Source: Haliotis rubra
Taxonomy: Eukaryota
Reading direction: 5' to 3'
DNA length: 64,000 nt
Assembly (NCBI RefSeq): GCF_003918875.1
Contig: NW_025767697.1
Span: 186,001 to 250,000, forward strand
Part shown: positions 1-64,000 of the stretch, piece after piece
Numbering within the stretch: the stretch's first letter is position 1
How the letters are laid out: each line of letters opens with the position of its first letter
The notes under the pieces: model-generated
Databases searched by the model: none
What the model was told of the DNA's origin: nothing
The model's input: only the letters and a program-made list of their open reading frames with translations
Made by a program: the position numbers and the translations under genes

Positions 1-604
1 TATGACGGTTAAAGAGGTATATGGTTAAGTTAATTTCAAATGAGAACATATTATAATACTCACTTGGCATACGTACGTCTTATAAGTTAAATCAAATCTT
101 TCACTTATATATCTATCATGAGATGAAACAATTAAATTAATATGAAATCTATACCAAGGTTTGTCTAACTGATCATGCTTTAATAGGCAGAAAATTGCAT
201 TTGAGACACTTTAGTTAGGTTTGAACATCCTAAATATCCATATACATTTAACTCGCCCTTAGGGGGCTACCAAAGTAATTTCCAATTGTCGATACAAAAT
301 GATGTCATGATGTCGCGCACGCCCTATATTCATTCTATTTAATCACTATTACGTTCTGGTAATTTATTGTGTGTGTATTTTAAAGGTGAGTGTGTTCGTG
401 CGTGCGTGCATGTGTGTGTGAGCGCATTCACTAGTTAGGATGCACCTTGTTTTATTAAGTACATTGTTGTATATTAACTTTAACGACAAAGGTGTCGAAT
501 TTGTGGTAAACTTTATATTTTTAACGAACTGTTTTCCATATCCTTTAACTATCTCGGTCCGTATTTTGCAATAAAACCAAATATTAGTTCATGCGTATAC
601 TTAC

Positions 605-962
605 CATTTGAAGACAAAATCAAATTCACAATACATAGGAATACGACTCCCCTAAACACAAGGACAAACTGCATAGTTGGTACTCTAGGTCCGAGAAGCT
701 TCAGAATGACTGTTGCATGGTACTTTCAAACATTTCCACATATACCTGAAAAACGTCATGCGATGGTAGTGACACCGTCTTTCTTCCTGGTGTCAGTTTG
801 TGTCCATTCTTCTTGTAATGAAAGTCCGAATATAATGCCCCAGATATATTACACAGGTAACACACATTGTCTGATTCGAGAAGGTACACTGTGTTTCAGG
901 GGAAATCAGTATGTTAGAGTAAACACATGTCGAACACTAACACAACACCAATCCACCCTTCA
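605..962 (-). pseudogene. Degenerate exon, possibly a divergent CUB-like ectodomain exon of the receptor family
   Basis: TTTTTCAG acceptor at about 963 and G|GTAAG donor at 604. It reads VFDMC...TVYLLESDNVCYLCNISG, loosely like the MNMC...VYLHS...C...ITG of the CUB exons, but has several stops. Confidence 0.3.
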
Positions 963-1133
963 CTGAAAAATATCTGTACAATGAAGGTTATGAGAATACG
1001 ACAGTAAAATATGACATACATAAATACCATACATTAAATATTAACGTGAAAATACACTGCAATTTAACCTCTCTCACACGTGGTGCCCAGGTGAATGAAT
1101 GCATTGCTATGATGCAGCCAAGTCTATCTCACA

Positions 1134-1192
1134 GGTCGTGAGAAGGGGAAGTAGAAAAAAACGTGTCGTGAGAAGGGGAAGTAGAAAAAAAC
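1134..1192. repeat. Short tandem direct repeat (2 x about 29 bp)
   Basis: gtcgtgagaaggggaagtagaaaaaaac occurs twice in tandem. Confidence 0.85.
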
Positions 1193-1774
1193 ATTGTCCT
1201 GAACTGTAAAGCTATCAGCTATTCCCAACGACATTGTGTGAAATCTTGATGGTTATTAATTGATCACACTGGCTAAAGGACAATAGTTAACGTGGTGAAA
1301 GGGTAGCTTGAATTACTTGATGTTCCACACCAAGGGCTTTGTAAGGGTGGGACGTAGTTCGCCCCGCTGCTCATGTGAACGTGTTTTCAATATGCCCAGC
1401 CTCACTGGTGACACTGAACTAGAAGGGCCTGATATCTATATCCGTGGAAAGAATGGGAGAGAGGACAATCGCTTACAAGCACAGCCTACATGGTTGCTAT
1501 TAAATATTTGTATATGCTAATGTTACAACAAAGTTAATGATGATGGAAAATATGCATTATTATCATACAGATCCACGAGCGATTATGTATCCATCGTGGT
1601 GATTTAAAGGGCATGGTCACCCAGCCATCTAAGGCCCCACAATTCACCGTGCACGGGTGAATGAATACCTTACATGGTTGACATATTGGACTCGTACAAA
1701 CCACATTACCCTCTCATCTCGACAGTAACTGTTTATTGCGTTTGACAGGGACCTATGCTCCTGACATCAGGGTA

Positions 1775-2004
1775 CCCGTGAAGATCCGGGTTAGAATTGG
1801 TATTCAGCAATCCATGCTTGTCGTAAGAGGCGACTAACAGGATCGGGTGATCACTCTCCCCCGACCTGGTTGGCACGTATCATCGTTTCCCAATTGCGTA
1901 GATCTATGCTCGTGATGCAAAGTCCAGACTGGATCATTTACAGACCGCCGTCATGCAGGTGGAAAACTGCTGAGTTCGGTGTTAAACAAACAACAAACAA
2001 ACCC
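1775..2004 (+). mobile_element. Short interspersed repeat (Haliotis-type, cccgtgaagatccgggttagaattgg family)
   Basis: 12-bp TSD gacatcagggta (1763-1774 and 2005-2016) and (aaac)n tail. Related fragments at about 14330-14880, 21790-21900, 24170-24370, 29330-29460, 35880-36080, 39140-39230, 60045-60100, 60810-60970 and 61820-62000. Confidence 0.8.
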
Positions 2005-3236
2005 GACATCAGGGTATCATAAAATAAGAACGAATGCTCGTAAATGTGGTAACGGTTCACAGTTTTATTATTAGCAGATAACAGTAACTCGAAAGGCAAT
2101 TTAACACATCAAAATCCGTGTGAACACTGACAAGGATCGCTTTCAGCATAGATATCTTGTGGTGTTGGAAAACGTTTTTCGCGTTTGCTATAGATGATGG
2201 TGAACTTCTAAGCCGGACATTCCTCTAACAGTTAGCTGACGCACTGTCAGCGATCGTCAAAAAGCGGTCGTCTCGCTTGATTTGTATCGATGAGTGCTGT
2301 GGTCGTTGCTTTGATAATGAGTCGTTAGTTTGTTAGTCCCTGTTCGTCGGTTTTACATAATCTTAAACGTGTAAGAGAAGATGTTCTTCCTTGGTAAGCT
2401 GAGTAGCCTGTAGCAGACATACCCTATAGGTGTACTCTATAGATGGATTATTTAAACAGAATAACTGGTCTACGGATATTCGCAACTGCTGTCGTTAACT
2501 ATCTGCAACATCTACTGGTATGGGAACAGGAAATATTGCTTATATTCTTTCTGACAAGCCGGTATATGATGAAGGTTAATGCTAATAATACGCTTCTTTT
2601 CAGGTTCCATCTTAATGTAGAAGTATATCATGACATTGTATATATTGCATAGTACATCTTCTGATCTGAGGCAAAATGTATATACTAACAGAATGTGCCA
2701 TTCAGTAAGTTTTTTTTAAAAAACACAATCAAAGCACACAACTTATGTAGAACTTTGGACAGTGGAATAAGTTACTACGATCAACATAATACGACCGTTT
2801 TTCGTGTTTTGAACACTTCTTACAACGTCGAGGAAATTATAACATTGCAGTTATATATTTCAGTATAATCTTTATTCCAAATGATAACTATCAATATGCG
2901 TAAATATGTGTATAAGATTTTAACTCGTTCTAACAAGAAGTCTATTCCACACAATGGCCAAGTATATTCGCAATACATATCTTCGTTTGCCTTTCAACTT
3001 TTTAAACTGGGGGTGTTTTTCTCTCCCTGTTCATGATACTACACTTGCAGATTGGCTACGTTTAAGGCATCTAAAAACAAATATTGTCTTTATTTAATGT
3101 TGATCTATACACGTGATAAAATATGGTCCTCCTCAACCAGCGTCAGCAAATCTATTTTCCTCGATTAACAGCAGATGACGAAACATTCTTTCAAAGGCAA
3201 ATGGCATAATTTGTTTTGAGGAAAAACCTTCAGAGT

Positions 3237-3539
3237 TTCTGGGTCAGGCTAAGGTAACTTCTATCATCGTCAAAATACTCACATTCCTTAACAGTTCTGT
3301 TGTAACATAACGTGCAACTTCTACCAGTGTCACTGTAGCTATCTTCCTCACTACTTTGCTGTATTCTGTCGTAGGTCATGCAGAGTCAGATTCGAATAAG
3401 TGTTGGTATCATTTGTAACACGAGTTATGTCGTTTGGGATTTCATATCGACCGGACGTTTGTAGCTCTTTTTCCGGGGATGTTTCATAATGAAAGGGCTT
3501 GCGACTTATTTTTTTTGTTTTTTTCTGTGCTGCGCTTTG
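3237..3539 (-). pseudogene. Orphan, frameshifted Tyr-rich cytoplasmic-tail exon
   Basis: Phase-2 acceptor gtgCAG|C, then basic KAQHRKKQKK. Across frameshifts it gives HYET, RYEIP, TYSNL, TYDRI, SYSD and SYLSL, the same layout as the other tail exons in the cluster. Confidence 0.45.
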
Positions 3540-3719
3540 CTGCACAAATAAATGGATTAAAATTATTGAAATATTGACCCCAGTTAGCCAATAATGAAAC
3601 GCCATTATCACTATTAGAATGTTTATATCTGGCGTCTTGCCTTGAATGTTTGGTTATACTGATGTAGCGGCCATAAAATTTCCGAGTCCCGTGCTGGCAT
3701 TCGAACTACGGACCTTCTG

Positions 3720-4650
3720 GTCCAAAGTCCAACAGGAAATATGTCCGTTTGTAATCATGAATATCAAAAAGGTTTTGTAAAAGACAGATATATAGGGGAA
3801 ATGTCCAGACTAGTTTAGGATATTATGGACCATACTGAAACTTTCCAAACTCGAAAATGGAGTGATTCCCGCCATTTCAAACCCTTTTTGGATAGAAGTC
3901 TTTAAAGATTGGTCTAATATTGTTAGAAGATACAAAGGACATGTAAAAACTGATTGTGACTCAATGTATTTAGATGATAACATAAAACTTGGAAATAAGA
4001 CTATTTCTTACAGAAGCTGGGGAAAACAAGGTATAATATTCGAGAACGATTTATTGAATGAAAACGGTAGATTATATTCGAAGGAAGAATTTTGTGCCTT
4101 ATACACCCTTGACACAGACTTTCTTAAATATGAGGGCGTTAAACGAGCAGTTTTATGTTATGCAAATTCTACAAAATCAACTATGTGGATAGCTCTAAAT
4201 GTACCTTTTGCAACGAATATGAAGAAAAAAATTATCATGTCTTCTGGGAGTGTGACGAGGTGGAAAGCATATGGCGTGAAATGAAAATATAGCTCAGAAC
4301 TGTAGACGGAGAATTGAGTTTTACAAATTCCCAGGTAATGTTTGGGATTAAAGAAAAGCATAACTATGCACTAAATGCGATAATTATTTTAGTCAAGAAT
4401 AGCATATACAACTATGGTAAGAAAGGTTTCATTCCAAATGTTTCATACATCAAGGGACAAATCATAAAATATTATAATACCACAAAATATGCATACATTT
4501 ACCTTGACCAGGAACCCTACTTCCTAAAACTATGGTCCAGTTTACACATGCTATTTAGAACCGTTGAGTAGGTAAATTATTTTGATGTTCAGATCTTGAA
4601 CTGTAGACTTTTGCATATGTCAACCTGTATGTATACCGGAAAAAGCGGGG
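3720..4650 (+). mobile_element. Non-LTR retrotransposon (L1/Tx1-like) ORF2 3' fragment, degenerate
   Basis: ORFs 3862-4284 (NPFWIEVFKDW...SWGKQGI..NDLL) and 4314-4571 (VMFG...NAIIILVKNSIY...W) are typical of L1-clade C-termini. A second copy lies at 33280-33705. Confidence 0.7.
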
Positions 4651-5937
4651 GCGGGGAATATGTTCTAATACACGGTGAGCGATACACAGCACAACACCAA
4701 CCAAAACTGTTTTCTGATTTTATAAGGATCGGCTGTATACATTGTGTACAGCTTCTTGGTTTTATGGGGTTTTTTATAACCTTTTGAATTGGTGATGTTT
4801 TGTATTATTTCATTAGAACGAGATTAGATTAAATCAGTGATAACGTGAATATGTCTTACCTACACGTTCAGCCATATTTATCAATGTCCATTTAAAGGGT
4901 TTTATTGAGATCTAACATGACGAAAACCATTGTTTAATTTAGCATTAATTTCAATGGTTAAGTGATTCTTATGATTGAGCTTGAAACGTCTTGAATGGAC
5001 ATGAATCTTAACGTATGGCTTTATAAGGCATAGTTTGATGCTAATCCAAGCTGGGTTGCTGCTTTCATCTTATAGGTTTGTTTGAGAACGTTTTAAATCA
5101 TTGTACTGCAATACGTAAATGACTGTCGTGTTTTCCTTCTCCTGACCTGTCAAGTCAGACCTGTTTATATGGGGCCTGTCTGTTGCCACAAACTACAACC
5201 CATTTCAGATCTGAATAGCTTTTTACCTGTCCCCGATAACGACTCCGGCAATCTACACAATGCAGCTCAAATACATATTAGTCATTCTCAGCGTTTATAC
5301 CTGTAACAGGAGCGCGCATTAGGCAATTCATATGCTAGCTGTATTGTACTGTTGGGATGATTAATTCTCATGAAGGAAGTAAAGAATCCTCTCGTTCAGA
5401 ATATTGTGTTACTGCGTATCTAACTTAGGTTACAAATCATTAGTTTATATGGCTGTTCAGCGGATCCAATACTTTAGCACCAAGCATGAATTCTATGTTT
5501 GGTATGGTATTATTAGGAAAATATTTCTATATTATCAAATAATCATTTTCAGGCATTTTTCATCGACCTTCATTTTCCTCGTTTTCGTGAAAGAAGTCAG
5601 TAAGCCGATTAAAATTTCATATTTCCTTATCTGCAAGCTTGACTGTTAGAGTGGCCACTGTTGGAACAGTAAGTAAGAACTGCACATGAGGCAATAATTA
5701 AATGTGCGGTTGCTATACGTTGTGTGAAGAATAGATACAGTGTACAAAGGCGAGTACTTTGGCGTAAGAAAGTCAATAGCAATGTGTTTACATGTGTAAT
5801 AAGCAGTTTGTTTGGTGTTAAATGTAACTGGTTAGAACGTACAGAATATAAGCTGTGTAAACTCTATATACTCTGATATACATCCTAATACAAATGTGTA
5901 CATACGAACGTTTGAATTTTGCCTATCTAAATATAAT

Positions 5938-6943
5938 ATATAACAAATTTATGGATAACAACTTCTTTATTTTCGTGAGTGCGACGTTTCGATACAGATT
6001 CTTGTACCGTTGTCAAGCAAGAGTGATACATGAAGTGTAGGAGCTGCATATATATACTGTATATAACAATGAAACAACATAATAGACAAAGGAAACAAGA
6101 TAATTGCCATGATTGGCTAAGCAGTAAGCTGATGAAGCCAGTAAGTACATAAAGGATAGTGAATGGAAGCCAGAGATGTAGTTACAATGAGATGTTTATA
6201 CAATGGATGCTATGTTTATACAATAGACTGGGCTTGGTGGAGGAGTGGATCATAAGCAGATGGAATGAAGTATCCTTGGTCACGGTTGATGGTAGGCTTG
6301 TGGCGTTTGATGTGAATGGCTTCTGTGAGCTTGCGTTTAGTGAAGTCCGTTTGGTTGTTGGCGAGAATGGTGATGTCGGACCACTCTATTTGATGATTGG
6401 GGTTGGCTTTGATGTGGTCAGAGATAGCTGATTTGGTCAACAGTCAACAGAACCATCGAAGCAACGCTTTCACCTCCTGCCAAAAGATCTAAACCAGAAT
6501 CAGCCCCCATCAAGATATCCATTCCCTACATTGGTAAACCATCACACCAAATCAGCCGACTCCTGAAACAACAGGCAGGAATAGACACTACCTTCTCAGC
6601 GTCCTCCAGCCTCAACAGCCTCCTCCATGCTAACGGAAGAAAACAACCCACCGTCAACAACAACAACCCGAAATGTGTTATTTACAAAATAGACTGTGAT
6701 TGTGGACAATGCTACATAGGTGAAACATCCCGACCCATCAACACCCGAGTCAAAGAACATCGCACCTCTGTTGCTAATTCCGACACCAAATCAGCTATCT
6801 CTGACCACATCAAAGCCAACCCCAATCATCAAATAGAGTGGTCCGACATCACCATTCTCGCACTCACGAAAATAAAGAAGTTGTTATCCATAAATTTGTT
6901 ATATATTGTACGTCTCAACTTCTAAAATGCCACTCAAACAAGT
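5938..6943. mobile_element. Penelope-like retroelement fragment (GIY-YIG endonuclease) with inverted structure
   Basis: Plus strand 6442-6860 encodes ISIPYIG...CVIYKIDCDCGQCYIGETSRPINTRVKEH...SAISDH. An inverted copy of the C-terminus lies on the minus strand at 6216-6440. About 45-bp inverted ends (5941-5984 and 6858-6901) and a 14-bp TSD tatctaaatataat (5924-5937 and 6944-6957). Confidence 0.9.
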
Positions 6944-8070
6944 TATCTAAATATAATTTTACAAAATTTTAATTCATGGCGATAATAAGGTTTATTTCCA
7001 TCCATGTGCACACGCGAATACATTTAACACAATCAGCTCAGTGATTTAAACCCGCAGTGTTAAAGGATAAAAAAGAAATAGGTAACTGAATGAGTGAAGA
7101 AATACAACACAAACATACGCATTAATGTCGGTGTCCCACCATATGTGGCAGCAGCATTAGCAACGTGATAGTGTACATACATATTCCAGGAATACATATT
7201 CCATTGATACAGGCAGACACAGAACAGGTAAAACATCAACATCGAGCATTCATCTTTCGTTCGTTAACATCGTGTATTCTCGTGACACATCCTGTTAAAT
7301 GTATTACCAGTCACAATGGCCAAAATCAACATACAAAAATATCATTATAACCAAATAGCTCTAGGCAGTCAGAATGACATTCGTTGAAATGAGGTAACGG
7401 GCATTTGGTCTAAACATATTTATTCGTGAAATAAATGGATTGGCAATCAAGGTACAAGCTTATATTAATGCCGCTCAAATACAATTTACAAAGGTATATA
7501 TATCAACTAAATCAAAATAAATGGGCATTTGTGTACCATCATGACAAAAAGTTTGGTTTATTTTTTTTATTAAATTAAAGCTGATGTTTGAAACAATCTT
7601 GAACTTTGTTAGGTTATAATTGAACCAAGAGAAACGCATTGACCTTTCATTCAGTGATATTCAATAAGAGTGATAATGTGATGCGTATTCTGCAAAAGAA
7701 GTTGGGTCGGATTAAAGCATTAAAACATGATCATACATATGTATGTCAATTGATAATTGCGTGAAGACGTCAAATATGCTCGGCATTATACTATCAACTA
7801 TGATCAAATGAATTTGTCTTTATGTTCATTCTCTGGAAAGTAGATTTAGACGGCGTCTTTTCATTTCATTTGTGTCTTCTGGTGGACAAGTCCATTAATG
7901 CACCCACCGATGACATGACGTAAATCCACGATAGCTTATTTTGGTGTAAGTTTCAGATTTACGTACTCATCTTCTTACACTATCCAAAATGAAATGCCAT
8001 TATTATGATCATCACTTGATGTTGAATATTCGCGAACATACTCGGGACACATCAACTCCTGTTTCAAAAG

Positions 8071-8279
8071 CTAAATGAAATTGTGGTAGAGACCATTGGA
8101 CACCATGACTCTATCCTCGTCATCGTGAACGTTGCTGGAAGAAATGTCCTATTCTTCCTGCAGAGAATCCTTCCCTGTCATACGCTTTATCATAGAGTCC
8201 ATTGTCAACCATTCCCTCGCTAGTTTCCAGTCCTCCATCATACAAATCACCAACACAATTGTCGCTGCCAACGGGGTCG
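8071..8279 (-). pseudogene. Decayed ancestral C-terminus of gene A tail
   Basis: After the stop at 8280 the repeat continues in shifted frames (GLETSEGMVDNGLYD), passes a TAG, and ends VMVSNGLYHNFI*. This is homologous to MMSNDLYHSFV* of the 50936 exon. Confidence 0.7.
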
Positions 8280-9410
8280 TCAAGGAGGACCCCTTTCGTA
8301 GACATCGTTTTCTACCATATCACAATCATTTTTCCCAGCCAGTTTACTTTTGTTAACAGAAGTGTCGGATTCGTCCTGCAGAGATTCCTTCTCTCTGTCA
8401 TACTCGAATTTATCATAGAGTCCATTGTCAACCATTCCCACGTTTGTTTCCAGTCCTACACCATACAAATCACCAACAGGATTGTCGTTGTCAGCCATGC
8501 TGCCAAAGGGTTCATCAAGATGAAGAGGCCCTCCGTCGTAGACGTCTTTTTCTATCATTTCATAACCATCTTTCCAAGACTGTTTACTGTTGTTAGGAGA
8601 AGTGTTGGATTCTACCTGCACAGTTTCTTTCTCTCTGTTAAAGTCGAATTCATCATAGAGCCCATTGTCAACCATTCCCTCGCTAGTTTCCAGTCCTTCA
8701 TCATACGAATCACCAACAGCATTGTCGTTGTCAGCCATGCTGCCAAAGGGTTCATCAAGATGAGGAGGCCCTCCGTCATAGACATCATTTTCTATCATTT
8801 CACGCTTATCTTCCCAAGACTGTTTACTGTTGTTAGCAGAAGCGTCGGATTCGACCTGCACAGATTCTTTCTCTCTGTCAAAGTCGAATTTATCATAGAG
8901 CCCATTGTCAACCATTCCCTCGCTAGTTTCCAGTCCTTCATCACACGAATCACCAACAGGGTTGTCGTTGTCAGCCATGCTGCCAAAGGGTTCATCAAGA
9001 TGAGGAGGCCCTCCGTCATAGACATCATTTTCTATCATTTCACGCTTATCTTCCCAAGACTGTTTACTGTTGTTAGCAGAAGCGTCGGATTCGACCTGCA
9101 CAGATTCTTTCTCTCTGTCAGAGTCGAATTTATCATAGAGCCCATTGTCAACCATTCCCTCGCTAGTTTCCAGTCCATCACCAACATGATTGCCTTTTGC
9201 AGCACAAGGAGGCCCTCTGTCGTAGAGGTCGTTTTCTTTCATTTCACGATTATTTTTCCAAGCCTGTTCACTATTATTATGAGAAGTGTCAGAATCGTCC
9301 TGAACAGATTCTTTCTCTCTTTCAAAGTCGAATTTATCATAGGCTACATTGTCAACCATTGCCTCTCGAAGATTATCAAAACCTCCGTCATATAAATCAT
9401 TTTCAGTCAT
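8180..9410 (-). repeat. Coding tandem repeat, 240-nt (80-aa) period, about 5 units
   Basis: tcgaatt(t/c)atcatagag(c/t)ccattgtcaaccattccc recurs in the lines starting 8401, 8641, 8881 and 9121. The central units are nearly identical. Confidence 0.95.
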
Positions 9411-9747
9411 ACCACATATTCCTTGATGACCGTTGTCAGCCCTGCTGCCATTAACCATAAATGTACTGTTGTCGTACATATCTACTGTAGAACCCAAAGG
9501 CAACGCCTTAGCGTACTGATCCTGCTCATTTTTTCCAGAAGTCTCAGTTCGGTGTCCAAGTTCTGAATTTAAGGATTGTCCAACTCTTGCTCCAAATTCT
9601 GGATCGAGCACAAAATTCTGGTGAAAGGTTTCATTTTGTTCCAAGCCATTGTGATGCTTTTCCGTATTCATGGGACTGAGTTCTAAAGGCCTTTCAAAAT
9701 GACCTTTACCGGGAGTTTCAAGAGGATGGCTCTTCTTCACATGTTTC
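8280..9747 (-). CDS. Gene A last exon: acidic cytoplasmic tail with 11 M-x-x-(N/K)-x-x-Y motifs
   Basis: Phase-2 acceptor ttcAAG|G AAA CAT and a 486-aa open frame. Motifs: MTENDLY, MVDNVAY, MKENDLY, MVDNGLY x4, MIENDVY x2, MIEKDVY, MVENDVYE. Confidence 0.85.
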
Positions 9748-12700
9748 CTTGAATAAAATAAAACAATTAACTGACATTAACTTGTGATACAGCCGACCCT
9801 TATTATCCCGAATTCGGTTATCACTGCTGTATAGATATTTGGACCCGATTCTCTAGTCAAGACCAGCTCATTATATAAACACTTTTTTTATTTCCTATGT
9901 TGCGATTAAATCGTGTTTGTTTATAATTATGAACAGATTACATTATCTCACTTATTGGTCATGACGCGTTATCTCGAGTGTCCGGATACCTGAAATTCCA
10001 ACATGATTCCGATTGGTCGAGATAACGGGATTTGACAGTATTAAAGTCTAAGATGAATATATTTTCAGAAAATTTAAAAAGTGTATAGTTGAAGATAGTT
10101 TATGCAATACAATTGTCAATATTTATTGAAAACATAAATTCTAATAAACACTCATCATGTTACAATATAAAAAAGAAAAATCTGAATATTACCTGCAAAG
10201 GACAACTGAAATCACGACAATCAAGATTGTGACAACACAGCCAGAGACAGCGGAAGCAACCCATATTATCAGTCCTGTTAAAATAAGATCATCATGATAG
10301 ATTGTCAGTGAGTTGAAGAGTAAGATTCGATGACTGGAAAGGTCTGAACAACTTGTATTACTTCATGAACAGTAATGACCTCTTACATTACTGTTCATGA
10401 CATGTTTGTTTTCTGTTAAGTGAAGATTAAGTTAAATTAGACAAAAGATATGTCGGTGCAATGCTGAGGTACCTACCCGGTTCAGGGCTGGACGTGGTTG
10501 TGAAAGATGCTTCGCCATTCTTTGTAGTCATATTTGTAGAGAATACTGATGAGAAATAAAACTGACAATTAGATACATCGCACAATGTAATTTGGTTTTA
10601 AAGTAGTAAATAAATAGATTTCGTGTGTTTATTTTCTCATTCATTTGGGACATTTAGGTGAACATATGTTTGCATATGTTTCTGACGGGTGCCACCGGTG
10701 AGAGGGTGTACGTTCAGCTTCTTGTATCATACGTTTTAACTGTTTGATGGTGATTCTTAATCAGTCAATATCGACTCATACACGCGGTACTTACTAGATT
10801 TCTCTTTCATATTCGACAGCATGAATGACATAGATTAATCCAGGGTAGTGATTTGTATATCTATATATATGTGTGTATCCCTTATATCAATGATTTGACT
10901 GTTTGTATCGGTTGTAAGTCCTATCGGTGTAAGTAATGTCTTACATCAAATGATGTGTCTTGGTTCCTCCTTTCGCAAAATAAATAGAAGTCTTAACGCT
11001 ATTCTGTCTCTAACACATATCCCATCCCACCCCTTCCAGAATATCAATTGGTCTGTCCCTAAAATGTGCATTACACAGCACACTACTTGAGTGGTTAAGA
11101 TTGTTGATTTTACGAGGAAATATTGCATGCACGGTCCATTGACTGTGATCTCTAAATGAATTGTTCCTGATCATTCCTCATGCGGTTTTATCTTGTTGAT
11201 ATTTTGTGTATCTTTTCACCTGTATAAGACTTTGGAGTGGTCACTGCCGTGGTTGACTTTGGAGTAGTCAGCGCCGTGGTTGTGTTTGTTGTTGGATCAC
11301 GTGTCACTGTTTCTGACATTGTTGATTGATCTGTTGGGAGAAAGAGGCTGCTGAATTGTGTCTTGTCAGGATTTGAAGCATTACTTTTCCTTTGAGACGA
11401 AATGTACTGTTGAATGACAATTCCTTGGAATATGTTTCGGACAGGTTTACAATAAACATATAAACATATAAACATATATGTTGACATATACTGACAAGTT
11501 TTTAGATAGAAGACATAAACATGAACGCTTACTTTTATGAGATTCTATTTTTTCGAAACTTGCGTTTATATGCGATTTGGGAAAACAAAAATGACTTTAC
11601 ATTTCAGGTTTTAAATGCTCTTCTTCTTTGTATAATTCACCAGGATGCACATAATTATTAGAATATGACCTTCACAACTGGTCAGTAAATCATTTTCATA
11701 CCGTTGTATCACTGTACCAAAATTTGAACTTGCTACCCCATGTATTTATAATTGTTTGTTATGGTAGGAATATATTGTAAATGCTACTAAGTCTTCGTTT
11801 CATAGCAACCGTTGGTTATACCATCTCTTTGAGTAGTTATCTGCATTCGTTCCTACTAGTTTTTCAGTCCTATGTTTGTTTTTTCGTTCGTTTTTATAAG
11901 AAATTGTGCGCAATGAATACCTGCACATGACTCTCGTCTGGTCGCAAGTAGTGTGAACCAACAAAGAACACAGAAATGTTTTACAATTAATAATTGTAGT
12001 ATAACAGTATCTAGGTTTACAAATCAACACAAACCACTGCAATGTAATTGCAATGCCAGAAGAGAATGTATAAACAAGGGCAGTATAGAATCTAATAGCA
12101 GTGGTAATGGCAGCAGAGTCAGTGGTTACAATATTCACCTCGCAGCAACAGTGAACAAGTCTGCAAAATATGCCTTTGCAGGATACAAAGGTGACACTAT
12201 CACACTTTATGTAGTTTGTGATCAGAGAGGTTTATGTTTTCCCACTTACATGGTCTCAAAACCTTACATGTGGCCGTCATTTAGCTTTTGGCCTGTCTTG
12301 TGAGTATTTCTGTCAGAAAACGACTGAATGTATTGCAACCAAACCTTATTTGATAGGGACATGGAGGAGAAAATGTTTGTTACAACAGTTCTGCTGTTCT
12401 GGTGGTATGTACTAAAGTATGTACTACTCATGTAGTTCTCAAGGAATATAGACATAGGATCGACTTTAAATTACTGATATACCACATAGCGACTGTGTGT
12501 ATTTACATGCGATATAAGAATATAGTGTGCACACACCGTGAAGAAATGCGTGTAAATACGTATGGTTACATGTGTCTGTTGATACCATCATCGTTTGATT
12601 TGGAAGGCCACTGTGTTGCTTTACTCACAGTCGAGTTAGTAGTATGTCCATGCGTAGATGTAGCGGTCGTAAAAGACGCTGCAACTTGAGATTTTTTATG

Positions 12701-15700
12701 TAGTTCCAAGGAAGATAGATATGTATATGCTTGCTTTGTTTGTTTTTATTTATGTATCATCTTTAATTTTCGCGGACCTTTTTCAAATGTATTAAAGAAC
12801 TGCAAGAAAAGATGTAGACATATAAGTAAACCTAATTCAAAAGCCTTAATAATGTTGTTGCTATGCAGTGAAAACATACCGAAATAGCGTTCGATCACAA
12901 TTGTTTAATGTATCGTGCACATCAATAATGTTCATACTCATACAAGAGAAACTCACTGCTAATACACGTATGGCGGTAAATATCTCATGTGAGCGGCTGA
13001 AAACGTTTAACGTATAATTAAGGTCATACAACGTCAGTATACACTCACCAATAGATGTAGACTGTTTAAATGCCGCTGTTTCAGTTGTTGGTGTGTCCGA
13101 AGTACTTGGAATGGTTGTACTCTGTGACGGCTGCTGTGTTGACGTAGTCGTGGTTGATGTATTCAATTTTTCTCCGCTGATAGTTATGTTCATTTGACCT
13201 GAATCTATGAACAAGTTATTTCTGCAGGATTCTCGAGGTCCAAGTTATATGTTTATCTTTAAGACAATTCTAGCGTGATATAGGGCTATACGTCATGTCA
13301 TTTACGTACTGAAGAATCGGTTACAATAACAATTACAGTGATTACAGTAAACTAGTTAGAAAGGCATCAGTTCGTATTTCTGGTTAATGTATTAGTTAGA
13401 TAAACAGTTATCACAGTAATGACAGTTATCATATGGGATACTCCAAAAGATAGTTTGATTAATACACACCGGCAACGCGTATCCATAGATTTGATCCATC
13501 CTGATCATGGTTATCGTAGACTATAACTATTTCGGCAGCTGTTCCAGGTAATACCCTGTTGTGCTGGTTCACGTTCACGTTTGTCCCGAGTTGTCTCCCG
13601 TCACCGGAGATGTTAAGCATCCCTGACTTCATCCGCTGTTCCACCAACGTTACTTGTAAAGTCTGCCCTGTGATCCTAACAACACAGCTGCTGGTCACAC
13701 CGACACTGTCAGGGAAGCCGGGAGAATGGAGGTACACCGACCCGCTTACTGTTGTTGTGACTGGACTACACATGTTCATACTACCTGAAACACAATGACA
13801 CAGGACAAGTAAGATAAGGTTTATGTTGGGATTTGAGACATATGTCATGAGTCACATTGAGCGAATTGCTCACACATGCTAGATTTTGCTTTGGCTTCAT
13901 GTTGATCAAGGTTGATATGACTGACTGACTGAGTTTGGTTTTACGTCGCTTTTAGCAATATTCCAGCTACATCACGGCGGGGGGAACACCAGAATACATG
14001 TACCCATGTGGGGATTCGAACCCGGATCTTCGGCGTGACGAGCCAACGCTTTAACAACTAGGCTACCCCACCGCCCCAGGTTGATATGAAGTTAACTAGC
14101 AGCTCCAAGAACCAACGCTCATTAATTACTGTCAATGTTACTGATTTGTATTGTTACCAGGATAAGGATGTTCTGTCCTACTGGCAACACTAAGGTCAAA
14201 ATCTAGATTACAGTAGGCATGAAATTCAACGATAGTCGAAGTAAAAACATTTTTTTTTTTTAAAATTAGCATACGAATTAGTAGTTGGCAGCATCCTGCG
14301 TTTGGTGTTTACAATATATATTGCTGATGGTTTGTCAAGTTTGTTGCACTCAGCAATACTCAATATTCCAGCTATATTGCGGCAGTCTTAAAATAATCTG
14401 AACCAGACAAGACAGTGATAAACAGCATGAACAGCGATCTACGCAATTGGGATACGATGACATATGTCAGTCAGATCAGCAAGCCTGACCACTCGATCCC
14501 ATTAGTCGGTTCCTTCGACAACGTAACACGTGATATAATTGGGATTACACGTTCACAGTAAAGTACAGATTCTAGTACTTGTGTTTGGTTGAGTCGCATT
14601 CCAGATTCGAACACACGCTCTCAGAGTCAAGCACTTAATCGGTTGTAGTTTAGAGCACGGAATTTGTGTACCCCTCTCACAAGTGTAAATTGGCACGGCT
14701 CCATCGGCCGACAGCTGGGAATACACAATGCCATTTAGAAAGAGGTCAAATGGTACACATGAATCTATACTTTATTGACAAAGTGCAATCCCAATATAAC
14801 ATGTCTTACTTTTGATGACTTTGTAAATGGTATTGTCTATTCGTTATTACGACAAGCATTGGTTGCTTATAGAGCAGTGTTTTTCGGTGTTGAAACACGT
14901 CTACCGGAGGAATAGCTAGATGTATCTTTGGAAAGTTCAGGATCTCTTGTCATTTTGGGTTGTTTCCATGGTAACCATACAATTTTAGAAAGACCGCTTT
15001 TGCTATATATAAATGGCGAAGTCATCACAATTTTAACTATATTTAGTCAATGCTCTGAGTGTTTCTGATACAACAAGCATTGCGTCTCCAATACATGTAA
15101 CACGTCAAGGGCACAGGTCAAGGTCACAACAGTCGAATTGTGGCTGTTTTTGTTCAGAAGTCAATATAATTGTAATGTTGCATTTTTCGTAACTGATGCG
15201 TGCATTATACGTCCAGGACCATGCATTTCGTATCGTAAGAAACGATAGAATGAACTTTCTGAAAAAGGTAAAATAATTATAGAAAGCATGGCCTGTAATG
15301 CGTCTCCATGGTTACTATAATTTATGTATTTTTTGTTGCATTTACCTTCACCGAATCTGCATCCACAAGAAGTAGGAGGTGGAAAATCTAGTTGCCTAAC
15401 ACGGCTGTGACACCATACAAAAGTCGATATTCATAACTGGTCAATAATATTCAAGCCTGATAGCGTCCTGTAATTATCAGTATATTGTGAGCTGAGCTTA
15501 CAATAACATGGGTGCTGAGAATGAGGTTAGATGACATGCACGTCGAGATCAAATGTGTGAGAATGACAAACACCTAACGTGACAATGAAAACCTTGATAG
15601 AAAACGCAGTATACCATGGTCCGCAATATGGTAAAGAGCTAGTGATCATAAGTTACGGAAACAGTAACACAATGCATAAAAGACTACTGGGTTTAAATAT

Positions 15701-17981
15701 TGACTCATACGTGTAGGTAAAATGAATCATACACTGACATTATCCATATCATTCCTTGTTCATGTTGTCAGTTTGATATACATGTAGTACTAAGTGTAGG
15801 ATATAACATGACCCGCGGGCAGTATTGAAAAGTAAGCCCATTTCCCAAGGGAAGAGGGCTTACTTTTCAATAATGCCCACTTGCATGTTATATCCAACTT
15901 ATAAACCGACCGAAGATATACTTTAGATATAATTTCAATATTTGGTATTTACTGTTGAAATCAACTGGGATGAGACTGGCAGCCGACGCCTCGCAATGCA
16001 CGTGCTAGCCGTGCCCTGCACGTGCGCTGCCCGCACTACCCGTCTTGGGAGGAACACACGGTTCATACCGACAAACAATCTCATTCTTTACAGCGATCCT
16101 TCGTAGCCTTGTGGATAAAACCGCCAAGCTAGTAAGCGAAGGGTTACGTGTTCGAAACCGGGTGTCAGCACTACATGTCGGAAATTGTCAATGACGCCAT
16201 ATTTTAAGATCGAATTCAGTGATGGCAAGACAAAGCCGTATCAATCTTCAAAACAAGTATTAATTCAAAGTCAAGGGCTATTCCTCAGAAAATCACGGGG
16301 CAGAGGAACGTTATTAAGATAATTGCCCGAAGAAGCGAGATTGTATCAGATTTTAGGGATATTACGAGAAAAAGTATCCCCTAAGAACAATAGAGTAACG
16401 TCACTGTCGGTTTATAAGTATGGGTTTAATCACGAGGACCTGGTGTCTAATCGCTGAAATGGTTAGCGCGACCTAGAGTCCGTCGGTCGTGCGAGATCCA
16501 CGTTATACATGTTCCTTGAGTCTTTCACACGAGCACCTTTTTTGCTTTGGCTTCTCGACTTATGAAATGCATGTGCATATGTGCATGTTCCAAGACAACG
16601 AAATAATCCACCTGGGACCAGCTCGAGCATATATATGCTTCACCGAGACAAGTACTAGCATCGCCTTCATTGACAGGGTTTGTTTCTATATTTTCGTGTA
16701 GCACATGCGCATAATCCAGACAATAACATGACACGTACCAAATCAACCAAATATTTCACAGTTCTTAAATGGGGAAATTATTAGTAAATAAATATTTCTG
16801 GTTACTTTCATAAAGATTTGTTACTGTCTTACTAACAGTCAACGACCAAAGTTGCCTTTGATACAGAAGTTCTTTACTTCAGCACTGAGCAGCACCGGTA
16901 ATACTGCAGTTGCTATCCGACTGTGCATCCAGCGTCTGCAAATTCGTTTATGACGTTCATGGTAAATATTTACAATAATATGTCTATAATGGACTCAGTG
17001 GCTGATATTAAAGAAATCAGTGTTTATACGTAGATCTACTACAGGTGTCTCCAATGATCACCTTTGATACAGATATACCATATTGAAGTCTCACCTTTGA
17101 TACAGTTGTACTTTACTTCAGCAGCAGCATCGGTAATATTACAGTTGTTGATGGTCGGTACCTGCATGGCTTCATAACATGACTGTTTCCCATTACAGTT
17201 TACGACCAGGCCATACTGGCTGCTGTCGAGTTTCTTACTACACGACTCAGCAGATTTCACACGACATGTCGTATCTCCATCCCCATACACCTCGTGCACG
17301 ACATGTATCCATTCCCCGGCAGGACACTGAAGCTGTACTGTAAAGACTTTCGTCAAATCCTCTATACATGTGTTTTCAGTCTTGTCACCTTTGAATATAT
17401 TGAAACTCGTTCAGTCAAACATACTTGACAAAATATACTTGAATATATTGTTCCAATTGACGGTAAAACCCTATTTGTTTTGAAATAAACGAGACGTTTC
17501 GAAGCAAAGATGCAGCGTCATCTTTAAAACATGAAATTCTGTGTGACTTCAATTCACAAAACTAGTGCGTATATATGCTGATAGGTAAACATTGCTTAAA
17601 CGCTGCAGAAATGTGTAATGTTGTCTTAAATGTGATCAATTATCAGTGTGTATTTGTACACAGTCTGAGTCTAAGTCTGATTTGGACTTTGTTGTAAGAG
17701 GTGTCTCAAAGGTATGTATCATACCACAGTTAATGTTTAAAATGGCTTGTGAGCTTTAAAATCCAGTGGCATGTAAGGCTTTTGACACTTGCGCGTCAGT
17801 CACAACAAATCACACGTACATAATGCGATATAAAATCATACGGCAACCGGAATTATGAGGAAATAATCACATTACACATACTGAAATACAGAATACAAAG
17901 ACACGTTTGTCTGTACCATTACTCACCATATACAGCCAAGAAGAAATGTAGACAGATCACAAACACCCTTTCAACATGCAT
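8280..17981 (-). CDS. Gene A (multi-exon): type I membrane receptor, SP-SUEL lectin-CUB-like-mucin-TM-long acidic NxxY-repeat tail, about 849 aa
   Basis: Exons 17927-17981, 17095-17388, 13470-13784, 13049-13204, 11220-11330, 10477-10545, 10193-10274 and 8280-9747 all have GT-AG boundaries and compatible phases (1,1,1,1,1,1,2). They sum to 2550 nt, a multiple of 3, provided exon 12570-12678 is skipped. Confidence 0.8.
9788..10040. mobile_element. Possible Tc1/pogo-type MITE
   Basis: TA-flanked, with imperfect inverted ends (tacagccgacccttattatcc...gataacgggatttgacagta). Confidence 0.35.
10193..10274 (-). CDS. Gene A transmembrane exon
   Basis: CAG|GA...TGC AG|GTAAT. Encodes GLIIWVASAVSGCVVTILIVVISVVLCR; 82 nt, phase 1 to 2. 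Confidence 0.85.
10477..10545 (-). CDS. Gene A Ser/Thr stalk exon
   Basis: CAG|TA...CCG G|GTAGGT. Encodes FSTNMTTKNGEASFTTTSSPEP; 69 nt. Confidence 0.7.
11220..11330 (-). CDS. Gene A mucin-like exon
   Basis: CAG|AT...ACA G|GTGAA. Encodes DQSTMSETVTRDPTTNTTTALTTPKSTTAVTTPKSYT; 111 nt. Confidence 0.75.
12570..12678 (-). pseudogene. Gene A mucin exon 2, frameshifted (109 nt), probably skipped
   Basis: Homologous to the intact 120-123-nt exons in C, D and E. It has a 1-nt insertion (tcgtttgatt), an internal deletion and a weakened donor (T|GTAACC). Confidence 0.65.
13049..13204 (-). CDS. Gene A CUB-end/mucin exon 1 (alternative acceptor at 13198)
   Basis: Encodes DSGQMNITISGEKLNTSTTTTSTQQPSQSTT...TSIG; donor G|GTGAGT. 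Confidence 0.8.
13470..13784 (-). CDS. Gene A CUB-like exon
   Basis: 315 nt, phase 1-1. MCSPVTTTVSGSVYLHSPGFPDSVGVTSSCVVRI matches the CUB N-terminal C...G.l.SPgFP...C.w.I pattern. Confidence 0.8.
13921..14077 (-). mobile_element. tRNA-derived SINE
   Basis: A/B-box head (ggtagcctagttgttaaagcg...gggttcgaatccc), (cagt)n tail and 12-bp TSD aggttgatatga. Related copies at about 32320-32478 and 38875-38980. Confidence 0.8.
15796..16414. mobile_element. Non-autonomous element with terminal palindrome (Crypton-like)
   Basis: Absent from the homologous intron of gene D (about 45855). About 100-bp hairpin at 15797-15898 (ggatataacatg...catgttatatcc), and ttataaaccgac/gtcggtttataa inverted pair. Confidence 0.55.
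17095..17388 (-). CDS. Gene A SUEL/Gal_lectin (rhamnose-binding-lectin-like) exon, intact
   Basis: 294 nt, phase 1-1. Eight Cys in SUEL spacing: C..LQC..G..I....VYG....C....C...CNGKQSC...C...V.YNC. Confidence 0.85.
17927..17981 (-). CDS. Gene A first coding exon (signal peptide)
   Basis: gccATG start; encodes MHVERVFVICLHFFLAVY; donor G|GTGAGT. Confidence 0.75.
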
Positions 17982-20943
17982 GGCTGTTAGATCTCAGTCA
18001 TCAGAAGTTCAATGCGTGCTTTCTGTACGTCCATGGATACAGAACATGGCGTCTCTATTCAGGCATGCCGTTAAACTGTTGGATTCCTATTCAATATGTA
18101 GCAAGTTGCCTTGTTCAAATTCACGCACATCCGCCATCGAATACACAGGAAATGTAAACAACATTCGTCAATTCATGACTAGACTGCTTGTATATAATCA
18201 CGCTGTCAGGTCGTCTTCGTCTATGTTCGTACCTGTGAATCCATTAGGTACTCCAAAACATAAACCTACAGTCGTATCTACATCACGTAGGCAAACAGTA
18301 GACTCTATGTAAGTGAATGTGTTAAATAGTCTGAACAAACCCAAAGACGTTACTTTTATAACCAGCACGATGAAATGACGAACCGACTAACGTCAACAGG
18401 TCGCTATGTGTTATTGATAGTTAAATGCACGAGTAAACGTCCCTCGAGGACGACCAGGTCTCAGGTATGAACAGGGAAGTAAAATGAGTGCCTTGTGACT
18501 ATACATATAGAGCATGCTGTGAGTTACGCGGGTCTATCTTGCCCCAACACACAACGTCACAATCGATCATGTTTGTTTGCTTCGTGATTCAACTAGTTTT
18601 TCGTTTGGATTTGGACAGTAGCGGGGCGGCTGGTGGTGATGGGGCGTGATCTGCTTACGACAGTTAAGTGGGTTTTGTTTAATCATAAGTGTATTTCGGT
18701 ATTTCTAATGATGCAGACAATCTTCCAACTGCAATTGAAGCTTTGTTAATAGAGAGAGTTATCTTCCTTCAAGTGTATCATAAATACCACTCGATCATAT
18801 ACACGATGCAATTGAATTATGCGGACATTGGTCAATGGGGAAAGCTGGCAGTCTATTCAAGAAGGGGATATAGAGAAACAATAGTAGTGTTGCATCAAAC
18901 ACCCGTAACTTTGTTAGCTTATTAATAAAAATAGTAAGAAACAAAAGAAGTAAGGTTTCTAAGAAAAACCGCCATGGTTAGAATGAGAGATATGGTTTCG
19001 AGAACAGACAAGCGGTGTGTCTACTTTTACTGTAGTGTTCAGAAATTGCAGATTTGCCGTTGTCAGTCTATATTAAAGACTCAGCCACTTGTTTTGTGTT
19101 ATTTTATTTTGTCTGTACCGATCACACGCATCAAGAGCTGTATTTACACTGTTTTATCATCCGGTTTACGCCTGAAATGAAGACATGATATAATATTTGG
19201 ATAATTTTTTTTTTTTTTTATAAAGGCAGTAATGCATGAGATGCACGTCAGTAAAGTAATCGATTAGGTTTCTCTTTGCACTTGGACTATCTATAAATAT
19301 AGACATGAGCTATACAGAACATCAACGTTTTCAGGTAAAATATGCTCGATTGAAGACGTTTACACTTGAAATACTGTTTAAAATTATAGTTCTTAGAGCT
19401 TAGAAAGGCATCTTCACTAACAGATCTTCCACTTTCAATGCAATATTTGCACAGTCATTCAGTGTATGGGATCGTCGGCATTTAGGGAGTTTCGCAGTCG
19501 TAAAATGTGAATTTGAATGTACTGGCCACTGCATGCTTACCACTTCCAGCACTGTAAACAGTATGTACAGTAGATACTACGTGCATTGCTGACGCCGCAT
19601 TACCAGTTCATACATAAATGCAAAGTTAACTATGAATGAAAGTAAGAACATCACAAGTGTGTGATAAGCAGAATCAATAAGCCTGTCAATTGAATATCCT
19701 TTGAGGTTAATCTACCTTCCTTGAATATCTGAAAGTCAGGATTGACACCCTACACATGTGTGTTGCGCTACCTGACACATGTATAAACCATAAGATGTGT
19801 TTTGGTGTTATGTTTTAAAACCAAAAAAAGATTGTGCATGAGATGGCTGTCGTCACCATGTATCTCAGTTCTAATACTTGGTATTTACATTAAGAGTTTA
19901 CGACCACACTCATTTCACACATACATACTGATAAGTTCTCTCAACCTAGGATTGATTCTCCTTACCTAGAAATTTATCAGCTCCTTGTCACAAAGCCCAA
20001 ACCTCATTGGATATATATACATGGCGGCTCGTTCATTTTCTTACAAACATTATGGCATCGTATTTTTAAAGTATCTCCTTCACATCCTCGGAACACCAGA
20101 ATCTAATATGCCTTTCGGAAGCATTTGTTAGGAACATTGAAACGGTTCTGTTGAGTTTAAGTAAGTTTAATTGAGTTTAATATTATGATGAAGCAGCAAG
20201 AAGTTGCCTTGAAATAGTAATCAAAGTGAGCGAGTTTAAATTTTTGAGTTTTCGAAAAAAAAAAATCATATTTTCATCAATGGCCTATATGCATGTTTAA
20301 TTTTTTCAAGTCCATTGTCAGAAAGTGGCCACATTGCGGAGAGTTTCTGGACTTTTGTGAGTTCGGAATCAAATTGTGACGTGTTGCATTAATTTCATGA
20401 TGGCATCGTATTGCAACTTCTAAATACTTACCAATGACTTGCCTAACATGATATCTTTCAATAACTACCGCCACTGTGTATAGAAGGCGCCTCATGATAT
20501 AAATTTGAACGGTCTTCATTTCGATATTAAATAACTAAAATGAACGGCATATTTTCTTCTCATTTCATCCTTATATCTATCCTTAAAAGACATTAAACAT
20601 CATCATGTATTTATACAAAAAGGAATATAGCAACTATCAACTTCAATATATTATAAGTCTTCAGGGGAAAATGTGGGCAGGCATGACCCAGTCGTCTGTG
20701 CGGAGTTGCGTCCCCTGAGCGCACCAGAAACCAAGGATCATTGATTGAATTCCGGTTTGTCACGATTAGGTTGGTTCCAAAACCGCCCAAATGGTTAACA
20801 CCTTAGACCTGCTTCACTTCAAAGCGGCGTTAAACGAGACCAACCAACTCTGTTACCTCTGTCACAGGTAAATAATTAATGAATCTGCGGTAATATCAAC
20901 GCGTTTCATTTGATACATATTATATCTGATATGTGTTGATCAA

Positions 20944-20961
20944 GGAAAACGGAAATCGAAA
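20944..20961 (+). promoter_or_regulatory. Candidate IRF-binding (ISRE-like) element upstream of gene B
   Basis: GGAAAACGGAAATCGAAA contains GAAANNGAAA, about 165 nt upstream of the ATG at 21124. Confidence 0.3.
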
Positions 20962-21123
20962 TCATTATTAATATATATGATTCGATGACGTTCTTATAAA
21001 TCAGTTACAGTTTACGGGATTATTAGACTGTGGTTATGGGAGATAATGCTTCACTATTTGAGCGAAGAAAGACATGCCAGTGTAAATATGAGCAGTGGTT
21101 AGTTCTCCACGTTCCTGCAAGAA

Positions 21124-24100
21124 ATGGGTACTTACAGTTTTACATTTTGGACTTGTGTGCTGTTTTACATGCGATGTTTACACATTTCCTCAGGTAAGCC
21201 GATCTATATTGCTCTAAGTATCTCCCCAACAATGACGGCTTTCGAATCTGTTATATAATATTTAATTCACATTCTTTTAATCAAACGCTGAACGTGTAAA
21301 AAAATCTAGAACAAGAGCCAGGGGAGACCAAACTGTTTGTCTCGTAACTATATTCCGCTGTTACGCTTTCTCCGGTATTTGTTACATATGTTATAATTGG
21401 AGTTTACACTTTCTTACTAAAGTAAAAATTCTAGTACTTTTTGGGGTTGAGTCCCATCCGGGATTCGAACCCACATCCTCAGAGTCAGCCGCCTAACCCG
21501 CTCAGCTCAGTGTAAATGTAACATGTTACATTTAACCACTTTCTAAATGGCATTGTGTACATGTAATCATAGCTTTCGGTCGTGGGGGCCGTGCCAATTT
21601 GCACTTATCACAGGGGTACACATGGTCCGCAGTCTAGACTACCAGTTGTCAGACATCCATTTTTGGGGAGGCCGCGGTAGCTGAGCGGGTTAGGCGTCTG
21701 ACTTTGTGTGCTGACGATTTGGTGCCTGACTCTGAGGGTATGGGTTCGAATCCCGGATGTCACTTCAAGCACGCCAACTTAGTGACTGATATTATGAAAA
21801 CAGCATGAGCATCGATCTACGCAACTGGGATTCGATGACGTGTGTCAACCAAGACACGCAATCAACTTAGTTTCACCAAGCCTGCCCGATTCATATTTTG
21901 CCGCTTAAGAGGCACAGGTTGCTAAAAACATGTTATAATGATCCCTTAAGGACCCATCTACACGTAGATATCAACGTGGTATGATCTAAGTACACTGTGC
22001 GGTATTTATGTTTTGGTGACAAACAGTTTAAATCCTTTGATGTATTTAGGGAAACATGATATTACAGCCGGCGTATTTTACAAAGAGCTTTTTTAACCAT
22101 TCTCTGATCATCAGCATCAATGGTCCAGCTAATGTTGTCCAGTTTTTACTTCAGCCAACATCACATCAACAACGCCCACATTAACGCGCTCATTGAATCC
22201 AGAATCGACCATGATGGATCAAACAGACACTACGTACAATAATCCCATCACTTCAGGCAGACTCTCGTCAACAGGTAACATTTACACAGTTGTAATTACT
22301 CCTTTGCAGATAATCAGTGCGCACAGCATTATATGTAGCACGTATGATATTTCCCAATCGACCGATTTCATGCCCATATCGCAATTTTAGGGGGGAAACT
22401 GGATTGTATCTTTAGCTGAGAATATGAGATTCTTAAAATGTATCACGAATTCATCACTGATTAAGTGCCATTTGGTCACTGGTGGTATATAAAGCAAGAC
22501 GGTATCTTACATACATGGATGTACTAATGATAATTGATTGATGGTGTAGAAAGCTGAGGATTTCAACTATCAATTTGTCACAGAATATGTCTATCATTTA
22601 AGCAGCTAGTCAATTAAATGGTTCAAATGTAGAAGATTTTCAAAAGCCGAAAACATCTAAGGTGGAAACATCAGACCGATTGTGTCATGATAGCTCATAA
22701 AGTATATGTGTCTTTCTTAACTTATCGTCTAAAGGGACGATACCGTCAACTCAGCAAAGGACCATGACAACAACTGTAACTGAAGGTAACTATCCATCCA
22801 TTCAACGGGCGTGTGTTGAAAAGTCTTGTACGTCTAGGGATACTTTCTAAAGCTTTCCCAGTTCTTCGTTCTGGAGAATTGCACGGCAACAGATGTACTT
22901 CTTCCCCCTACCTTTATAAATAATCAAAACGCATGTATTTAAGGAAACATAAACGAATTTGGGAAATATATCTAAATTTATTTTATATGCATGTATATGC
23001 CACTGTATGACTATATGACTTGGCTGTAAATCCGGTAGAATGTTACGGTATGTTTTTGTGTAATTTCGTATCATGTTTGAACCAGTTACCACAACGTTAC
23101 CAGGCGATCAGACAACAACTGCCACACAGACTACGGGTAAACGATTTCCAGCCCTTATAAACAATCACAATGGCTGCTCGTTCGGAGGAATTACACGTCT
23201 ACAGATGCACTTCTTGTACCTGCATTTTTGTCAATGTATATGTTTCATCAAATGTATATGCATGTATAGTCCACCGTATTGCAACAACTATATCACATGG
23301 CTGTGAATCCAGTAGAACGTTACGGAACGTTTTTGTTTAATTTCATTTTTTGTTAGAACCAGTCACCACAACGTTACCAGGCGATCAGACGACAACTGCC
23401 ACATGGACTACGGGTAAATGATTTCGAGCGCTTATAAACAATCACAATGACTGCTAATAATTCCCCGTTCGGAGGAATTGCACGTCTATAGATGCACTTC
23501 TTCTACCTGCATATTTGTCAATGCATGTTTCATCAAAATGCATGAATTCAAACAAATATATGAACAAATTTATGAAATACGCATTTCTATGTTTATATAT
23601 GTATATCCCACAACTTTATGACATGGACGTAAATCTGGTGGGATATTACGGTACTGTTTTTATCAGTTTCGGTACTTTTTGTTAGAACCAGTCACCTCAA
23701 CGTTCTCAGGCGATCAGACGACAACTGCCACACAGAATGCAGGAAAACGATTTATAATCCATATAAGTTTTCACAATTGCTGCTGTAGAGGGCATTAATT
23801 TCATACATGCATACTGTATGTGGGCGTGCGTGCGTGCGTGTATGCATGCATGTATGCATGTGTGTAAAGAATGGATGTAATGGATGGATGGATGCATAAT
23901 TTAAGACAAAATGCATGAAATATCATATACGGCTGTGTGTTTCCCCTCTTCCATTCCGTTATCATTTGTTTCGATCAAACACACCGATGAATATAACGTA
24001 ATCTGACTGACTTTTCAACATTTGTATCTGATCAAACAAACATATGTTTCAGATTTTCCACGCTTGGTATTGATTGTAGCAGCTGCTTCAGCCAGTGCAG

Positions 24101-25537
24101 CAGTAGTCATCATAAGCCTTGTTCTCGTGATTGTATGTATGTGAGTGTGTTTGTAGTCACGTATTGTGTCAGTTAGTGTCATAAACCACACTCAGAAATG
24201 TGACGACTACGTCAAGGCGACCGATAAATGGTCAAATCTTTGCCAGACAGATCAGTGACTGACAGCATGAGTACGCTGAAACGTTATGATACATAATCGG
24301 TAAGGTCAAAAAGATGGCCATCCGATCCCCTTTAGTCGCCTCTTACATGCTTAAACATATCCTACCCAGAAATTCCAATTTATGGTTTCAGTAATGACAC
24401 ACTGTCGCGTCAAAAACCTTTGAGATCATAAGACCATGGTGACGTAGATAATCTTATATCCTTCAATAATAATCGATTTCCTTAAAATGATTTATCTATC
24501 TGAACAAAAAGTAAAGGAAATCGATGAAACTGACTCATTTCATTCATATTCAAATATAGACACATAAAGATTCTTGTGACAGATACGTTGAGGACGTTTC
24601 CAAATTGCATGCATCAGTTACAAAACGTATGTCTATTACAACTCCCTATTTTGACTTTGATCCCTTTTATGCGAACATCAGGTGAAAGTCACAGTATGAG
24701 ATTGATTCAAGGAAACATGCCTATGATATAGTCAATATGAATCATACACCGCATCTGTTTTTAATCGAGATTTCGTCGCTTTTAATCTTACCTTTAAGAC
24801 ATCAAGATGTATGACGAAAATTCATTTGGTTTTCTGACATTTGGCCTTGTTTTCAATTTCAGTACAATCACGAAACAGAACATTTCCCCAAACTACGAGC
24901 ATGCGGATGTAATACGTAAAAAGGCCAGTAGATCGAACTGTGACGATTCTACGAACTATGAAGAGTCTGACGTCGCCCGTGCACACCGCAGCACAGACAC
25001 GGGAAACGTGGCGCACGGTGACACCAACCCTGCCAAACGCTACCAACAAAATCTCCGCCAGTTCCTGAAAAGGAAAGAAGTGAGTTCTACAATCTATGAA
25101 GAGTTGGATGGACATCTTGGAATTGTAAAACCGATGTCCTCAGCTCACATTCAGATCCGCGAAACAGGACAGCTGTCACTTCCACAATTTATGAAGCGTC
25201 CGATGTAGTCCTTGGACACCTGGGACTGGAAACATCAGGACTGCCTCCGTGTAAACCAGATTCTACCAACAGCTCAATATTTTACATATGTCAGTCGGGG
25301 AAAAGAAATGACATCGCTTCTGTAATTTATGAAGCGCCAGAATCCAGGGTGTCTGGACATGCTGGACTGGCCGATGCTGCTTCAGGCTCCTATTCTGCCC
25401 TGTGTCAGCTGGGAAGCAAGGAGGTCGAGCACGACTACTCGAAGCTGCATCAGTACGATTCCGTGGCATATGAGGAGCGTCTTCGAGAATCAATGCAGCT
25501 TGGTATGTACAGTGATCCCAGGAACCTTAACATTTGA
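21124..25537 (+). CDS. Gene B (multi-exon): mucin-stalk type I membrane protein with Tyr-rich tail; 1-nt frameshift near 25130
   Basis: Exons: 21124-21193 (MGTYSFTFWTCVLFYMRCLHISS, signal peptide), 22155-22274, 22735-22785, 23086-23136, 23357-23413 (Thr-rich), 24053-24140 (TM: LVLIVAAASASAAVVIISLVLVIVC) and 24863-25208/25537. All are GT-AG and phase-compatible. AATAAA at 25802. 260 aa as assembled, about 370 aa if the frameshift is corrected. Confidence 0.75.
21432..21770. mobile_element. Repeat with two inverted tRNA-like heads in gene B intron 1
   Basis: catccgggattcgaaccca...cctaacccgctcagct (21455-21507) is inverted against agctgagcgggttagg...gggttcgaatcccggatg (21679-21759). The centre is the reverse complement of about 14640-14760. 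Confidence 0.6.
23000..23790 (+). repeat. Tandem triplication of a mucin mini-exon plus intron (about 280-330-nt units); third copy has a GA donor
   Basis: EPVTTTLPGDQTTTAT units at 23086, 23357 and 23686. The third ends G|GAAAAC. Confidence 0.85.
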
Positions 25538-28500
25538 AGAGTCGACAGGGCAGAGAGTTCCAAGAAACCATATTAATTAAAGTAACTCAGCTTAGTTTAC
25601 CAGAAAGTGTTTGCATCAAAACTGGTTTTGCCAAACGTGACACTCGCCAAACATTAGCCATATGTAATTATACTGTTACACTACTATTTTTAATACAGCA
25701 TTTTTATTCAACTCTCTCTAGCAAAAGAACCATTTTTCGAACATGTATTTTATTTATATTTTGTATTAATATGTATTTCTTTTTTGTCCACACAAAATAT
25801 AAATAAAACAGAATTATATTATTATCTATTACGTTGTTATATGGGTACATAGTAAAATAGTAGTCGATAGTAGCATTCTACAAGTGTAGAGTTATTAAAT
25901 TAGATCATTTTAAAGACTATAATTCTAATTTAAGATATTTACTTAAAACTTTCATGGATTCAATTTAGTTGTGAAATACACAGTTACGAAGGTTTACCGG
26001 TGTCACTTCACAACATTAATGCAACACGCGTCGTGTTCAGTGTCCCGTGTTACAGTTTTAGTGTTTTTTGGTGTACAAGGAAAACTGGATCAATCACGCA
26101 TTATGTGTTCTGATACCCACCACCAATGTGGGACTTGTCAAGTTTAAATCCTTTCAAAATAGGCATATTAGGAGTTCATTGTTAAGCTTTATCGGTTTGA
26201 AACTGCTATCATTATGACGTGAAAGCTGGCAACAATGATTTACACTTCCTTGTCAACTACACATCTTTCATGGTGGTAAATCAACAATGGTATTCAGCTA
26301 ATTATCTGGGAAACCTTTATCACAAAAATGCGAAACATTTTTCCTCCTGACAAATTTACTTGCACATGTTAGAATGTTGCCTTCATCAGATACTGTATAC
26401 TATGATATATAGAAATTTGGAGAAATCGCTTGCCAAAAACGTTTCCATCCATTACTCTTTCCCATCTTCAATTTGTCTAATACTAACGAATAGGATATGA
26501 TCGTGAATTCTTGTTCGGTTTGTTTGTTCCTTCAATGAACCTAGAAAACAAATCGACATGTGCCCAGGTGTCAGTGCCCTCTGACCAGTTGTCTTAATTA
26601 TCTCAGTTTCTGTAAAAAGAGTGGGGCTGTTCTGATGAAGTAGCATCAAGACTCATTTGCTGTACGCCATGTCGAGTTAATGATTGGTGGTATTACCCAC
26701 CACTGACAAAAGGTCAGTTTTGAAATTGCCCATCTTAACCCCATCGTCTGTCAAGACAGTTGGCAGCCATAGCAAGTACTGTCATACTCCACTTAATGTA
26801 ATAAGAATTTATTAGAAACTCAAGTATTTTACAAATTTGAAAATTGTAAGTTGTTTCCGATTCGTATAGGCATGTTGGCGAGAAACCTATGCGAGAAAAA
26901 AAGTGGCATCAAACATATCTATGACATGGAATTCCAGATCCGTGATGTGATACTCCATAACGATGGCTTAATATCATATTATTACGGACAACATTCCTGA
27001 TGTTTACATAATTGATACCTCCATGGAATCCAAATGGATAGCGTATGATTGCATTTGATGATAATACATGCGCCTTAATAGGAACATAATAATCCCCTGC
27101 TATTCAATAAAACGTGTGATTCGCGTCTCTTAAATCGGTGACTGATTAGAGAGAATGGCCAGTTTTCAATTGTATAATGAAGGATTTGTGCGAGACCGAA
27201 AACATCCCTGTCCTGTTAGAAAGAACGCTTAGTTAGATGCTCAGTTATGTTGAGTTCACTGTAATTCGAAGCCTTTGCCTCTGCTTTCCCTCTCTTTTCT
27301 AGTTTTGCTTTTCATGAAAATATAATTTGTCTTAATGCAAACCCTGGGTTCTCAACTGCCAATGGTTAATGAGGGTCATTCTAGCACACTCGTCCAAGTT
27401 CACCAATTGCTCCATACGACTAATGTCTGCTGACAGGTAACCTCACTGACATATTTCGGAGCAATGATGGCAATAAAAACTTGAATGACATACACACGTG
27501 TGATATCGAGCTGAAGCAACATGTTTGGACATACAAGATGTAAAATGAAATTATGCCCATATAAATGCTCCCTTTGTAACGTTGGAGTTGACAGTCAGTT
27601 CAAGATATACCCGATACCCCATGACACAGGTGTGTCCGCAACCGAATCTTACCGTTTACTAAATCAGCATCTCCATTAAATTAGCAGCATTGATAGTGTA
27701 TCTAAAGCCATTGTACGCTAAGATATTGTGGTAGAACGGACGAATCCTAATATTTTTGGTGAAGCGTTTGGACAATATCTGATTATGCATGTAGCATCCT
27801 TAATGTCGTAAATAGGTGTTGTGTGAATTATGTAGTTTCCTCATACGTATGAAAAGACGATTTAACAAGACATTTGGGAAATTTTGCATCCTGAGCGACC
27901 GACTAATTGTTTTTTAAAACGGTTTCTTAAGTTGAATTAGAAATTAAAAGTATGGATGTTGGAAAAGTAAGTCGTTGGAATATGAATGATTTATTTTCAA
28001 AGAATTGTAAAGCGAAATAACCACACGTGTTTACAGCTTAGATGACTAATTCATAACAAAGCGGATAAACTAAATCAATTCGCATTTATCAAGCATGCTG
28101 ACTGATCAGGTGATAAATGAAACTCTAAAAATAATGTTGAAAGAAGGTTTGGAGTTAATACTTCACACATCACATATTCTCTCTTATAAAGAACGTTGGT
28201 TGGTTTCAAATTTCGTATACAGGTGCATATATGGTAGATACGACTTCAGCTACTGCTGAATAGCACCAGTTTCTCTGTTGGATATATGTGTTAACGGATG
28301 GATCGCCTCCACTGACAAAATATGGAACATGGGACATATTTTTTTAGTGATATAACATACAAAAGAACGCTAAGAGTATATACTTTACACGCACACATTC
28401 GTTTCATAACAGGTGCATAATGTGAACCACGGAAGCTGCCTCTGAGTCTATGTCTTTGGGTTATCTCTAGGTGTTAACACATGGATCATCTCCACTGACA

Positions 28501-28867
28501 GAGTTAACATAGAAAGGCCCTCAACTGCTGGTAATGTGACCGTAATTATGTTCATCACCAGCGTTGTTTGTATTACGCTGCATTCCATCGTAGACATTTG
28601 TCTTACCATGTCGACTGAAGCCAGAATACGTGTTGGTGGCGTATGACCATCATCTATCGGGGGTCCATTACTGGTAATGCTTTTCACACCATAATGAACA
28701 GATGTTCCAGTATTCAATGAATTGTCATGCTTCTTTCTGGATGGCTTCACTACCATGCTGCAGTGATAAATATTTTACAATGTACACACATGTTCAACAA
28801 CACACAGTACAGAACCAAAGTGACACTGGGTCCGATATGTGCATTAAAGACAACATGAAGTACTTAC

Positions 28868-28949
28868 ATATATATGACGAGGGCTACAATGATGAGTACC
28901 AGAACACCACAAACCACAGATAAGGCTATCACAACATGCCCACTGTTGC
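28868..28949 (-). CDS. Gene C transmembrane exon
   Basis: Encodes GNSGHVVIALSVVCGVLVLIIVALVIY; 82 nt; GTAAGT donor. Confidence 0.75.
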
Positions 28950-31121
28950 CTGAAACATAAGGTGTATTGCAAATCGTTTAGAAAATGTGCGCAGTCTTGC
29001 GGACCTCTGCAGGCATATGTTTCAGTTCACTGCTCAGCCTTGGACTCACCGTTTTAAGAATGTAACAATATATATTCAGAGAGTAGCTGAATCCAACTTG
29101 AACATGAATTGGGAGAATCTTGGATTCGACCTCGTGGCCAACGGATGTTGGCGCGGAATGTTAGTGCAATAACGGATTCAGTTATCCCTATTCCCTTCAA
29201 ATGTTTTCTGATTTATTCGTATTTAACGTTGACACTATGCAATCAAGAGGCACTTCAGGTGTACAATTTCTACAAAATCCTCAGTTTTCATTTACGTGGT
29301 GGCTTTCACATAATATTCATAAGAGCCTCGCTGACTACGTCATAGTAGATCGATGATCAGTCTGCTTATCAATGGACTGTCTGGTCGAGGCTCGATTCTT
29401 TACACACCGCCGCCATATAGCTGGAATACTGGTGAGTGTGGTGGTCAACTACAAACACAGATTATCAAATCTACCACTGTTTAATAGTAAAATATGTGTT
29501 CATTTTATTTGCGACATCCTCCCAAGTGATCGCCAACAGCTGAAAGGAAAGTGTAAATCCTGCTGCGATACCATGCATGTTGTAGGGGGAGAACACGTAC
29601 CATGGTTTGGCCACACTGTCTGTGGTTGCTTGCCGATAACGTGTTTTACCCTGTTCTTATATTGTATTAACAATAAAAGTTAAAACTTATAGTTACACAT
29701 ATTGTTTAATAATCGTACATACGCAGCTCATTCAAGCAATGTTCACCTTAGTAATGTTAAAGGTCCTGAGAAAGGATAAATCAGCAGAAATTGCATATGC
29801 ACATCACACTGAACACTCGAATGTACAATACTGCAAGCTGACAGTTTCGTAAATTTATCTGAGAGTCACCAAATATACAATATACGTGACATTTGTATCG
29901 TAAATCTGCACGATCGGCTTATAGTACAGATTCCGACCACCGAGCGCCTTTTTGGTTTACGCCTTCAGACAACGACCGAATGCATTACAACCTTCTGATC
30001 AGTAGTCCTTAAGCATGGTACACATCATATCGACATTAAATGACTAAACTACCCCCATGGCTGTGTGTATTTACAGGCGATGGAAAATTGTAGTGTAAAC
30101 AAACGGTGAGGAAATGCGAGTAATCGCGTATGCTCACCTGTCTCTGTAGTTGAAACTGTTGTTGATACCATCGTCGTTGATTTGGGAGGCCAATGTGTTA
30201 CAATAATCCCTGTCGAGCGAGTAGCAACTCCACGCGTAGATGTAGCGGTCGTACAGGACGCTGCAACTTCAGATTTTCTGATCAGATGTAGTTCAAAGGG
30301 AGATAGACATGTTTATGGTAGCCCTGATTGTTTTTAGTTATGTATTATCTTTTTTCATACGCATTAAATATACCGGTACATCGGTCCATGAAAAGATGTA
30401 GATACATTATTAAACCTAAATTAATTTAAATGCATAATTGCTGTTGCCCTACAAAATGAAACATTGTATGGTCGCATTAAGTCAAAATAATTTAAATGTG
30501 GTGTCATGATACATATTAACATACTTTCATTCATTTACAACCTCCAAAACATGAAAAAACATGATATATTTTGAGCAAAAGTAAATATTCTTGCCCATGG
30601 GCCAGACTGTTTGCCCGGGGAGGGGGTCGACCTCATTGTAGACTGTATACCCAGGCCTTACAACGTAGCACACACTCACCAGTAGCTGTAGAATGTGCAC
30701 GTGTCGTTCTTTCAGTTCTTGGTGTATCCGAAGTACTTGAACCGGATGTACTCTGTGAACGTGGCGGCTGCTGTGTTGATGTAGTTGTGGTTGATGCATC
30801 CAGTATTTCACGGGTTATCGTTATGTCCATCTGACCTGAATCTATGAACAAGATATTTCTGTAGCAATCTCTACGTCCGAGTTGTCTGTTTAAGAGGGAC
30901 ACTAGCAGAACATGGAGAAAAGTAGAGCTAGATGTTATATATTTAAGGAGGAATAGGATGCAAAACACCTGTGACTACATTACGCTAAGTATAGGGATGG
31001 CATCAGATCATATTTAAATGTTAATTGAATGATAAATAGTTACATGAACAGAATAAATACTTATAGCTGATATCATTTCACGGGAAAAGTCAAAATATAC
31101 ATTTATTTATGCACTACATAC

Positions 31122-31436
31122 CAACAACACGTATCCATAGATTTGATCCATCCTGATCATGGTTATCATAGACTATAACTATTTCGGCAGCTGGTCCCGG
31201 TAATACCCTATTGTACTGGACCGTGTTCACGTTTGTCCAGAGTTGTCTCCCGTCACCTGAGATGTTAAGCATCCCTGACATCATCCGCTGTTCCACCAAT
31301 GTTACTTGTAAAGTCTGCCCTGTGATCCTAACAACACAGCTGCTGTTCACACCGACACTGTCAGGGAAGCCGGGAGAATGGAGGTACACCGCCCCGTTTA
31401 CTGTTGTTGTGACTGGACTACACATGTTCATACTAC
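31122..31436 (-). CDS. Gene C CUB-like exon (open)
   Basis: 315 nt, highly similar to the gene A exon. Confidence 0.75.
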
Positions 31437-33279
31437 CTGAAACACAATGAGCGAGTGAGTTAACATATAACGTCACGTCGGCAATATGTCAGCCATATAG
31501 TGACGAGTGGCACACAATGACATATGACAAATAGAAGAACAGCTGTGTTTACTGTTTACTGCTGTATCTTCTGACAACAAAGCTAATTTTCATCCAAAAT
31601 TGTCTTTCAAAGGAAACAAAATCGTACACTATATATATCTTAACACAGCTGATTTCAGTGTTCATGACTTGGCTGACATGTCTTTTGTATTTGAGTCCAT
31701 GTGACTGATAAATACCATGTGACTGATAATTTATATGTCTAGTTTCGATTATCCGCAGACAAAAACATGGTCTCTAAAATTACGTGGGTCATTTAGCGTC
31801 TAATATCAACCGTGTTGGAGCGCCTAAATGATCAGCAAACTTATTTCCTTATATTAAACTCATTTGAGCCAGGGAAAATCATTCAAGCGACTGATACACA
31901 ACTACTTGTTGTGGGGACGGCTGGTACAATTTTGTAGTGTTGTCCATGACATACTGTCAGTCATTCATTGACTGACTGTGAAACCGAGAATGTCAGTTCG
32001 TCAAAGATCCTGCAGTACGAAAGTAACAAAATAGACATACGACGACACCAAGGCATCTACGTTCGATTAGTGCCACTTAGTAGCAGAAATAACAACAGAT
32101 ATTTCACGATCTGTAAAAAAAGTCACGAAAGGTGGGAGGAATTATATATCAACCGTGGGCAGAATCAAAATCATCTCCTCCATATTTTTGTAAGTAAGAG
32201 AAAATAATCGAATTTTAACAACTTGTATATGTACAAATAAAAAATGTTATTGTACAGAAATGAGTTATCTATTAATTTTCGACCACACAATAAGCATGTA
32301 ATGTAAAATCGACCTTTACGTGAGTTAGTTGGGTTTTACGCCGCTTTTCTAGTAATATCACGGCGGGGGACACCAGAAATGGGCTTCACGCATTGTACTC
32401 GTGTGGGAAATCGAACCCGGGCCGTCGGCGTGACGAGCGTACGCTTTAACCACTAGGCTGTCCTAACGCTCCACGCCCATGTAAACAAAACCATATTTGT
32501 ATATACTGTCAAGTAGCGTGTTTAGGTGCACGATGCGCAACGTTACGATCAGAGGGAAACGGGGAAATTGTCACAACGTGTATTAACGTTTGACGTCACT
32601 GTATTGTAGTAGCAATACGTTAGAAATATCAGGAAAAACGTAGATAAACACTTTTGTATCGATAATTGCACACTGATATACATACACTATTATAGTTTCT
32701 TGTAGATAATCTTTCTGTGCTTATGTGATTAAAATATTTTAAAAGTTCAGATAATACTATTGTCACAGACTAAACCATTTCAATAAGTTTCTTTAAAACT
32801 TCATATATTCAAACGACATAATTGTTTCAATATGTATCCAAAGTACACCGAAATTCTATCCCCTTTGTCTGTTTAATGCATTCAACAAACTTTCGGTGAA
32901 TGCCATCTTATCATTAACACCTCCTTACGTCGGCGGATCTTACGTATGTGCATAGGTCAGTGACCTGACATGGTCAGTCAGGGAGACCAGTCAGGGAGAC
33001 GAGGCGAGGAGACGGGCCCAGATCATCCACAGAAGCGGACGGATTGTGCGGCAGGACGGGGCGTCGACCAAGGCCATCGCCTCACCAACGACTACGTCGA
33101 CGATGAAAAATCACCGCCCGACTACTGCCTGTGCGTGTAAGTGATAAAGAGGGTGTCCGCACCGGGAACATAGGCCAAATGTTTCAATTCGATCGCAAAT
33201 AAATGTACCGAGTAATTGTACCGAATAAAAATGGTTGCAGTACAGAACCATTCACAGAATATTGCCAATCAGACATTTC

Positions 33280-33705
33280 CTCTACAAAATCAACTATGTG
33301 GATAGCCCTAAATGTACCTTTTTGCAACGATTATGACGAAACAATTTATCATATCGTAGGGGAGTGTGACAAGGTGAAAAGCATATGGCGTGAAATGAAA
33401 ATATGACTTAGAACTGTACACGTAGAATTGAGTTTTACAAATCCCCAGGTAATGTTTGGGATTAAAGGAAAGCATAAATATGCATTAAATCCGATAAATA
33501 TTTTAGTCAAGAATATCATATACAACTGTAGTAAGAAAGGTTTCATTCCAAATATTTCATACATCAAGAGACAAATCATACGATATTATAATACCACAAA
33601 ATATGTATACATTAATCTTGACCATGAAGCCTACTTCCTAAAACTATGGTCCAGTTTACACAATCATGCTATTTAGAAGCGTTGAGAAGGTAAATTATTT
33701 CGATG
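33280..33705 (+). mobile_element. Second L1/Tx1-like 3' fragment
   Basis: Near-copy of 4168-4590. Its 3' flank resumes at 34685 after an insertion. Confidence 0.75.
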
Positions 33706-33707
33706 TA

Positions 33708-34684
33708 CATGTAACAATGTTATTGTTGTTAAAACTGAATTCGGGGAAATAGAATTAGCAGGATACTGACTAAAGGCGTTACCTTAAGTGTGACAAGTGA
33801 GTCGATCTGCCACGGCGTCCATGCCATCGAACCAGAAAACAGCTTCTTTCTTATCGGAATCAGTGCTAAATGAATTTTTGATCCACGCATTCCTAATCAG
33901 TCCGAAAGGTTTGTCCCTGTATCCGATGCTGAGATTGACACATTTCATTGACTCGGAATCCGACTAGAGTTATCCTTCTTGGAAATGCTATACTGTACTT
34001 GGACCAGTTACGTAACTGTAACACGCCTTCCACAGAATGTTGTTTAATCTTCCAACCTGCTGGGTTTGTTGACAGAAAACCTTTTCTACATGAATTCATG
34101 GGATGGTTGTCTTTTAGATTTCCAAACTTTTAATCGTTGACTTTCCCCAAAATTGATAGTTTTTTTTGCCAAAGTGTGTTTCAACACTACACCATCACCC
34201 TGTCACTAGACACACGTCAGTCGTGAATGAACGATGTTCCGGCGCACTGACTTGATCAAACAACGTTTTAGCTGTTATAACGTTCAATGATATTGCATTT
34301 AAAAGATCAATTTTATCATATTAACAAATGTTAATAAATTATTCCATAAAACATCTTATGTTGTATTTTAAAGCGATTTTACGTGGTACTATTTTCCATA
34401 GCGTTGTTATGTTATTACCGTTGGAGTTTAATACGCGGATGAATACGAATCAGCTGATCGAGGTCACAAGTCTGTCTCCGGGTGTTTTTTTTATTTCGTG
34501 GTTCTTCTTTTTAAATTACATTATGGGTAATAAATAGAATAACCAACTCGGTACGAGTGATTACGGGAAATATGCCCTCGTTAAAATAATGTTCAGAGCC
34601 TCGCCAAGGCTCGGCACTGTGAACATTATTTCAACTCGGGCATATTTCACGTAATCACTCGTGCCTCGTTGGTTATTCTCTAGG
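33708..34684. mobile_element. Inserted element with about 145-bp terminal palindrome (Crypton-like)
   Basis: Interrupts the LINE 3' flank. Palindrome agaataaccaac...gttggttattct at 34536-34679 with a central gagcctcgccaaggctc. Confidence 0.55.
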
Positions 34685-34904
34685 TATTGAACTGTATACA
34701 TTTACATATGTCAACCTGTATGTATGCCTGAAAAAAAAAGCGAAATCAAAAAGCAAACAAAAGCACATAGGCCACTCTGCCCCGGTGTACGTTCTGTCAC
34801 GTCTTTACTATCAACTTGTACCATTTCAACCATTATTCGACCAACCATAATAAACATGGCTGCTGCTGTCATTCACTCTTCTTCCCGCTGACTTTTATCT
34901 TCCA

Positions 34905-35808
34905 TCCGCGGTGCGCGGTGGGCGAACTGGCTAAAGCGCCAGGCTAGTGATCCAGCGAGCTTGAGGTGACGGGATTGAGCCCACCTCTCCCCGGGCGTAA
35001 AAACTTTGGAGTCAACTTTGTGTGCAGACTCTTTCAGTGTTGTCACAACCCCTAGTGTACAGTACACAACCCTGTGCACTTAAAGGAACCCCCGAATCCG
35101 TTGGCCCGAATCCGTTGGTATATGAGGTGAGGTGAGGTGAAATTGGGTTTTACGTCGTGCTTGAGAATATTTCGCTCATTTGACGACGTGCATGCGTGTG
35201 TATGTGTATGTGCGGCTGCTTGTACTAGCCCAGACTGAAGCTGGTTTTATAGTGCTAGCCCACTGAGATACCATGCCACAGTGAAGCATGAATACCCCAC
35301 TCAGACAAATTATACTGACTCCGAGCCAACCAGTCCTTGTTGTACCCATTAATGCCGAGCGCCAGACAGGGACCAACAAGTACCATATTTGAACGTCTTT
35401 TGGTATGACGCGGTCGGGGATCGAACCCGCGACCTTCCGCTCTCCGGGCGGACGCTCTAACCACTACACCACGGAGGCGGTCTCGTTGGTATATGACCAG
35501 ATGGTGGCCACATGAATACGTGCAAACACCCAGTTGCGGGTACAGCAACGTACAGTAAACATGGACAAAGTACTGTGACTATGTGTCCCAGTCCACCCAG
35601 CTGTAAATGGGGTACCTCGTAAAGATGGGAATGCCACAATAACTCGGCGCGCCTAGTGGCTGCAAAAGTTGTATGCTTCCCAGGGAGTTGAGATTGACAA
35701 TACGATGTGCCGTTGAGATTGACATCCAGTGAACGAGGGAAAAACAAAGCGCCTTTGAGCAGCTGGATATCGGCGCTATACAAATGTTAGTATGTATGTA
35801 TGTATGTA
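34905..35808 (+). mobile_element. tRNA-derived SINE with L2-like tail, interrupted by a second SINE
   Basis: Same family as the uninterrupted copy at 44035-44545. Tail aagcgcctttgagcagctggatatcggcgctatacaaatg followed by (tatg)n. Confidence 0.75.
35126..35483 (-). mobile_element. Nested tRNA-derived SINE
   Basis: Head ggtgtagtggttagagcg...gggttcgatccc, (cacct)n tail and 13-bp TSD cgttggtatatga (35113-35125 and 35484-35496). Confidence 0.85.
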
Positions 35809-38135
35809 TCCGTCAACCATCCTGAACTCCCCAACGAATGCTCTTGGTCACTATCAAATACAAAATGTCATTATGCTTGTTGGTTTGTTTGCTGTTTAAC
35901 CTGGCATTCGGCAATATTTCTTCTTTATAAGGGCGGTCTGGTAGGGTTTGACCAATCGAGTGATTGACATCATGAGCATCGATCTACGCAGTTGAGTTAA
36001 AATGACTTCCATCAACCTCCGCCTCAGTCACTTCTTACATCAAGTATGGGTTGGTGAAAACTAATTTAAACTTAGATCACTTTTATGTAATTTCGTGCAT
36101 GATTTCCATGCGTCAATAATAAAGTTTTGTATGGCCGTTGCACATGTCATCCCAGTTTTCCATCAAGATCACACTGAGAAATAGTTACATAATCTTTAGC
36201 AGACATCCTGAAGGCAAACTGAATTTTGATACACCTGTAATGCATGTCAGTAGAAACATCAATAATTTGCAGTTCGTGAGGTTGTACATTCGTGGATGTA
36301 CCCTTGCGAGTCTGAGGAAAATGGTTAACAACAAGAGCTACGTTCAAAGCACAGGAACCCGTTATCGCTATGCAGGTTAAACATAGACCATACATCTACA
36401 CACATCTAAATAGAGTAGCACTATATTTATATACATGACGTGTGTGTAGATCTATGGTTTATGTTTATCCTAGATAGCGACAACGGGTTCCTGTGGTTCA
36501 AAGCCGTAGAGGACGGTGATAGATCAGTAAACAAACATTAAAACCATTCGATCTTTATCGGCTTACAACTTGTATGGATGTCAGGAAGCTAAGCTAAAGG
36601 AGCCAATACAATGTCATGTGTCAATGTATTGTGATGTGCTGACAGCGCAATTACAGCTGAGGTTATGTACATACTGTACGTCAGGATCGAATATCCAAGA
36701 ATGGCACCTTATGTGACTGCTATATGCAGCCATATTAAGCTGATGTCTCACCTTTGATGGATTTGATTCACTGCAGCAGCAGCATCGGTAACATTGCAGT
36801 TGTTAATGAGTTGTACCTTCATGGCTTCACGACAGTACTGCTTCCCATTACAATTGACGACTAGGCCCTGCTGGCTGCTGGCGAGAAGCTTATTGCACGA
36901 CCCAGCAGATTTCACACGACATGTCGCTGTATCTCCATCCCCATACACCTCGTGCAAGACATGTATCCATTCACCGACAGAACACTGAAGCTGTACTGTA
37001 AAGCTTTTCGACAAGTCCTCTATACATCTGTTTCCAGTTCTGGTGACACCAGAAGATAATAATTCGTTTAATGTCATCTATGCCGGGCTAAGTATGATCC
37101 TATTTTGGAGTCACCTTCGAATTTATAGTATACTTAGCATAATATAGCTGCATATATTACTCTTAGATAGTAACACAATGCTATCTCTGGTAAACCCCAA
37201 TTTGTTTTGAGTCAGCGAAAATACAAAGAGCGTGCGTAATATTTATGCAATTTTATCATATGCACCAAGATTACTTATGGTGGGAAATCAATTAGTTTGG
37301 TTGTAAAGTTGGGTTGAGTTCATTCTCTTGCTGTGGATTACAACACAATAAATCATTTGTTGTACTGACAGTAATGTATGAAGGTTGTCAAAACCATTCA
37401 TTTCCAGACGAAGCTACTTACTCTATATCTTCTTTGGTATTAGGTATTCGTTCTTCTTTAATCGGATAACTACGACTAAACCAAATAAGCCTGCTTCTGA
37501 TTTATCTTGACCTGTATACTAAGAAAGCAACAAAACATACTCTGCTTTCAATAAAGTGTAAGTGTAACACTACCGGCTTGTGACGAGGGACCAGAATCCA
37601 CTGATCAGTGCAGAACACCGCCCCAGCACCCAATGCGTTTCTTTATTTGTCTACACAAAACACGTACATGCGGGTTTCGCCCGTTCATGTAGGAAGCATC
37701 TACGAATCACCTGTTTACCTGACACAATAACTGGACGTGTTGTGACATTACTGAAATGCGGAACTGATAAACCCAAATCATTCATACCTACACGCCCAGT
37801 AGGAGATATCTATCCTTCAGAATGTCCTAGCATATACAAGACATAATAATGTTAATACCGAGTGAATACAGTCTTATACTGGCATGAAGGATATTTAAGA
37901 CAGTTTTAAGAATGACAAATACGATTTTTATGCAAGGTTTTCAAATGGTATGTTTGTGTACTATATGTGACTACCATATATACATTTGGTATAGCTATTT
38001 ATCGATTTCAATTATTCCTAATTCATAATGTTTATGCCTCAAATAATATGTTTACGTGTAATGCCTGGTAGATTTGTCTGGGAGGTTATCGACATAGAAT
38101 CAGGAACATAATCAACTGCAATGAGCGATCAAGGT

Positions 38136-38870
38136 TTAGACGAAACTGTGGCAGAGGTCAATCGACATCATGTCAACCTCATTCTTACTAGTTGATCCTG
38201 CTGTGATCTTGGGTAGCTGAAACAGACATATTCACATTCACATTCACCACTCTACTCTTCAACTGTAGTGTCATACCCAGAACTCTCATATATATCATTG
38301 TCAACCATCCCTTTAACTGTACAGCCACTGACATCTTCTTCTCCATGATACAAGTCATCTTCAGGCATGCTTTCTTCATCCTGGTTGCCGTAATCTGTAC
38401 TGACATCATGGTTCTCTGTAGTAGGAGGTCCCCCATTGTATACATCGTTGTCGGTCATATGACATGTTGATTTTGTACCGTTTCCCCGATCAAACAGAAA
38501 CATGTCCATTGATTCAAGTTGATCAGTGTCGGCTTTCAGGTCACCTGTTCCAGGTGATTCAGTGTTCTCAATATCTCTCTCTTCATTCGAGCCAGTCAAG
38601 TTATCTGGTGACTGAATATATTTCGGTTGCTTCATCGTAAATGTGTTGTTATCATTCATGTTTAATCTGGAGCTACGTGACAAGACTGTAGAGAACCCGT
38701 CCTGTTCTCGGAACGCTGGTTCGTTATTTGCCTCTTGAATCTGCATTTAATGACAAATCCTCATTTCAAGGCACAAATGTTGGATCTATGATGAAATAAT
38801 GTTGGCTGCCATCATGCGTTCGTGAACCATTATGATGTTTGAACGGAATGAATTTTATTGGTGGAGCATT
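38136..38870 (-). pseudogene. Orphan, frameshifted duplicate of the gene F NxxY tail exon
   Basis: Homologous to 50936-51650 (MTDNDVY, MVDNDIYES, end MMSIDLCHSFV*). Frameshifts are present and the 5' end is cut at a SINE. The downstream 37210-38135 duplicates 50058-50935. Confidence 0.8.
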
Positions 38871-40380
38871 TTGAGTGCGTGAGTGAGAGCGGTTTCACGC
38901 CACTTTTAGCAATATGCCAGCAGTATCCCAGCGGGGGACACCAGAAATGGTCTTCAAGTATTGTATCCATGTGGGGAACATTTTGATGTCTGCTTGGGAG
39001 ACTGCCTAGTTTAAAACAGTTCCAAAGGAATGAAAATGCCAACATTACGAATCACCAGATTTGTGTAGACACTATTACTTTGCCACTGCTAAGTTTAACT
39101 GCCTAGATTATACTTCCATAGAACATTCATTGTAAACAAATTGTCTGGTCCAGACTGGATTATTTACAGACCGCCGCCATATAGCTGGAATAATGCTGGG
39201 TGCGGCATAAAGCTAAACTTACTCACTCACTCATTGTATACAAAACAGCTGGGAAATGCTGATACTGACTGGCTCATATTGAGTAATAACATCACTGTTT
39301 ACCTCGTCGTGATATTTACAGGAAAATCAGGGTACAAAGTAAGGACAAAGCACTATTCGGGTTATCATACCAGGAAAGTTTATTTCCATTTCAATGTAAA
39401 GAAAAGAAACTGTATGTATTATTATTGTCCACGACTGGTGGATTATTGGCTGCACGTGCACTATATCTGAATAGCGGCACCTGATATGCATGTAGCAGCC
39501 TTCATGTTGTCAATAGGTACAGAGTTACGAATCGGAACACTATTGGCGCAACTGTGTGAATTATGTAGTTTCCCTGATAAGTATGAACATATTATGTCAT
39601 TCCTGGAAAACCCTTTGTCTAAGTGTTGTACATGTTATTTTTGTTTAGACCCCGACACAAAGAATCCAGATGGCCTTACTACCAGCTTCACCATGGCTAC
39701 GAACCCTGCCACCAAGGCTATGTAGTTTGGATCTTGTTTCGAAGTTCAAAACTCTGTGTATGACCAGCTACGTTTCAGCATAAAATTCTTCTTGAATCAC
39801 AAATAACCAAACTTTCAAACAAATTAACCACATGACGTGATCTGTGTATTTATTACTCCCACAGAATTTCTGCATTAAGATAGAACATTTCGTCATCGTC
39901 AACAGCGACAAGCCGCATGTTTCATGTCAAAGTAACAGGACTTGTCCACATGATACTTGTTTTAATAAGACATATTTAAAATTAGCGCTCTGAGCGACTA
40001 TCTGTTCTTTAAACGGTTTCTTTAGTTGAATTAGTAACTAAACGTATGGATGGTGAAAAAAGGATGAGTCATGAGTAGTGAAGCGGATAAACTAAATGCA
40101 TTCGCATTTATCAAGCATGTGACTGATCAGGTGATAAATGAAACTTTAATAAAGGAAGGTAAGGACTAATTAGGATCTGAATACTGTCAAGCATAATGTG
40201 TAATATGAAACATATTTTCACCGTTTACAGCAATAGTGCACAAAGAAACGTTTAGAATATAGACTTTATAAGCACATATTCGCTAACGCCTTTTATAAAG
40301 AACGTTGATTGATTTCAACGTGACTATACAGGTATATAATGATTTATGTTACTATATCTACGACTGAGTAGCACTAACGT

Positions 40381-40588
40381 CTAGGTGTTAACATATGGAT
40401 CATCTCCACTGACAGAGTTAGCATAGAAAGGCCCTTCACTGCTGGTTATGTGGACGTAGTTATGTTCGTCACCAGAGTCGCTTGTATTGCGTTGTATTCC
40501 ATAGTAAACATTTGTTTCACCATGTCCAACGGGCGTTCCTGTTTTCGGTGAAGTGTTATTTTTCTTCCTGAATGGCTTCACCAGCATG
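40381..40588 (-). CDS. Gene D cytoplasmic exon
   Basis: Encodes MLVKPFRKKNN...NVYYGIQRNTSDSGDEHNYVHITSSEGPFYANSVSGDDPYVNT*. Confidence 0.75.
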
Positions 40589-43500
40589 CTGCAGTGACAA
40601 CATTTGACAATATACACAATTGATAATATTATGTTCAACAGCAGAAAGTAAAGCAAAATACCATAGTGGTGTCCTAACTGCCGATTGGGCGACAGTAAAC
40701 CGTATTAACAGTTACCTATTGATATGACCGTGCACATTGTCAGGAGAGATGTAAGCTCAAGCTACATTCGCTTGGTCCGTTGGGGGATGCTACGTCAAGG
40801 AGTGAGGGTCGGACGACCTAGACTTCTAACTAACAATATTGCATTCATGTTCTGGCTCACATTCATAGAATAATTATATCAACACCAGGGATATAATAAT
40901 TAAAGATTTACCCAGTCCCTCTCTTCATTACAAGGCGACTCGGATTGGACAGGATAGGGCAAGCTCTTTACCAAACGTGGAACTACAACGATCGCGAAGC
41001 GAACGTTCTGCTGACTTTCGAACCTGCACCACTTTTTTAGTGCTTACGATATCTTTTCAAGGTGTTCCAGCCTGCCACGCCTAGGCACATGTCACATGTT
41101 TCTGATTCGTTTAAAGTTAACTCATTCCATGGTCTCATGTTGTACTTCGTGATCGGAGAATTACTGTAAACTACCCGTCGGTGATTCCCCGTTAACTAAT
41201 AATTATGTTTTATATACCTTGATTAATTACCCAGCAGTGATAGCATCGATTCTATCACGAAATAACGGCAATTCTCAATAATGGGTTGTCATACTTTTCT
41301 TGTTTAAAAGATACGTTTATCCTTATAACAGTGGCACTGTGTTTGATATGTGTATTTAAGACAATATGAAGTACTTACAAATATATGACGAGGACTACAT
41401 TGATGAGAACCAGACTACCACACACCACAGATACGGCTATCACAATATCCCAGATGTTGCCTGAAACAATAGGTTCAAAAAATAAGTGCAGTCTCGAGGA
41501 CGTCAGCTTCCGCATGTTTCAGTTCTTTGCTCCTGTTTAAAATTAACGATTTGGGAGAATCTTGGATTCGTGGCCAGTGGATGTTGGCTTCGATTATCCC
41601 TGCAAAGAATATTAGTGCTATAGCCCACTCAAGTACTCTATTGCTTTCTTTCTCTGACATTGTAATACTGTGGTGGGGTTTCATCCTGTGTACCCCAAAC
41701 AGTATGTATGTTAGCACAAAACGATTCTTGTTGAGAATGTTTTGGACTTATACTTCCATACAAAATATTATATTTTCCAAATAGTTAATCAACGTCATTG
41801 TTTTTCCGATTTATTAGTAGGGTTGGGTATTGCAGAGAATTTTCATGTTGCGATATATTGCGATGCGAAAGCATATATATTGCGATATGTATTGCAATAT
41901 ATTGCAAGAAATGTTTTGAAACACAAAACTACAAATGAACAAGTTAAAACACAACAAAATCACTATGCTTGATTTGGAAAAGAACAATATAACATCAACA
42001 CAGTGGTTACTAGTTTGAACTGGTTTCTCCACTCTCAAAAAACCCCTGAGATTTAAAACATTCACATCCAAAACATTGCGAAACATTTGAAAAAACATTA
42101 AGAACACAACTTCAAACCGAACTTAACTATACTTCCAGTGTGAAAAAACGGATATATTCGAAAATTTCCGAGTGTTACGATGTTTTCCGAATGCAGGTCG
42201 AAATACCGGTTTTCGAGCAGCGTATCGCAATACGTATCGATTTCATGTCTGAATCAGTAAATATCGGTAATCCGGTTATATTGAGCAGCACTATTTATTA
42301 GTATAAAGAGATCAAGAAGTACTTCAGCTGGGTTGCAAAGTGTACTACTGGGTGCTTGATTGTGTTAACGCCTATAAGACAAAGACTGAATGTATTACAA
42401 ACCATCTATTATTATATGGATACGGTGGAGCCAATTATGTCTACAACAGTGATTCAGCTGTGGTGGTTTGTACTAAAACCTTTTTGATCAGATGCAGTTC
42501 TCACTATATCGACATGAAACTACTAAACTGCCACACAACGTTTGTGTGTAATTTCAAGCAATAGACGAATATAGTGTGTACATACTGAGAAGAAATGCGT
42601 GTAATTGCGTATACTCACTTGTGTCTGTTGTTGAAAATGTTGTTGATACCATCGTTGATTTTGAAGTCCACTGTGTTGTTATATTCCCTGTCGAACGAGT
42701 AGGTTGTCCACTCGTAGATGTAACGGTCGTAAAGGATGCTGCAATTTGAGAATGTTTTATCAGATGCAGTTCCAAGGAAGATTTAAAGTACCTTAAATAA
42801 TGCATTGATGATGCTCCGCAGTGAAAACATGATCAAATAGCGGTCGACCACACAAGTTAATGAACCATGCCCTACAGTGATGTTCACACTTACACAGGCA
42901 AAAACACTAAAAATACATGTATGGGGGTAAGTATCTTTGTAAGCAGCTGAAAACGTTTGAGGCATGAAGAGGTCCATACAACGCCACTATACACTCACCA
43001 ATAGATGTAGAATGTGCCGCTGTTTCAGTTCTTGGTGTATCCGAAGTACTTGGACTGGATGTACACTGTGAACGTGGTGGCTGCTGTGTTGATGTAGATG
43101 TGGATGATGAATCCAGTATTTCTCCGCTGATCGTTACGTTCATTTGACCTGAATCTTTGAACAAGATATTGTTACAGCATTCACTAGGTTCTAGTTCTAT
43201 GTTTATCGTTAAGAGATACGATTTCTGCATGTGGTGGGAAATTAACAAAAAATAGAGCCATGAAGGGCCATGTGTAATTCAGTTAAGGGGGAATAGGGCG
43301 CAAAATGCATTACTGTGAATACTGTATGCTAAATATGATTTTGGCATCAGTGTATTAATTGCTTGCTACCTGCAACACGTATCCATACATTTGATCCATC
43401 CTGATCATGGTTATCGTAGACTATAACTATTTCGGCAGCTAGATCCGGTAATACCCTGTTGTGCTGGTTCACGTTCACGTTTGTCCAGAGTTGTCTCCCG

Positions 43501-46500
43501 TCACCTAAGACGTTTAGCATCCCTGACCTCATCCGCTGTTCCATCAATGCTACTTCTATATTCTGCCCTGTGATCCTAGCAACACAGCTTCTGTTCACAC
43601 CGACACTGTCAGGGAAGCCGGGAGAATGGAGGTACACCGACCCGCTTACCGTTGTTGTGACTGGACTACACATGTTCATACTTCCTGAAATACAGGTACA
43701 TGGGACAAGTGTAATAATAGTTGTGTTTACTGTTTACTGTTGTTCCTTCCGATACCAAATCTATTTATCATCAAAACTAATTCCATTAGGTGTAAAATGC
43801 AAAATGCCAGTAGCAACAGCTACTCAAACAATTTTGATAAAACAAGTACGTGTTACCTTTTTCTGGACACCCCACATCAGTACTCCTCAGATGCCACGAC
43901 GTCTGCATACACACGGGATAGTGAACTGATGGACGACATTTTATCCACATATATAGCATTGCATTCAAAGACTTTGTTCAAAGTGTACAAAGTGTAGAAC
44001 TATCTAAGTAAAAAACAAAGACGTTAAACATATATGGGGCGTGGTGGGCGAGCTGTGTAAGGCGCCAGGCCAGTAATCGAGCGAGCTTGAGGGTGACGGG
44101 ATCGAGGCCCTCCTGTGACCGGGTGTAAAACCCTGGAGTCATTTTGTGTGCAGACTCTTTCAGTGTTGTCACAGCCCCTAGTGTACAGTACACAACCCTG
44201 TGCTCGTAAAGAACCCACGAGATCCGTTGGTAGATGACCAGTTGGTCCCCCATGAATACGTGCAAACCCACCTAGTTGCGGGTACAGCAAGGTGCAGTAA
44301 ACTTGGACAAAATACTGTGACTATGTGTGTCCCAGTCCACCCAGCTGTGAATGGGTACCTCGTAAGGATGGGAAAGCCATATTAACTCGGTGCGCCTAGT
44401 GGCTGCAAGAGCTGTATGATCCCCAGGGAGCTGAGATTGATAATACGACGTGCCGTTGAGATTGAATGCCAGTGATCGAGGGAGAAAAACAAAGCGCTTT
44501 TGAGCAGCTGAGCTGGATATCGGCGCTGTACATATGTTAGTATAATAGCAAATATATATATATATCGTTTATTCTTTTGTAAACTGATAACTGCCACATT
44601 GAGCTTATGGTGAAACTTCGTTCAACCAACGTAAAATTCGACCTAATACGATTGCTTTGATTATTCGAGGACATTGTCTCTGAAACCACCTAGCTCACGT
44701 TGCGCCAGTTAGCAAACCGATATGCAGCAACTCATTTGAGCCAAACTCATTTGACTTAACATTAGAATAATGAGTATTTTGAAGTGAATATAGAGTTGTG
44801 CCATTCTTGTTGATACATATCAGTGAGTATTCTCTTCATTTGAACAATAAAACAGATTCATTGCCCACAATCATGAGATATGCATACATGAGAAAATCCA
44901 GATTTAAATAACCACCATCTTACATCTGATTCCCAAGTATGTTTGCCATTCGTGTTTAGATCTTGTAAAAAAGAGATAATAACTATCCCTTTATACCGAT
45001 GTGAACAAGACCGGCAATATTGCGGTTCCTTTTCCATATTGGCTTTTAGATGGGTACCAGGTTGTATTTACTGTACATGTATGTGTTCAGGAATGAGTTA
45101 TCTGTTAATCTTTGCCCAAACGAATGTTTGACCAAAAGCATTTAATGAAATAAATTGACCTTTATGCCGATGTAAACAAAACCGACGACATGGCGGTTCC
45201 TATTCCCTGACTTTTAGCGGGGTAAATATGTGTATGTACTTCCAGTAGTGTGCAGATGCATGAGGCGCAATGCTACCATCAACGGGGAAGGGGAAAAGTG
45301 TCACAACCTGTAAGATTTAAGATTTGTCATAGTCGGCGACCATTCTGGGATGGACTTTGAATTTTGGCAGTCTTGGATTTTTCGGAAAATAGGCCCGTCT
45401 TGGCATACAACAAAAATATGTTTTATTGCGATGTCTCAGCATGTAAAGGTTTTTCATTTCCAGCGTGGGTAAGCATAAGTGTTAGAATTGGAAATCTTTG
45501 ATTTTTGGTGGCCATCTTGGACGCCATCTTGGTCGGAAAATGGGCCCATAACATCGGGCACCACCACAAAAATATGTTTTATCATGATATTTCCCAGCAC
45601 TTTGCAAAGTTTCATGCTTTAGTCCTACAGGTATATATATTTTCACCCTTGCCACCTGCACTAAACCACTTAATGTGACAATCGCAAACCTTGATCGAAA
45701 ACGCAATGTACCATGATTCGTAATATGTAACATAATGCATAAAAATGACAACTGGGTTTAAATATTGACGCCTACATGTAGGCATAAATGAATCACTGAC
45801 TGGCATTATTTAAAGCGTTCCTTGTTGATAATGTCAGTTTGAGATAGTACTAAGTATGCGTAAGATCACGAGGACCTGATGTTTAATCGCTGAAATGGTT
45901 AGTTCGACCTCGAGTCTCTCAGTCATGCGAGATCCAGGTTAAATATATTCTTTGAGTCTTGCACACGTGCACCTTGTTCTTTGGCGCCTCGACTTATGAA
46001 ATGCATGTGCATGTTCCAAGGCAAGTATGTATTCCATCTAGGACCAGCTCGAGCATATTGTGTACCGTCATAATCGCACCTTTTTGCTTTTTATGAGATA
46101 ACAGCGCCCTCAGCGAGTGGATGTTTTCTAAATGTTCGTGTCTTTGAACGAAAAGCTGACAGCTCAAACATATGCAGAAAATAACATGAAACGTAAAAAA
46201 ATAAAACAAAGGTATCACCGTGTATAAATAGATAAATTATCTGTAAATAAATATTTACTGGTTACTTTTTATAAAGATATTTTCATGTCGCCGTGACCGA
46301 AGATAACATTCATAAGCCCGCTGGCGACACACATTTTTCATTGAAAAAGTGTATGAGCAATGTAGTTCGAAGGGGGTAAAGATATTCCTCCATTACTACG
46401 TTGTGTTTTGCTGACAGTCCAGTCAGTTAATGCCCGTTCAACGACAGAACTCAGCTTTGATACAGTAGTACTTTACTTCAGCACTGAGCAGCATCAGTGA

Positions 46501-48710
46501 TGTTCCAGTTGTTATCGGGCTGTGCATCAGCATGTACTTATTAATCATTTATGAAGTTCGGGTAAATATTTACAATGATATGTGTTTGTATTATTGAATC
46601 TGTAACTGACATTTAAAAAAAATCGATGTTTATGCATCTACTAAACTTTGTCTCATAATATGGGAATACTAAACTGATGACTTACCTTTTATACAGTTAT
46701 TGTCTACTTCCAGCAGTAGCATTGGTCACATTGCAGTGGTCAATACTAGTAGGCTGTACACTTATGGCTTCCAAGACATGACTGTATTTCAAAACATTTG
46801 ATGATCTTGCTTGTTTGCAAGTGCCTTTGTTTCCAACTTGATGAATAATAATTCTATTCTAACCCGGATCTTCACGGATCCGATGAGCTTTTAACACGGA
46901 TCATTATGTATATGATGAAGACAGTACGACATTACTTGAGCGATGTTGTTTTGTAATGTCACGAAGCACAACAAGAGAATGGTCAGTTATTTAAACAAGA
47001 TTCCGAAGCATGGTACTATATACAGGTATCACCTGTCAGCCCGTCAGTGTGTATTAATGAACTTCGTAACAAAAACATTCAAAATAGGCATGTCGTAATC
47101 TCTGACAAGCGAATTGCGAATAATTTACAATTATGAATTTCAGTCTGTAAGCCATAAAACAATGGCTCCATCGGATTTGATCAATGTTTCAATCAGTCGA
47201 ACAATTGTTAACATACGGCTGACAGAGACAGATAGTACGTTTCTAGATTATATAACATCTACAATTGACGCATTCACTTATATCTGTTTCAGAGTTTGAC
47301 AGCCAATAATATCTCAAGCCTGACAGCGCGCCCGTAAAATATTTCTTAAATGGGGAAATTGTTAGTAAATAAATATTTCTGGTTACTTTCATAAAGTTTT
47401 GCTCATGTCGCCGAAGATAACATTCGTAAGCCCACTGGCGACACACGTTTTTCGCTAAGAGATTGCACTTGATGGGGGAAGACATACCGTCATTCCTACG
47501 TCGTGTCTTACTGACAGTCAGGTAATGCCCCGTCAACGACCAAAGTTACCCTTGATATAGTAGTTCTTTACTTCAGCACTGAGCAGCATCGGTAATACTG
47601 CTGTTGATATCTGGTTGTGCATTCAACATCTACACATTCGTTTATGACGTTTATGGTAAATATTTACAATAATATGTCTATAATGGACTCGGTGGCTGAT
47701 ATTAGAGAAATCAATGTTTATGTAGGTCTTCTACAGGTTTGTCCAATGAGCCCCTTTGATACAGGTATACCATATTGAAGTCTCACCTTTGATACAGTTG
47801 TACTTTACTTCAGCAATGAGTAGCATCGGTAATACTGCTGTTGATATCTGGTTGTGCATTCAACATCTACACATTCGTTTGTGACGTTTGTGGTAAATAT
47901 TTACAATAATATGTCTATAATGGACTCGGTGGCTGATATTAGATAAATCAATGTTTATGTAGATCTTCTACAGGTTTTTGTCCAATGAGCCCCTTTGATA
48001 CAGGTATACCATATTGAAGTCTCACCTTTGATACAGTTGTACTTTACTTCAGCAGCAGCATCGGTAATATTGCAGTTGTTGATGGTCTGTACATACATGG
48101 CTTCACGACATGACTGTTTCCCATTACAGTTGACAACCAGGCCATGTTGGCTGCTGCCTAGGACTTTACTACACGACTCAGCAGATGCCAGACGACATGT
48201 CACTGCATCTCCATCCCCATACGCCTCGTACTCGACATGTATCCATTCATCGACTGAAGCTGTACTGTAAAGACGTTCGACAAACCCTCTATACATCTGT
48301 TTCTCGTTCTGGTGTCACCTTTGAATATGAAATGAATCGTTCAGTCAAACACACTTGGCATGATATAACCTAAGATATTACTCTTAGATTTTATACAATC
48401 GCAGGTGAAACCCTATTACGTTTGATGAGATAAAGAAATAATCTCTGGAAATGACTCGCGCATTAACATTATGCAAACGTAATTCTACATTACTGAGGTA
48501 AGACATTACTTCTAACGTGAATCAGATACAGTTGAAAAAGTAAATCCCTAATTTTGTCAGAAAATATATAACGTTCGACATGGTGACTTAATACATACAC
48601 TATTTCAGAATGTTATATCGTGTGTATCTTGTGTACTCACCATATGCAGACATGATGTAATACCCATAAGCTGTGAACACTGTCCCAACAAATATTCGTC
48701 TGATATTCAT
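40381..48710 (-). CDS. Gene D: SP-[frameshifted SUEL]-CUB-mucin-TM-short YxxI/YxN tail; about 314 aa if the SUEL exon is skipped, otherwise a pseudogene
   Basis: Exons 48641-48710, 43370-43684, 42999-43148, 42619-42738, 41379-41460 and 40381-40588 are open, phase-compatible and sum to 945 nt. SUEL exon 48026-48318 has a 7-nt deletion. Confidence 0.6.
40670..41330. mobile_element. Probable solo LTR in the last intron of gene D
   Basis: TGT...ACA ends and 4-bp TSD gtgg. Absent from the homologous short intron of gene C. Confidence 0.6.
41379..41460 (-). CDS. Gene D transmembrane exon
   Basis: Encodes NIWDIVIAVSVVCGSLVLINVVLVIY; 82 nt. Confidence 0.75.
41818..42293. mobile_element. hAT-type MITE
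   Basis: 8-bp TSD tttattag, tagggttg/cagcacta ends and repeated atatcg/cgatat motifs. Confidence 0.6.
43370..43684 (-). CDS. Gene D CUB-like exon (open)
   Basis: 315 nt; contains YLHSPGFPDSVG. Confidence 0.75.
44035..44545 (+). mobile_element. tRNA-derived SINE with L2-like tail
   Basis: Same family as 34905-35808; core gtccacccagctgtgaatgggtacc. Confidence 0.75.
46455..48025 (-). repeat. Repeated partial copies of the SUEL exon 3' end, including an about 238-nt tandem repeat
   Basis: ctttgatacag...ctttacttcagca...gcatcggtaat-like copies at about 46455, 46686, 47550 and 47787. A similar remnant lies at about 16855 in gene A. Confidence 0.8.
48026..48318 (-). pseudogene. Gene D SUEL exon with 7-nt deletion
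   Basis: 293 nt. CTT CAG|TCG ATG versus CTT CAG TGC TCT GTC GAT in the gene E paralog. The deletion removes Cys2 and leads to an early TGA. Confidence 0.8.
48641..48710 (-). CDS. Gene D first coding exon (signal-peptide-like)
   Basis: gccATG start; encodes MNIRRIFVGTVFTAYGYYIMSAY; donor G|GTGAGT. Same position and phase as gene A exon 1. Confidence 0.7.
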
Positions 48711-48995
48711 GGCTCTTTTAGCGTCCTCGAAGTCTACACATCCAGTTCCAAATGTTACATTATTCCATACATCTGTTCTTGTTTCAGTAACTTGTTTCTC
48801 TGATCTGAAAGTCACACATTCGTGCAAATACTGCACATAACATTGTCAACTGATATTTCCAGGAGTAACATAAACAAGAGTTTGATGGACAAGGATGTGA
48901 AATTGCCTCCATATGTAATTTCAGAGCAGTCATGGGTACCTGTATATGCAATCCTAGTTGCATACAATGCGTGCGCCCGACGAGGCCGCTAGACA

Positions 48996-49232
48996 GGAAA
49001 GTGAAATATATTCATTGAAAACGTTCCATTGATCGAAGGTTTGTTAACCACTACCACAGGAAAGTCTGAAAGAGGGTGGGCAGTAAAACTGGAGTGTTTT
49101 GGGCGAGTAATGCTTGAGGGGTGGTGAGGTATGCTGGATAGGTGGGGAGTAATGCCATAGGTAGCTGTAAATTCAATACTAGTTGCATGTAATCCATGCA
49201 ACCCAAGGAGGCAATTAGACAGGGAAGTGAAA
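48996..49232. promoter_or_regulatory. Candidate IRF / Ets-IRF elements upstream of gene D
   Basis: GAAAGTGAAA at 48997 and GGAAGTGAAA at 49223, within a local duplication. Confidence 0.3.
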
Positions 49233-50935
49233 ATATATTCGTTAAAAATATCTGCTATATATGCATACGTTCCGTGGATTGCTGTTTGTCATGCGCTAGT
49301 CTGTTACCCAAGGGAGACAATTCCGGTCATACTTTACAAATATGACACCCAGTGTTGTCTCCCCTTGAGCCTGAATAAGTTCCAAACACTCATATGATGT
49401 GGTAACTGTACATGAACTGGTAAGCAGATTTCTCAATGATTTCTTATCAAAGTGTCCATTAATAGGTGTGATTCGCATACAAATGACTGGTTACCCTTTG
49501 GAAAGAAAGTTCATTACATTCAAACAGTCCTGAATCATTTTTTATAAATGCCAATAAGAAAACCTATTGAAGACAAACTGTTTCTGGAATACATGCGTAG
49601 TTAAAGACCGCACTGTGTGAATGCTTAGATGTCACCCAATGAACATGCGTCGCCATTTCTTAACACAATGATTATTACCGAAGATCTGAATTAATTTACA
49701 TAAACATTTAGCGTTGTTGTGTTTTTCCCTAAACGCAAACAAACATTATAGAGCGTATATAACTTTCAAATTGCAGTAAAGGTTCTGTGTTGAAGTTCTT
49801 TCTTTTTCTGCAATGTACTAATGCATCAGGTGCTTGGGAAATGGACTTTGTTCTGATATGAAATTTCCTAAAATAAAAATTCTATATAAGACGCATTCTT
49901 ATTTCTATACAACAAATAAACGTACAGGGGAAAAGCAAATATTTATTTCTCTGCACAATGTACAATATCCCCATACACGTAATCAGTTTTTTTTGTTTGG
50001 TGAGAGTATACAATAACCTAAGTAATGATTAAGAGAAAATAAGTATGTTAATTTTAAGTCAGCGAATATATATTAAAAGTGCGTGCGTAATATTCCTGCA
50101 TTTTCATCATTGGCAGCAAGATTACTCATCATTACTGCGAGAATCAGTTAGTTAGTTATGAAGGTTGTCCGAGAATATTAGCTACTTCCAGCCGAAGCCA
50201 TGGTTGCTCTATAACTGTACGGGTGTTGCGATGTTTCGGCTGCTGGTTCCTCCTCAGCTTCGACTGAAGCCAAATATTATGGCTACTGGTTTGTCTTCCG
50301 GCCTGTATGCTAAGATCAGAAAAGCATTAAAAGATCAGTAAAATGTATGTGTAACAAACTGCTGAAGGCTTGTGACGAAGGGCCAGAATCCACTGATCAT
50401 CAGTCTGCAGAATAGCCCGTTAAGCTAACAATGCTTTTCTTTATTTGTCTGCACAATACAGGTTTTTGCGGTTTCACCCGTTCATGTTGTAAGCATCTAT
50501 GAACAATAACACAATAACTGGACACGTTGTGTCATTACTGAAATACAGAACTGTTAAACCCACTTCATTTGATGCAGGAAAAACAATCATACCTACACTC
50601 ACAGAAGGAGATATCTCTCCTTCAGAATGTCCTGGCATAAACAAGACATAATTATATTAATACCGAGTGAATACAGCCTTATATGGGCATAAAGGATACA
50701 TAAGACAGTTTTTAACAATGACACATGCAATTTCCATACAAGGTTTTCAAGTGATATATTTGTGTACTATATTTGAGTACTATATATATCCTTTGGTATA
50801 GCTATTTATCGATTGCAAATATTCATAAGGTTTATGCCGCAGATAATATGTTTACATGTAATGCCTGACATCTGTGCCTGGGAGGTCATCGACAGAGAAT
50901 CAGGAACATAATCAACTGTTATGAGCGTACAAGGT

Positions 50936-51728
50936 TTACACGAAACTGTGGTAGAGGTCATTAGACATCATGTCAACCTCCTCCTTAGCTGACCCTGCTG
51001 TATTGATATCTTGGGTAGCTGAAACAGACACTTCCTCAAATTCACCATTTTGATCTGCTACTGTAGTGTCATATCCAGAACTCTCATATATATCATTGTC
51101 CACCATCCCTTCAATAGTACTGACGCTGACATCTTCTTCTCCATGAAACAAGTCATCCTCTGGCGCGCTTTCTTCATCCTGGTTGCCGTCATCGGTACTG
51201 ACATCATGGTTCTTTGTAGTAGGAGGTCCCCCACAGTACACATCGTTTTCGATCATGTGACACGTGGATTTTGTAGTGTTTCCACGATCAAACAGAAACA
51301 TGTCCACCGATTCAACTTGATCAGTGTCAGCTTTCAGGTCACCTGTTTCAGGTGATTCAGTGTCCTCGACATGTTTATCTTCATTTGAACCAGTCAGGCT
51401 ATCTGGTGACGGAGTACATCTCGGATGCTTGATCGTAAATGTGTTGTTTTCATTCATGTTTATTCTAGAGCTACGTGGCAATACTACAGAGTATCTGTCC
51501 TGTACTCGGAGGGCCCTGGTTTCTTCTTTGCCTCTTGAGTCTGTATTTAATGACATATCCCCATTTCCAGACATTAATGCTGGATCTATGATGAAATAAT
51601 GTTGGCTGCCATCATGCTTTCGTAAACCATTAGGTGTCCTATTGTGGGGAGAGTGGAGCTCCAGAGGTCTGTCAATGCCACCGTTGTGAGGAGAAGCTGC
51701 AGAACGGTTAGCTTTATCATTTTTACAC
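50936..51728 (-). CDS. Gene F last exon: acidic NxxY tail ending in -SFV
   Basis: Phase-2 acceptor tgCAG|G and an open frame of about 263 aa. Contains MIENDVY, MVDNDIYES and MMSNDLYHSFV*. Its N-terminal part (RPLEL, FIIDP) is homologous to the gene A tail. Confidence 0.7.
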
Positions 51729-52410
51729 CTGCAACACAATAGCACGTAATGAATATTCTGTATTCTAACTATTCCAATGAATGTTCGCGATCATGTCAAT
51801 GTAGATTGAGTAACGAGAGTAATAGATGGGTGGGGAGTAATAATGGAGCGAAGAGGAGTATTGCGGGAAGGGTGATGAATAATGCTGGATGGATGTGAAG
51901 TAATCCGGAATGGGGTGGGGAGTAACTTTTGAGAGGTTGAAAGTAATATTTGAGGGGTGGGGAAACGAGTGTTGTGGATGAAACCTCAACGTCATATTTG
52001 GCTTAATAGTGGTCATGATGTTCTAAACATTTATCATGCCTAGACGTTGGTGAGGGGATGTGTGATTTTTATAGAGTAGCATGTAGAATGTGCAATGGCA
52101 TTTACAAAATTGCTGACATGTACCTGTGTTTAATATTTTGATTACCCCCACCCCCACCACCCCAGAGCAAAATGGGTGACCTCTTAAAGTCATCATCATC
52201 ATCCCTGTCAACCACTGTTGAATAAAGCCTGAATGGTATACAACGGTTGAGTAACAATCATTAATGTCCAATATACTCAATGACCAAAAAGACAAAACAG
52301 TAATGGGAGTTATAAGAATGGATCACTGGTGATTAAAAAGCAAATCCGACTGAAACTGACATGTAAGTTTAAAATGATTCATTTGAGACATTTTTTTAGC
52401 AAATCTCTGC

Positions 52411-54502
52411 CTATTCAGCACATAACAAGAGCAGGTCATCAGTACCATAATTCCTTTTTCTTAACCCTAACCCTAATACTGTATTGTAAATTAGACATTG
52501 CTGGTATGTGAAAATAAATAGATTTGGTGGAGAAATATCTTTCGTTTTAGAGAAAATGCATAGATTCCAACAAAGGTTAAAAGTGCATTGTAATAGAATG
52601 TTTGTACTCAATATACACATTCTACAAGCACTTCGGTTAACTATAATACTAGTACATGTACGATATTCATTGGTTCAGATTGGAATAAATCCATCTTCAT
52701 CAGAAGCATCTGGAGTCTGCGGAATATGAGTTGTCATTCCAACTGTCATGTTTTCTGTGATAATGAAAAAGGGCAAGACGTTGTTACAATATATCAGGAA
52801 ATTAGTGTCTGTATTGTTTAAGTTTCTCAAAATAAGAGCAGCATGTGTCAATCATGGAGAACTCTTCAGATGGCAAAGGATTGCCACATTGACGCATGAA
52901 ACACCTTGATATGTGCCCATCAAACTTATATTAATCTCTAAAACCTTTGCAAAAGTTACTTTGATACACATGTAAATGGCATTACTGTATTTACCTGCAA
53001 CAGGAGTGGTGATGAGAGCAATTTTCATTGTAGCAGCTGCTGTCTTCGATGTCACCTCAACCGTGGCTGTGGTAGTGACTGATACTGTATCTGTAGCTAA
53101 AACAATGTAGTACTTACTGTCACGCAAAATAAGACATTACATACACTGATCTGGAACTGGATCTAGATGCGAAAATACTCCCCTTCAAACAATGTGTGTG
53201 TCCGTCTGTCTGTCTGTNNNNNNNNNNNNNNNNNNNNNNNNNNNNNNNNNNNNNNNNNNNNNNNNNNNNNNNNNNNNNNNNNNNNNNNNNNNNNNNNNNN
53301 NNNNNNNNNNNNNNNNNNNNNNNNNNNNNNNNNNNNNNNNNNNNNNNNNNNNNNNNNNNNNNNNNNNNNNNNNNNNNNNNNNNNNNNNNNNNNNAAATGC
53401 GGATGCCAGTCGTGCATCTTCATGGTTATTTTACAGAATCAGGACAGTATGGAGGGTTTCCTTTATTTTCGGTCATTAACAAACATCGCCATGTGTTAGT
53501 GTGTGAGTAAGTGGCGTTTCAGCAGTTATAACATAGCATATGTCCTTTTGAGCGAAGTCAGTCAGGACAGGAAGCAGGTAAAGAATTGGCATTTGATGGT
53601 AGGTACGCTCTTAATCAAAATTAAATCATGATGTGGCGAACAAGTATTTTCCGAGTCATGTCACGTGATTAAAACTTTTCCTGTGTTCCTTTATTTGTTT
53701 CTGTAATTTGTTTCTGTATATATACTACCCATCCAAAGTTTAGACTCACTAGTGTAAATGTAGCCACTTACTGTTCCAAACTAGATCTTGCAAAATATTC
53801 CATACTGTTTGTAGGTACTGGTTACACATGAACTGATGTATTGTAAAAAGAATTCGTATCATTGAAAAGATTATTGTCATACGTTCAATAAATGATAAAG
53901 ATCAGTGAAAACTTTACACCAAAACGCAGCTGTTCACATTCACGATATTTGAACATGCTTTTCAGCAATTGGAAGCATTTGAATTACATGTACATCGTAG
54001 ATGAATTTCTCCACCAACTTGGGGGTACCAACTGCAACATTATATGTATATATAAATAAAAGTATATAAGTGAGTCGAAATGTTTGATTGGTAGCATACA
54101 TTTACATGAAATAAGAACGATCTGTGACATAAAACAACAGAGATGCAGCTTAAAATTAAATGAAAACAGAATTATACTTACTAACAACACTTATCCACAC
54201 GTTTGATCTATCATTGCCTCCGTCGTAAGGTATTGCAACTTCTGAATACTGTTCTCTCAGTTTTCTGTTGTATAGTTTTGTGTTCACATTTGACCATTGT
54301 TTATTGCCGTTGCCTGAAATGATCAAGTTTCCCCCATTCAAACGCTGCTCAACCAGTGTCACTTGGATACCCTTGCCAGTGATCGTCACCACAAAGCTTT
54401 TATTCAGCCCAACACTGTACAGGGTAGCCTGGGGGTGGAGGTACACAGACTCGTCTGCTGCTGCGATGATGGTGTCCTGAGCCGCAGATCCGTCCATACG
54501 AT
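52411..54502 (-). pseudogene. Gene F upstream exons: divergent CUB, mucin and degenerate TM
   Basis: CUB-like 54182-54502 is open but lacks Cys. Mucin 52995-53096 is open. Exon about 52662-52754 has an in-frame TGA. A TM-like remnant at about 52411-52500 is frameshifted. A gap lies inside the interval. Confidence 0.55.
53218..53394. other. Assembly gap (N run)
   Basis: Run of n following a (ctgt)n microsatellite. Confidence 1.
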
Positions 54503-54849
54503 CTGCACGCATAAGATAAGCTGAAGAACATCCCTTTTGTTAAAAGTTGATTTACGACGCTGTCGATATGTTGACATAACTATTTTAAAACTATAACAGC
54601 ACGTACTAATGCTCGTGTTTGCTTCCACTGGGTTTAGGATTTGCTGAATTGTTCGGACTTAATCATTTGGATTTCTTCCTTATTTAAGGGAATGTGTAGG
54701 AGAAGGGTCGAATTAACTAGAGGGGGATATTGCACGAAAGATACAACCTGAATTTGAGGATCATGTAGAAGTGTTACATAAATCGAGGGTAGCAAAAGAT
54801 GATCATAATGTATTGAAATATCCTTTTGGATTATGTCATTGTAAAAGAG

Positions 54850-54868
54850 TGATATAGATATAGATATA

Positions 54869-54921
<53 letters not shown>
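54850..54921. repeat. (TA)n microsatellite
   Basis: Seen directly in the sequence. Confidence 0.95.
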
Positions 54922-54925
<4 letters not shown>

Positions 54926-56541
54926 TCAATAATAAAATGATATATCACATTATGAAATTAGGTTATATGGTGAGTAAATAGATAGATGTCGTGGTTACTT
55001 TTCATTCATTTAGACCATCCAGGTGAATAGTTGTGTATGTGCACGTGTTTCTGACGGGGTGCACCACAGGTGAGTGGTATAGGTTCAGCTTTTTATGAAC
55101 ATCTTGTATCATACGTTTTAACTATATGATGGTGATCTTTAATCAGTTATTCAAGATCGTACAATTATGCACAGGGTTATAGTGTCCACAATTAACATTT
55201 GTTGTTACAATTACCACACTGTTCAAGCATAAACTAGTTTACCTACCTGCATTTATCGACTCATACACGCGGCGCGTACTAGATTTCTGTTTCATATTCT
55301 ATCGCATGATTGACATAAATTAATCAAAGGTCATAATTTGTATATTTAACAGGTGTGTATCCCTAATATCAATGATATGACTTTTTGTATCGGTTGTAAG
55401 TCCCATCGGTCTAAGTAATGCCTTACATCAAATGATGTGTCTTGGTTCCTCCTGTCGCAAATTAGATGTACATACGTAAGTTTTATTATCTTAAAGCTAT
55501 TCTGTCTCTAACACAAATCCCATCCCCACCCCTTTCAGCATATCAGTTGGTCAGTCCCTAATGTGAAATCACACTAATTGCGTGGTAAATATAATTTGTA
55601 ATTTAACGAAAAAGTACGGTCCATTGAATGTGATGTCTAAACGTATTGTTCGTGATCATTCTTCATGCGGATTTATTTTGTAGATGTTTTGTGTATCTAT
55701 TCACTTGTAACAGTCTTTGGAGTAGTCAGCGCCGTGGTTGACTTGTATCTTGTTGAATTGTATCTCGTCGAGATTTGTGGCGTACTGTTCCTTTGAGACG
55801 AAATGTACTGTTGAACGACAATTCCTTGAAACATGATTCGAAAGGTTTACGATATACACATGAAAAAGACATATGTTGACATATGGTGTTGTTCTTAATA
55901 CTGTGACAAGATTTTGTGAACGGTTCAAACGACATTCATTACTGTAAACTGTTGAGTTTAATTACGCCGCCCGTACATCACAATGTTCGGTATTATATAT
56001 ATTACTGTTCATAAGACCATCTGACTACGTTGTCACATAGTTTCAGAATCTTTCATAAATTATTGGATAGTGTGTCGGAAGCTCACAGATAGTGGACATA
56101 ACTTTCCGCAGGCTAAACTTGTCTATATAAACGATGAGAACTGGGTTAATGAAATTGACTTTATATTTCAGATTCTAAGTGCTCTACTTTCTTGTAAACT
56201 ACGCATGGATGCAAAGCATTCTCAGAACTCTTAGAATATGACCTGCACAACTAGTTAGTAAATCAAGTTCACACGTTGTATCATCGTGCCAAATTTTAAA
56301 CTCGCGATCCTTTGTATTTATAATGGTCTGCTATCACAAGAATATATTGTAATTGCTACTAATTCTTCGTTAAAAGCAACTCAGTATATTTCAGTATTTT
56401 TCTGTATTCGTTCTTGCTAGTTTTTCAGTCCTATATTTGTTGGTTTGTTTTTATAAACAAAAACCTTGTACGCAATGAATGCATGCACATGAATCTCGTC
56501 TGGTCGAAAGTAGTGTGAACCAACAAACAACGCGGAAATAT

Positions 56542-58074
56542 ACTGAGTCAAAAAAGAAACTTCACATTCTTTCTTCAGGGCACTATAAAAGAACAAGAAA
56601 TGGTAAGATGGTTAAATTGTTATTATTTCAATGCTGAGATCTGTGTGATGTACTCGATACACTGACAGTGCCATAATCAGTTCCATTAGGCTACACCGCC
56701 GTTCCAAAACATGGGTATACAGAATGTCAAGTCACAAGAATAAAAATTCGAAATTTCTCAGTTCAATATCGTGTATGGCCGCCCCGCGCATTCATTCACC
56801 ACTGCCAAACACCGTCTCCTCATCGACTGCCTGATGCTTGTGAACACGTGGTTGGGGATTCTGCGCCATTGCTTTTGCAAGGCAGCGCCAAGTTCCTGCA
56901 AATTCTGAGGTTGGTTCCTAAGACCACGAAGCCTTCTCCCAAGTGCATCCCAAACGTGCTCTCTATTGATTAAGGTCAGGGGACCTCGATGGCCAGTCCA
57001 TGACGTTGATTCCAGCGTTTTGAAGGAAATTTCGTGTCAACATCGCGGTATGCGGCCGAGCATTATCATGCTGGAACTGTAGACCTGGGCCATGAGCCGC
57101 CATGAAAGGAACGAGTTCAGGGGTGAGCACCTGGTCGCGGTAAGCAGCAGCTGTGAGGTTTCCACGGATGACCAGAAGTCGGGAACGGTTGTTCCCACAG
57201 AAAGCACCCCACACCATGCAACTTCCGCCCCGAATCTGTCGACTTCCTGTACACAACATTGGGCATACCGTTCACGACGTCGTCTCCAGACTCTATGCCT
57301 GCCGTCCGCGAATCTGAGGGTAAACCTGATTCATCGCTAAAGACGACTCGATTCCAGTCTCTCTGGGTCCATCGGAGGTGACGTTGGGCCCACAGCAGAC
57401 GTTGACGTTGATGAAACGGCGTCAATATTGGCCCACGATATGGACGTCGAGAATGGAGATTGGCAGCCCGCAACCGATTTCGAATGGTCTGTGAGGACAG
57501 TCGACCTCTAAACATCTCAGCCCTGGTTCGTGTAGCCGGCAGAAATCTGTCACGTAGGTGACGTAGGACGATTTGACGGTCTTCTGCTCGTGACGTCACA
57601 CGTGGACGACCCGACCTTGGGCGATCAGAAGTGGTGCCAGTTTGTTGTAGACGACCTCGCAAGTCATACACAGTACGACGGCTGCATCCCATTGCTCTTG
57701 CGACGTCAATAACTGATCTTCCCGCTTGCAACATGCCAACGGCACGTTCACGCTGCACATTTGACAATCGTGGCATTTCAAGTACCGTTAGAACTGTGGT
57801 TTAAAAGTGCTTTTTCAATTCTTGAGGCCAATGCAAACACGTGCATATGAAGAAAACTTCGATGCGAAGATCACGTGATCGACTGCACGTGCAAAACCTG
57901 ATTTGGCACTAACGTCATTTGCACGACGAATGGATGGGTTTGAGTGGGTTTTGCTAACGTTTTTCTAGAGTCGAAAGATAGGGATCCCATTTCGGATACA
58001 TAGATGTATCATCAGAGAAAAATTATTCATTATTTTTCAAATTACATTTTGTGAAGTTTCTTTTTTGACTCAGT
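56542..58074 (-). mobile_element. Tc1/mariner DNA transposon (DD34E), full length, frameshifted transposase
   Basis: 25-bp TIRs actgagtcaaaaaagaaacttcaca, TA-flanked. Transposase 57776 to about 56763: MPRLS..RERAVGML, RSGRPRVT, VFSDES, FQHDNARPH, WPSRSPDLN(P)IE, GHTRY*. Confidence 0.95.
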
Positions 58075-59133
58075 TATGCAGTTCTGGTTGTATGTACTAA
58101 AGCTCTGTTCTCAAGGAACGTAAACATTGTATCGACTTTAAATTACTGATATACTACATAGCGACTGTGTATTTACATGCGATAGAAGAATATGGTGTGC
58201 ACACACCGTGAAGAAATGCGTATAGTTACGTATGGTTACCTGTGTCTGTTATTAAAACGGTTGTTGATACCATCGTCGTTGATTTGGAAGGCCACCGTGT
58301 TGCTTTACTCATTGTCGAGTTAGTAGTATGTCCATGCGTAGATGTAGTGGTCGTAAAAGACGCTGCAACTAAGGATACTAGAGAAGTTATGCTAGCTTTG
58401 TTTGTTTTCTTTCATGTATTATCTTTTCGATGACATTTTTCAAATGTATTAAATAACAGGTACATCCGTGCAAGGAAAGATGTAGATACATAATTAAACC
58501 TAATTCAAAAGCATTGTTGTTGCTATGCAATGAAAAGATACCGAAACAGCATTCGACCACAATCGTTTAAAGTATCATGCACATCAATAATGTTCACACT
58601 CATACAGAAGAAACACACTACTAATACACGTATGGAGGTAAATATCCCATGTAAGCTTCTGAAAACGTTTGACGTATAATTAAGGTCATACAAAGTCAGC
58701 ATACATTCACCAATTGCAGTAGACTGTGTACTTGCCGCTGTTTCAGTTGTTGTGTCCAAAGTACTTGGACCGGATGTACTCTGTGAACGTGACGGCTGCT
58801 GTATTGACGTGGGTGTGGTTGATGCATCCAGTATTTCACCGGTGACCGTTATGTTCATTCGGCCTGAATCTATGAACAAGGTTTGGTTACAGCAGTTCTA
58901 GGTCCGAGTTATGTGTTTATCTTTAAGACAATTCTAGCGTGATACAGAGTTATATGTCATGTGAACAATGTACTGAAGAATCGGTTTCAATAACAATTAC
59001 AGTGAACACAGTAAATTAATTGTAGTTAGGAAGGTATCAGCTCGCATTTCTTGTTAGTTTATTAGTTAGCTAAATACATCGACTAATACTTATCATATGG
59101 GACACGCCAAAAGATTGTTTGATTAATACACAC

Positions 59134-59448
59134 CAGCAACTTTGATCCACAGGTTTGATCCATCATGATCATGGTTATCGTAGACTATAACTATTTCGGC
59201 ATCTGTTCTGTGTAATACCCTGTTGTACAGGACCATGTTCCCGTTTGTCCAGAGTTGTCTCCCGTCACAAGAGATGTTAAGCAACCCTGACTTCATCCGC
59301 TGTTCAACCAATGTTACTTGTAAAGTCTGCCCTGTGATCCTAACAACACAGCTGCTGTTCACACCGACACTGTCAGGGAAGCCGGGAGAATGGAGGTACA
59401 CCGACCCGGTTACTATTGTTGTGACTGGACTACACATGTTCATACTAC
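59134..59448 (-). CDS. Gene E CUB-like exon (open)
   Basis: 315 nt, highly similar to the A, C and D exons. Confidence 0.7.
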
Positions 59449-62400
59449 CTGAAACATATGACAAGTAGAACAAACGTTATGATTACTGTTTACTGTTGTT
59501 TCTTCCGATAACAAAGCTATGTATCGTTAAATGTGTATTTTTGTACGGCGGAAGTCACTCGGCTTAAACATTTCTTCGTATCGTAACTGATAAATGCTAC
59601 CTTAAGCTATTGATGAAACGTTGTGACTTCATATCACAAAAGGAAACATCGACCCAACGCCAGTGAATATCCAGTTTCTCTAAAGTCACGTAACATTCCT
59701 CGTGAATGTGTCAGTTAGCATTCTCTCGATTTTTTTTGGTCAAAATCAATACCTGAGGCAAACGGAAAGCATTCAAGCGACTGATGCTCAGGTACATATG
59801 TCACTAGTTGCCATTAAAAAACAGACTGAGTGCTTAACACTTGTGGCAATAAAAGAACATTGGCATATGAACAGAGGATGACGTAAAGAAATTGTAGACA
59901 CTGACAAAATACCAACAAACTTGTATACTATTTATTATTGTGTCAATCGAAATTTATAATCAGAGCTATTTGGTTTATCAGATGAACATGATGTTAAATG
60001 TAAGATTATATGTATGGCATAAATATCGTTTAATCTTATAAAACACTCGTGAAGATCTGGATTAGAATGGGGTCTTTAGCAACCCATGCTTGTCGTACGA
60101 AAAGTACTATGTGTCTCTATCAATCTTATGGGAACTAATGATTTGACTGAATGAAACATCGATCGAATTGTGCGAACTGATGTCGAGAAATAGGGATGAG
60201 TATGTGGATACTTGTTTTGCCTCCAGCCTGAAGTGTTAACGCACATACGTAATATATTTCGGAGACAGGATGATGATGTAATCTGAGGCGCCACACTTGT
60301 CAGAATTCGAATACCAAAATGACTTAAACTGATTTGCAGGTAGCAAAAGTAATATAAGTCCCCATAGTTCCTAGTATGGTGATCTACCTTCCGTTGTTGG
60401 CGATCTATAGCCCGTTTTTATATTGTATTGTCTTCGTAAATAAAATAGTTTTACATGTTCATGCTATTTTTTAGACTCCATCTATGATATTTTAGTTATT
60501 TTACAGTCCTTCGATGACTGATTATTTAGCAACTTTAATTTATTGTTTATGTAAAACATTTCTCATCACGATATGGCTGAAATATTGCCGATGTGACGTT
60601 AAATTCTAACTCACTCACTCACTTAAACTGATTTAATATTTTTGTTACAACCTTCATTAATACACATTGACAGGTCGACAGGTAACACCAGGTCCAGTGA
60701 TAGTTCCATGTTTCAGAATCTTGTTAGATTGTAAGTGTACCATTCCTTTGTTGTCCCAAAATGCTTAGCTTTCAGTTTAGTGGTGGCTTTCACATCATAT
60801 CCATAAGTGGCGACTTACGGGATCGGGTGGTCAGCCTCGCTGACTTGGTTGACACATGTCACAGTAGATTGATGCTCATTCTGTTTATCAGTGGGCTGTC
60901 TTGTCCAGACTCCATTATTTAGAGACCGCAACCACATAGCTGGGATATTTGTAGTTTTACAAACAAACAAAACTATTAAACCTTAATGTGAGTGGAATTA
61001 ATATGTAAAGAATAATTATTGAGTAACATAATATATCAAAACAATTCATTCTGGGGGGATAAGGATGACGGCTGGTACAATGTTGAAGCGTAGAGCATGT
61101 CAAAGCGTCAGTCTGTGACTGGTTGATGTGAAACTGTGAATCCGAGAAAGTCAATTAGTTAAAGATCTTGTATTTATTGAATAAAATAGACATATAATTA
61201 ACGACCAGACGTAAACCAAGTCTTCTTAGTCAGATCAGTACTCCTTACTTACAGACATATTTCACGGTCTGTACTGAAAGGGATGAGAGTAGAGTGAAAA
61301 TATATTTCAGCTGCGGACAGAATCAAACGAGCCTTGGTCAATATTTCTGTAAGAGATTAATTAATTTTAATAAATTGTACATTTGAAGAAATATGGTATC
61401 TATTAAGTTTGACAATAAGGTTGTCATGAAAAATCTACCTTTATGTCGATGTAAACAAAACCGGCGAGATGGTATTTCCTTTTCCCTGCTGACCTTTAAA
61501 TGGGGTACCTATTTGTACATACAGTCCAGTTGCTGCATCAAAGGGGAACGTGAAATGTGTCGCAACGTGTATTAACCCTTGACGTCACTGTATTGTAGCA
61601 GTAATACGTCGTCAGTAAAATAACGCTGCACTTGAGATATCTTAGGAAATACGTAGATCTACACACGTTAACTGATTGACAATTAACGCACTGACATAAA
61701 GACATTAATATTATGGTTTTCTTTTTTTGTTTGTATGGTTAAAATATTTTTAAAGTTTCGAATGAAATGTATGCTATAATTTATACAATGTCATATATAC
61801 TGTATATTATGTAATGTCATGAATGTTTTGGGTTTGTTTGCTGTTTCACGTCGTATTCAGGAGTATTTTGTCTTTATAACAGCGGTCTGTAAGATTTGGA
61901 CCAATTCGGGGATTGATATCATGAACCTCGATCTACGCAAATTGGATAAAATAACCCATAACAGCTGGTATGGGCTGGCGAAGACTAATTCCAACGCGGA
62001 TCTACTATACCTTTGTACTTTTATCTAACACAGTGAATGATTTCATGCTTCCATAATTAAGTTTTGTATGACCGTTGCACATATCTCCCAAGTTTTTTCT
62101 ATTCTAAGACTACACTGAGAATGGTTTAACATTCTTTGTACAGATCAGCAGACATCCTCAACTCAATTTTTATGATACACTTATAATGCATTTCAGTAGC
62201 AATATCACTAAATTTTGTAATTTTTGAGACTGATACATTCGTGGGTGTAATTCATCGAGTTTGTGGGAACGAGTGGTTGACAGCACGAGCAACAAGCCGT
62301 AGAGGGGCTAAACACATGTGTCATTGAATGTATTGTGATATGCTGACAAGGACAAGGGCAGCATAGGTTATGTACATTGTGTACGTCTCGGTCGAATGTC

Positions 62401-62964
62401 GAAAGATGTGGTGCATCAGGCATGCAGGCATATGAAATTCACGTCTCACCTTTAATACAGTTGTACTTTACTTCAGCAGCAGCAGCAGCGGTAATTTTGC
62501 AGTTGTTGATGGGCTGTACCTGCATGTCTTCACGACATGACGGCTTCCCATTACAGTTCACAACCAGGCCAGACTGGCTGCTAGCGAGGAGCTTACTACA
62601 AGCGTGGGCAGATTTCAGACGACATGTCGCTGCATCTCCATCCCCGTACACCTCTTGCACGACATGTATCCGATCATCGACAGAGCACTGAAGCTGTACT
62701 GTAAAGACTTTCGTCAAATCTTCTATACATCTGTTTCCAGACACCTTTGAATATAATGTAATATCGTTCAGTCAAACACACTTGATACCATACACTCAAA
62801 GATATTACTCCAATCGGAGGTAAAATACTGTTTGTTTGTTTGTTTTTGCTCCCTAAAACATCTTTGAGACATACATACATGTAATTCTTTGTGATATGAA
62901 ACATTATTAAATCAATCAATTACAGCTGAAAACTAAATTTCCCAATAATATTTACATTTTACAT

Positions 62965-64000
62965 TGATATACATTTATATAGCGCTAATATCCAGTCTTG
63001 AGAAGACTGCTCAAGAGCGCTGCTGAACTCCGTATGCAATACTGAACAAATGAGTTTTTAATCTGGATTTGAAAGTAGTGAATGTCTGTACTGATCGAAG
63101 AGAGAGGGGTAATTTGTTCCACAATACTGGGCCGACAACCTGAAAAGACCTTTCACCAAATGTCTTGGTCCGACTGACTACTGTCTGGCACATGTGTTGT
63201 TGTGATGACCTCAGATGGCGTGTTGGTTGATATTCTTGCACAAGGTGTGAGAGAAAAAACTGGTGCCGTGTTGTGCAAGACTTTGAACATCAATACCAAT
63301 ATTTTGTAATGGATACGTTTTCGGATGGGTAACCAGTGCAATGTCATCATAACTGGTGTTATATGCTCTGTACATGTCTTCTTTGTGCGTGTCACAACTC
63401 GGACAGCTGAGTTCTGGAGTCTCTGTAACTTGCTCAGAAGATATTATGGAATCCCCTGCAACAGCAGAGCATTGCAATAGTCAACCGAGATACTACATAT
63501 ATTTTGCATCAATGTTTGCAGCAGTTTGCTGGTTGATGTACTTCCTGATTAAGCCTATGTTGCGGATGAAATAGTAGGCATTCTTGCACATTTTATTGAC
63601 GTGCTTTTCATGGCTAATAGTGTATCAAATATCACCCCAAAGACTGCGAGCATGATCAGTGGGTTCAATGATACACTCATTAATTTCAGGTAGTGTAGAA
63701 ACCAACCTTTGTCGTGTTGAGCTTGAGACAGAGAATGAGCATTTCTGTTTTGTCTTGATTCAGCTTCAGGAAATGTCTGGTCATCCATTTTGGATATCAG
63801 CAATACAATTTTGAATTGCCAAACATGTCAGCATGCATCGCAGGATGACGACTTCTGCAGAGGCTTGAAACCTAGGTAGAATTGGGTATCTCTGCGTACA
63901 ACCACAAGTGAAAACAAAGGTTATTGTGATCAGGCTATGTCTCAAGTGGTGATGTATAAATGACAAACAGAATCGGACCGAGAGGACTGACCTTGAGGAG
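62965..64000 (-). mobile_element. L2/CR1-clade LINE 3' fragment, degenerate
   Basis: EHITPVMMTLHWLPIRKRIHYKILVLMFK, GERSFQVVGPVLWNKLP and FKSRLKTHLF. L2-type 3' end gcgctatataaatg. Confidence 0.85.

What the first reader, a model, noticed from the sequence alone, without database searches (positions are those of the whole stretch)
8071..62744. Tandem cluster of SUEL-lectin + CUB + mucin-stalk receptors with tyrosine-motif tails: a candidate uncharacterised molluscan immune/recognition receptor family
Seen: four copies of a phase-1 exon cassette (SP, about 294-nt 8-Cys exon, 315-nt CUB-like exon, Thr-rich exons, 82-nt TM exon, phase-2 tail exon) plus further remnants, none visible as a whole in the ORF track. 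Established: SUEL domains occur in rhamnose-binding lectins, latrophilins and EVA-1; CUB domains mediate extracellular protein binding; Tyr motifs recruit SH2/PTB adaptors. I do not recognise a named family with this single-pass SUEL-CUB-mucin-Tyr-tail architecture. Inference: a rapidly evolving birth-and-death receptor locus, reminiscent of Siglec/KIR/Alr-type loci.
Basis: partly seen in the sequence, partly recalled or inferred. Interest (0 to 1): 0.85.

Follow-up and report, generated by a model that had tools for sequence, protein, structure and literature searches.

The report
Abalone SUEL-CUB mucin receptor gene array
This stretch of the blacklip abalone genome holds four tandem copies (one intact, three damaged) of an unstudied, abalone-only family of cell-surface proteins with a lectin-like and a CUB domain on a sugar-coated stalk and tyrosine-signalling tails, already present but unnamed in public protein sets.

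Summary
On the minus strand lie four tandem units (A-D) of SP, SUEL (293-298 nt), CUB (315 nt), Thr-rich, TM (82 nt) and tail exons, plus remnants.

- **Domains:** the 8-Cys exon is a SUEL/rhamnose-binding-lectin domain (profile against solved structures, E 4e-13). The second exon has no Pfam hit, but its model has a CUB fold (Z about 10; the top 22 hits are all CUB).
- **Origin:** the window is Haliotis rubra contig C2807:186001-250000. It is part of an array of at least 14 units spanning about 220 kb.
- **Range:** all named relatives are Haliotis proteins, found in four species.
- **State of the units:** only A is intact. It equals RefSeq LOC124265002 isoform X7, and an RNA-like contig shows its SP-to-SUEL splice. 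B has several lesions. C has a 7-nt deletion. D lacks a TM segment.
- **Tails:** there are interchangeable classes. One has NxxY arrays; another has an ITAM-like YxxI-x12-YxxI followed by two YxN motifs.
- **Selection:** dN/dS between paralogs is about 0.7, so positive selection is not shown.
- **Function:** an immune role is not tested.
- **Open lead:** six of the eight RefSeq isoforms join exons of D, C or B to A's stalk, TM and tail exons. This is unverified.

The scan found this family before on another piece of this genome (s1-344798).

The parts
17927..17981 (-). Unit A signal-peptide exon (18 codons + 1 nt, GTGAGT donor)
   Evidence: The ATG-started hydrophobic peptide is 100% identical to the H. 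rubra paralogs' N-termini. It maps exactly to P0052 residues 1-19. RNA-like contig X2 record 13 joins it to the SUEL exon.
17095..17388 (-). Unit A SUEL/RBL-type lectin-like exon, 294 nt, 8 Cys, phase 1-1
   Evidence: Pfam PF02140 E 1.3e-5, below the gathering score. The family profile hits solved rhamnose-binding lectin 5h4s at E 4e-13. Boundaries.
13470..13784 (-). Unit A CUB-fold exon, 315 nt, 2 Cys, phase 1-1
   Evidence: AG/GT boundaries. The model of the paralog ectodomain matches CUB domains at Z 10.3, rmsd 2.5 A over 101 residues.
13049..13204 (-). Unit A Thr-rich stalk exon 1
   Evidence: Canonical splice sites. Exact match to P0052 residues 222-273. Covered by RNA-like runs.
12602..12681 (-). 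Unit A stalk exon 2, frame-broken relative to paralog P0004 and skipped in isoform X7
   Evidence: Three-frame reading. Not used in P0052.
11220..11330 (-). Unit A Thr-rich stalk exon 3
10477..10545 (-). Unit A stalk exon 4
10193..10274 (-). Unit A transmembrane exon, 82 nt (phase 1 to phase 2)
   Evidence: Hydrophobic scan. Exact match to P0052.
8280..9747 (-). Unit A long acidic tail exon: 488 aa, 17 Tyr, about four 240-nt tandem repeats carrying NxxY motifs
   Evidence: ORF, repeat family D2, motif list, exact match to P0052.
36752..37049 (-). Unit B SUEL exon, defective: acceptor AG lost (CTG), 2-nt deletion near the donor, last Cys lost
   Evidence: Alignment A3. The same truncated match (positions 1-93) occurs at a duplicate locus, C2807:286515.
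31122..31436 (-). Unit B CUB exon, intact
   Evidence: Used in RefSeq isoforms X2 and X5.
30677..30841 (-). Unit B Thr-rich exon 1, intact
28868..28949 (-). Unit B TM exon, intact
28467..28760 (-). Unit B short tail exon, defective: frameshift, in-frame stop, terminal Tyr changed to Cys
   Evidence: Three-frame reading. 1 TGA reported.
48641..48710 (-). Unit C signal-peptide exon
   Evidence: tblastn with the H. asinina N-terminus. GTGAGT donor.
48026..48318 (-). Unit C SUEL exon with a 7-nt deletion (frameshift, second Cys lost)
   Evidence: Alignment A3, columns 83-89. Split HSPs against P0034.
43370..43684 (-). Unit C CUB exon, intact
42999..43154 (-). Unit C Thr-rich exon 1
41379..41460 (-). 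Unit C TM exon, 82 nt
40381..40588 (-). Unit C short tail exon, intact: YYGI-x12-YVHI, YANS, terminal YVNT
   Evidence: One difference in 65 residues from P0034's tail.
38139..38837 (-). Remnant of a long ('L2') tail exon downstream of unit C, with at least 2 frameshifts
   Evidence: Three HSPs in different frames against P0001. 81% DNA identity to 50258-51632.
62450..62744 (-). Unit D SUEL exon, intact (phase 0 start). Its SP exon lies outside the window at C2807:250566-250634
59134..59448 (-). Unit D CUB exon, intact
58711..58869 (-). Unit D Thr-rich exon 1
56963..57776 (-). Tc1/mariner-type transposase remnant inserted inside unit D (two ORFs, frame-shifted)
   Evidence: Pfam HTH_Tnp_Tc3_2 at 3.5e-10 and DDE_3 at 5e-7.
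54182..54502 (-). Second, 'type 2' CUB exon of unit D. The frame is open but both Cys are lost. No SUEL2 exon lies upstream
53218..53394 (.). Assembly gap (N) inside intron-like sequence of unit D
52995..53096 (-). Unit D stalk exon (type 2)
52693..52754 (-). Unit D stalk exon that should continue into the TM segment but runs into a stop. No TM-coding stretch between 51745 and 52693
50936..51728 (-). Unit D long ('L2') tail exon, open, with NDVY / NDIY / NDLY motifs
   Evidence: ORF. 74% identity to P0001's tail. Acceptor.
606..674 (-). Signal-peptide exon of the next ('type 2') unit, which continues beyond the window's left edge
   Evidence: 78% identity to the N-terminus of P0007. SUEL and CUB exons at C2807:184808 and 183323.

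Best explanation
The window is a 55-kb section of a tandem array in the blacklip abalone, Haliotis rubra. The array holds at least 14 units over about 220 kb on contig C2807.

Shown:
- The array encodes a multigene family, found only in Haliotis proteins, of type I membrane glycoproteins. The order of parts is: signal peptide, one SUEL/rhamnose-binding-lectin-type domain with 8 Cys, one divergent CUB-fold domain, an O-glycosylation-type Ser/Thr/Pro stalk, one TM helix, and a cytoplasmic tail from one of several interchangeable classes.
- Tail classes seen in the window: a long acidic tail with arrays of NxxY motifs (units A and D), and a short tail with YxxI-x12-YxxI followed by two YxN motifs (units B and C).
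- Every ectodomain exon except D's SUEL exon (phase 0 to 1) is symmetric phase 1-1, which lets domains and tails be duplicated and recombined in frame.
- In this assembly unit A is intact, and the exons sampled by RNA-like contigs are spliced or covered as modelled. Unit B is a pseudogene with several independent lesions. Unit C carries one frameshift. Unit D is a fusion of two units that lost a SUEL exon and its TM segment and gained a Tc1/mariner insertion. This is birth-and-death evolution.

Inferred:
- The SUEL-CUB head, held away from the membrane by the mucin stalk, binds an extracellular ligand. This is more likely a protein or an unusual glycan than rhamnose, because the DPC/KYL sugar-site motif is absent.
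- Clustering then leads to tyrosine phosphorylation of the tail and recruitment of SH2 or PTB adaptors (Syk-type and Grb2-type for short tails, Shc/PTB-type for NxxY tails).
- The biological role, non-self or microbe recognition against cell-cell recognition, is not decided by any data here.
For: **Exon cassette and splice sites:**

**SUEL domain:** the family profile against solved structures gives rhamnose-binding lectin 5h4s at E 4e-13 and latrophilin lectin domains at 2e-6 to 1e-3. Pfam PF02140 reaches 34.4 bits (cut-off 31.4) in paralog P0001. The 8 Cys are invariant or nearly invariant.

**CUB domain:** the AlphaFold model has pLDDT about 80 over residues 100-206. Foldseek hits are spermadhesin, C1r CUB2, neuropilin, cubilin and others. 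VIA-align's top 22 hits are all CUB, with Z 7.8-10.3 and rmsd 2.4-2.9 A over about 100 residues, then a drop to 6.6. Cubilin is the only non-lectin sequence hit, at E 0.035.

**Family range:** the profile search of 1.84 billion representatives gave 18 hits. Eleven of the 13 family members among them were checked and are Haliotis proteins; one is unnamed and one (P0008) was not looked up. The rest, where scanned, are bacterial Ig-like repeats.

**Identity of the window:** P0052 (XP_046555748, LOC124265002 isoform X7) maps exactly to unit A.

**Expression:**
- An RNA-like contig joins 17385|17924, which is the SP-to-SUEL splice.
- Depth in three RNA-like runs peaks over the bins holding the exons and is about zero in several wholly intronic bins.
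- The run that behaves like DNA covers every bin.

**Array size:** 30 CUB-exon matches and 25 SUEL-exon matches in the genome. Fifteen and 14 of them lie on C2807.

**Lesions:**

**Tail motifs and their conservation in four species:**

**Precedent:** ITAM-Syk signalling is shown for a mollusc receptor, oyster CgIgR (PMC6994640).
Against: - No Pfam CUB hit on the five window CUB-like exons at E up to 1, nor on the family proteins scanned at E 0.1 or 0.01. The CUB call rests on a predicted structure of a paralog with moderate confidence (mean pLDDT 67.6).
- The SUEL half of the model is poor (pLDDT 32-77), so its fold was not tested structurally.
- The window's own SUEL exons score below Pfam's gathering cut-off (21-26 bits against 31.4).
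- The RBL signature motifs are only partly kept: YGR is YGD, and the DPC...KYL motif is absent (motifs from PMC3269628).
- No evidence for ligand, phosphorylation, tissue or immune induction.
- dN/dS of about 0.7 fits relaxed constraint as well as diversifying selection.
- The RNA-like runs are only guessed to be RNA. Some of their contigs differ by up to 9% from unit A, so they may come from paralogs.
- Frame breaks could in part be assembly errors in a paralog-rich region.
Confidence: 0.7

Rival explanations
1. The array works as one complex transcription unit. Ectodomain exons (SUEL, CUB, first stalk exon) of the upstream, partly decayed units D, C and B are spliced in frame onto the stalk, TM and tail exons of the downstream intact unit A. 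This would give combinatorial receptor isoforms, as in variable-exon and constant-exon loci such as clustered protocadherins or UGT1A.
For: - Six of the eight RefSeq isoforms of LOC124265002 have this structure. In X3, D's SUEL and CUB exons are joined to A's stalk, TM and tail exons. X2, X4, X5, X6 and X8 use C's or B's CUB exon, and four of them use B's Thr1 exon.
- All ectodomain exons are phase 1-1, so any combination stays in frame.
- All 15 CUB exons on the contig are open and full-length, including those in units whose other exons are broken. In contrast, 4 of 9 short-tail exons carry stops (Fisher p = 0.012).
- A sister locus has 20 isoforms.
Against: - Most units in the array carry their own tail exons, so a constant region is not needed.
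- Isoforms X2 and X4 jump from the middle of D's SUEL exon to the middle of C's. Residues 82-84 are not encoded colinearly in the window. This looks like split mapping of reads from an unassembled paralog or allele.
- Exon ends are nearly identical between units, so junction reads are easily misplaced.
- The one junction I could see directly is intra-unit: A's SP exon to A's SUEL exon.
- Gene conversion could also keep the CUB exons open.
Confidence: 0.2
2. Units B, C and D are not really defective. Their frame breaks and missing pieces are assembly or polishing errors in a paralog-dense region of a long-read assembly, and the window holds four working genes.
For: - Unit C has a single lesion, and its closest copy on contig C1026 (L019, P0034) is intact at that spot.
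- An earlier follow-up on another piece of this genome also found most copies frame-broken. That could point to a systematic assembly problem.
- An N gap sits inside unit D.
Against: - B has five independent lesions of different kinds: lost splice acceptor, 2-nt deletion, frameshift, nonsense codon, and Tyr changed to Cys. Its truncated SUEL form recurs at a duplicated locus.
- D's state involves a transposon insertion, loss of both Cys in CUB2 (one of these losses is shared with the copy on C1026) and kilobase-scale rearrangement. These are not polishing errors.
- A 7-nt deletion is not a typical homopolymer error.
Confidence: 0.12
3. The proteins are structural or adhesive surface mucins, as the automatic names 'mucin-22-like' and 'cell wall protein DAN4-like' suggest. 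Their tails do not signal, and the Tyr motifs are chance features of acidic low-complexity sequence.
For: - The stalk is 55% Ser+Thr+Pro.
- The long tails are repetitive and acidic (24% Asp+Glu).
- No kinase or adaptor evidence exists.
Against: - All four Tyr of the short tail and their contexts (Y-x-G-I, Y-G-H-I, Y-A/V-N-S, Y-V/I-N) are kept in H. rubra, H. asinina, H. cracherodii and H. rufescens, while the ectodomains have diverged to 48-72% identity.
- In the long tails Tyr sits in two alternating, well-kept motifs rather than at random.
- A third tail class repeats S-Y-A-N-S six or more times.
Confidence: 0.1

Closest known systems
SUEL / rhamnose-binding lectins (RBL; Pfam PF02140), e.g. 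sea urchin SUEL, salmon CSL1-3, solved lectin 5h4s
   Same: About 95-residue domain with eight half-cystines in the RBL spacing. The profile match to a solved RBL is E 4e-13. The domain is encoded by a single exon, as in Hydractinia rhamnospondin (PMC3269628).
   Different: RBLs are mostly secreted, often tandem-domain lectins. Here there is one domain on a membrane protein. The YGR motif reads YGD, and the DPC-x-GT-x-KYL sugar-site motif is replaced (N-N-C-N-I-T-D-A-A-A), so rhamnose or galactose binding is doubtful.
Latrophilins (ADGRL1-3) and C. elegans EVA-1: membrane proteins with N-terminal SUEL-type domains
   Same: A SUEL-type domain at the membrane-distal end of a surface receptor. 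Profile hits to latrophilin lectin domains are at E 2e-6 to 1e-3. In latrophilins this domain serves protein binding rather than sugar binding (my knowledge, not tested here).
   Different: No olfactomedin, hormone-binding, GAIN or 7TM parts. This family is single-pass with a CUB domain and Tyr-motif tail, and there is no orthology: the relatives are restricted to Haliotis.
Single-pass CUB receptors with tyrosine-phosphorylated tails: CDCP1, DCBLD1/2 (ESDN), neuropilins, Kremen, Neto
   Same: CUB fold next to the membrane-distal end of a type I protein. The structural matches include neuropilin, Kremen and Neto2 CUB domains at Z 8.4-10.2. CDCP1 and DCBLD2 also carry several Tyr docking motifs (my knowledge).
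   Different: No sequence-level CUB signal (no Pfam hit). Only the first CUB disulfide is present. The domain partners differ (SUEL and a mucin stalk), and so do the tail motifs.
Lineage-specific, tandemly arrayed invertebrate and vertebrate recognition receptor families (KIR/Siglec/LILR, Hydractinia Alr, snail FREPs, oyster CgIgR)
   Same: Large tandem arrays, many pseudogenes, and near-identical ectodomains coupled to different signalling tails. The short tail carries an ITAM-type motif, and ITAM-Syk signalling is documented for oyster CgIgR (PMC6994640).
   Different: The ectodomain is not of the Ig, fibrinogen or C-type lectin type. No ITIM or ITSM was seen. No evidence of expression in haemocytes, of polymorphism or of positive selection.

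Membership tests
SUEL / rhamnose-binding lectin domain (PF02140) | Eight half-cystines in conserved spacing (C1-C3, C2-C8, C4-C7, C5-C6 pattern) | tested here: met
   Eight Cys in units A and D, invariant or at least 90% conserved in 28 family sequences. The pattern is described in PMC3269628. The disulfide pairing itself was not tested.
SUEL / rhamnose-binding lectin domain (PF02140) | Significant profile match to bona fide RBL domains | tested here: met
   The family profile against PDB sequences gives 5h4s at E 4e-13, CSL2 at 1.5e-5 and latrophilin lectin domains at 2e-6 to 1e-3, full-length over the domain.
SUEL / rhamnose-binding lectin domain (PF02140) | Score above Pfam's gathering cut-off (31.4 bits) | tested here: inconclusive
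   The window exons score 21.3-25.9 bits and unit A's whole protein 22.7. Paralog P0001 scores 34.4 and P0002 30.8. Precomputed PF02140 is listed for several paralogs.
SUEL / rhamnose-binding lectin domain (PF02140) | YGR and DPC-x-GT-x-KYL motifs that form the sugar site | tested here: not met
   YGR reads Y-G-D. The DPC...KYL stretch aligns to t-n-C-n-i-t-d-a-a-a-e-v. Motif definition from PMC3269628.
SUEL / rhamnose-binding lectin domain (PF02140) | Binding of L-rhamnose or D-galactosides | not testable with these tools
   Needs recombinant ectodomain and glycan binding assays.
CUB domain (PF00431) | Match to the Pfam CUB profile | tested here: not met
   No CUB hit on any of the five window CUB-like exons at E up to 1, nor on the family proteins scanned at E 0.1 or 0.01. 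The only sequence hint is cubilin at E 0.035 over 34 residues.
CUB domain (PF00431) | About 110-residue beta-sandwich (jelly-roll) superposable on solved CUB domains | tested here: met
   Model residues 104-206 against C1s CUB2 give Z 10.3 and rmsd 2.5 A over 101 residues. The top 22 of 48,161 chains are all CUB, and the next fold scores Z 6.6. Foldseek target-normalised TM-score is 0.63-0.64 to C1r CUB2, spermadhesin and MASP-1 CUB2. The model is of paralog P0004 (77% identical in this exon), with pLDDT about 80 in this half.
CUB domain (PF00431) | Two conserved disulfides (C1-C2, C3-C4) | tested here: not met
   Only two Cys per domain, at exon positions 5 and 33, consistent with the first disulfide. 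There is no second pair. Some solved CUB domains also lack one disulfide (my knowledge).
CUB domain (PF00431) | Ca2+-binding Glu/Asp/Asp ligand site of ligand-binding CUBs | not tested
   No residue-level structural alignment was made.
ITAM-bearing immunoreceptors | Cytoplasmic YxxL/I-x(6-12)-YxxL/I | tested here: met
   Unit C tail has Y-Y-G-I, 12 residues, Y-V-H-I. The motif is conserved as Y-D/N-G-I-x12-Y-G-H-I in four species. Consensus as quoted in PMC6994640. The spacing is at the upper limit, and the usual acidic residue at -3 of the first Tyr is absent.
ITAM-bearing immunoreceptors | Tyr phosphorylation and recruitment of a tandem-SH2 kinase (Syk/Shark) | not testable with these tools
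   Biochemical assay needed.
Birth-and-death recognition receptor loci | Tandem array with intact genes, pseudogenes and fragments | tested here: met
   At least 14 units on C2807, with further clusters on four other contigs. In the window there are 1 intact and 3 defective units plus remnants.
Birth-and-death recognition receptor loci | Diversifying selection on the ligand-binding domains | tested here: inconclusive
   Pairwise Nei-Gojobori omega has median 0.66 (CUB, 17 exons) and 0.71 (SUEL, 14 exons). Fifteen to 21% of pairs exceed 1. No site model was run, and pseudogene exons may be included.
Birth-and-death recognition receptor loci | Expression in immune cells or induction by pathogens | not testable with these tools
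   Run identities and tissues are coded. Only presence in RNA-like runs is shown.

The most novel reading that the evidence does not exclude
The array is a combinatorial 'variable head / shared tail' locus. Read-through transcripts splice phase-1 SUEL and CUB exons from upstream units, including units that can no longer make a protein on their own, onto the stalk-TM-tail exons of a downstream intact unit. One abalone locus would then produce many receptor isoforms by alternative splicing. This would be a lectin/CUB-based analogue of protocadherin- or Dscam-type diversification.
Probability: 0.2. Interest if true: 0.8.

Novelty: new variant of a known kind. Interest (0 to 1): 0.5.

Why it matters
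Abalone are farmed and threatened animals that suffer from viral and bacterial disease, and their recognition receptors are poorly known.

This family combines known building blocks (SUEL lectin domain, CUB, mucin stalk, ITAM-type and NxxY tails) in an architecture that has no name and, as far as the searches here reach, no paper. It is expanded to about 25-30 exon sets in one genome and was found only in Haliotis proteins.

It gives concrete, testable candidates for surface receptors that signal through phosphotyrosine in a mollusc. The closely similar heads (about 85% identical) coupled to different tails recall paired receptors.

It also shows that the current RefSeq models for this locus merge several tandem units into one 'gene'. 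Anyone using these annotations for expression or association studies needs to know this. If the merged isoforms are real, the locus would be a new example of splicing-based receptor diversification.

Tried and rejected
- **Pfam on the five CUB-like exons:** no CUB hit, only sub-threshold noise.
- **AlphaFold on the five-exon alignment alone:** pLDDT 49.9, unusable. It was replaced by a 28-sequence ectodomain alignment of family proteins.
- **Non-Haliotis hits of the profile search:** P0012, P0015, P0016 and P0018 are bacterial Ig-like, cadherin-like or T9SS proteins with short repeated matches. They were rejected as compositional. P0017 was not scanned.
- **Signal-peptide exon for unit B:** none found.
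- **TM-coding stretch in unit D (51745-52754):** none found.
- **SUEL2 exon in unit D:** none found.
- **Literature:** searches for the architecture, for abalone rhamnose-binding lectins and for six LOC identifiers gave no paper on this family.
- **dN/dS:** no excess of non-synonymous change.
- **ITIM/ITSM patterns:** none seen when reading the tails by eye.
- **Protein-language-model look-alikes of the CUB exon:** these pointed to CUB clusters, but at scores of 0.85-0.88, which are leads only.
- Exons were searched by reference. Whole proteins were represented by RefSeq proteins that the tools returned, and P0052 is identical to unit A's exons.
- **Limits reached:** The lesions of B, C and D and the inter-unit junctions could therefore not be checked against reads.

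Full report
**1. What is in the window**

All relevant coding sequence lies on the minus strand. ORF listing, repeat finding and tblastn between the window's own ORFs show four tandem units, called A to D here from low to high coordinates.

Each unit has an 8-Cys exon, a 315-nt exon, Thr-rich exons, a TM exon and a tail exon. Reading the boundaries directly gives these results:
- The 315-nt exon is flanked by AG and GT and is phase 1 at both ends in all four units. The copies are 85-90% identical in protein.
- The 8-Cys exon is 294 nt in A (17095-17388) and 295 nt in D (62450-62744).
- The TM exons are 82 nt and the tail exons start in phase 2.

**2. The assembly gap**

The N run at 53218-53394 was checked before anything was built on unit D. 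On the minus strand both flanks have stops in all three frames within about 100 nt. The nearest exons are the second CUB exon (54182-54502) and a stalk exon (52995-53096).

The gap therefore sits in intron-like sequence. Nothing in this report reads across it. One stalk exon expected from relatives was not found on either side. It may be hidden in the gap or deleted.

**3. Where the window comes from and what is already annotated**

A profile of the five CUB-like exons was searched against 1.84 billion representative proteins. It gave only 18 hits, of which 11 were strong. Names from two further searches and two cluster look-ups show that all named relatives are 'uncharacterized' or spuriously named proteins of Haliotis rubra, H. 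asinina, H. cracherodii and H. rufescens. The remaining weak hits that were scanned are bacterial Ig-like repeat proteins.

The window is G000:C2807:186001-250000 on a 370,432-bp contig.

RefSeq protein XP_046555748 (LOC124265002 isoform X7; P0052, 849 aa) maps letter for letter to unit A. It uses these exons:

| Exon | Coordinates mapped |
|---|---|
| SP | 17981-17925 |
| SUEL | 17386-17093 |
| CUB | 13782-13471 |
| Stalk | 13205-13050, 11331-11221, 10546-10475 |
| TM | 10272-10192 |
| Tail | 9746-8283 |

These are the ranges of the letter-for-letter peptide match, which runs a few letters past some splice sites; the exon boundaries are those given under parts.

Hence the genome is the H. rubra RefSeq assembly. 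The family is known to annotation pipelines but unnamed. No paper on it was found.

**4. Domains**

*SUEL domain.*
- The window exons hit Pfam PF02140 over the whole model but below the gathering score. Paralog P0001 passes it.
- A 28-sequence ectodomain profile hits solved rhamnose-binding lectin 5h4s at E 4e-13. It hits the latrophilin lectin domains at 2e-6 to 1e-3.
- The eight Cys are conserved.
- Of the two RBL signature motifs described in PMC3269628, YGR reads YGD and the DPC...KYL motif is absent. I therefore call it a SUEL-type domain whose sugar specificity is doubtful.

*CUB domain.*
- There is no Pfam hit.
- The second model is of H. rubra paralog P0004 residues 20-225 with 28 aligned sequences. 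It has pLDDT about 80 over the second domain.
- Foldseek returns almost only CUB domains.
- An exhaustive VIA-align search of 48,161 chains puts 22 CUB domains on top. Their Z is 7.8-10.3 and rmsd 2.4-2.9 A over about 100 of 103 residues. The next fold scores Z 6.6.
- The only non-lectin sequence hit in the PDB was cubilin, at E 0.035.
- The domain keeps one Cys pair only.
- Verdict: CUB fold, with sequence beyond Pfam's reach.

*Stalk and TM.* In unit A the stalk is 113 residues with 55% Ser+Thr+Pro and four N-glycosylation sequons. It is followed by a 27-residue hydrophobic segment.

**5. Tails**

Three tail classes occur in the family.
- **Long tails** (units A and D). These are acidic and carry two alternating motifs, M-x-E-N-D-V/L-Y-D-G-G-P-P and G-M-V-D-N-G-L-Y-D-K-F-D. 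Both are NxxY motifs with a hydrophobic residue at -5, the general form bound by PTB domains. Unit A has 17 Tyr, and about four 240-nt tandem repeats multiply the motifs.
- **Short tails** (units B and C). The order is Y-x-G-I, twelve residues, Y-G/V-H-I, then Y-A-N-S and a C-terminal Y-V-N-T. This is an ITAM-type core at the upper spacing limit plus two YxN motifs, the form preferred by Grb2-type SH2 domains. All four Tyr and their contexts are conserved in the four species, although the ectodomains have diverged to 48-72% identity.
- **A third class**, in H. rufescens and H. cracherodii, repeats S-Y-A-N-S.

Ectodomain types and tail classes are found in different combinations. This fits exon shuffling through the symmetric phase-1 exons. 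ITAM-Syk signalling has been shown for an oyster receptor (PMC6994640). For the abalone proteins it is inference only.

**6. State of the four units**

*Unit A* is intact, apart from one optional stalk exon (12602-12681). That exon is frame-broken relative to a paralog and is skipped in isoform X7.

*Unit B* is a pseudogene with several independent lesions:
- Its SUEL exon has CTG in place of the acceptor AG.
- The same exon has a 2-nt deletion that removes the last Cys and shifts the donor phase.
- Its tail has a frameshift, an in-frame stop, and Cys in place of the terminal Tyr.
- The same truncated SUEL form recurs at C2807:286515, so the lesion predates a segmental duplication and is not an assembly slip.
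- B's CUB, first stalk and TM exons remain intact.

*Unit C* has its own SP exon (48641-48710). It also has intact CUB, stalk, TM and tail exons. Its SUEL exon carries a 7-nt deletion that shifts the frame. Its closest copy, on contig C1026, is intact there. Downstream of C lies a frameshifted long-tail fragment (38139-38837).

*Unit D* is a composite:
- It has an intact SP exon just outside the window (C2807:250566-250634), and intact SUEL, CUB and stalk exons.
- A Tc1/mariner remnant follows at 56963-57776.
- Next comes sequence homologous to A's stalk introns.
- A 'type 2' CUB exon follows that has lost both Cys and has no SUEL exon before it.
- One stalk exon runs into a stop where relatives continue into the TM segment.
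- An open long tail exon ends the unit.

**7. Expression**

Three small runs behave like RNA. Their depth is 8-49 in the bins holding A's exons and about zero in several wholly intronic bins, with low depth in others. The run that behaves like DNA covers every bin.

One 588-nt contig (X2, record 13) joins 17385 directly to 17924. Given the shared GTG on both sides, this is the predicted GT..AG splice between A's SP and SUEL exons.

Contigs over the CUB exon and over the 5' exon differ from the window by about 1%. Contigs over part of the SUEL exon differ by 5-9%, so some come from paralogs or divergent alleles. The runs' nature as RNA is a guess by the tool, and tissues are not known.

**8. 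The array and its evolution**

The genome holds 30 matches to the CUB exon and 25 to the SUEL exon on five contigs. Fifteen and 14 of these lie on C2807 between 145 kb and 367 kb. Most are followed by their own short or long tail exon.

Contig C1026 (90 kb) mirrors the D-C part of the window, down to a shared Cys-to-Phe change in the second CUB. It may be an uncollapsed haplotype, so the counts are upper estimates of loci.

Pairwise dN/dS between open paralogous exons has a median of 0.66 (CUB) and 0.71 (SUEL), at dS of about 0.13-0.15. This means young duplicates under weak constraint. Positive selection is neither shown nor excluded.

**9. An unexpected point: the RefSeq isoforms**

Besides X7, the other mapped isoforms of LOC124265002 join exons of different units:
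- In X3, D's SP, SUEL and CUB exons are spliced to A's stalk, TM and tail exons.
- X2, X4, X5, X6 and X8 use C's or B's CUB exon, and four of them use B's first stalk exon, followed again by A's exons.

All ectodomain exons are phase 1-1, so such products stay in frame. All 15 CUB exons on the contig are open, while 4 of 9 short-tail exons carry stops (p = 0.012).

This could mean real inter-unit splicing that reuses heads of decayed units. It could equally come from misplaced junction reads between near-identical exon ends. Isoforms X2 and X4 even switch from D to C in the middle of the SUEL exon, with three residues that the window does not encode colinearly. That looks artefactual. I rate the combinatorial reading at about 0.2. 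Long-read cDNA would settle it.

**10. Verdict**

- It is too broad on taxon (Haliotis only, not molluscs in general).
- It is unproven on rapid adaptive evolution and on an immune role.
- The family is already present, unnamed, in public protein sets. This scan met it before on another piece of the same genome (s1-344798), where a follow-up also found most copies frame-broken.
- I class it as a new variant of a known kind: a lineage-specific receptor family built from known modules. Interest is moderate, and the possible splicing-based diversification is the part most worth following.

Noticed in passing
window 606-674 (-), continuing to C2807:183323-185092: Signal-peptide exon of a further 'type 2' family unit. 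Its SUEL and CUB exons lie just left of the window, so the array continues beyond both window edges.
   Followed up: partly
window 56963-57776 (-): Tc1/mariner-type transposase remnant (HTH_Tnp_Tc3_2 plus DDE_3, split over two frames) inserted inside unit D.
   Followed up: yes
window 24807-25208 (+), within 21124-25807: Plus-strand ORF with several Tyr motifs (for example S-T-I-Y-E-E-L) between units A and B. An earlier first-stage note (s1-340002) reads it as a mucin-stalk-only membrane adaptor. It has no Pfam hit and shows no similarity to the SUEL-CUB family. Not examined further.
   Followed up: no
window 13809-14743: The intron of unit A holds an extremely abundant repeat. Summed contig depth reaches about 7 million in the DNA-like run and tens of thousands in the RNA-like runs, with many rearranged joints.
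   Followed up: no
window 62571 / 48134 (RefSeq isoforms X2 and X4): Two RefSeq isoforms switch from unit D's SUEL exon to unit C's in mid-exon. Three residues (V-L-I) are not encoded colinearly in the window. This is probably a model built from reads of an unassembled paralog or allele.
   Followed up: partly
G000 contig C1026 (90,245 bp) against window 38000-63000: C1026 carries the same order of units as D-C and shares the Cys-to-Phe change in the second CUB exon. It also has an intact version of C's SUEL exon. It may be an uncollapsed haplotype or a very recent duplicate.
   Followed up: partly
window 4168-4591 and 33281-33709; 34910-35793 and 44036-44543: Dispersed repeats, 86-90% identical, in intergenic or intronic sequence. 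They have no Pfam hit and are probably transposon fragments.
   Followed up: no
window 17115-17385 against 13662-13782 and 17924-18100: RNA-like contigs differ from the assembly by 5-9% over the SUEL exon but only about 1% over the CUB exon and the 5' exon. The cause could be paralog cross-mapping or unusually high allelic diversity of the SUEL domain.
   Followed up: no
window 54634-54948 (-): A microsatellite-like stretch (translating as I-Y-I-Y repeats) lies at the junction between the two halves of composite unit D, near the presumed deletion breakpoint.
   Followed up: no

Follow-up and report, generated by a model that had tools for sequence, protein, structure and literature searches.

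Paired receptors of vertebrates (KIR, Ly49, SIRP, PIR/LILR, CD200R and the Siglec pairs) are clustered, fast-evolving genes with near-identical ectodomains and different signalling parts; their ectodomains cluster by species, suggesting gene conversion, and their loci contain pseudogenes and differ between haplotypes. The abalone gene array described here resembles them in each of these respects. It differs from them in that its ectodomain combines a lectin domain with a CUB domain and is not of the Ig or C-type lectin kind, in that its tails contain no ITIM, and in that its short-tailed form carries its own motifs and no basic transmembrane (TM) residue of the sort that recruits an ITAM adaptor. 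As regards the ectodomain, C. elegans EVA-1, human EVA1C and the latrophilins are membrane proteins with a SUEL-type lectin domain at the N-terminus; none of them is known to have a CUB domain directly after SUEL and then a mucin stalk and tails such as those found here. An invertebrate type I system whose signalling parts invite comparison is Draper/MEGF10/CED-1, which has an NPxY-type PTB site and a long-spaced ITAM, and in which Draper-I and Draper-II join one ectodomain, as the abalone array does, to alternative tails; in Draper these tails have different partners (PMC8092387). A single Draper tail, however, contains both motifs, and alternative splicing of one gene produces the variants, whereas in abalone the motifs are split between cassettes or genes, and the ectodomains are unrelated (EMI/EGF versus SUEL/CUB, with no sequence homology). 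Among molluscs, the oyster receptors CgCLec-TM1 and CgCLec-HTM are reported to signal from a hemITAM through Syk to ERK (reviewed in PMC13027682), so that there is a precedent in molluscs for lectin receptors that signal through tyrosines. They are lectin-type receptors with a short tyrosine-motif tail, as are the short-tailed abalone genes, but have a different lectin fold and a single YxxL (the hemITAM), and long-tail partner genes have not been described for them. Paired or modular immunoreceptors are seen as a vertebrate theme, and few invertebrate cases are backed by evolutionary as well as expression evidence; a literature search for an abalone SUEL/CUB receptor or for mollusc paired receptors returned nothing specific.

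The DNA that we analysed is a stretch of 64,000 nucleotides from Haliotis rubra (GCF_003918875.1, NW_025767697.1:186001-250000), hereafter the window. Its minus strand carries a tandem array of type I receptor genes with the domain order, from N- to C-terminus, of signal peptide, SUEL-like lectin, CUB, mucin (Ser/Thr-rich) stalk, TM segment and tail. A SUEL exon, a CUB exon and a Ser/Thr stalk exon are repeated in four minus-strand units, A, C, D and E. An earlier note on this DNA had called the CUB and SUEL exons of these four highly similar and the CUB of a further unit, F, more divergent, and both statements are borne out: similarity across the ectodomain exons of the four units is 75–91%, and the protein encoded by the CUB exon of D shares 86% identity with that of A, 82% with that of C, 75% with that of E and 42% with that of F. 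Within the window A is intact, D is expressed but frame-broken in this haplotype, C is a pseudogene, E is represented by its 5′ half only, and F is a relic. The spliced model of gene A is exactly NCBI XP_046555748 (P0048), with canonical splice sites, and consists of the following exons.

17927..17981, minus strand: gene A exon 1, signal peptide MHVERVFVICLHFFLAVY (exact XP_046555748 model)
17095..17388, minus strand: SUEL-like lectin exon with 8 Cys (spliced model; full-length, sub-cut-off PF02140 match)
13470..13784, minus strand: CUB exon, phase 1-1, 315 nt (spliced model; CUB fold)
13049..13204, minus strand: Ser/Thr-rich stalk exon (spliced model)
11220-11330 and 10477-10545, minus strand: two further stalk exons (spliced model)
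10193..10274, minus strand: TM exon, 82 nt, GLIIWVASAVSGCVVTILIVVISVVLC (spliced model)
8280..9747, minus strand: long acidic tail exon (spliced model)

The tail of A comprises 488 aa, contains ten copies of MxxNxxY and is made of 240-nt tandem repeats. Gene D has the same ectodomain order and ends in a short tail.

48641..48710, minus strand: gene D signal-peptide exon MNIRRIFVGTVFTAYGYYIMSAY (by comparison with P0045 and P0046; 3′ boundary approximate)
48026..48318, minus strand: SUEL exon with a 7-bp deletion (comparison with the alternate haplotig, L003)
43370..43684, minus strand: CUB exon (RNA contigs stop exactly at 43370 and go on in the next exon)
42999..43154, minus strand: stalk exon (RNA contigs X2 rec.10 and X3 rec.18; splice sites)
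41379..41460, minus strand: TM exon, 82 nt, NIWDIVIAVSVVCGSLVLINVVLVIY (flanked by AG and GT; spliced RNA contigs)
40381..40588, minus strand: short-tail exon, 68 aa (RNA contigs; stop after YVNT)

Relative to L003, the 7-bp deletion shifts the frame of the D SUEL exon and removes a conserved Cys; on L003 itself D is intact, and the NCBI protein XP_046565946 (P0046) from the alternate haplotig has the same exon structure as D. Spliced RNA contigs from three runs lead from 43370 to 43154 and from 42999 through the 82-nt TM exon to 40588, leaving 81–82 nt between the stalk and tail exons, which fits the TM exon, and the 3′UTR extends to at least 39402. Locus D, with its short tail, is therefore expressed as correctly spliced RNA, a point that the earlier note had left to expression data; the runs, all from one study, had been classed as RNA by guess, and it is only the splicing seen in the contigs that shows them to be RNA. 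Because only 17 of 34 variants are common to the contigs and the alternate haplotig, we rejected an origin from that haplotig instead of D, and the contigs stand for a third haplotype of this locus. The open reading frame at 40381-40656 has a hydrophobic start that is intronic; the tail exon begins at 40588, and the TM segment is a separate exon.

The remaining units are broken or partial.

36752..37049, minus strand: gene C SUEL exon, degenerate (sequence comparison)
31122..31436, minus strand: gene C CUB exon, open (exon comparison)
28868..28949, minus strand: gene C TM exon of the short-tail type, 82 nt (shared with D, unlike that of A)
28470..28757, minus strand: gene C short-tail exon, degenerate (compared with D and P0015)
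62450..62744, minus strand: gene E SUEL exon, open (sequence comparison; signal exon beyond the window end)
59134..59448, minus strand: gene E CUB exon (exon comparison)
about 58712-58870, minus strand: gene E stalk exon (exon comparison)
54182..54502, minus strand: F CUB′ exon, divergent (neither Cys retained; PQATL in place of SPGYP)
52693-52755, minus strand: F stalk exon, upstream of the F tail exon
50936..51728, minus strand: F long acidic tail exon, F-type, open (three MxxNDxY)

Gene C is a pseudogene. Its SUEL exon has lost the acceptor AG and, through a 2-bp deletion near the 3′ end, the frame and the last Cys, and no signal exon was found upstream of it. Its tail is frameshifted relative to D, P0015 and the orthologues, placing the tyrosine motifs out of frame; in the homologous frame an in-frame TGA follows YGHITSS, YDGM replaces YxGI, and the last motif has a Y to C change. 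The short tail with tyrosine motifs that had been ascribed to both C and D is thus present in D, with its 68 aa, and is disrupted in C by the frameshift and TGA, although the two do share, as had been claimed, an 82-nt TM exon (28949-28868 and 41460-41379) different from that of A (10274-10193). F is a relic: within the window it has no SUEL exon and no signal exon, and neither a hydrophobicity scan nor a relaxed tblastn with three F-type TM segments found a TM exon between 51.7 and 54.2 kb. Long acidic tails with MxxNxxY repeats do occur in both A and F, as had been described (ten copies in A, three in F-type tails), but F has no TM exon in the window.

After the stalk exon of E, no TM or tail exon of its own was found in the window. 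Together with NCBI isoforms X2-X6 and X8 of LOC124265002, which join ectodomain exons of E, D or C to the 3′ exons of A, this absence could be taken to mean that the SUEL and CUB exons of E, D and C serve as alternative 5′ cassettes that cis-splicing joins to constant stalk, TM and tail exons belonging to A, an arrangement known from the protocadherin and UGT1A clusters. We regard such an arrangement as very improbable. In the D RNA contigs splicing is local, to the stalk, TM and tail exons of D itself, both C and D have terminal exons of their own, and the isoforms mix SUEL halves (the 5′ half of E with the 3′ half of D) in a way that skips exactly the frameshifted parts, which is typical behaviour of a gene predictor on broken tandem paralogues. 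The LOC124265002 isoforms, which span four gene units, are largely chimeric, and one practical outcome of this work is that the public LOC124265002 gene models at this locus are mostly chimeras. In four abalone genomes, the only annotations given to members of the family are "uncharacterized", "mucin-22-like" and "cell wall protein DAN4-like".

SUEL/rhamnose-binding lectin domains have eight conserved Cys (four disulfides) within about 95 residues, and their sugar-binding motifs are YGR and DPC...KYL. Compared with PF02140, the SUEL exon scores 22–26 bits (E 1e-5 to 2e-4), which does not reach the gathering cut-off of 31.4, in a match that is full-length (positions 1–80 of 80). The SUEL exons of A, E and P0046 have eight Cys each, invariant or nearly so in the alignment. 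At the places of the two sugar motifs the exon has YGD(G/D) and NNC...KYN, so that sugar binding by this SUEL-like domain is uncertain. PF00431 (CUB) gave no match to the CUB exon at E values up to 5, and Pfam searches with single exons likewise gave none; structure prediction was therefore used. The resulting model (pLDDT about 80 over the CUB part) clearly predicts a CUB beta-sandwich fold: in a wide search with VIA the top 22 chains are all CUB domains (Z 9.0–11.8, rmsd 2.1–2.7 Å, 93–105 residues aligned) before a drop to Z 7, and Foldseek retrieves CUB domains of C1r, neuropilin and PCPE-1 at E of about 1e-4. When a profile of the CUB exon was compared with 1.84 billion representatives, 18 matches were obtained at E <1e-3, and the 10 of these whose names were looked up comprise nine Haliotis proteins and one unnamed ENA fragment. 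The family of the array thus appears, from sequence searches, to be restricted to Haliotis.

Two non-homologous 3′ cassettes are joined to this one type of ectodomain, and the description "same head, different tails" holds. The L cassette (gene A and the F-type tails) consists of a TM exon and a tail that is long, acidic and disordered and in which psi-x-x-N-[DG]-psi-Y recurs, and the S cassette (gene D; degenerate in C) consists of another 82-nt TM exon and the 68-aa tail, the conserved core of which is NVYxGI-x12-YxxI...YxN...PYVNT. NxxY is a PTB-type docking motif, pYxN is the Grb2 SH2 motif, and pairs of YxxI/L define ITAMs. Five copies of the L-tail motif are found in H. rufescens, and MxxNxxY is kept between A-type and F-type tails, whose identity is otherwise only about 25%, as well as between species. 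Compared with psi-x-N-P-x-Y, the abalone form M-x-x-N-[DG]-psi-Y has the hydrophobic residue at -5/-6, the Asn at -3 and the Tyr, and never has Pro at -2.

The D tail contains YYGI-x12-YVHI, YAN and YVNT, followed by the stop. Taking the ITAM pattern as two YxxL/I separated by 6–12 residues in a cytoplasmic tail, YYGI-x12-YVHI matches it with a spacing at the upper limit of 12, and seven other short tails read Y[DA]GI-x12-Y[GD][HR]I. All eight short tails that are intact, from H. rubra and H. asinina, keep the four Tyr and the Ile at +3 and Asn at +2 unchanged within the block NVY.GI..NT...GDEHNY..ITSS.G..Y.N..SG.DPYVNT, and likewise Y[AV]N and YVN, which have the Grb2-type pYxN pattern; these tails come from close relatives with 29 of 68 columns invariant, which makes the invariance of the four Tyr only moderately informative. 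A diverged homologue of the S-type tail is present in H. rufescens, where the second YxxI is lost (YGDT), a YSNL-x8-YERL pair is found instead, and six of the seven YxN motifs are Y[AI]N. Conservation of the tyrosine motifs in related species, on which the earlier note had also left its reading to depend, is thus seen. Neither an ITIM ([SIVL]xYxx[ILV]) nor an ITSM was found in the L tails, the S tails or the tails of H. rufescens. None of the TM segments has a basic residue, and the TM exons of C and D, free of K and R, have a conserved Asp at the outer boundary.

Much of the window might be read as the debris of birth and death in a fast-turnover family, with short tails that have no signalling role and a chance likeness to ITAM and YxN motifs in a Tyr-rich tail. 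The at least four lesions of C (lost acceptor, 2-bp deletion, tail frameshift and stop), the 7-bp frameshift of D and the incompleteness of F and E all fit this reading, as does the fact that the motif patterns were picked after the sequence had been viewed. We nonetheless consider it quite unlikely, given that the alternate haplotig, another part of the same contig and H. asinina all have intact short-tail genes, that the D locus is transcribed and spliced, and that the short-tail exon has dN/dS values of 0.19–0.45. Moreover, nothing in the tail but the motif block is invariant, and this is so even in P0015, which has a different upstream tail and ectodomain; shuffling the D tail yields the ITAM-like pattern in 0.09% of cases.

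A tree of the ectodomains is discordant with tail type, a comparison that the earlier note had proposed: ectodomains group by species, with H. asinina P0006 (L) and P0045 (S) as sisters (support 99/99) and P0015 (S) and P0011b (L), both F-type, likewise sisters (97/94). The AU test rejects a single clade of S-tailed ectodomains (p 9e-5, and 2e-10 with the F-type copy), where the groups were named after a first tree had been viewed and the tree includes some Gnomon models that are possibly chimeric. CUB-exon dS between A (L) and C or D (S) is about 0.10, and dS of the short-tail exon between D and H. asinina is 0.26–0.44. Both cassettes arose before H. rubra and H. asinina diverged, whereas the ectodomain exons of L and S genes are much younger; homogenisation or reshuffling of these exons between the two kinds of gene has therefore taken place. 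Gene conversion or exon shuffling leaves this pattern in vertebrate paired receptors.

A different history would have, as its original and main mode, one gene with two alternative 3′ cassettes selected by alternative splicing and polyadenylation, from which separate L and S genes, now partly decayed, would be derived. Such a choice of isoforms distinguishes Draper-I from Draper-II (PMC8092387), and in H. rufescens LOC124137133 isoforms X1/X2 have a long tail and X3/X4 a Tyr-rich tail, with the ectodomain exons in common, although these isoforms are Gnomon predictions. At this H. rufescens locus (L002) the long-tail exon (30038-30928) is followed, 3 kb further downstream, by the Tyr-rich tail exon (33803-34429), and no ectodomain exons intervene. 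In the window, a long-tail relic is found 1.5 kb downstream of the short-tail exon of D, its 5′ part replaced by a high-copy repeat.

38139..38894, minus strand: relic of an F-type long-tail exon (frameshifts, early stop)

We rejected this relic as proof of a tail swap, since it is F-type whereas the D ectodomain is A-type, and since S-tail genes alternate with F-type long-tail genes in H. asinina (L007), so that it may be the remnant of a lost neighbour. Each of A, P0037, P0045 and P0015 has one cassette only, and the D RNA contigs contain the S cassette only. An ancestral isoform switch is, in our judgement, unlikely.

We instead favour, with some reserve, the reading that the array places one type of ectodomain on either an L or an S cassette, an arrangement that would link related ligands to different outputs. 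Ligand binding would be followed by tyrosine phosphorylation of the tails. The S tail would then recruit SH2 proteins, its ITAM-like pair serving a tandem-SH2 kinase of the Syk type and its YxN serving Grb2, and the L tail would offer its many NPxY-like sites to PTB adaptors of the Shc, Ced-6/GULP or Dab type that serve docking or endocytosis, such that related ligands would be sent to different outputs. The paired-receptor logic put forward in the earlier note stands as regards like ectodomains on two unrelated Tyr-containing tails; it does not extend to an ITIM or a basic TM residue, and it is best taken as an analogy with evolutionary support. Activating versus inhibitory polarity cannot be assigned to the two tails, and the "pair" within the window is weak, C being a pseudogene, D frame-broken in this haplotype and F a relic.

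A bolder proposal, which we put forward tentatively as possible rather than probable, is that a mollusc has arrived independently at paired receptors built on a scaffold other than Ig, namely SUEL plus CUB, the heads being kept alike or co-diversified by gene conversion across genes of the ITAM/Grb2 type and the multi-NxxY PTB type, with haplotypes differing in their intact copies as at KIR and Ly49. If true, this would imply pathogen- or self/non-self-driven selection on an invertebrate receptor cluster. Should the two tails engage different adaptors, abalone would offer a compact system in which to study one recognition module wired to alternative outputs and the matching of heads by gene conversion, and the array may bear on disease resistance of farmed abalone. 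For the long-tailed gene, four RNA-like runs of the same study as those behind the D contigs contain about half of the words sampled from the tail exon of A.

All of the array genes A, C, D, E and F lie on the minus strand of the window, which has a G+C content of ~39% and a single assembly gap (53218-53394). Comparison of the window with itself indicated that one set of exons, encoding a SUEL-like lectin domain, a CUB domain and a Ser/Thr-rich stalk, is present four times, and that F carries a fifth, divergent CUB exon.

Array units (self-comparison) and exon model of gene A (splice search), all on the minus strand
Unit A: SUEL exon at 17.4 kb, CUB exon at 13.8 kb
Unit C: SUEL exon at 37.0 kb, CUB exon at 31.4 kb
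Unit D: SUEL exon at 48.3 kb, CUB exon at 43.7 kb
Unit E: SUEL exon at 62.7 kb, CUB exon at 59.4 kb
F: fifth CUB exon, divergent, at 54.5 kb
Gene A, eight exons: 17981-17927, 17388-17095, 13784-13470, 13204-13049, 11330-11220, 10545-10477, 10274-10193, 9747-8280

An earlier note on this DNA had described the CUB exons of A, C, D and E as highly similar and that of F as more divergent, and the protein identities to D agree (A 86%, C 82%, E 75%, F 42%). Its domain names also hold. The match of the SUEL exon to Pfam PF02140 is full-length but scores under the gathering cut-off, and the CUB exon, which has zero Pfam matches, is recognized by its predicted fold: AlphaFold models resemble solved CUB domains (C1r, neuropilin and PCPE-1) at E about 1e-4 in Foldseek, and with VIA-align 2, which is independent of Foldseek, the best 22 chains are all CUB (Z 9.0-11.8, followed by a fall to Z 7; rmsd about 2.2 Å across ~100 residues). 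The SUEL domain of the array genes lacks the sugar-binding motifs YGR and DPC, so that even lectin activity of the ectodomains is only putative.

A greedy splice search using canonical GT/AG sites only gave an eight-exon gene A whose translation exactly matches XP_046555748 (P0048, 849 aa), isoform X7 of the NCBI "uncharacterized protein LOC124265002" of Haliotis rubra, which lies on a 370-kb contig and to which the ORF 8283-9776 (minus strand) is 99% identical. The acidic tail of 488 aa is made of 240-nt tandem repeats and contains ten M-x-x-N-x-x-Y motifs. Directly past the stop codon, at 8123-8311 (minus strand), an extra partial 80-aa repeat (MVDNGLYDK) lies in a different frame; a frameshift has shortened the repeat array there. 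A is the sole clearly intact gene of this window. Roughly half of the words sampled from its tail exon occur in four runs of transcriptome size, all from a single study; as word shares only, this is a sign of its expression.

X7 is the only local, colinear model of gene A. Six more LOC124265002 isoforms (X2-X6 and X8; P0001 and P0049-P0053; 8280-62744) are exon chimeras of at most three neighbouring units that fuse head (ectodomain) exons of E, D or C to the 3′ exons of A, and some contain halves of two different SUEL exons. Such pairings could reflect a variable-exon cluster in which these heads are spliced to A's 3′ exons, but we assign this a low probability because the chimeras omit exactly the frameshifted parts and D RNA splices to D's own exons; we therefore regard them as prediction artefacts across broken tandem paralogues.

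Placement of RNA contigs on window positions 38000-43999 defined the 3′ part of D. Specifically, a 773-nt contig of run X2 and an 833-nt contig of run X3 map to 43495-43370, 43154-42998, 81 unplaced letters, and 40588-40120; the unplaced letters correspond to an 82-nt exon, 41460-41379 (minus strand), coding for D's transmembrane (TM) helix. AG and GT flank the exon boundaries so defined, and more contigs reach the 3′UTR, to 39402. D's Tyr-motif exon thus begins at 40588, which places the hydrophobic start of the ORF 40381-40656 in an intron. The protein is deduced to end in ...VLVIYFMLVKPFRKKNNTSPKTGTPVGHGETNVYYGIQRNTSDSGDEHNYVHITSSEGPFYANSVSGDDPYVNT. The locus is therefore transcribed, with its own stalk, TM and tail exons spliced locally, and both tail cassettes are expressed, the long one as judged by word shares only. 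XP_046565946 (P0046, 357 aa, NCBI) has an exon structure identical to D's. Its 90-kb contig, L003, aligns colinearly to window 53666-38091 with ~94% identity and is thus an alternate haplotig. Compared with L003, the window's D has lost 7 bp of its SUEL exon, and with them a conserved Cys and the reading frame. The RNA contigs match L003 at 17 of 34 variants, which makes a third haplotype their source. The D locus is expressed and highly polymorphic; the window's short-tail allele, with its frame-broken SUEL exon, may or may not be functional. The two haplotypes differ at ~6% of nucleotides, at 12 of 104 residues in the CUB exon and at just one of 68 in the tail; past 38091 the similarity ends, and the haplotig may differ in structure there and lack gene C.

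The earlier note had given C and D a different TM exon and a short Tyr-motif tail. Both exon types are present in C (28949-28868, and from 28757, minus strand), but the motifs hold in D only: C's tail is out of frame relative to D and the short-tail protein P0015, and in the homologous frame reads YDGM...YGHITSS-stop...YVN...CVNT. The SUEL exon of C has lost its AG acceptor, and 2 bp are deleted at its end, with a frameshift and loss of the last Cys as the result; no signal exon was found upstream. C is most plausibly a pseudogene, and some lesions in array copies could be assembly errors. In E the SUEL, CUB and stalk exons are all open and are followed by a Tc1/mariner insertion (57117-57776); no TM or tail exon belonging to E was found in the window. 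Frame-broken transposase ORFs of this type (56963-57776, minus strand; HTH_Tnp_Tc3_2, E 3.5e-10) occupy E's 3′ part, where its own stalk, TM and tail exons would be expected. The long acidic tail with MxxNxxY repeats ascribed to F exists as an open exon (51728-50936, minus strand; 264 aa; three MxxNDxY motifs), but neither a signal, a SUEL′ (F-type) nor a TM exon was found for F, whose H. rufescens orthologue (L001) has a separate TM exon. F keeps its stalk exons, and its CUB′ exon has lost both Cys. At 552-725 (minus strand) an F-type signal-peptide exon (MQFVLVFRGVVFLCIVNLILSS; 78% identical to P0015 residues 1-23) begins the array's next gene, which continues beyond the low window end.

A decayed second F-type tail exon lies 1.5 kb behind D (38894-38139, minus strand), with frameshifts, an early stop and a high-copy repeat in place of its 5′ part. 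That repeat (38800-39400) and another at 41800-42400 have summed contig depths of 1e5 to 7e6 in a DNA run and 1e2 to 2e4 in RNA-like runs. One gene may carry alternative long and Tyr-rich tails: in H. rufescens LOC124137133, isoforms X1/X2 have a long tail and X3/X4 a Tyr-rich tail, with shared ectodomain exons (10001-15119), a long-tail exon (30038-30928), a Tyr-rich exon (33803-34429) and zero head exons between the two tail exons. This may be true isoform switching, for which Draper-I and Draper-II are a precedent (PMC8092387), or a prediction artefact. At H. asinina locus L007, short-tail genes alternate with F-type long-tail genes, and so the relic may have been left by a neighbouring gene and need not be a tail that D once had.

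A CUB-exon profile had only 18 matches with E below 1e-3 among 1.84 billion representatives; of the ten whose names were looked up, nine are Haliotis proteins and one is an unnamed 92-aa ENA fragment. Long-tail proteins were found in H. rubra, H. asinina, H. cracherodii and H. rufescens, and short-tail proteins at several H. rubra loci and in H. asinina; in P0015, confirmed on DNA (L005), a short tail follows an F-type ectodomain. The Tyr motifs are conserved: all eight intact short tails, from H. rubra and H. asinina, have a variable N-terminal half and the invariant block NVY.GI..NT...GDEHNY..ITSS.G..Y.N..SG.DPYVNT, and pairwise dN/dS of the exon is 0.19-0.45. Among composition-preserving shuffles of the D tail, 0.09% contain the ITAM-like pattern and 0.007% contain it along with two YxN, values that are not clean probabilities as the patterns were picked after the sequence was seen. 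The longer homologous Tyr-rich tail of H. rufescens P0014 keeps the Tyr positions with other residues (YERL...YGDT...YINT) and adds YSNL-x8-YERL and six Y[AI]N repeats. YxN is thus the most persistent short-tail element, and the exact ITAM-like pair is common only to the closer species.

The history of the heads was compared with that of the tails, as the earlier note had proposed, and the two differ. In a maximum-likelihood tree of SUEL+CUB (17 rows), A-type and F-type ectodomains separate with support 100/100, and inside each type grouping follows species, not tail: H. asinina P0006 (long) and P0045 (short) are sisters (99/99), as are F-type P0015 (short) and P0011b (long; 97/94). AU tests rejected a single clade of short-tailed A-type ectodomains (p 9e-5) and of all short-tailed ectodomains (p 2e-10). 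CUB-exon dS is about 0.10 between A (long) and C or D (short) and 0.14-0.26 between H. rubra and H. asinina, whereas short-tail dS is 0.26-0.44 for D versus H. asinina and 0.29 for D versus the H. rubra paralogue P0037; CUB dN/dS among window paralogues (0.5-1.3) exceeds the tail values. These results rest on small counts and include rows that are Gnomon models, and the groups were set after the first view of the tree. Taken together, the discordance and the dS and dN/dS contrasts indicate old, constrained tails and young, less constrained heads common to both classes, a pattern that gene conversion or exon shuffling would give.

The receptors have type-I topology and two non-homologous tail cassettes, and "same ectodomain, different tails", as the earlier note put it, is real, predates the species split and has more support than was available to that note. 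YxxI-x12-YxxI could dock a Syk-type tandem-SH2 kinase. The Grb2 SH2 domain prefers pYxN, making the short-tail YxN a candidate site. NPxY sites bind PTB domains (Shc, IRS, Dab, Ced-6/GULP type) or serve as internalisation signals, and the similar psi-x-N-x-x-Y of the long tail is a putative signal of either kind; a signalling short tail and an endocytic or scaffold long tail would be equally plausible. As a description of how shared heads and swapped tails evolved, paired-receptor logic is a fair analogy, but as mechanism it is unproven. The array shows no activating-versus-inhibitory polarity, with no ITIM or ITSM in any tail examined and no basic residue in its TM segments. Lectin-hemITAM-Syk-ERK signalling has been reported in molluscs (oyster CgCLec-TM1 and CgCLec-HTM; PMC13027682). 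An immune or haemocyte role of the array is putative.

The runs best matching the D stretch (X1-X4) and the A tail exon (X11-X14) are different samples of one study (P1), a hint, from word shares only, that short- and long-tail genes peak in different tissues or animals. Gene B (21124-25807, plus strand), convergent with C, has a TM segment (24064-24141) and a tail ORF (24807-25208) with TIYEEL. B-like segments (82-93% nucleotide identity) lie downstream of P0015 and P0037 (L004 4401-5987 and 26353-27751; L005 13336-14922), short-tail genes on the same contig as gene B, and a short-tail gene plus a B-like gene may form a repeated unit. A 430-nt repeat (4168-4591 and 33281-33709, plus strand; 90% identical) with an 82-85-aa ORF (MSFTN.QVMFGIK...) probably belongs to a dispersed element and has no relation to the receptor genes.
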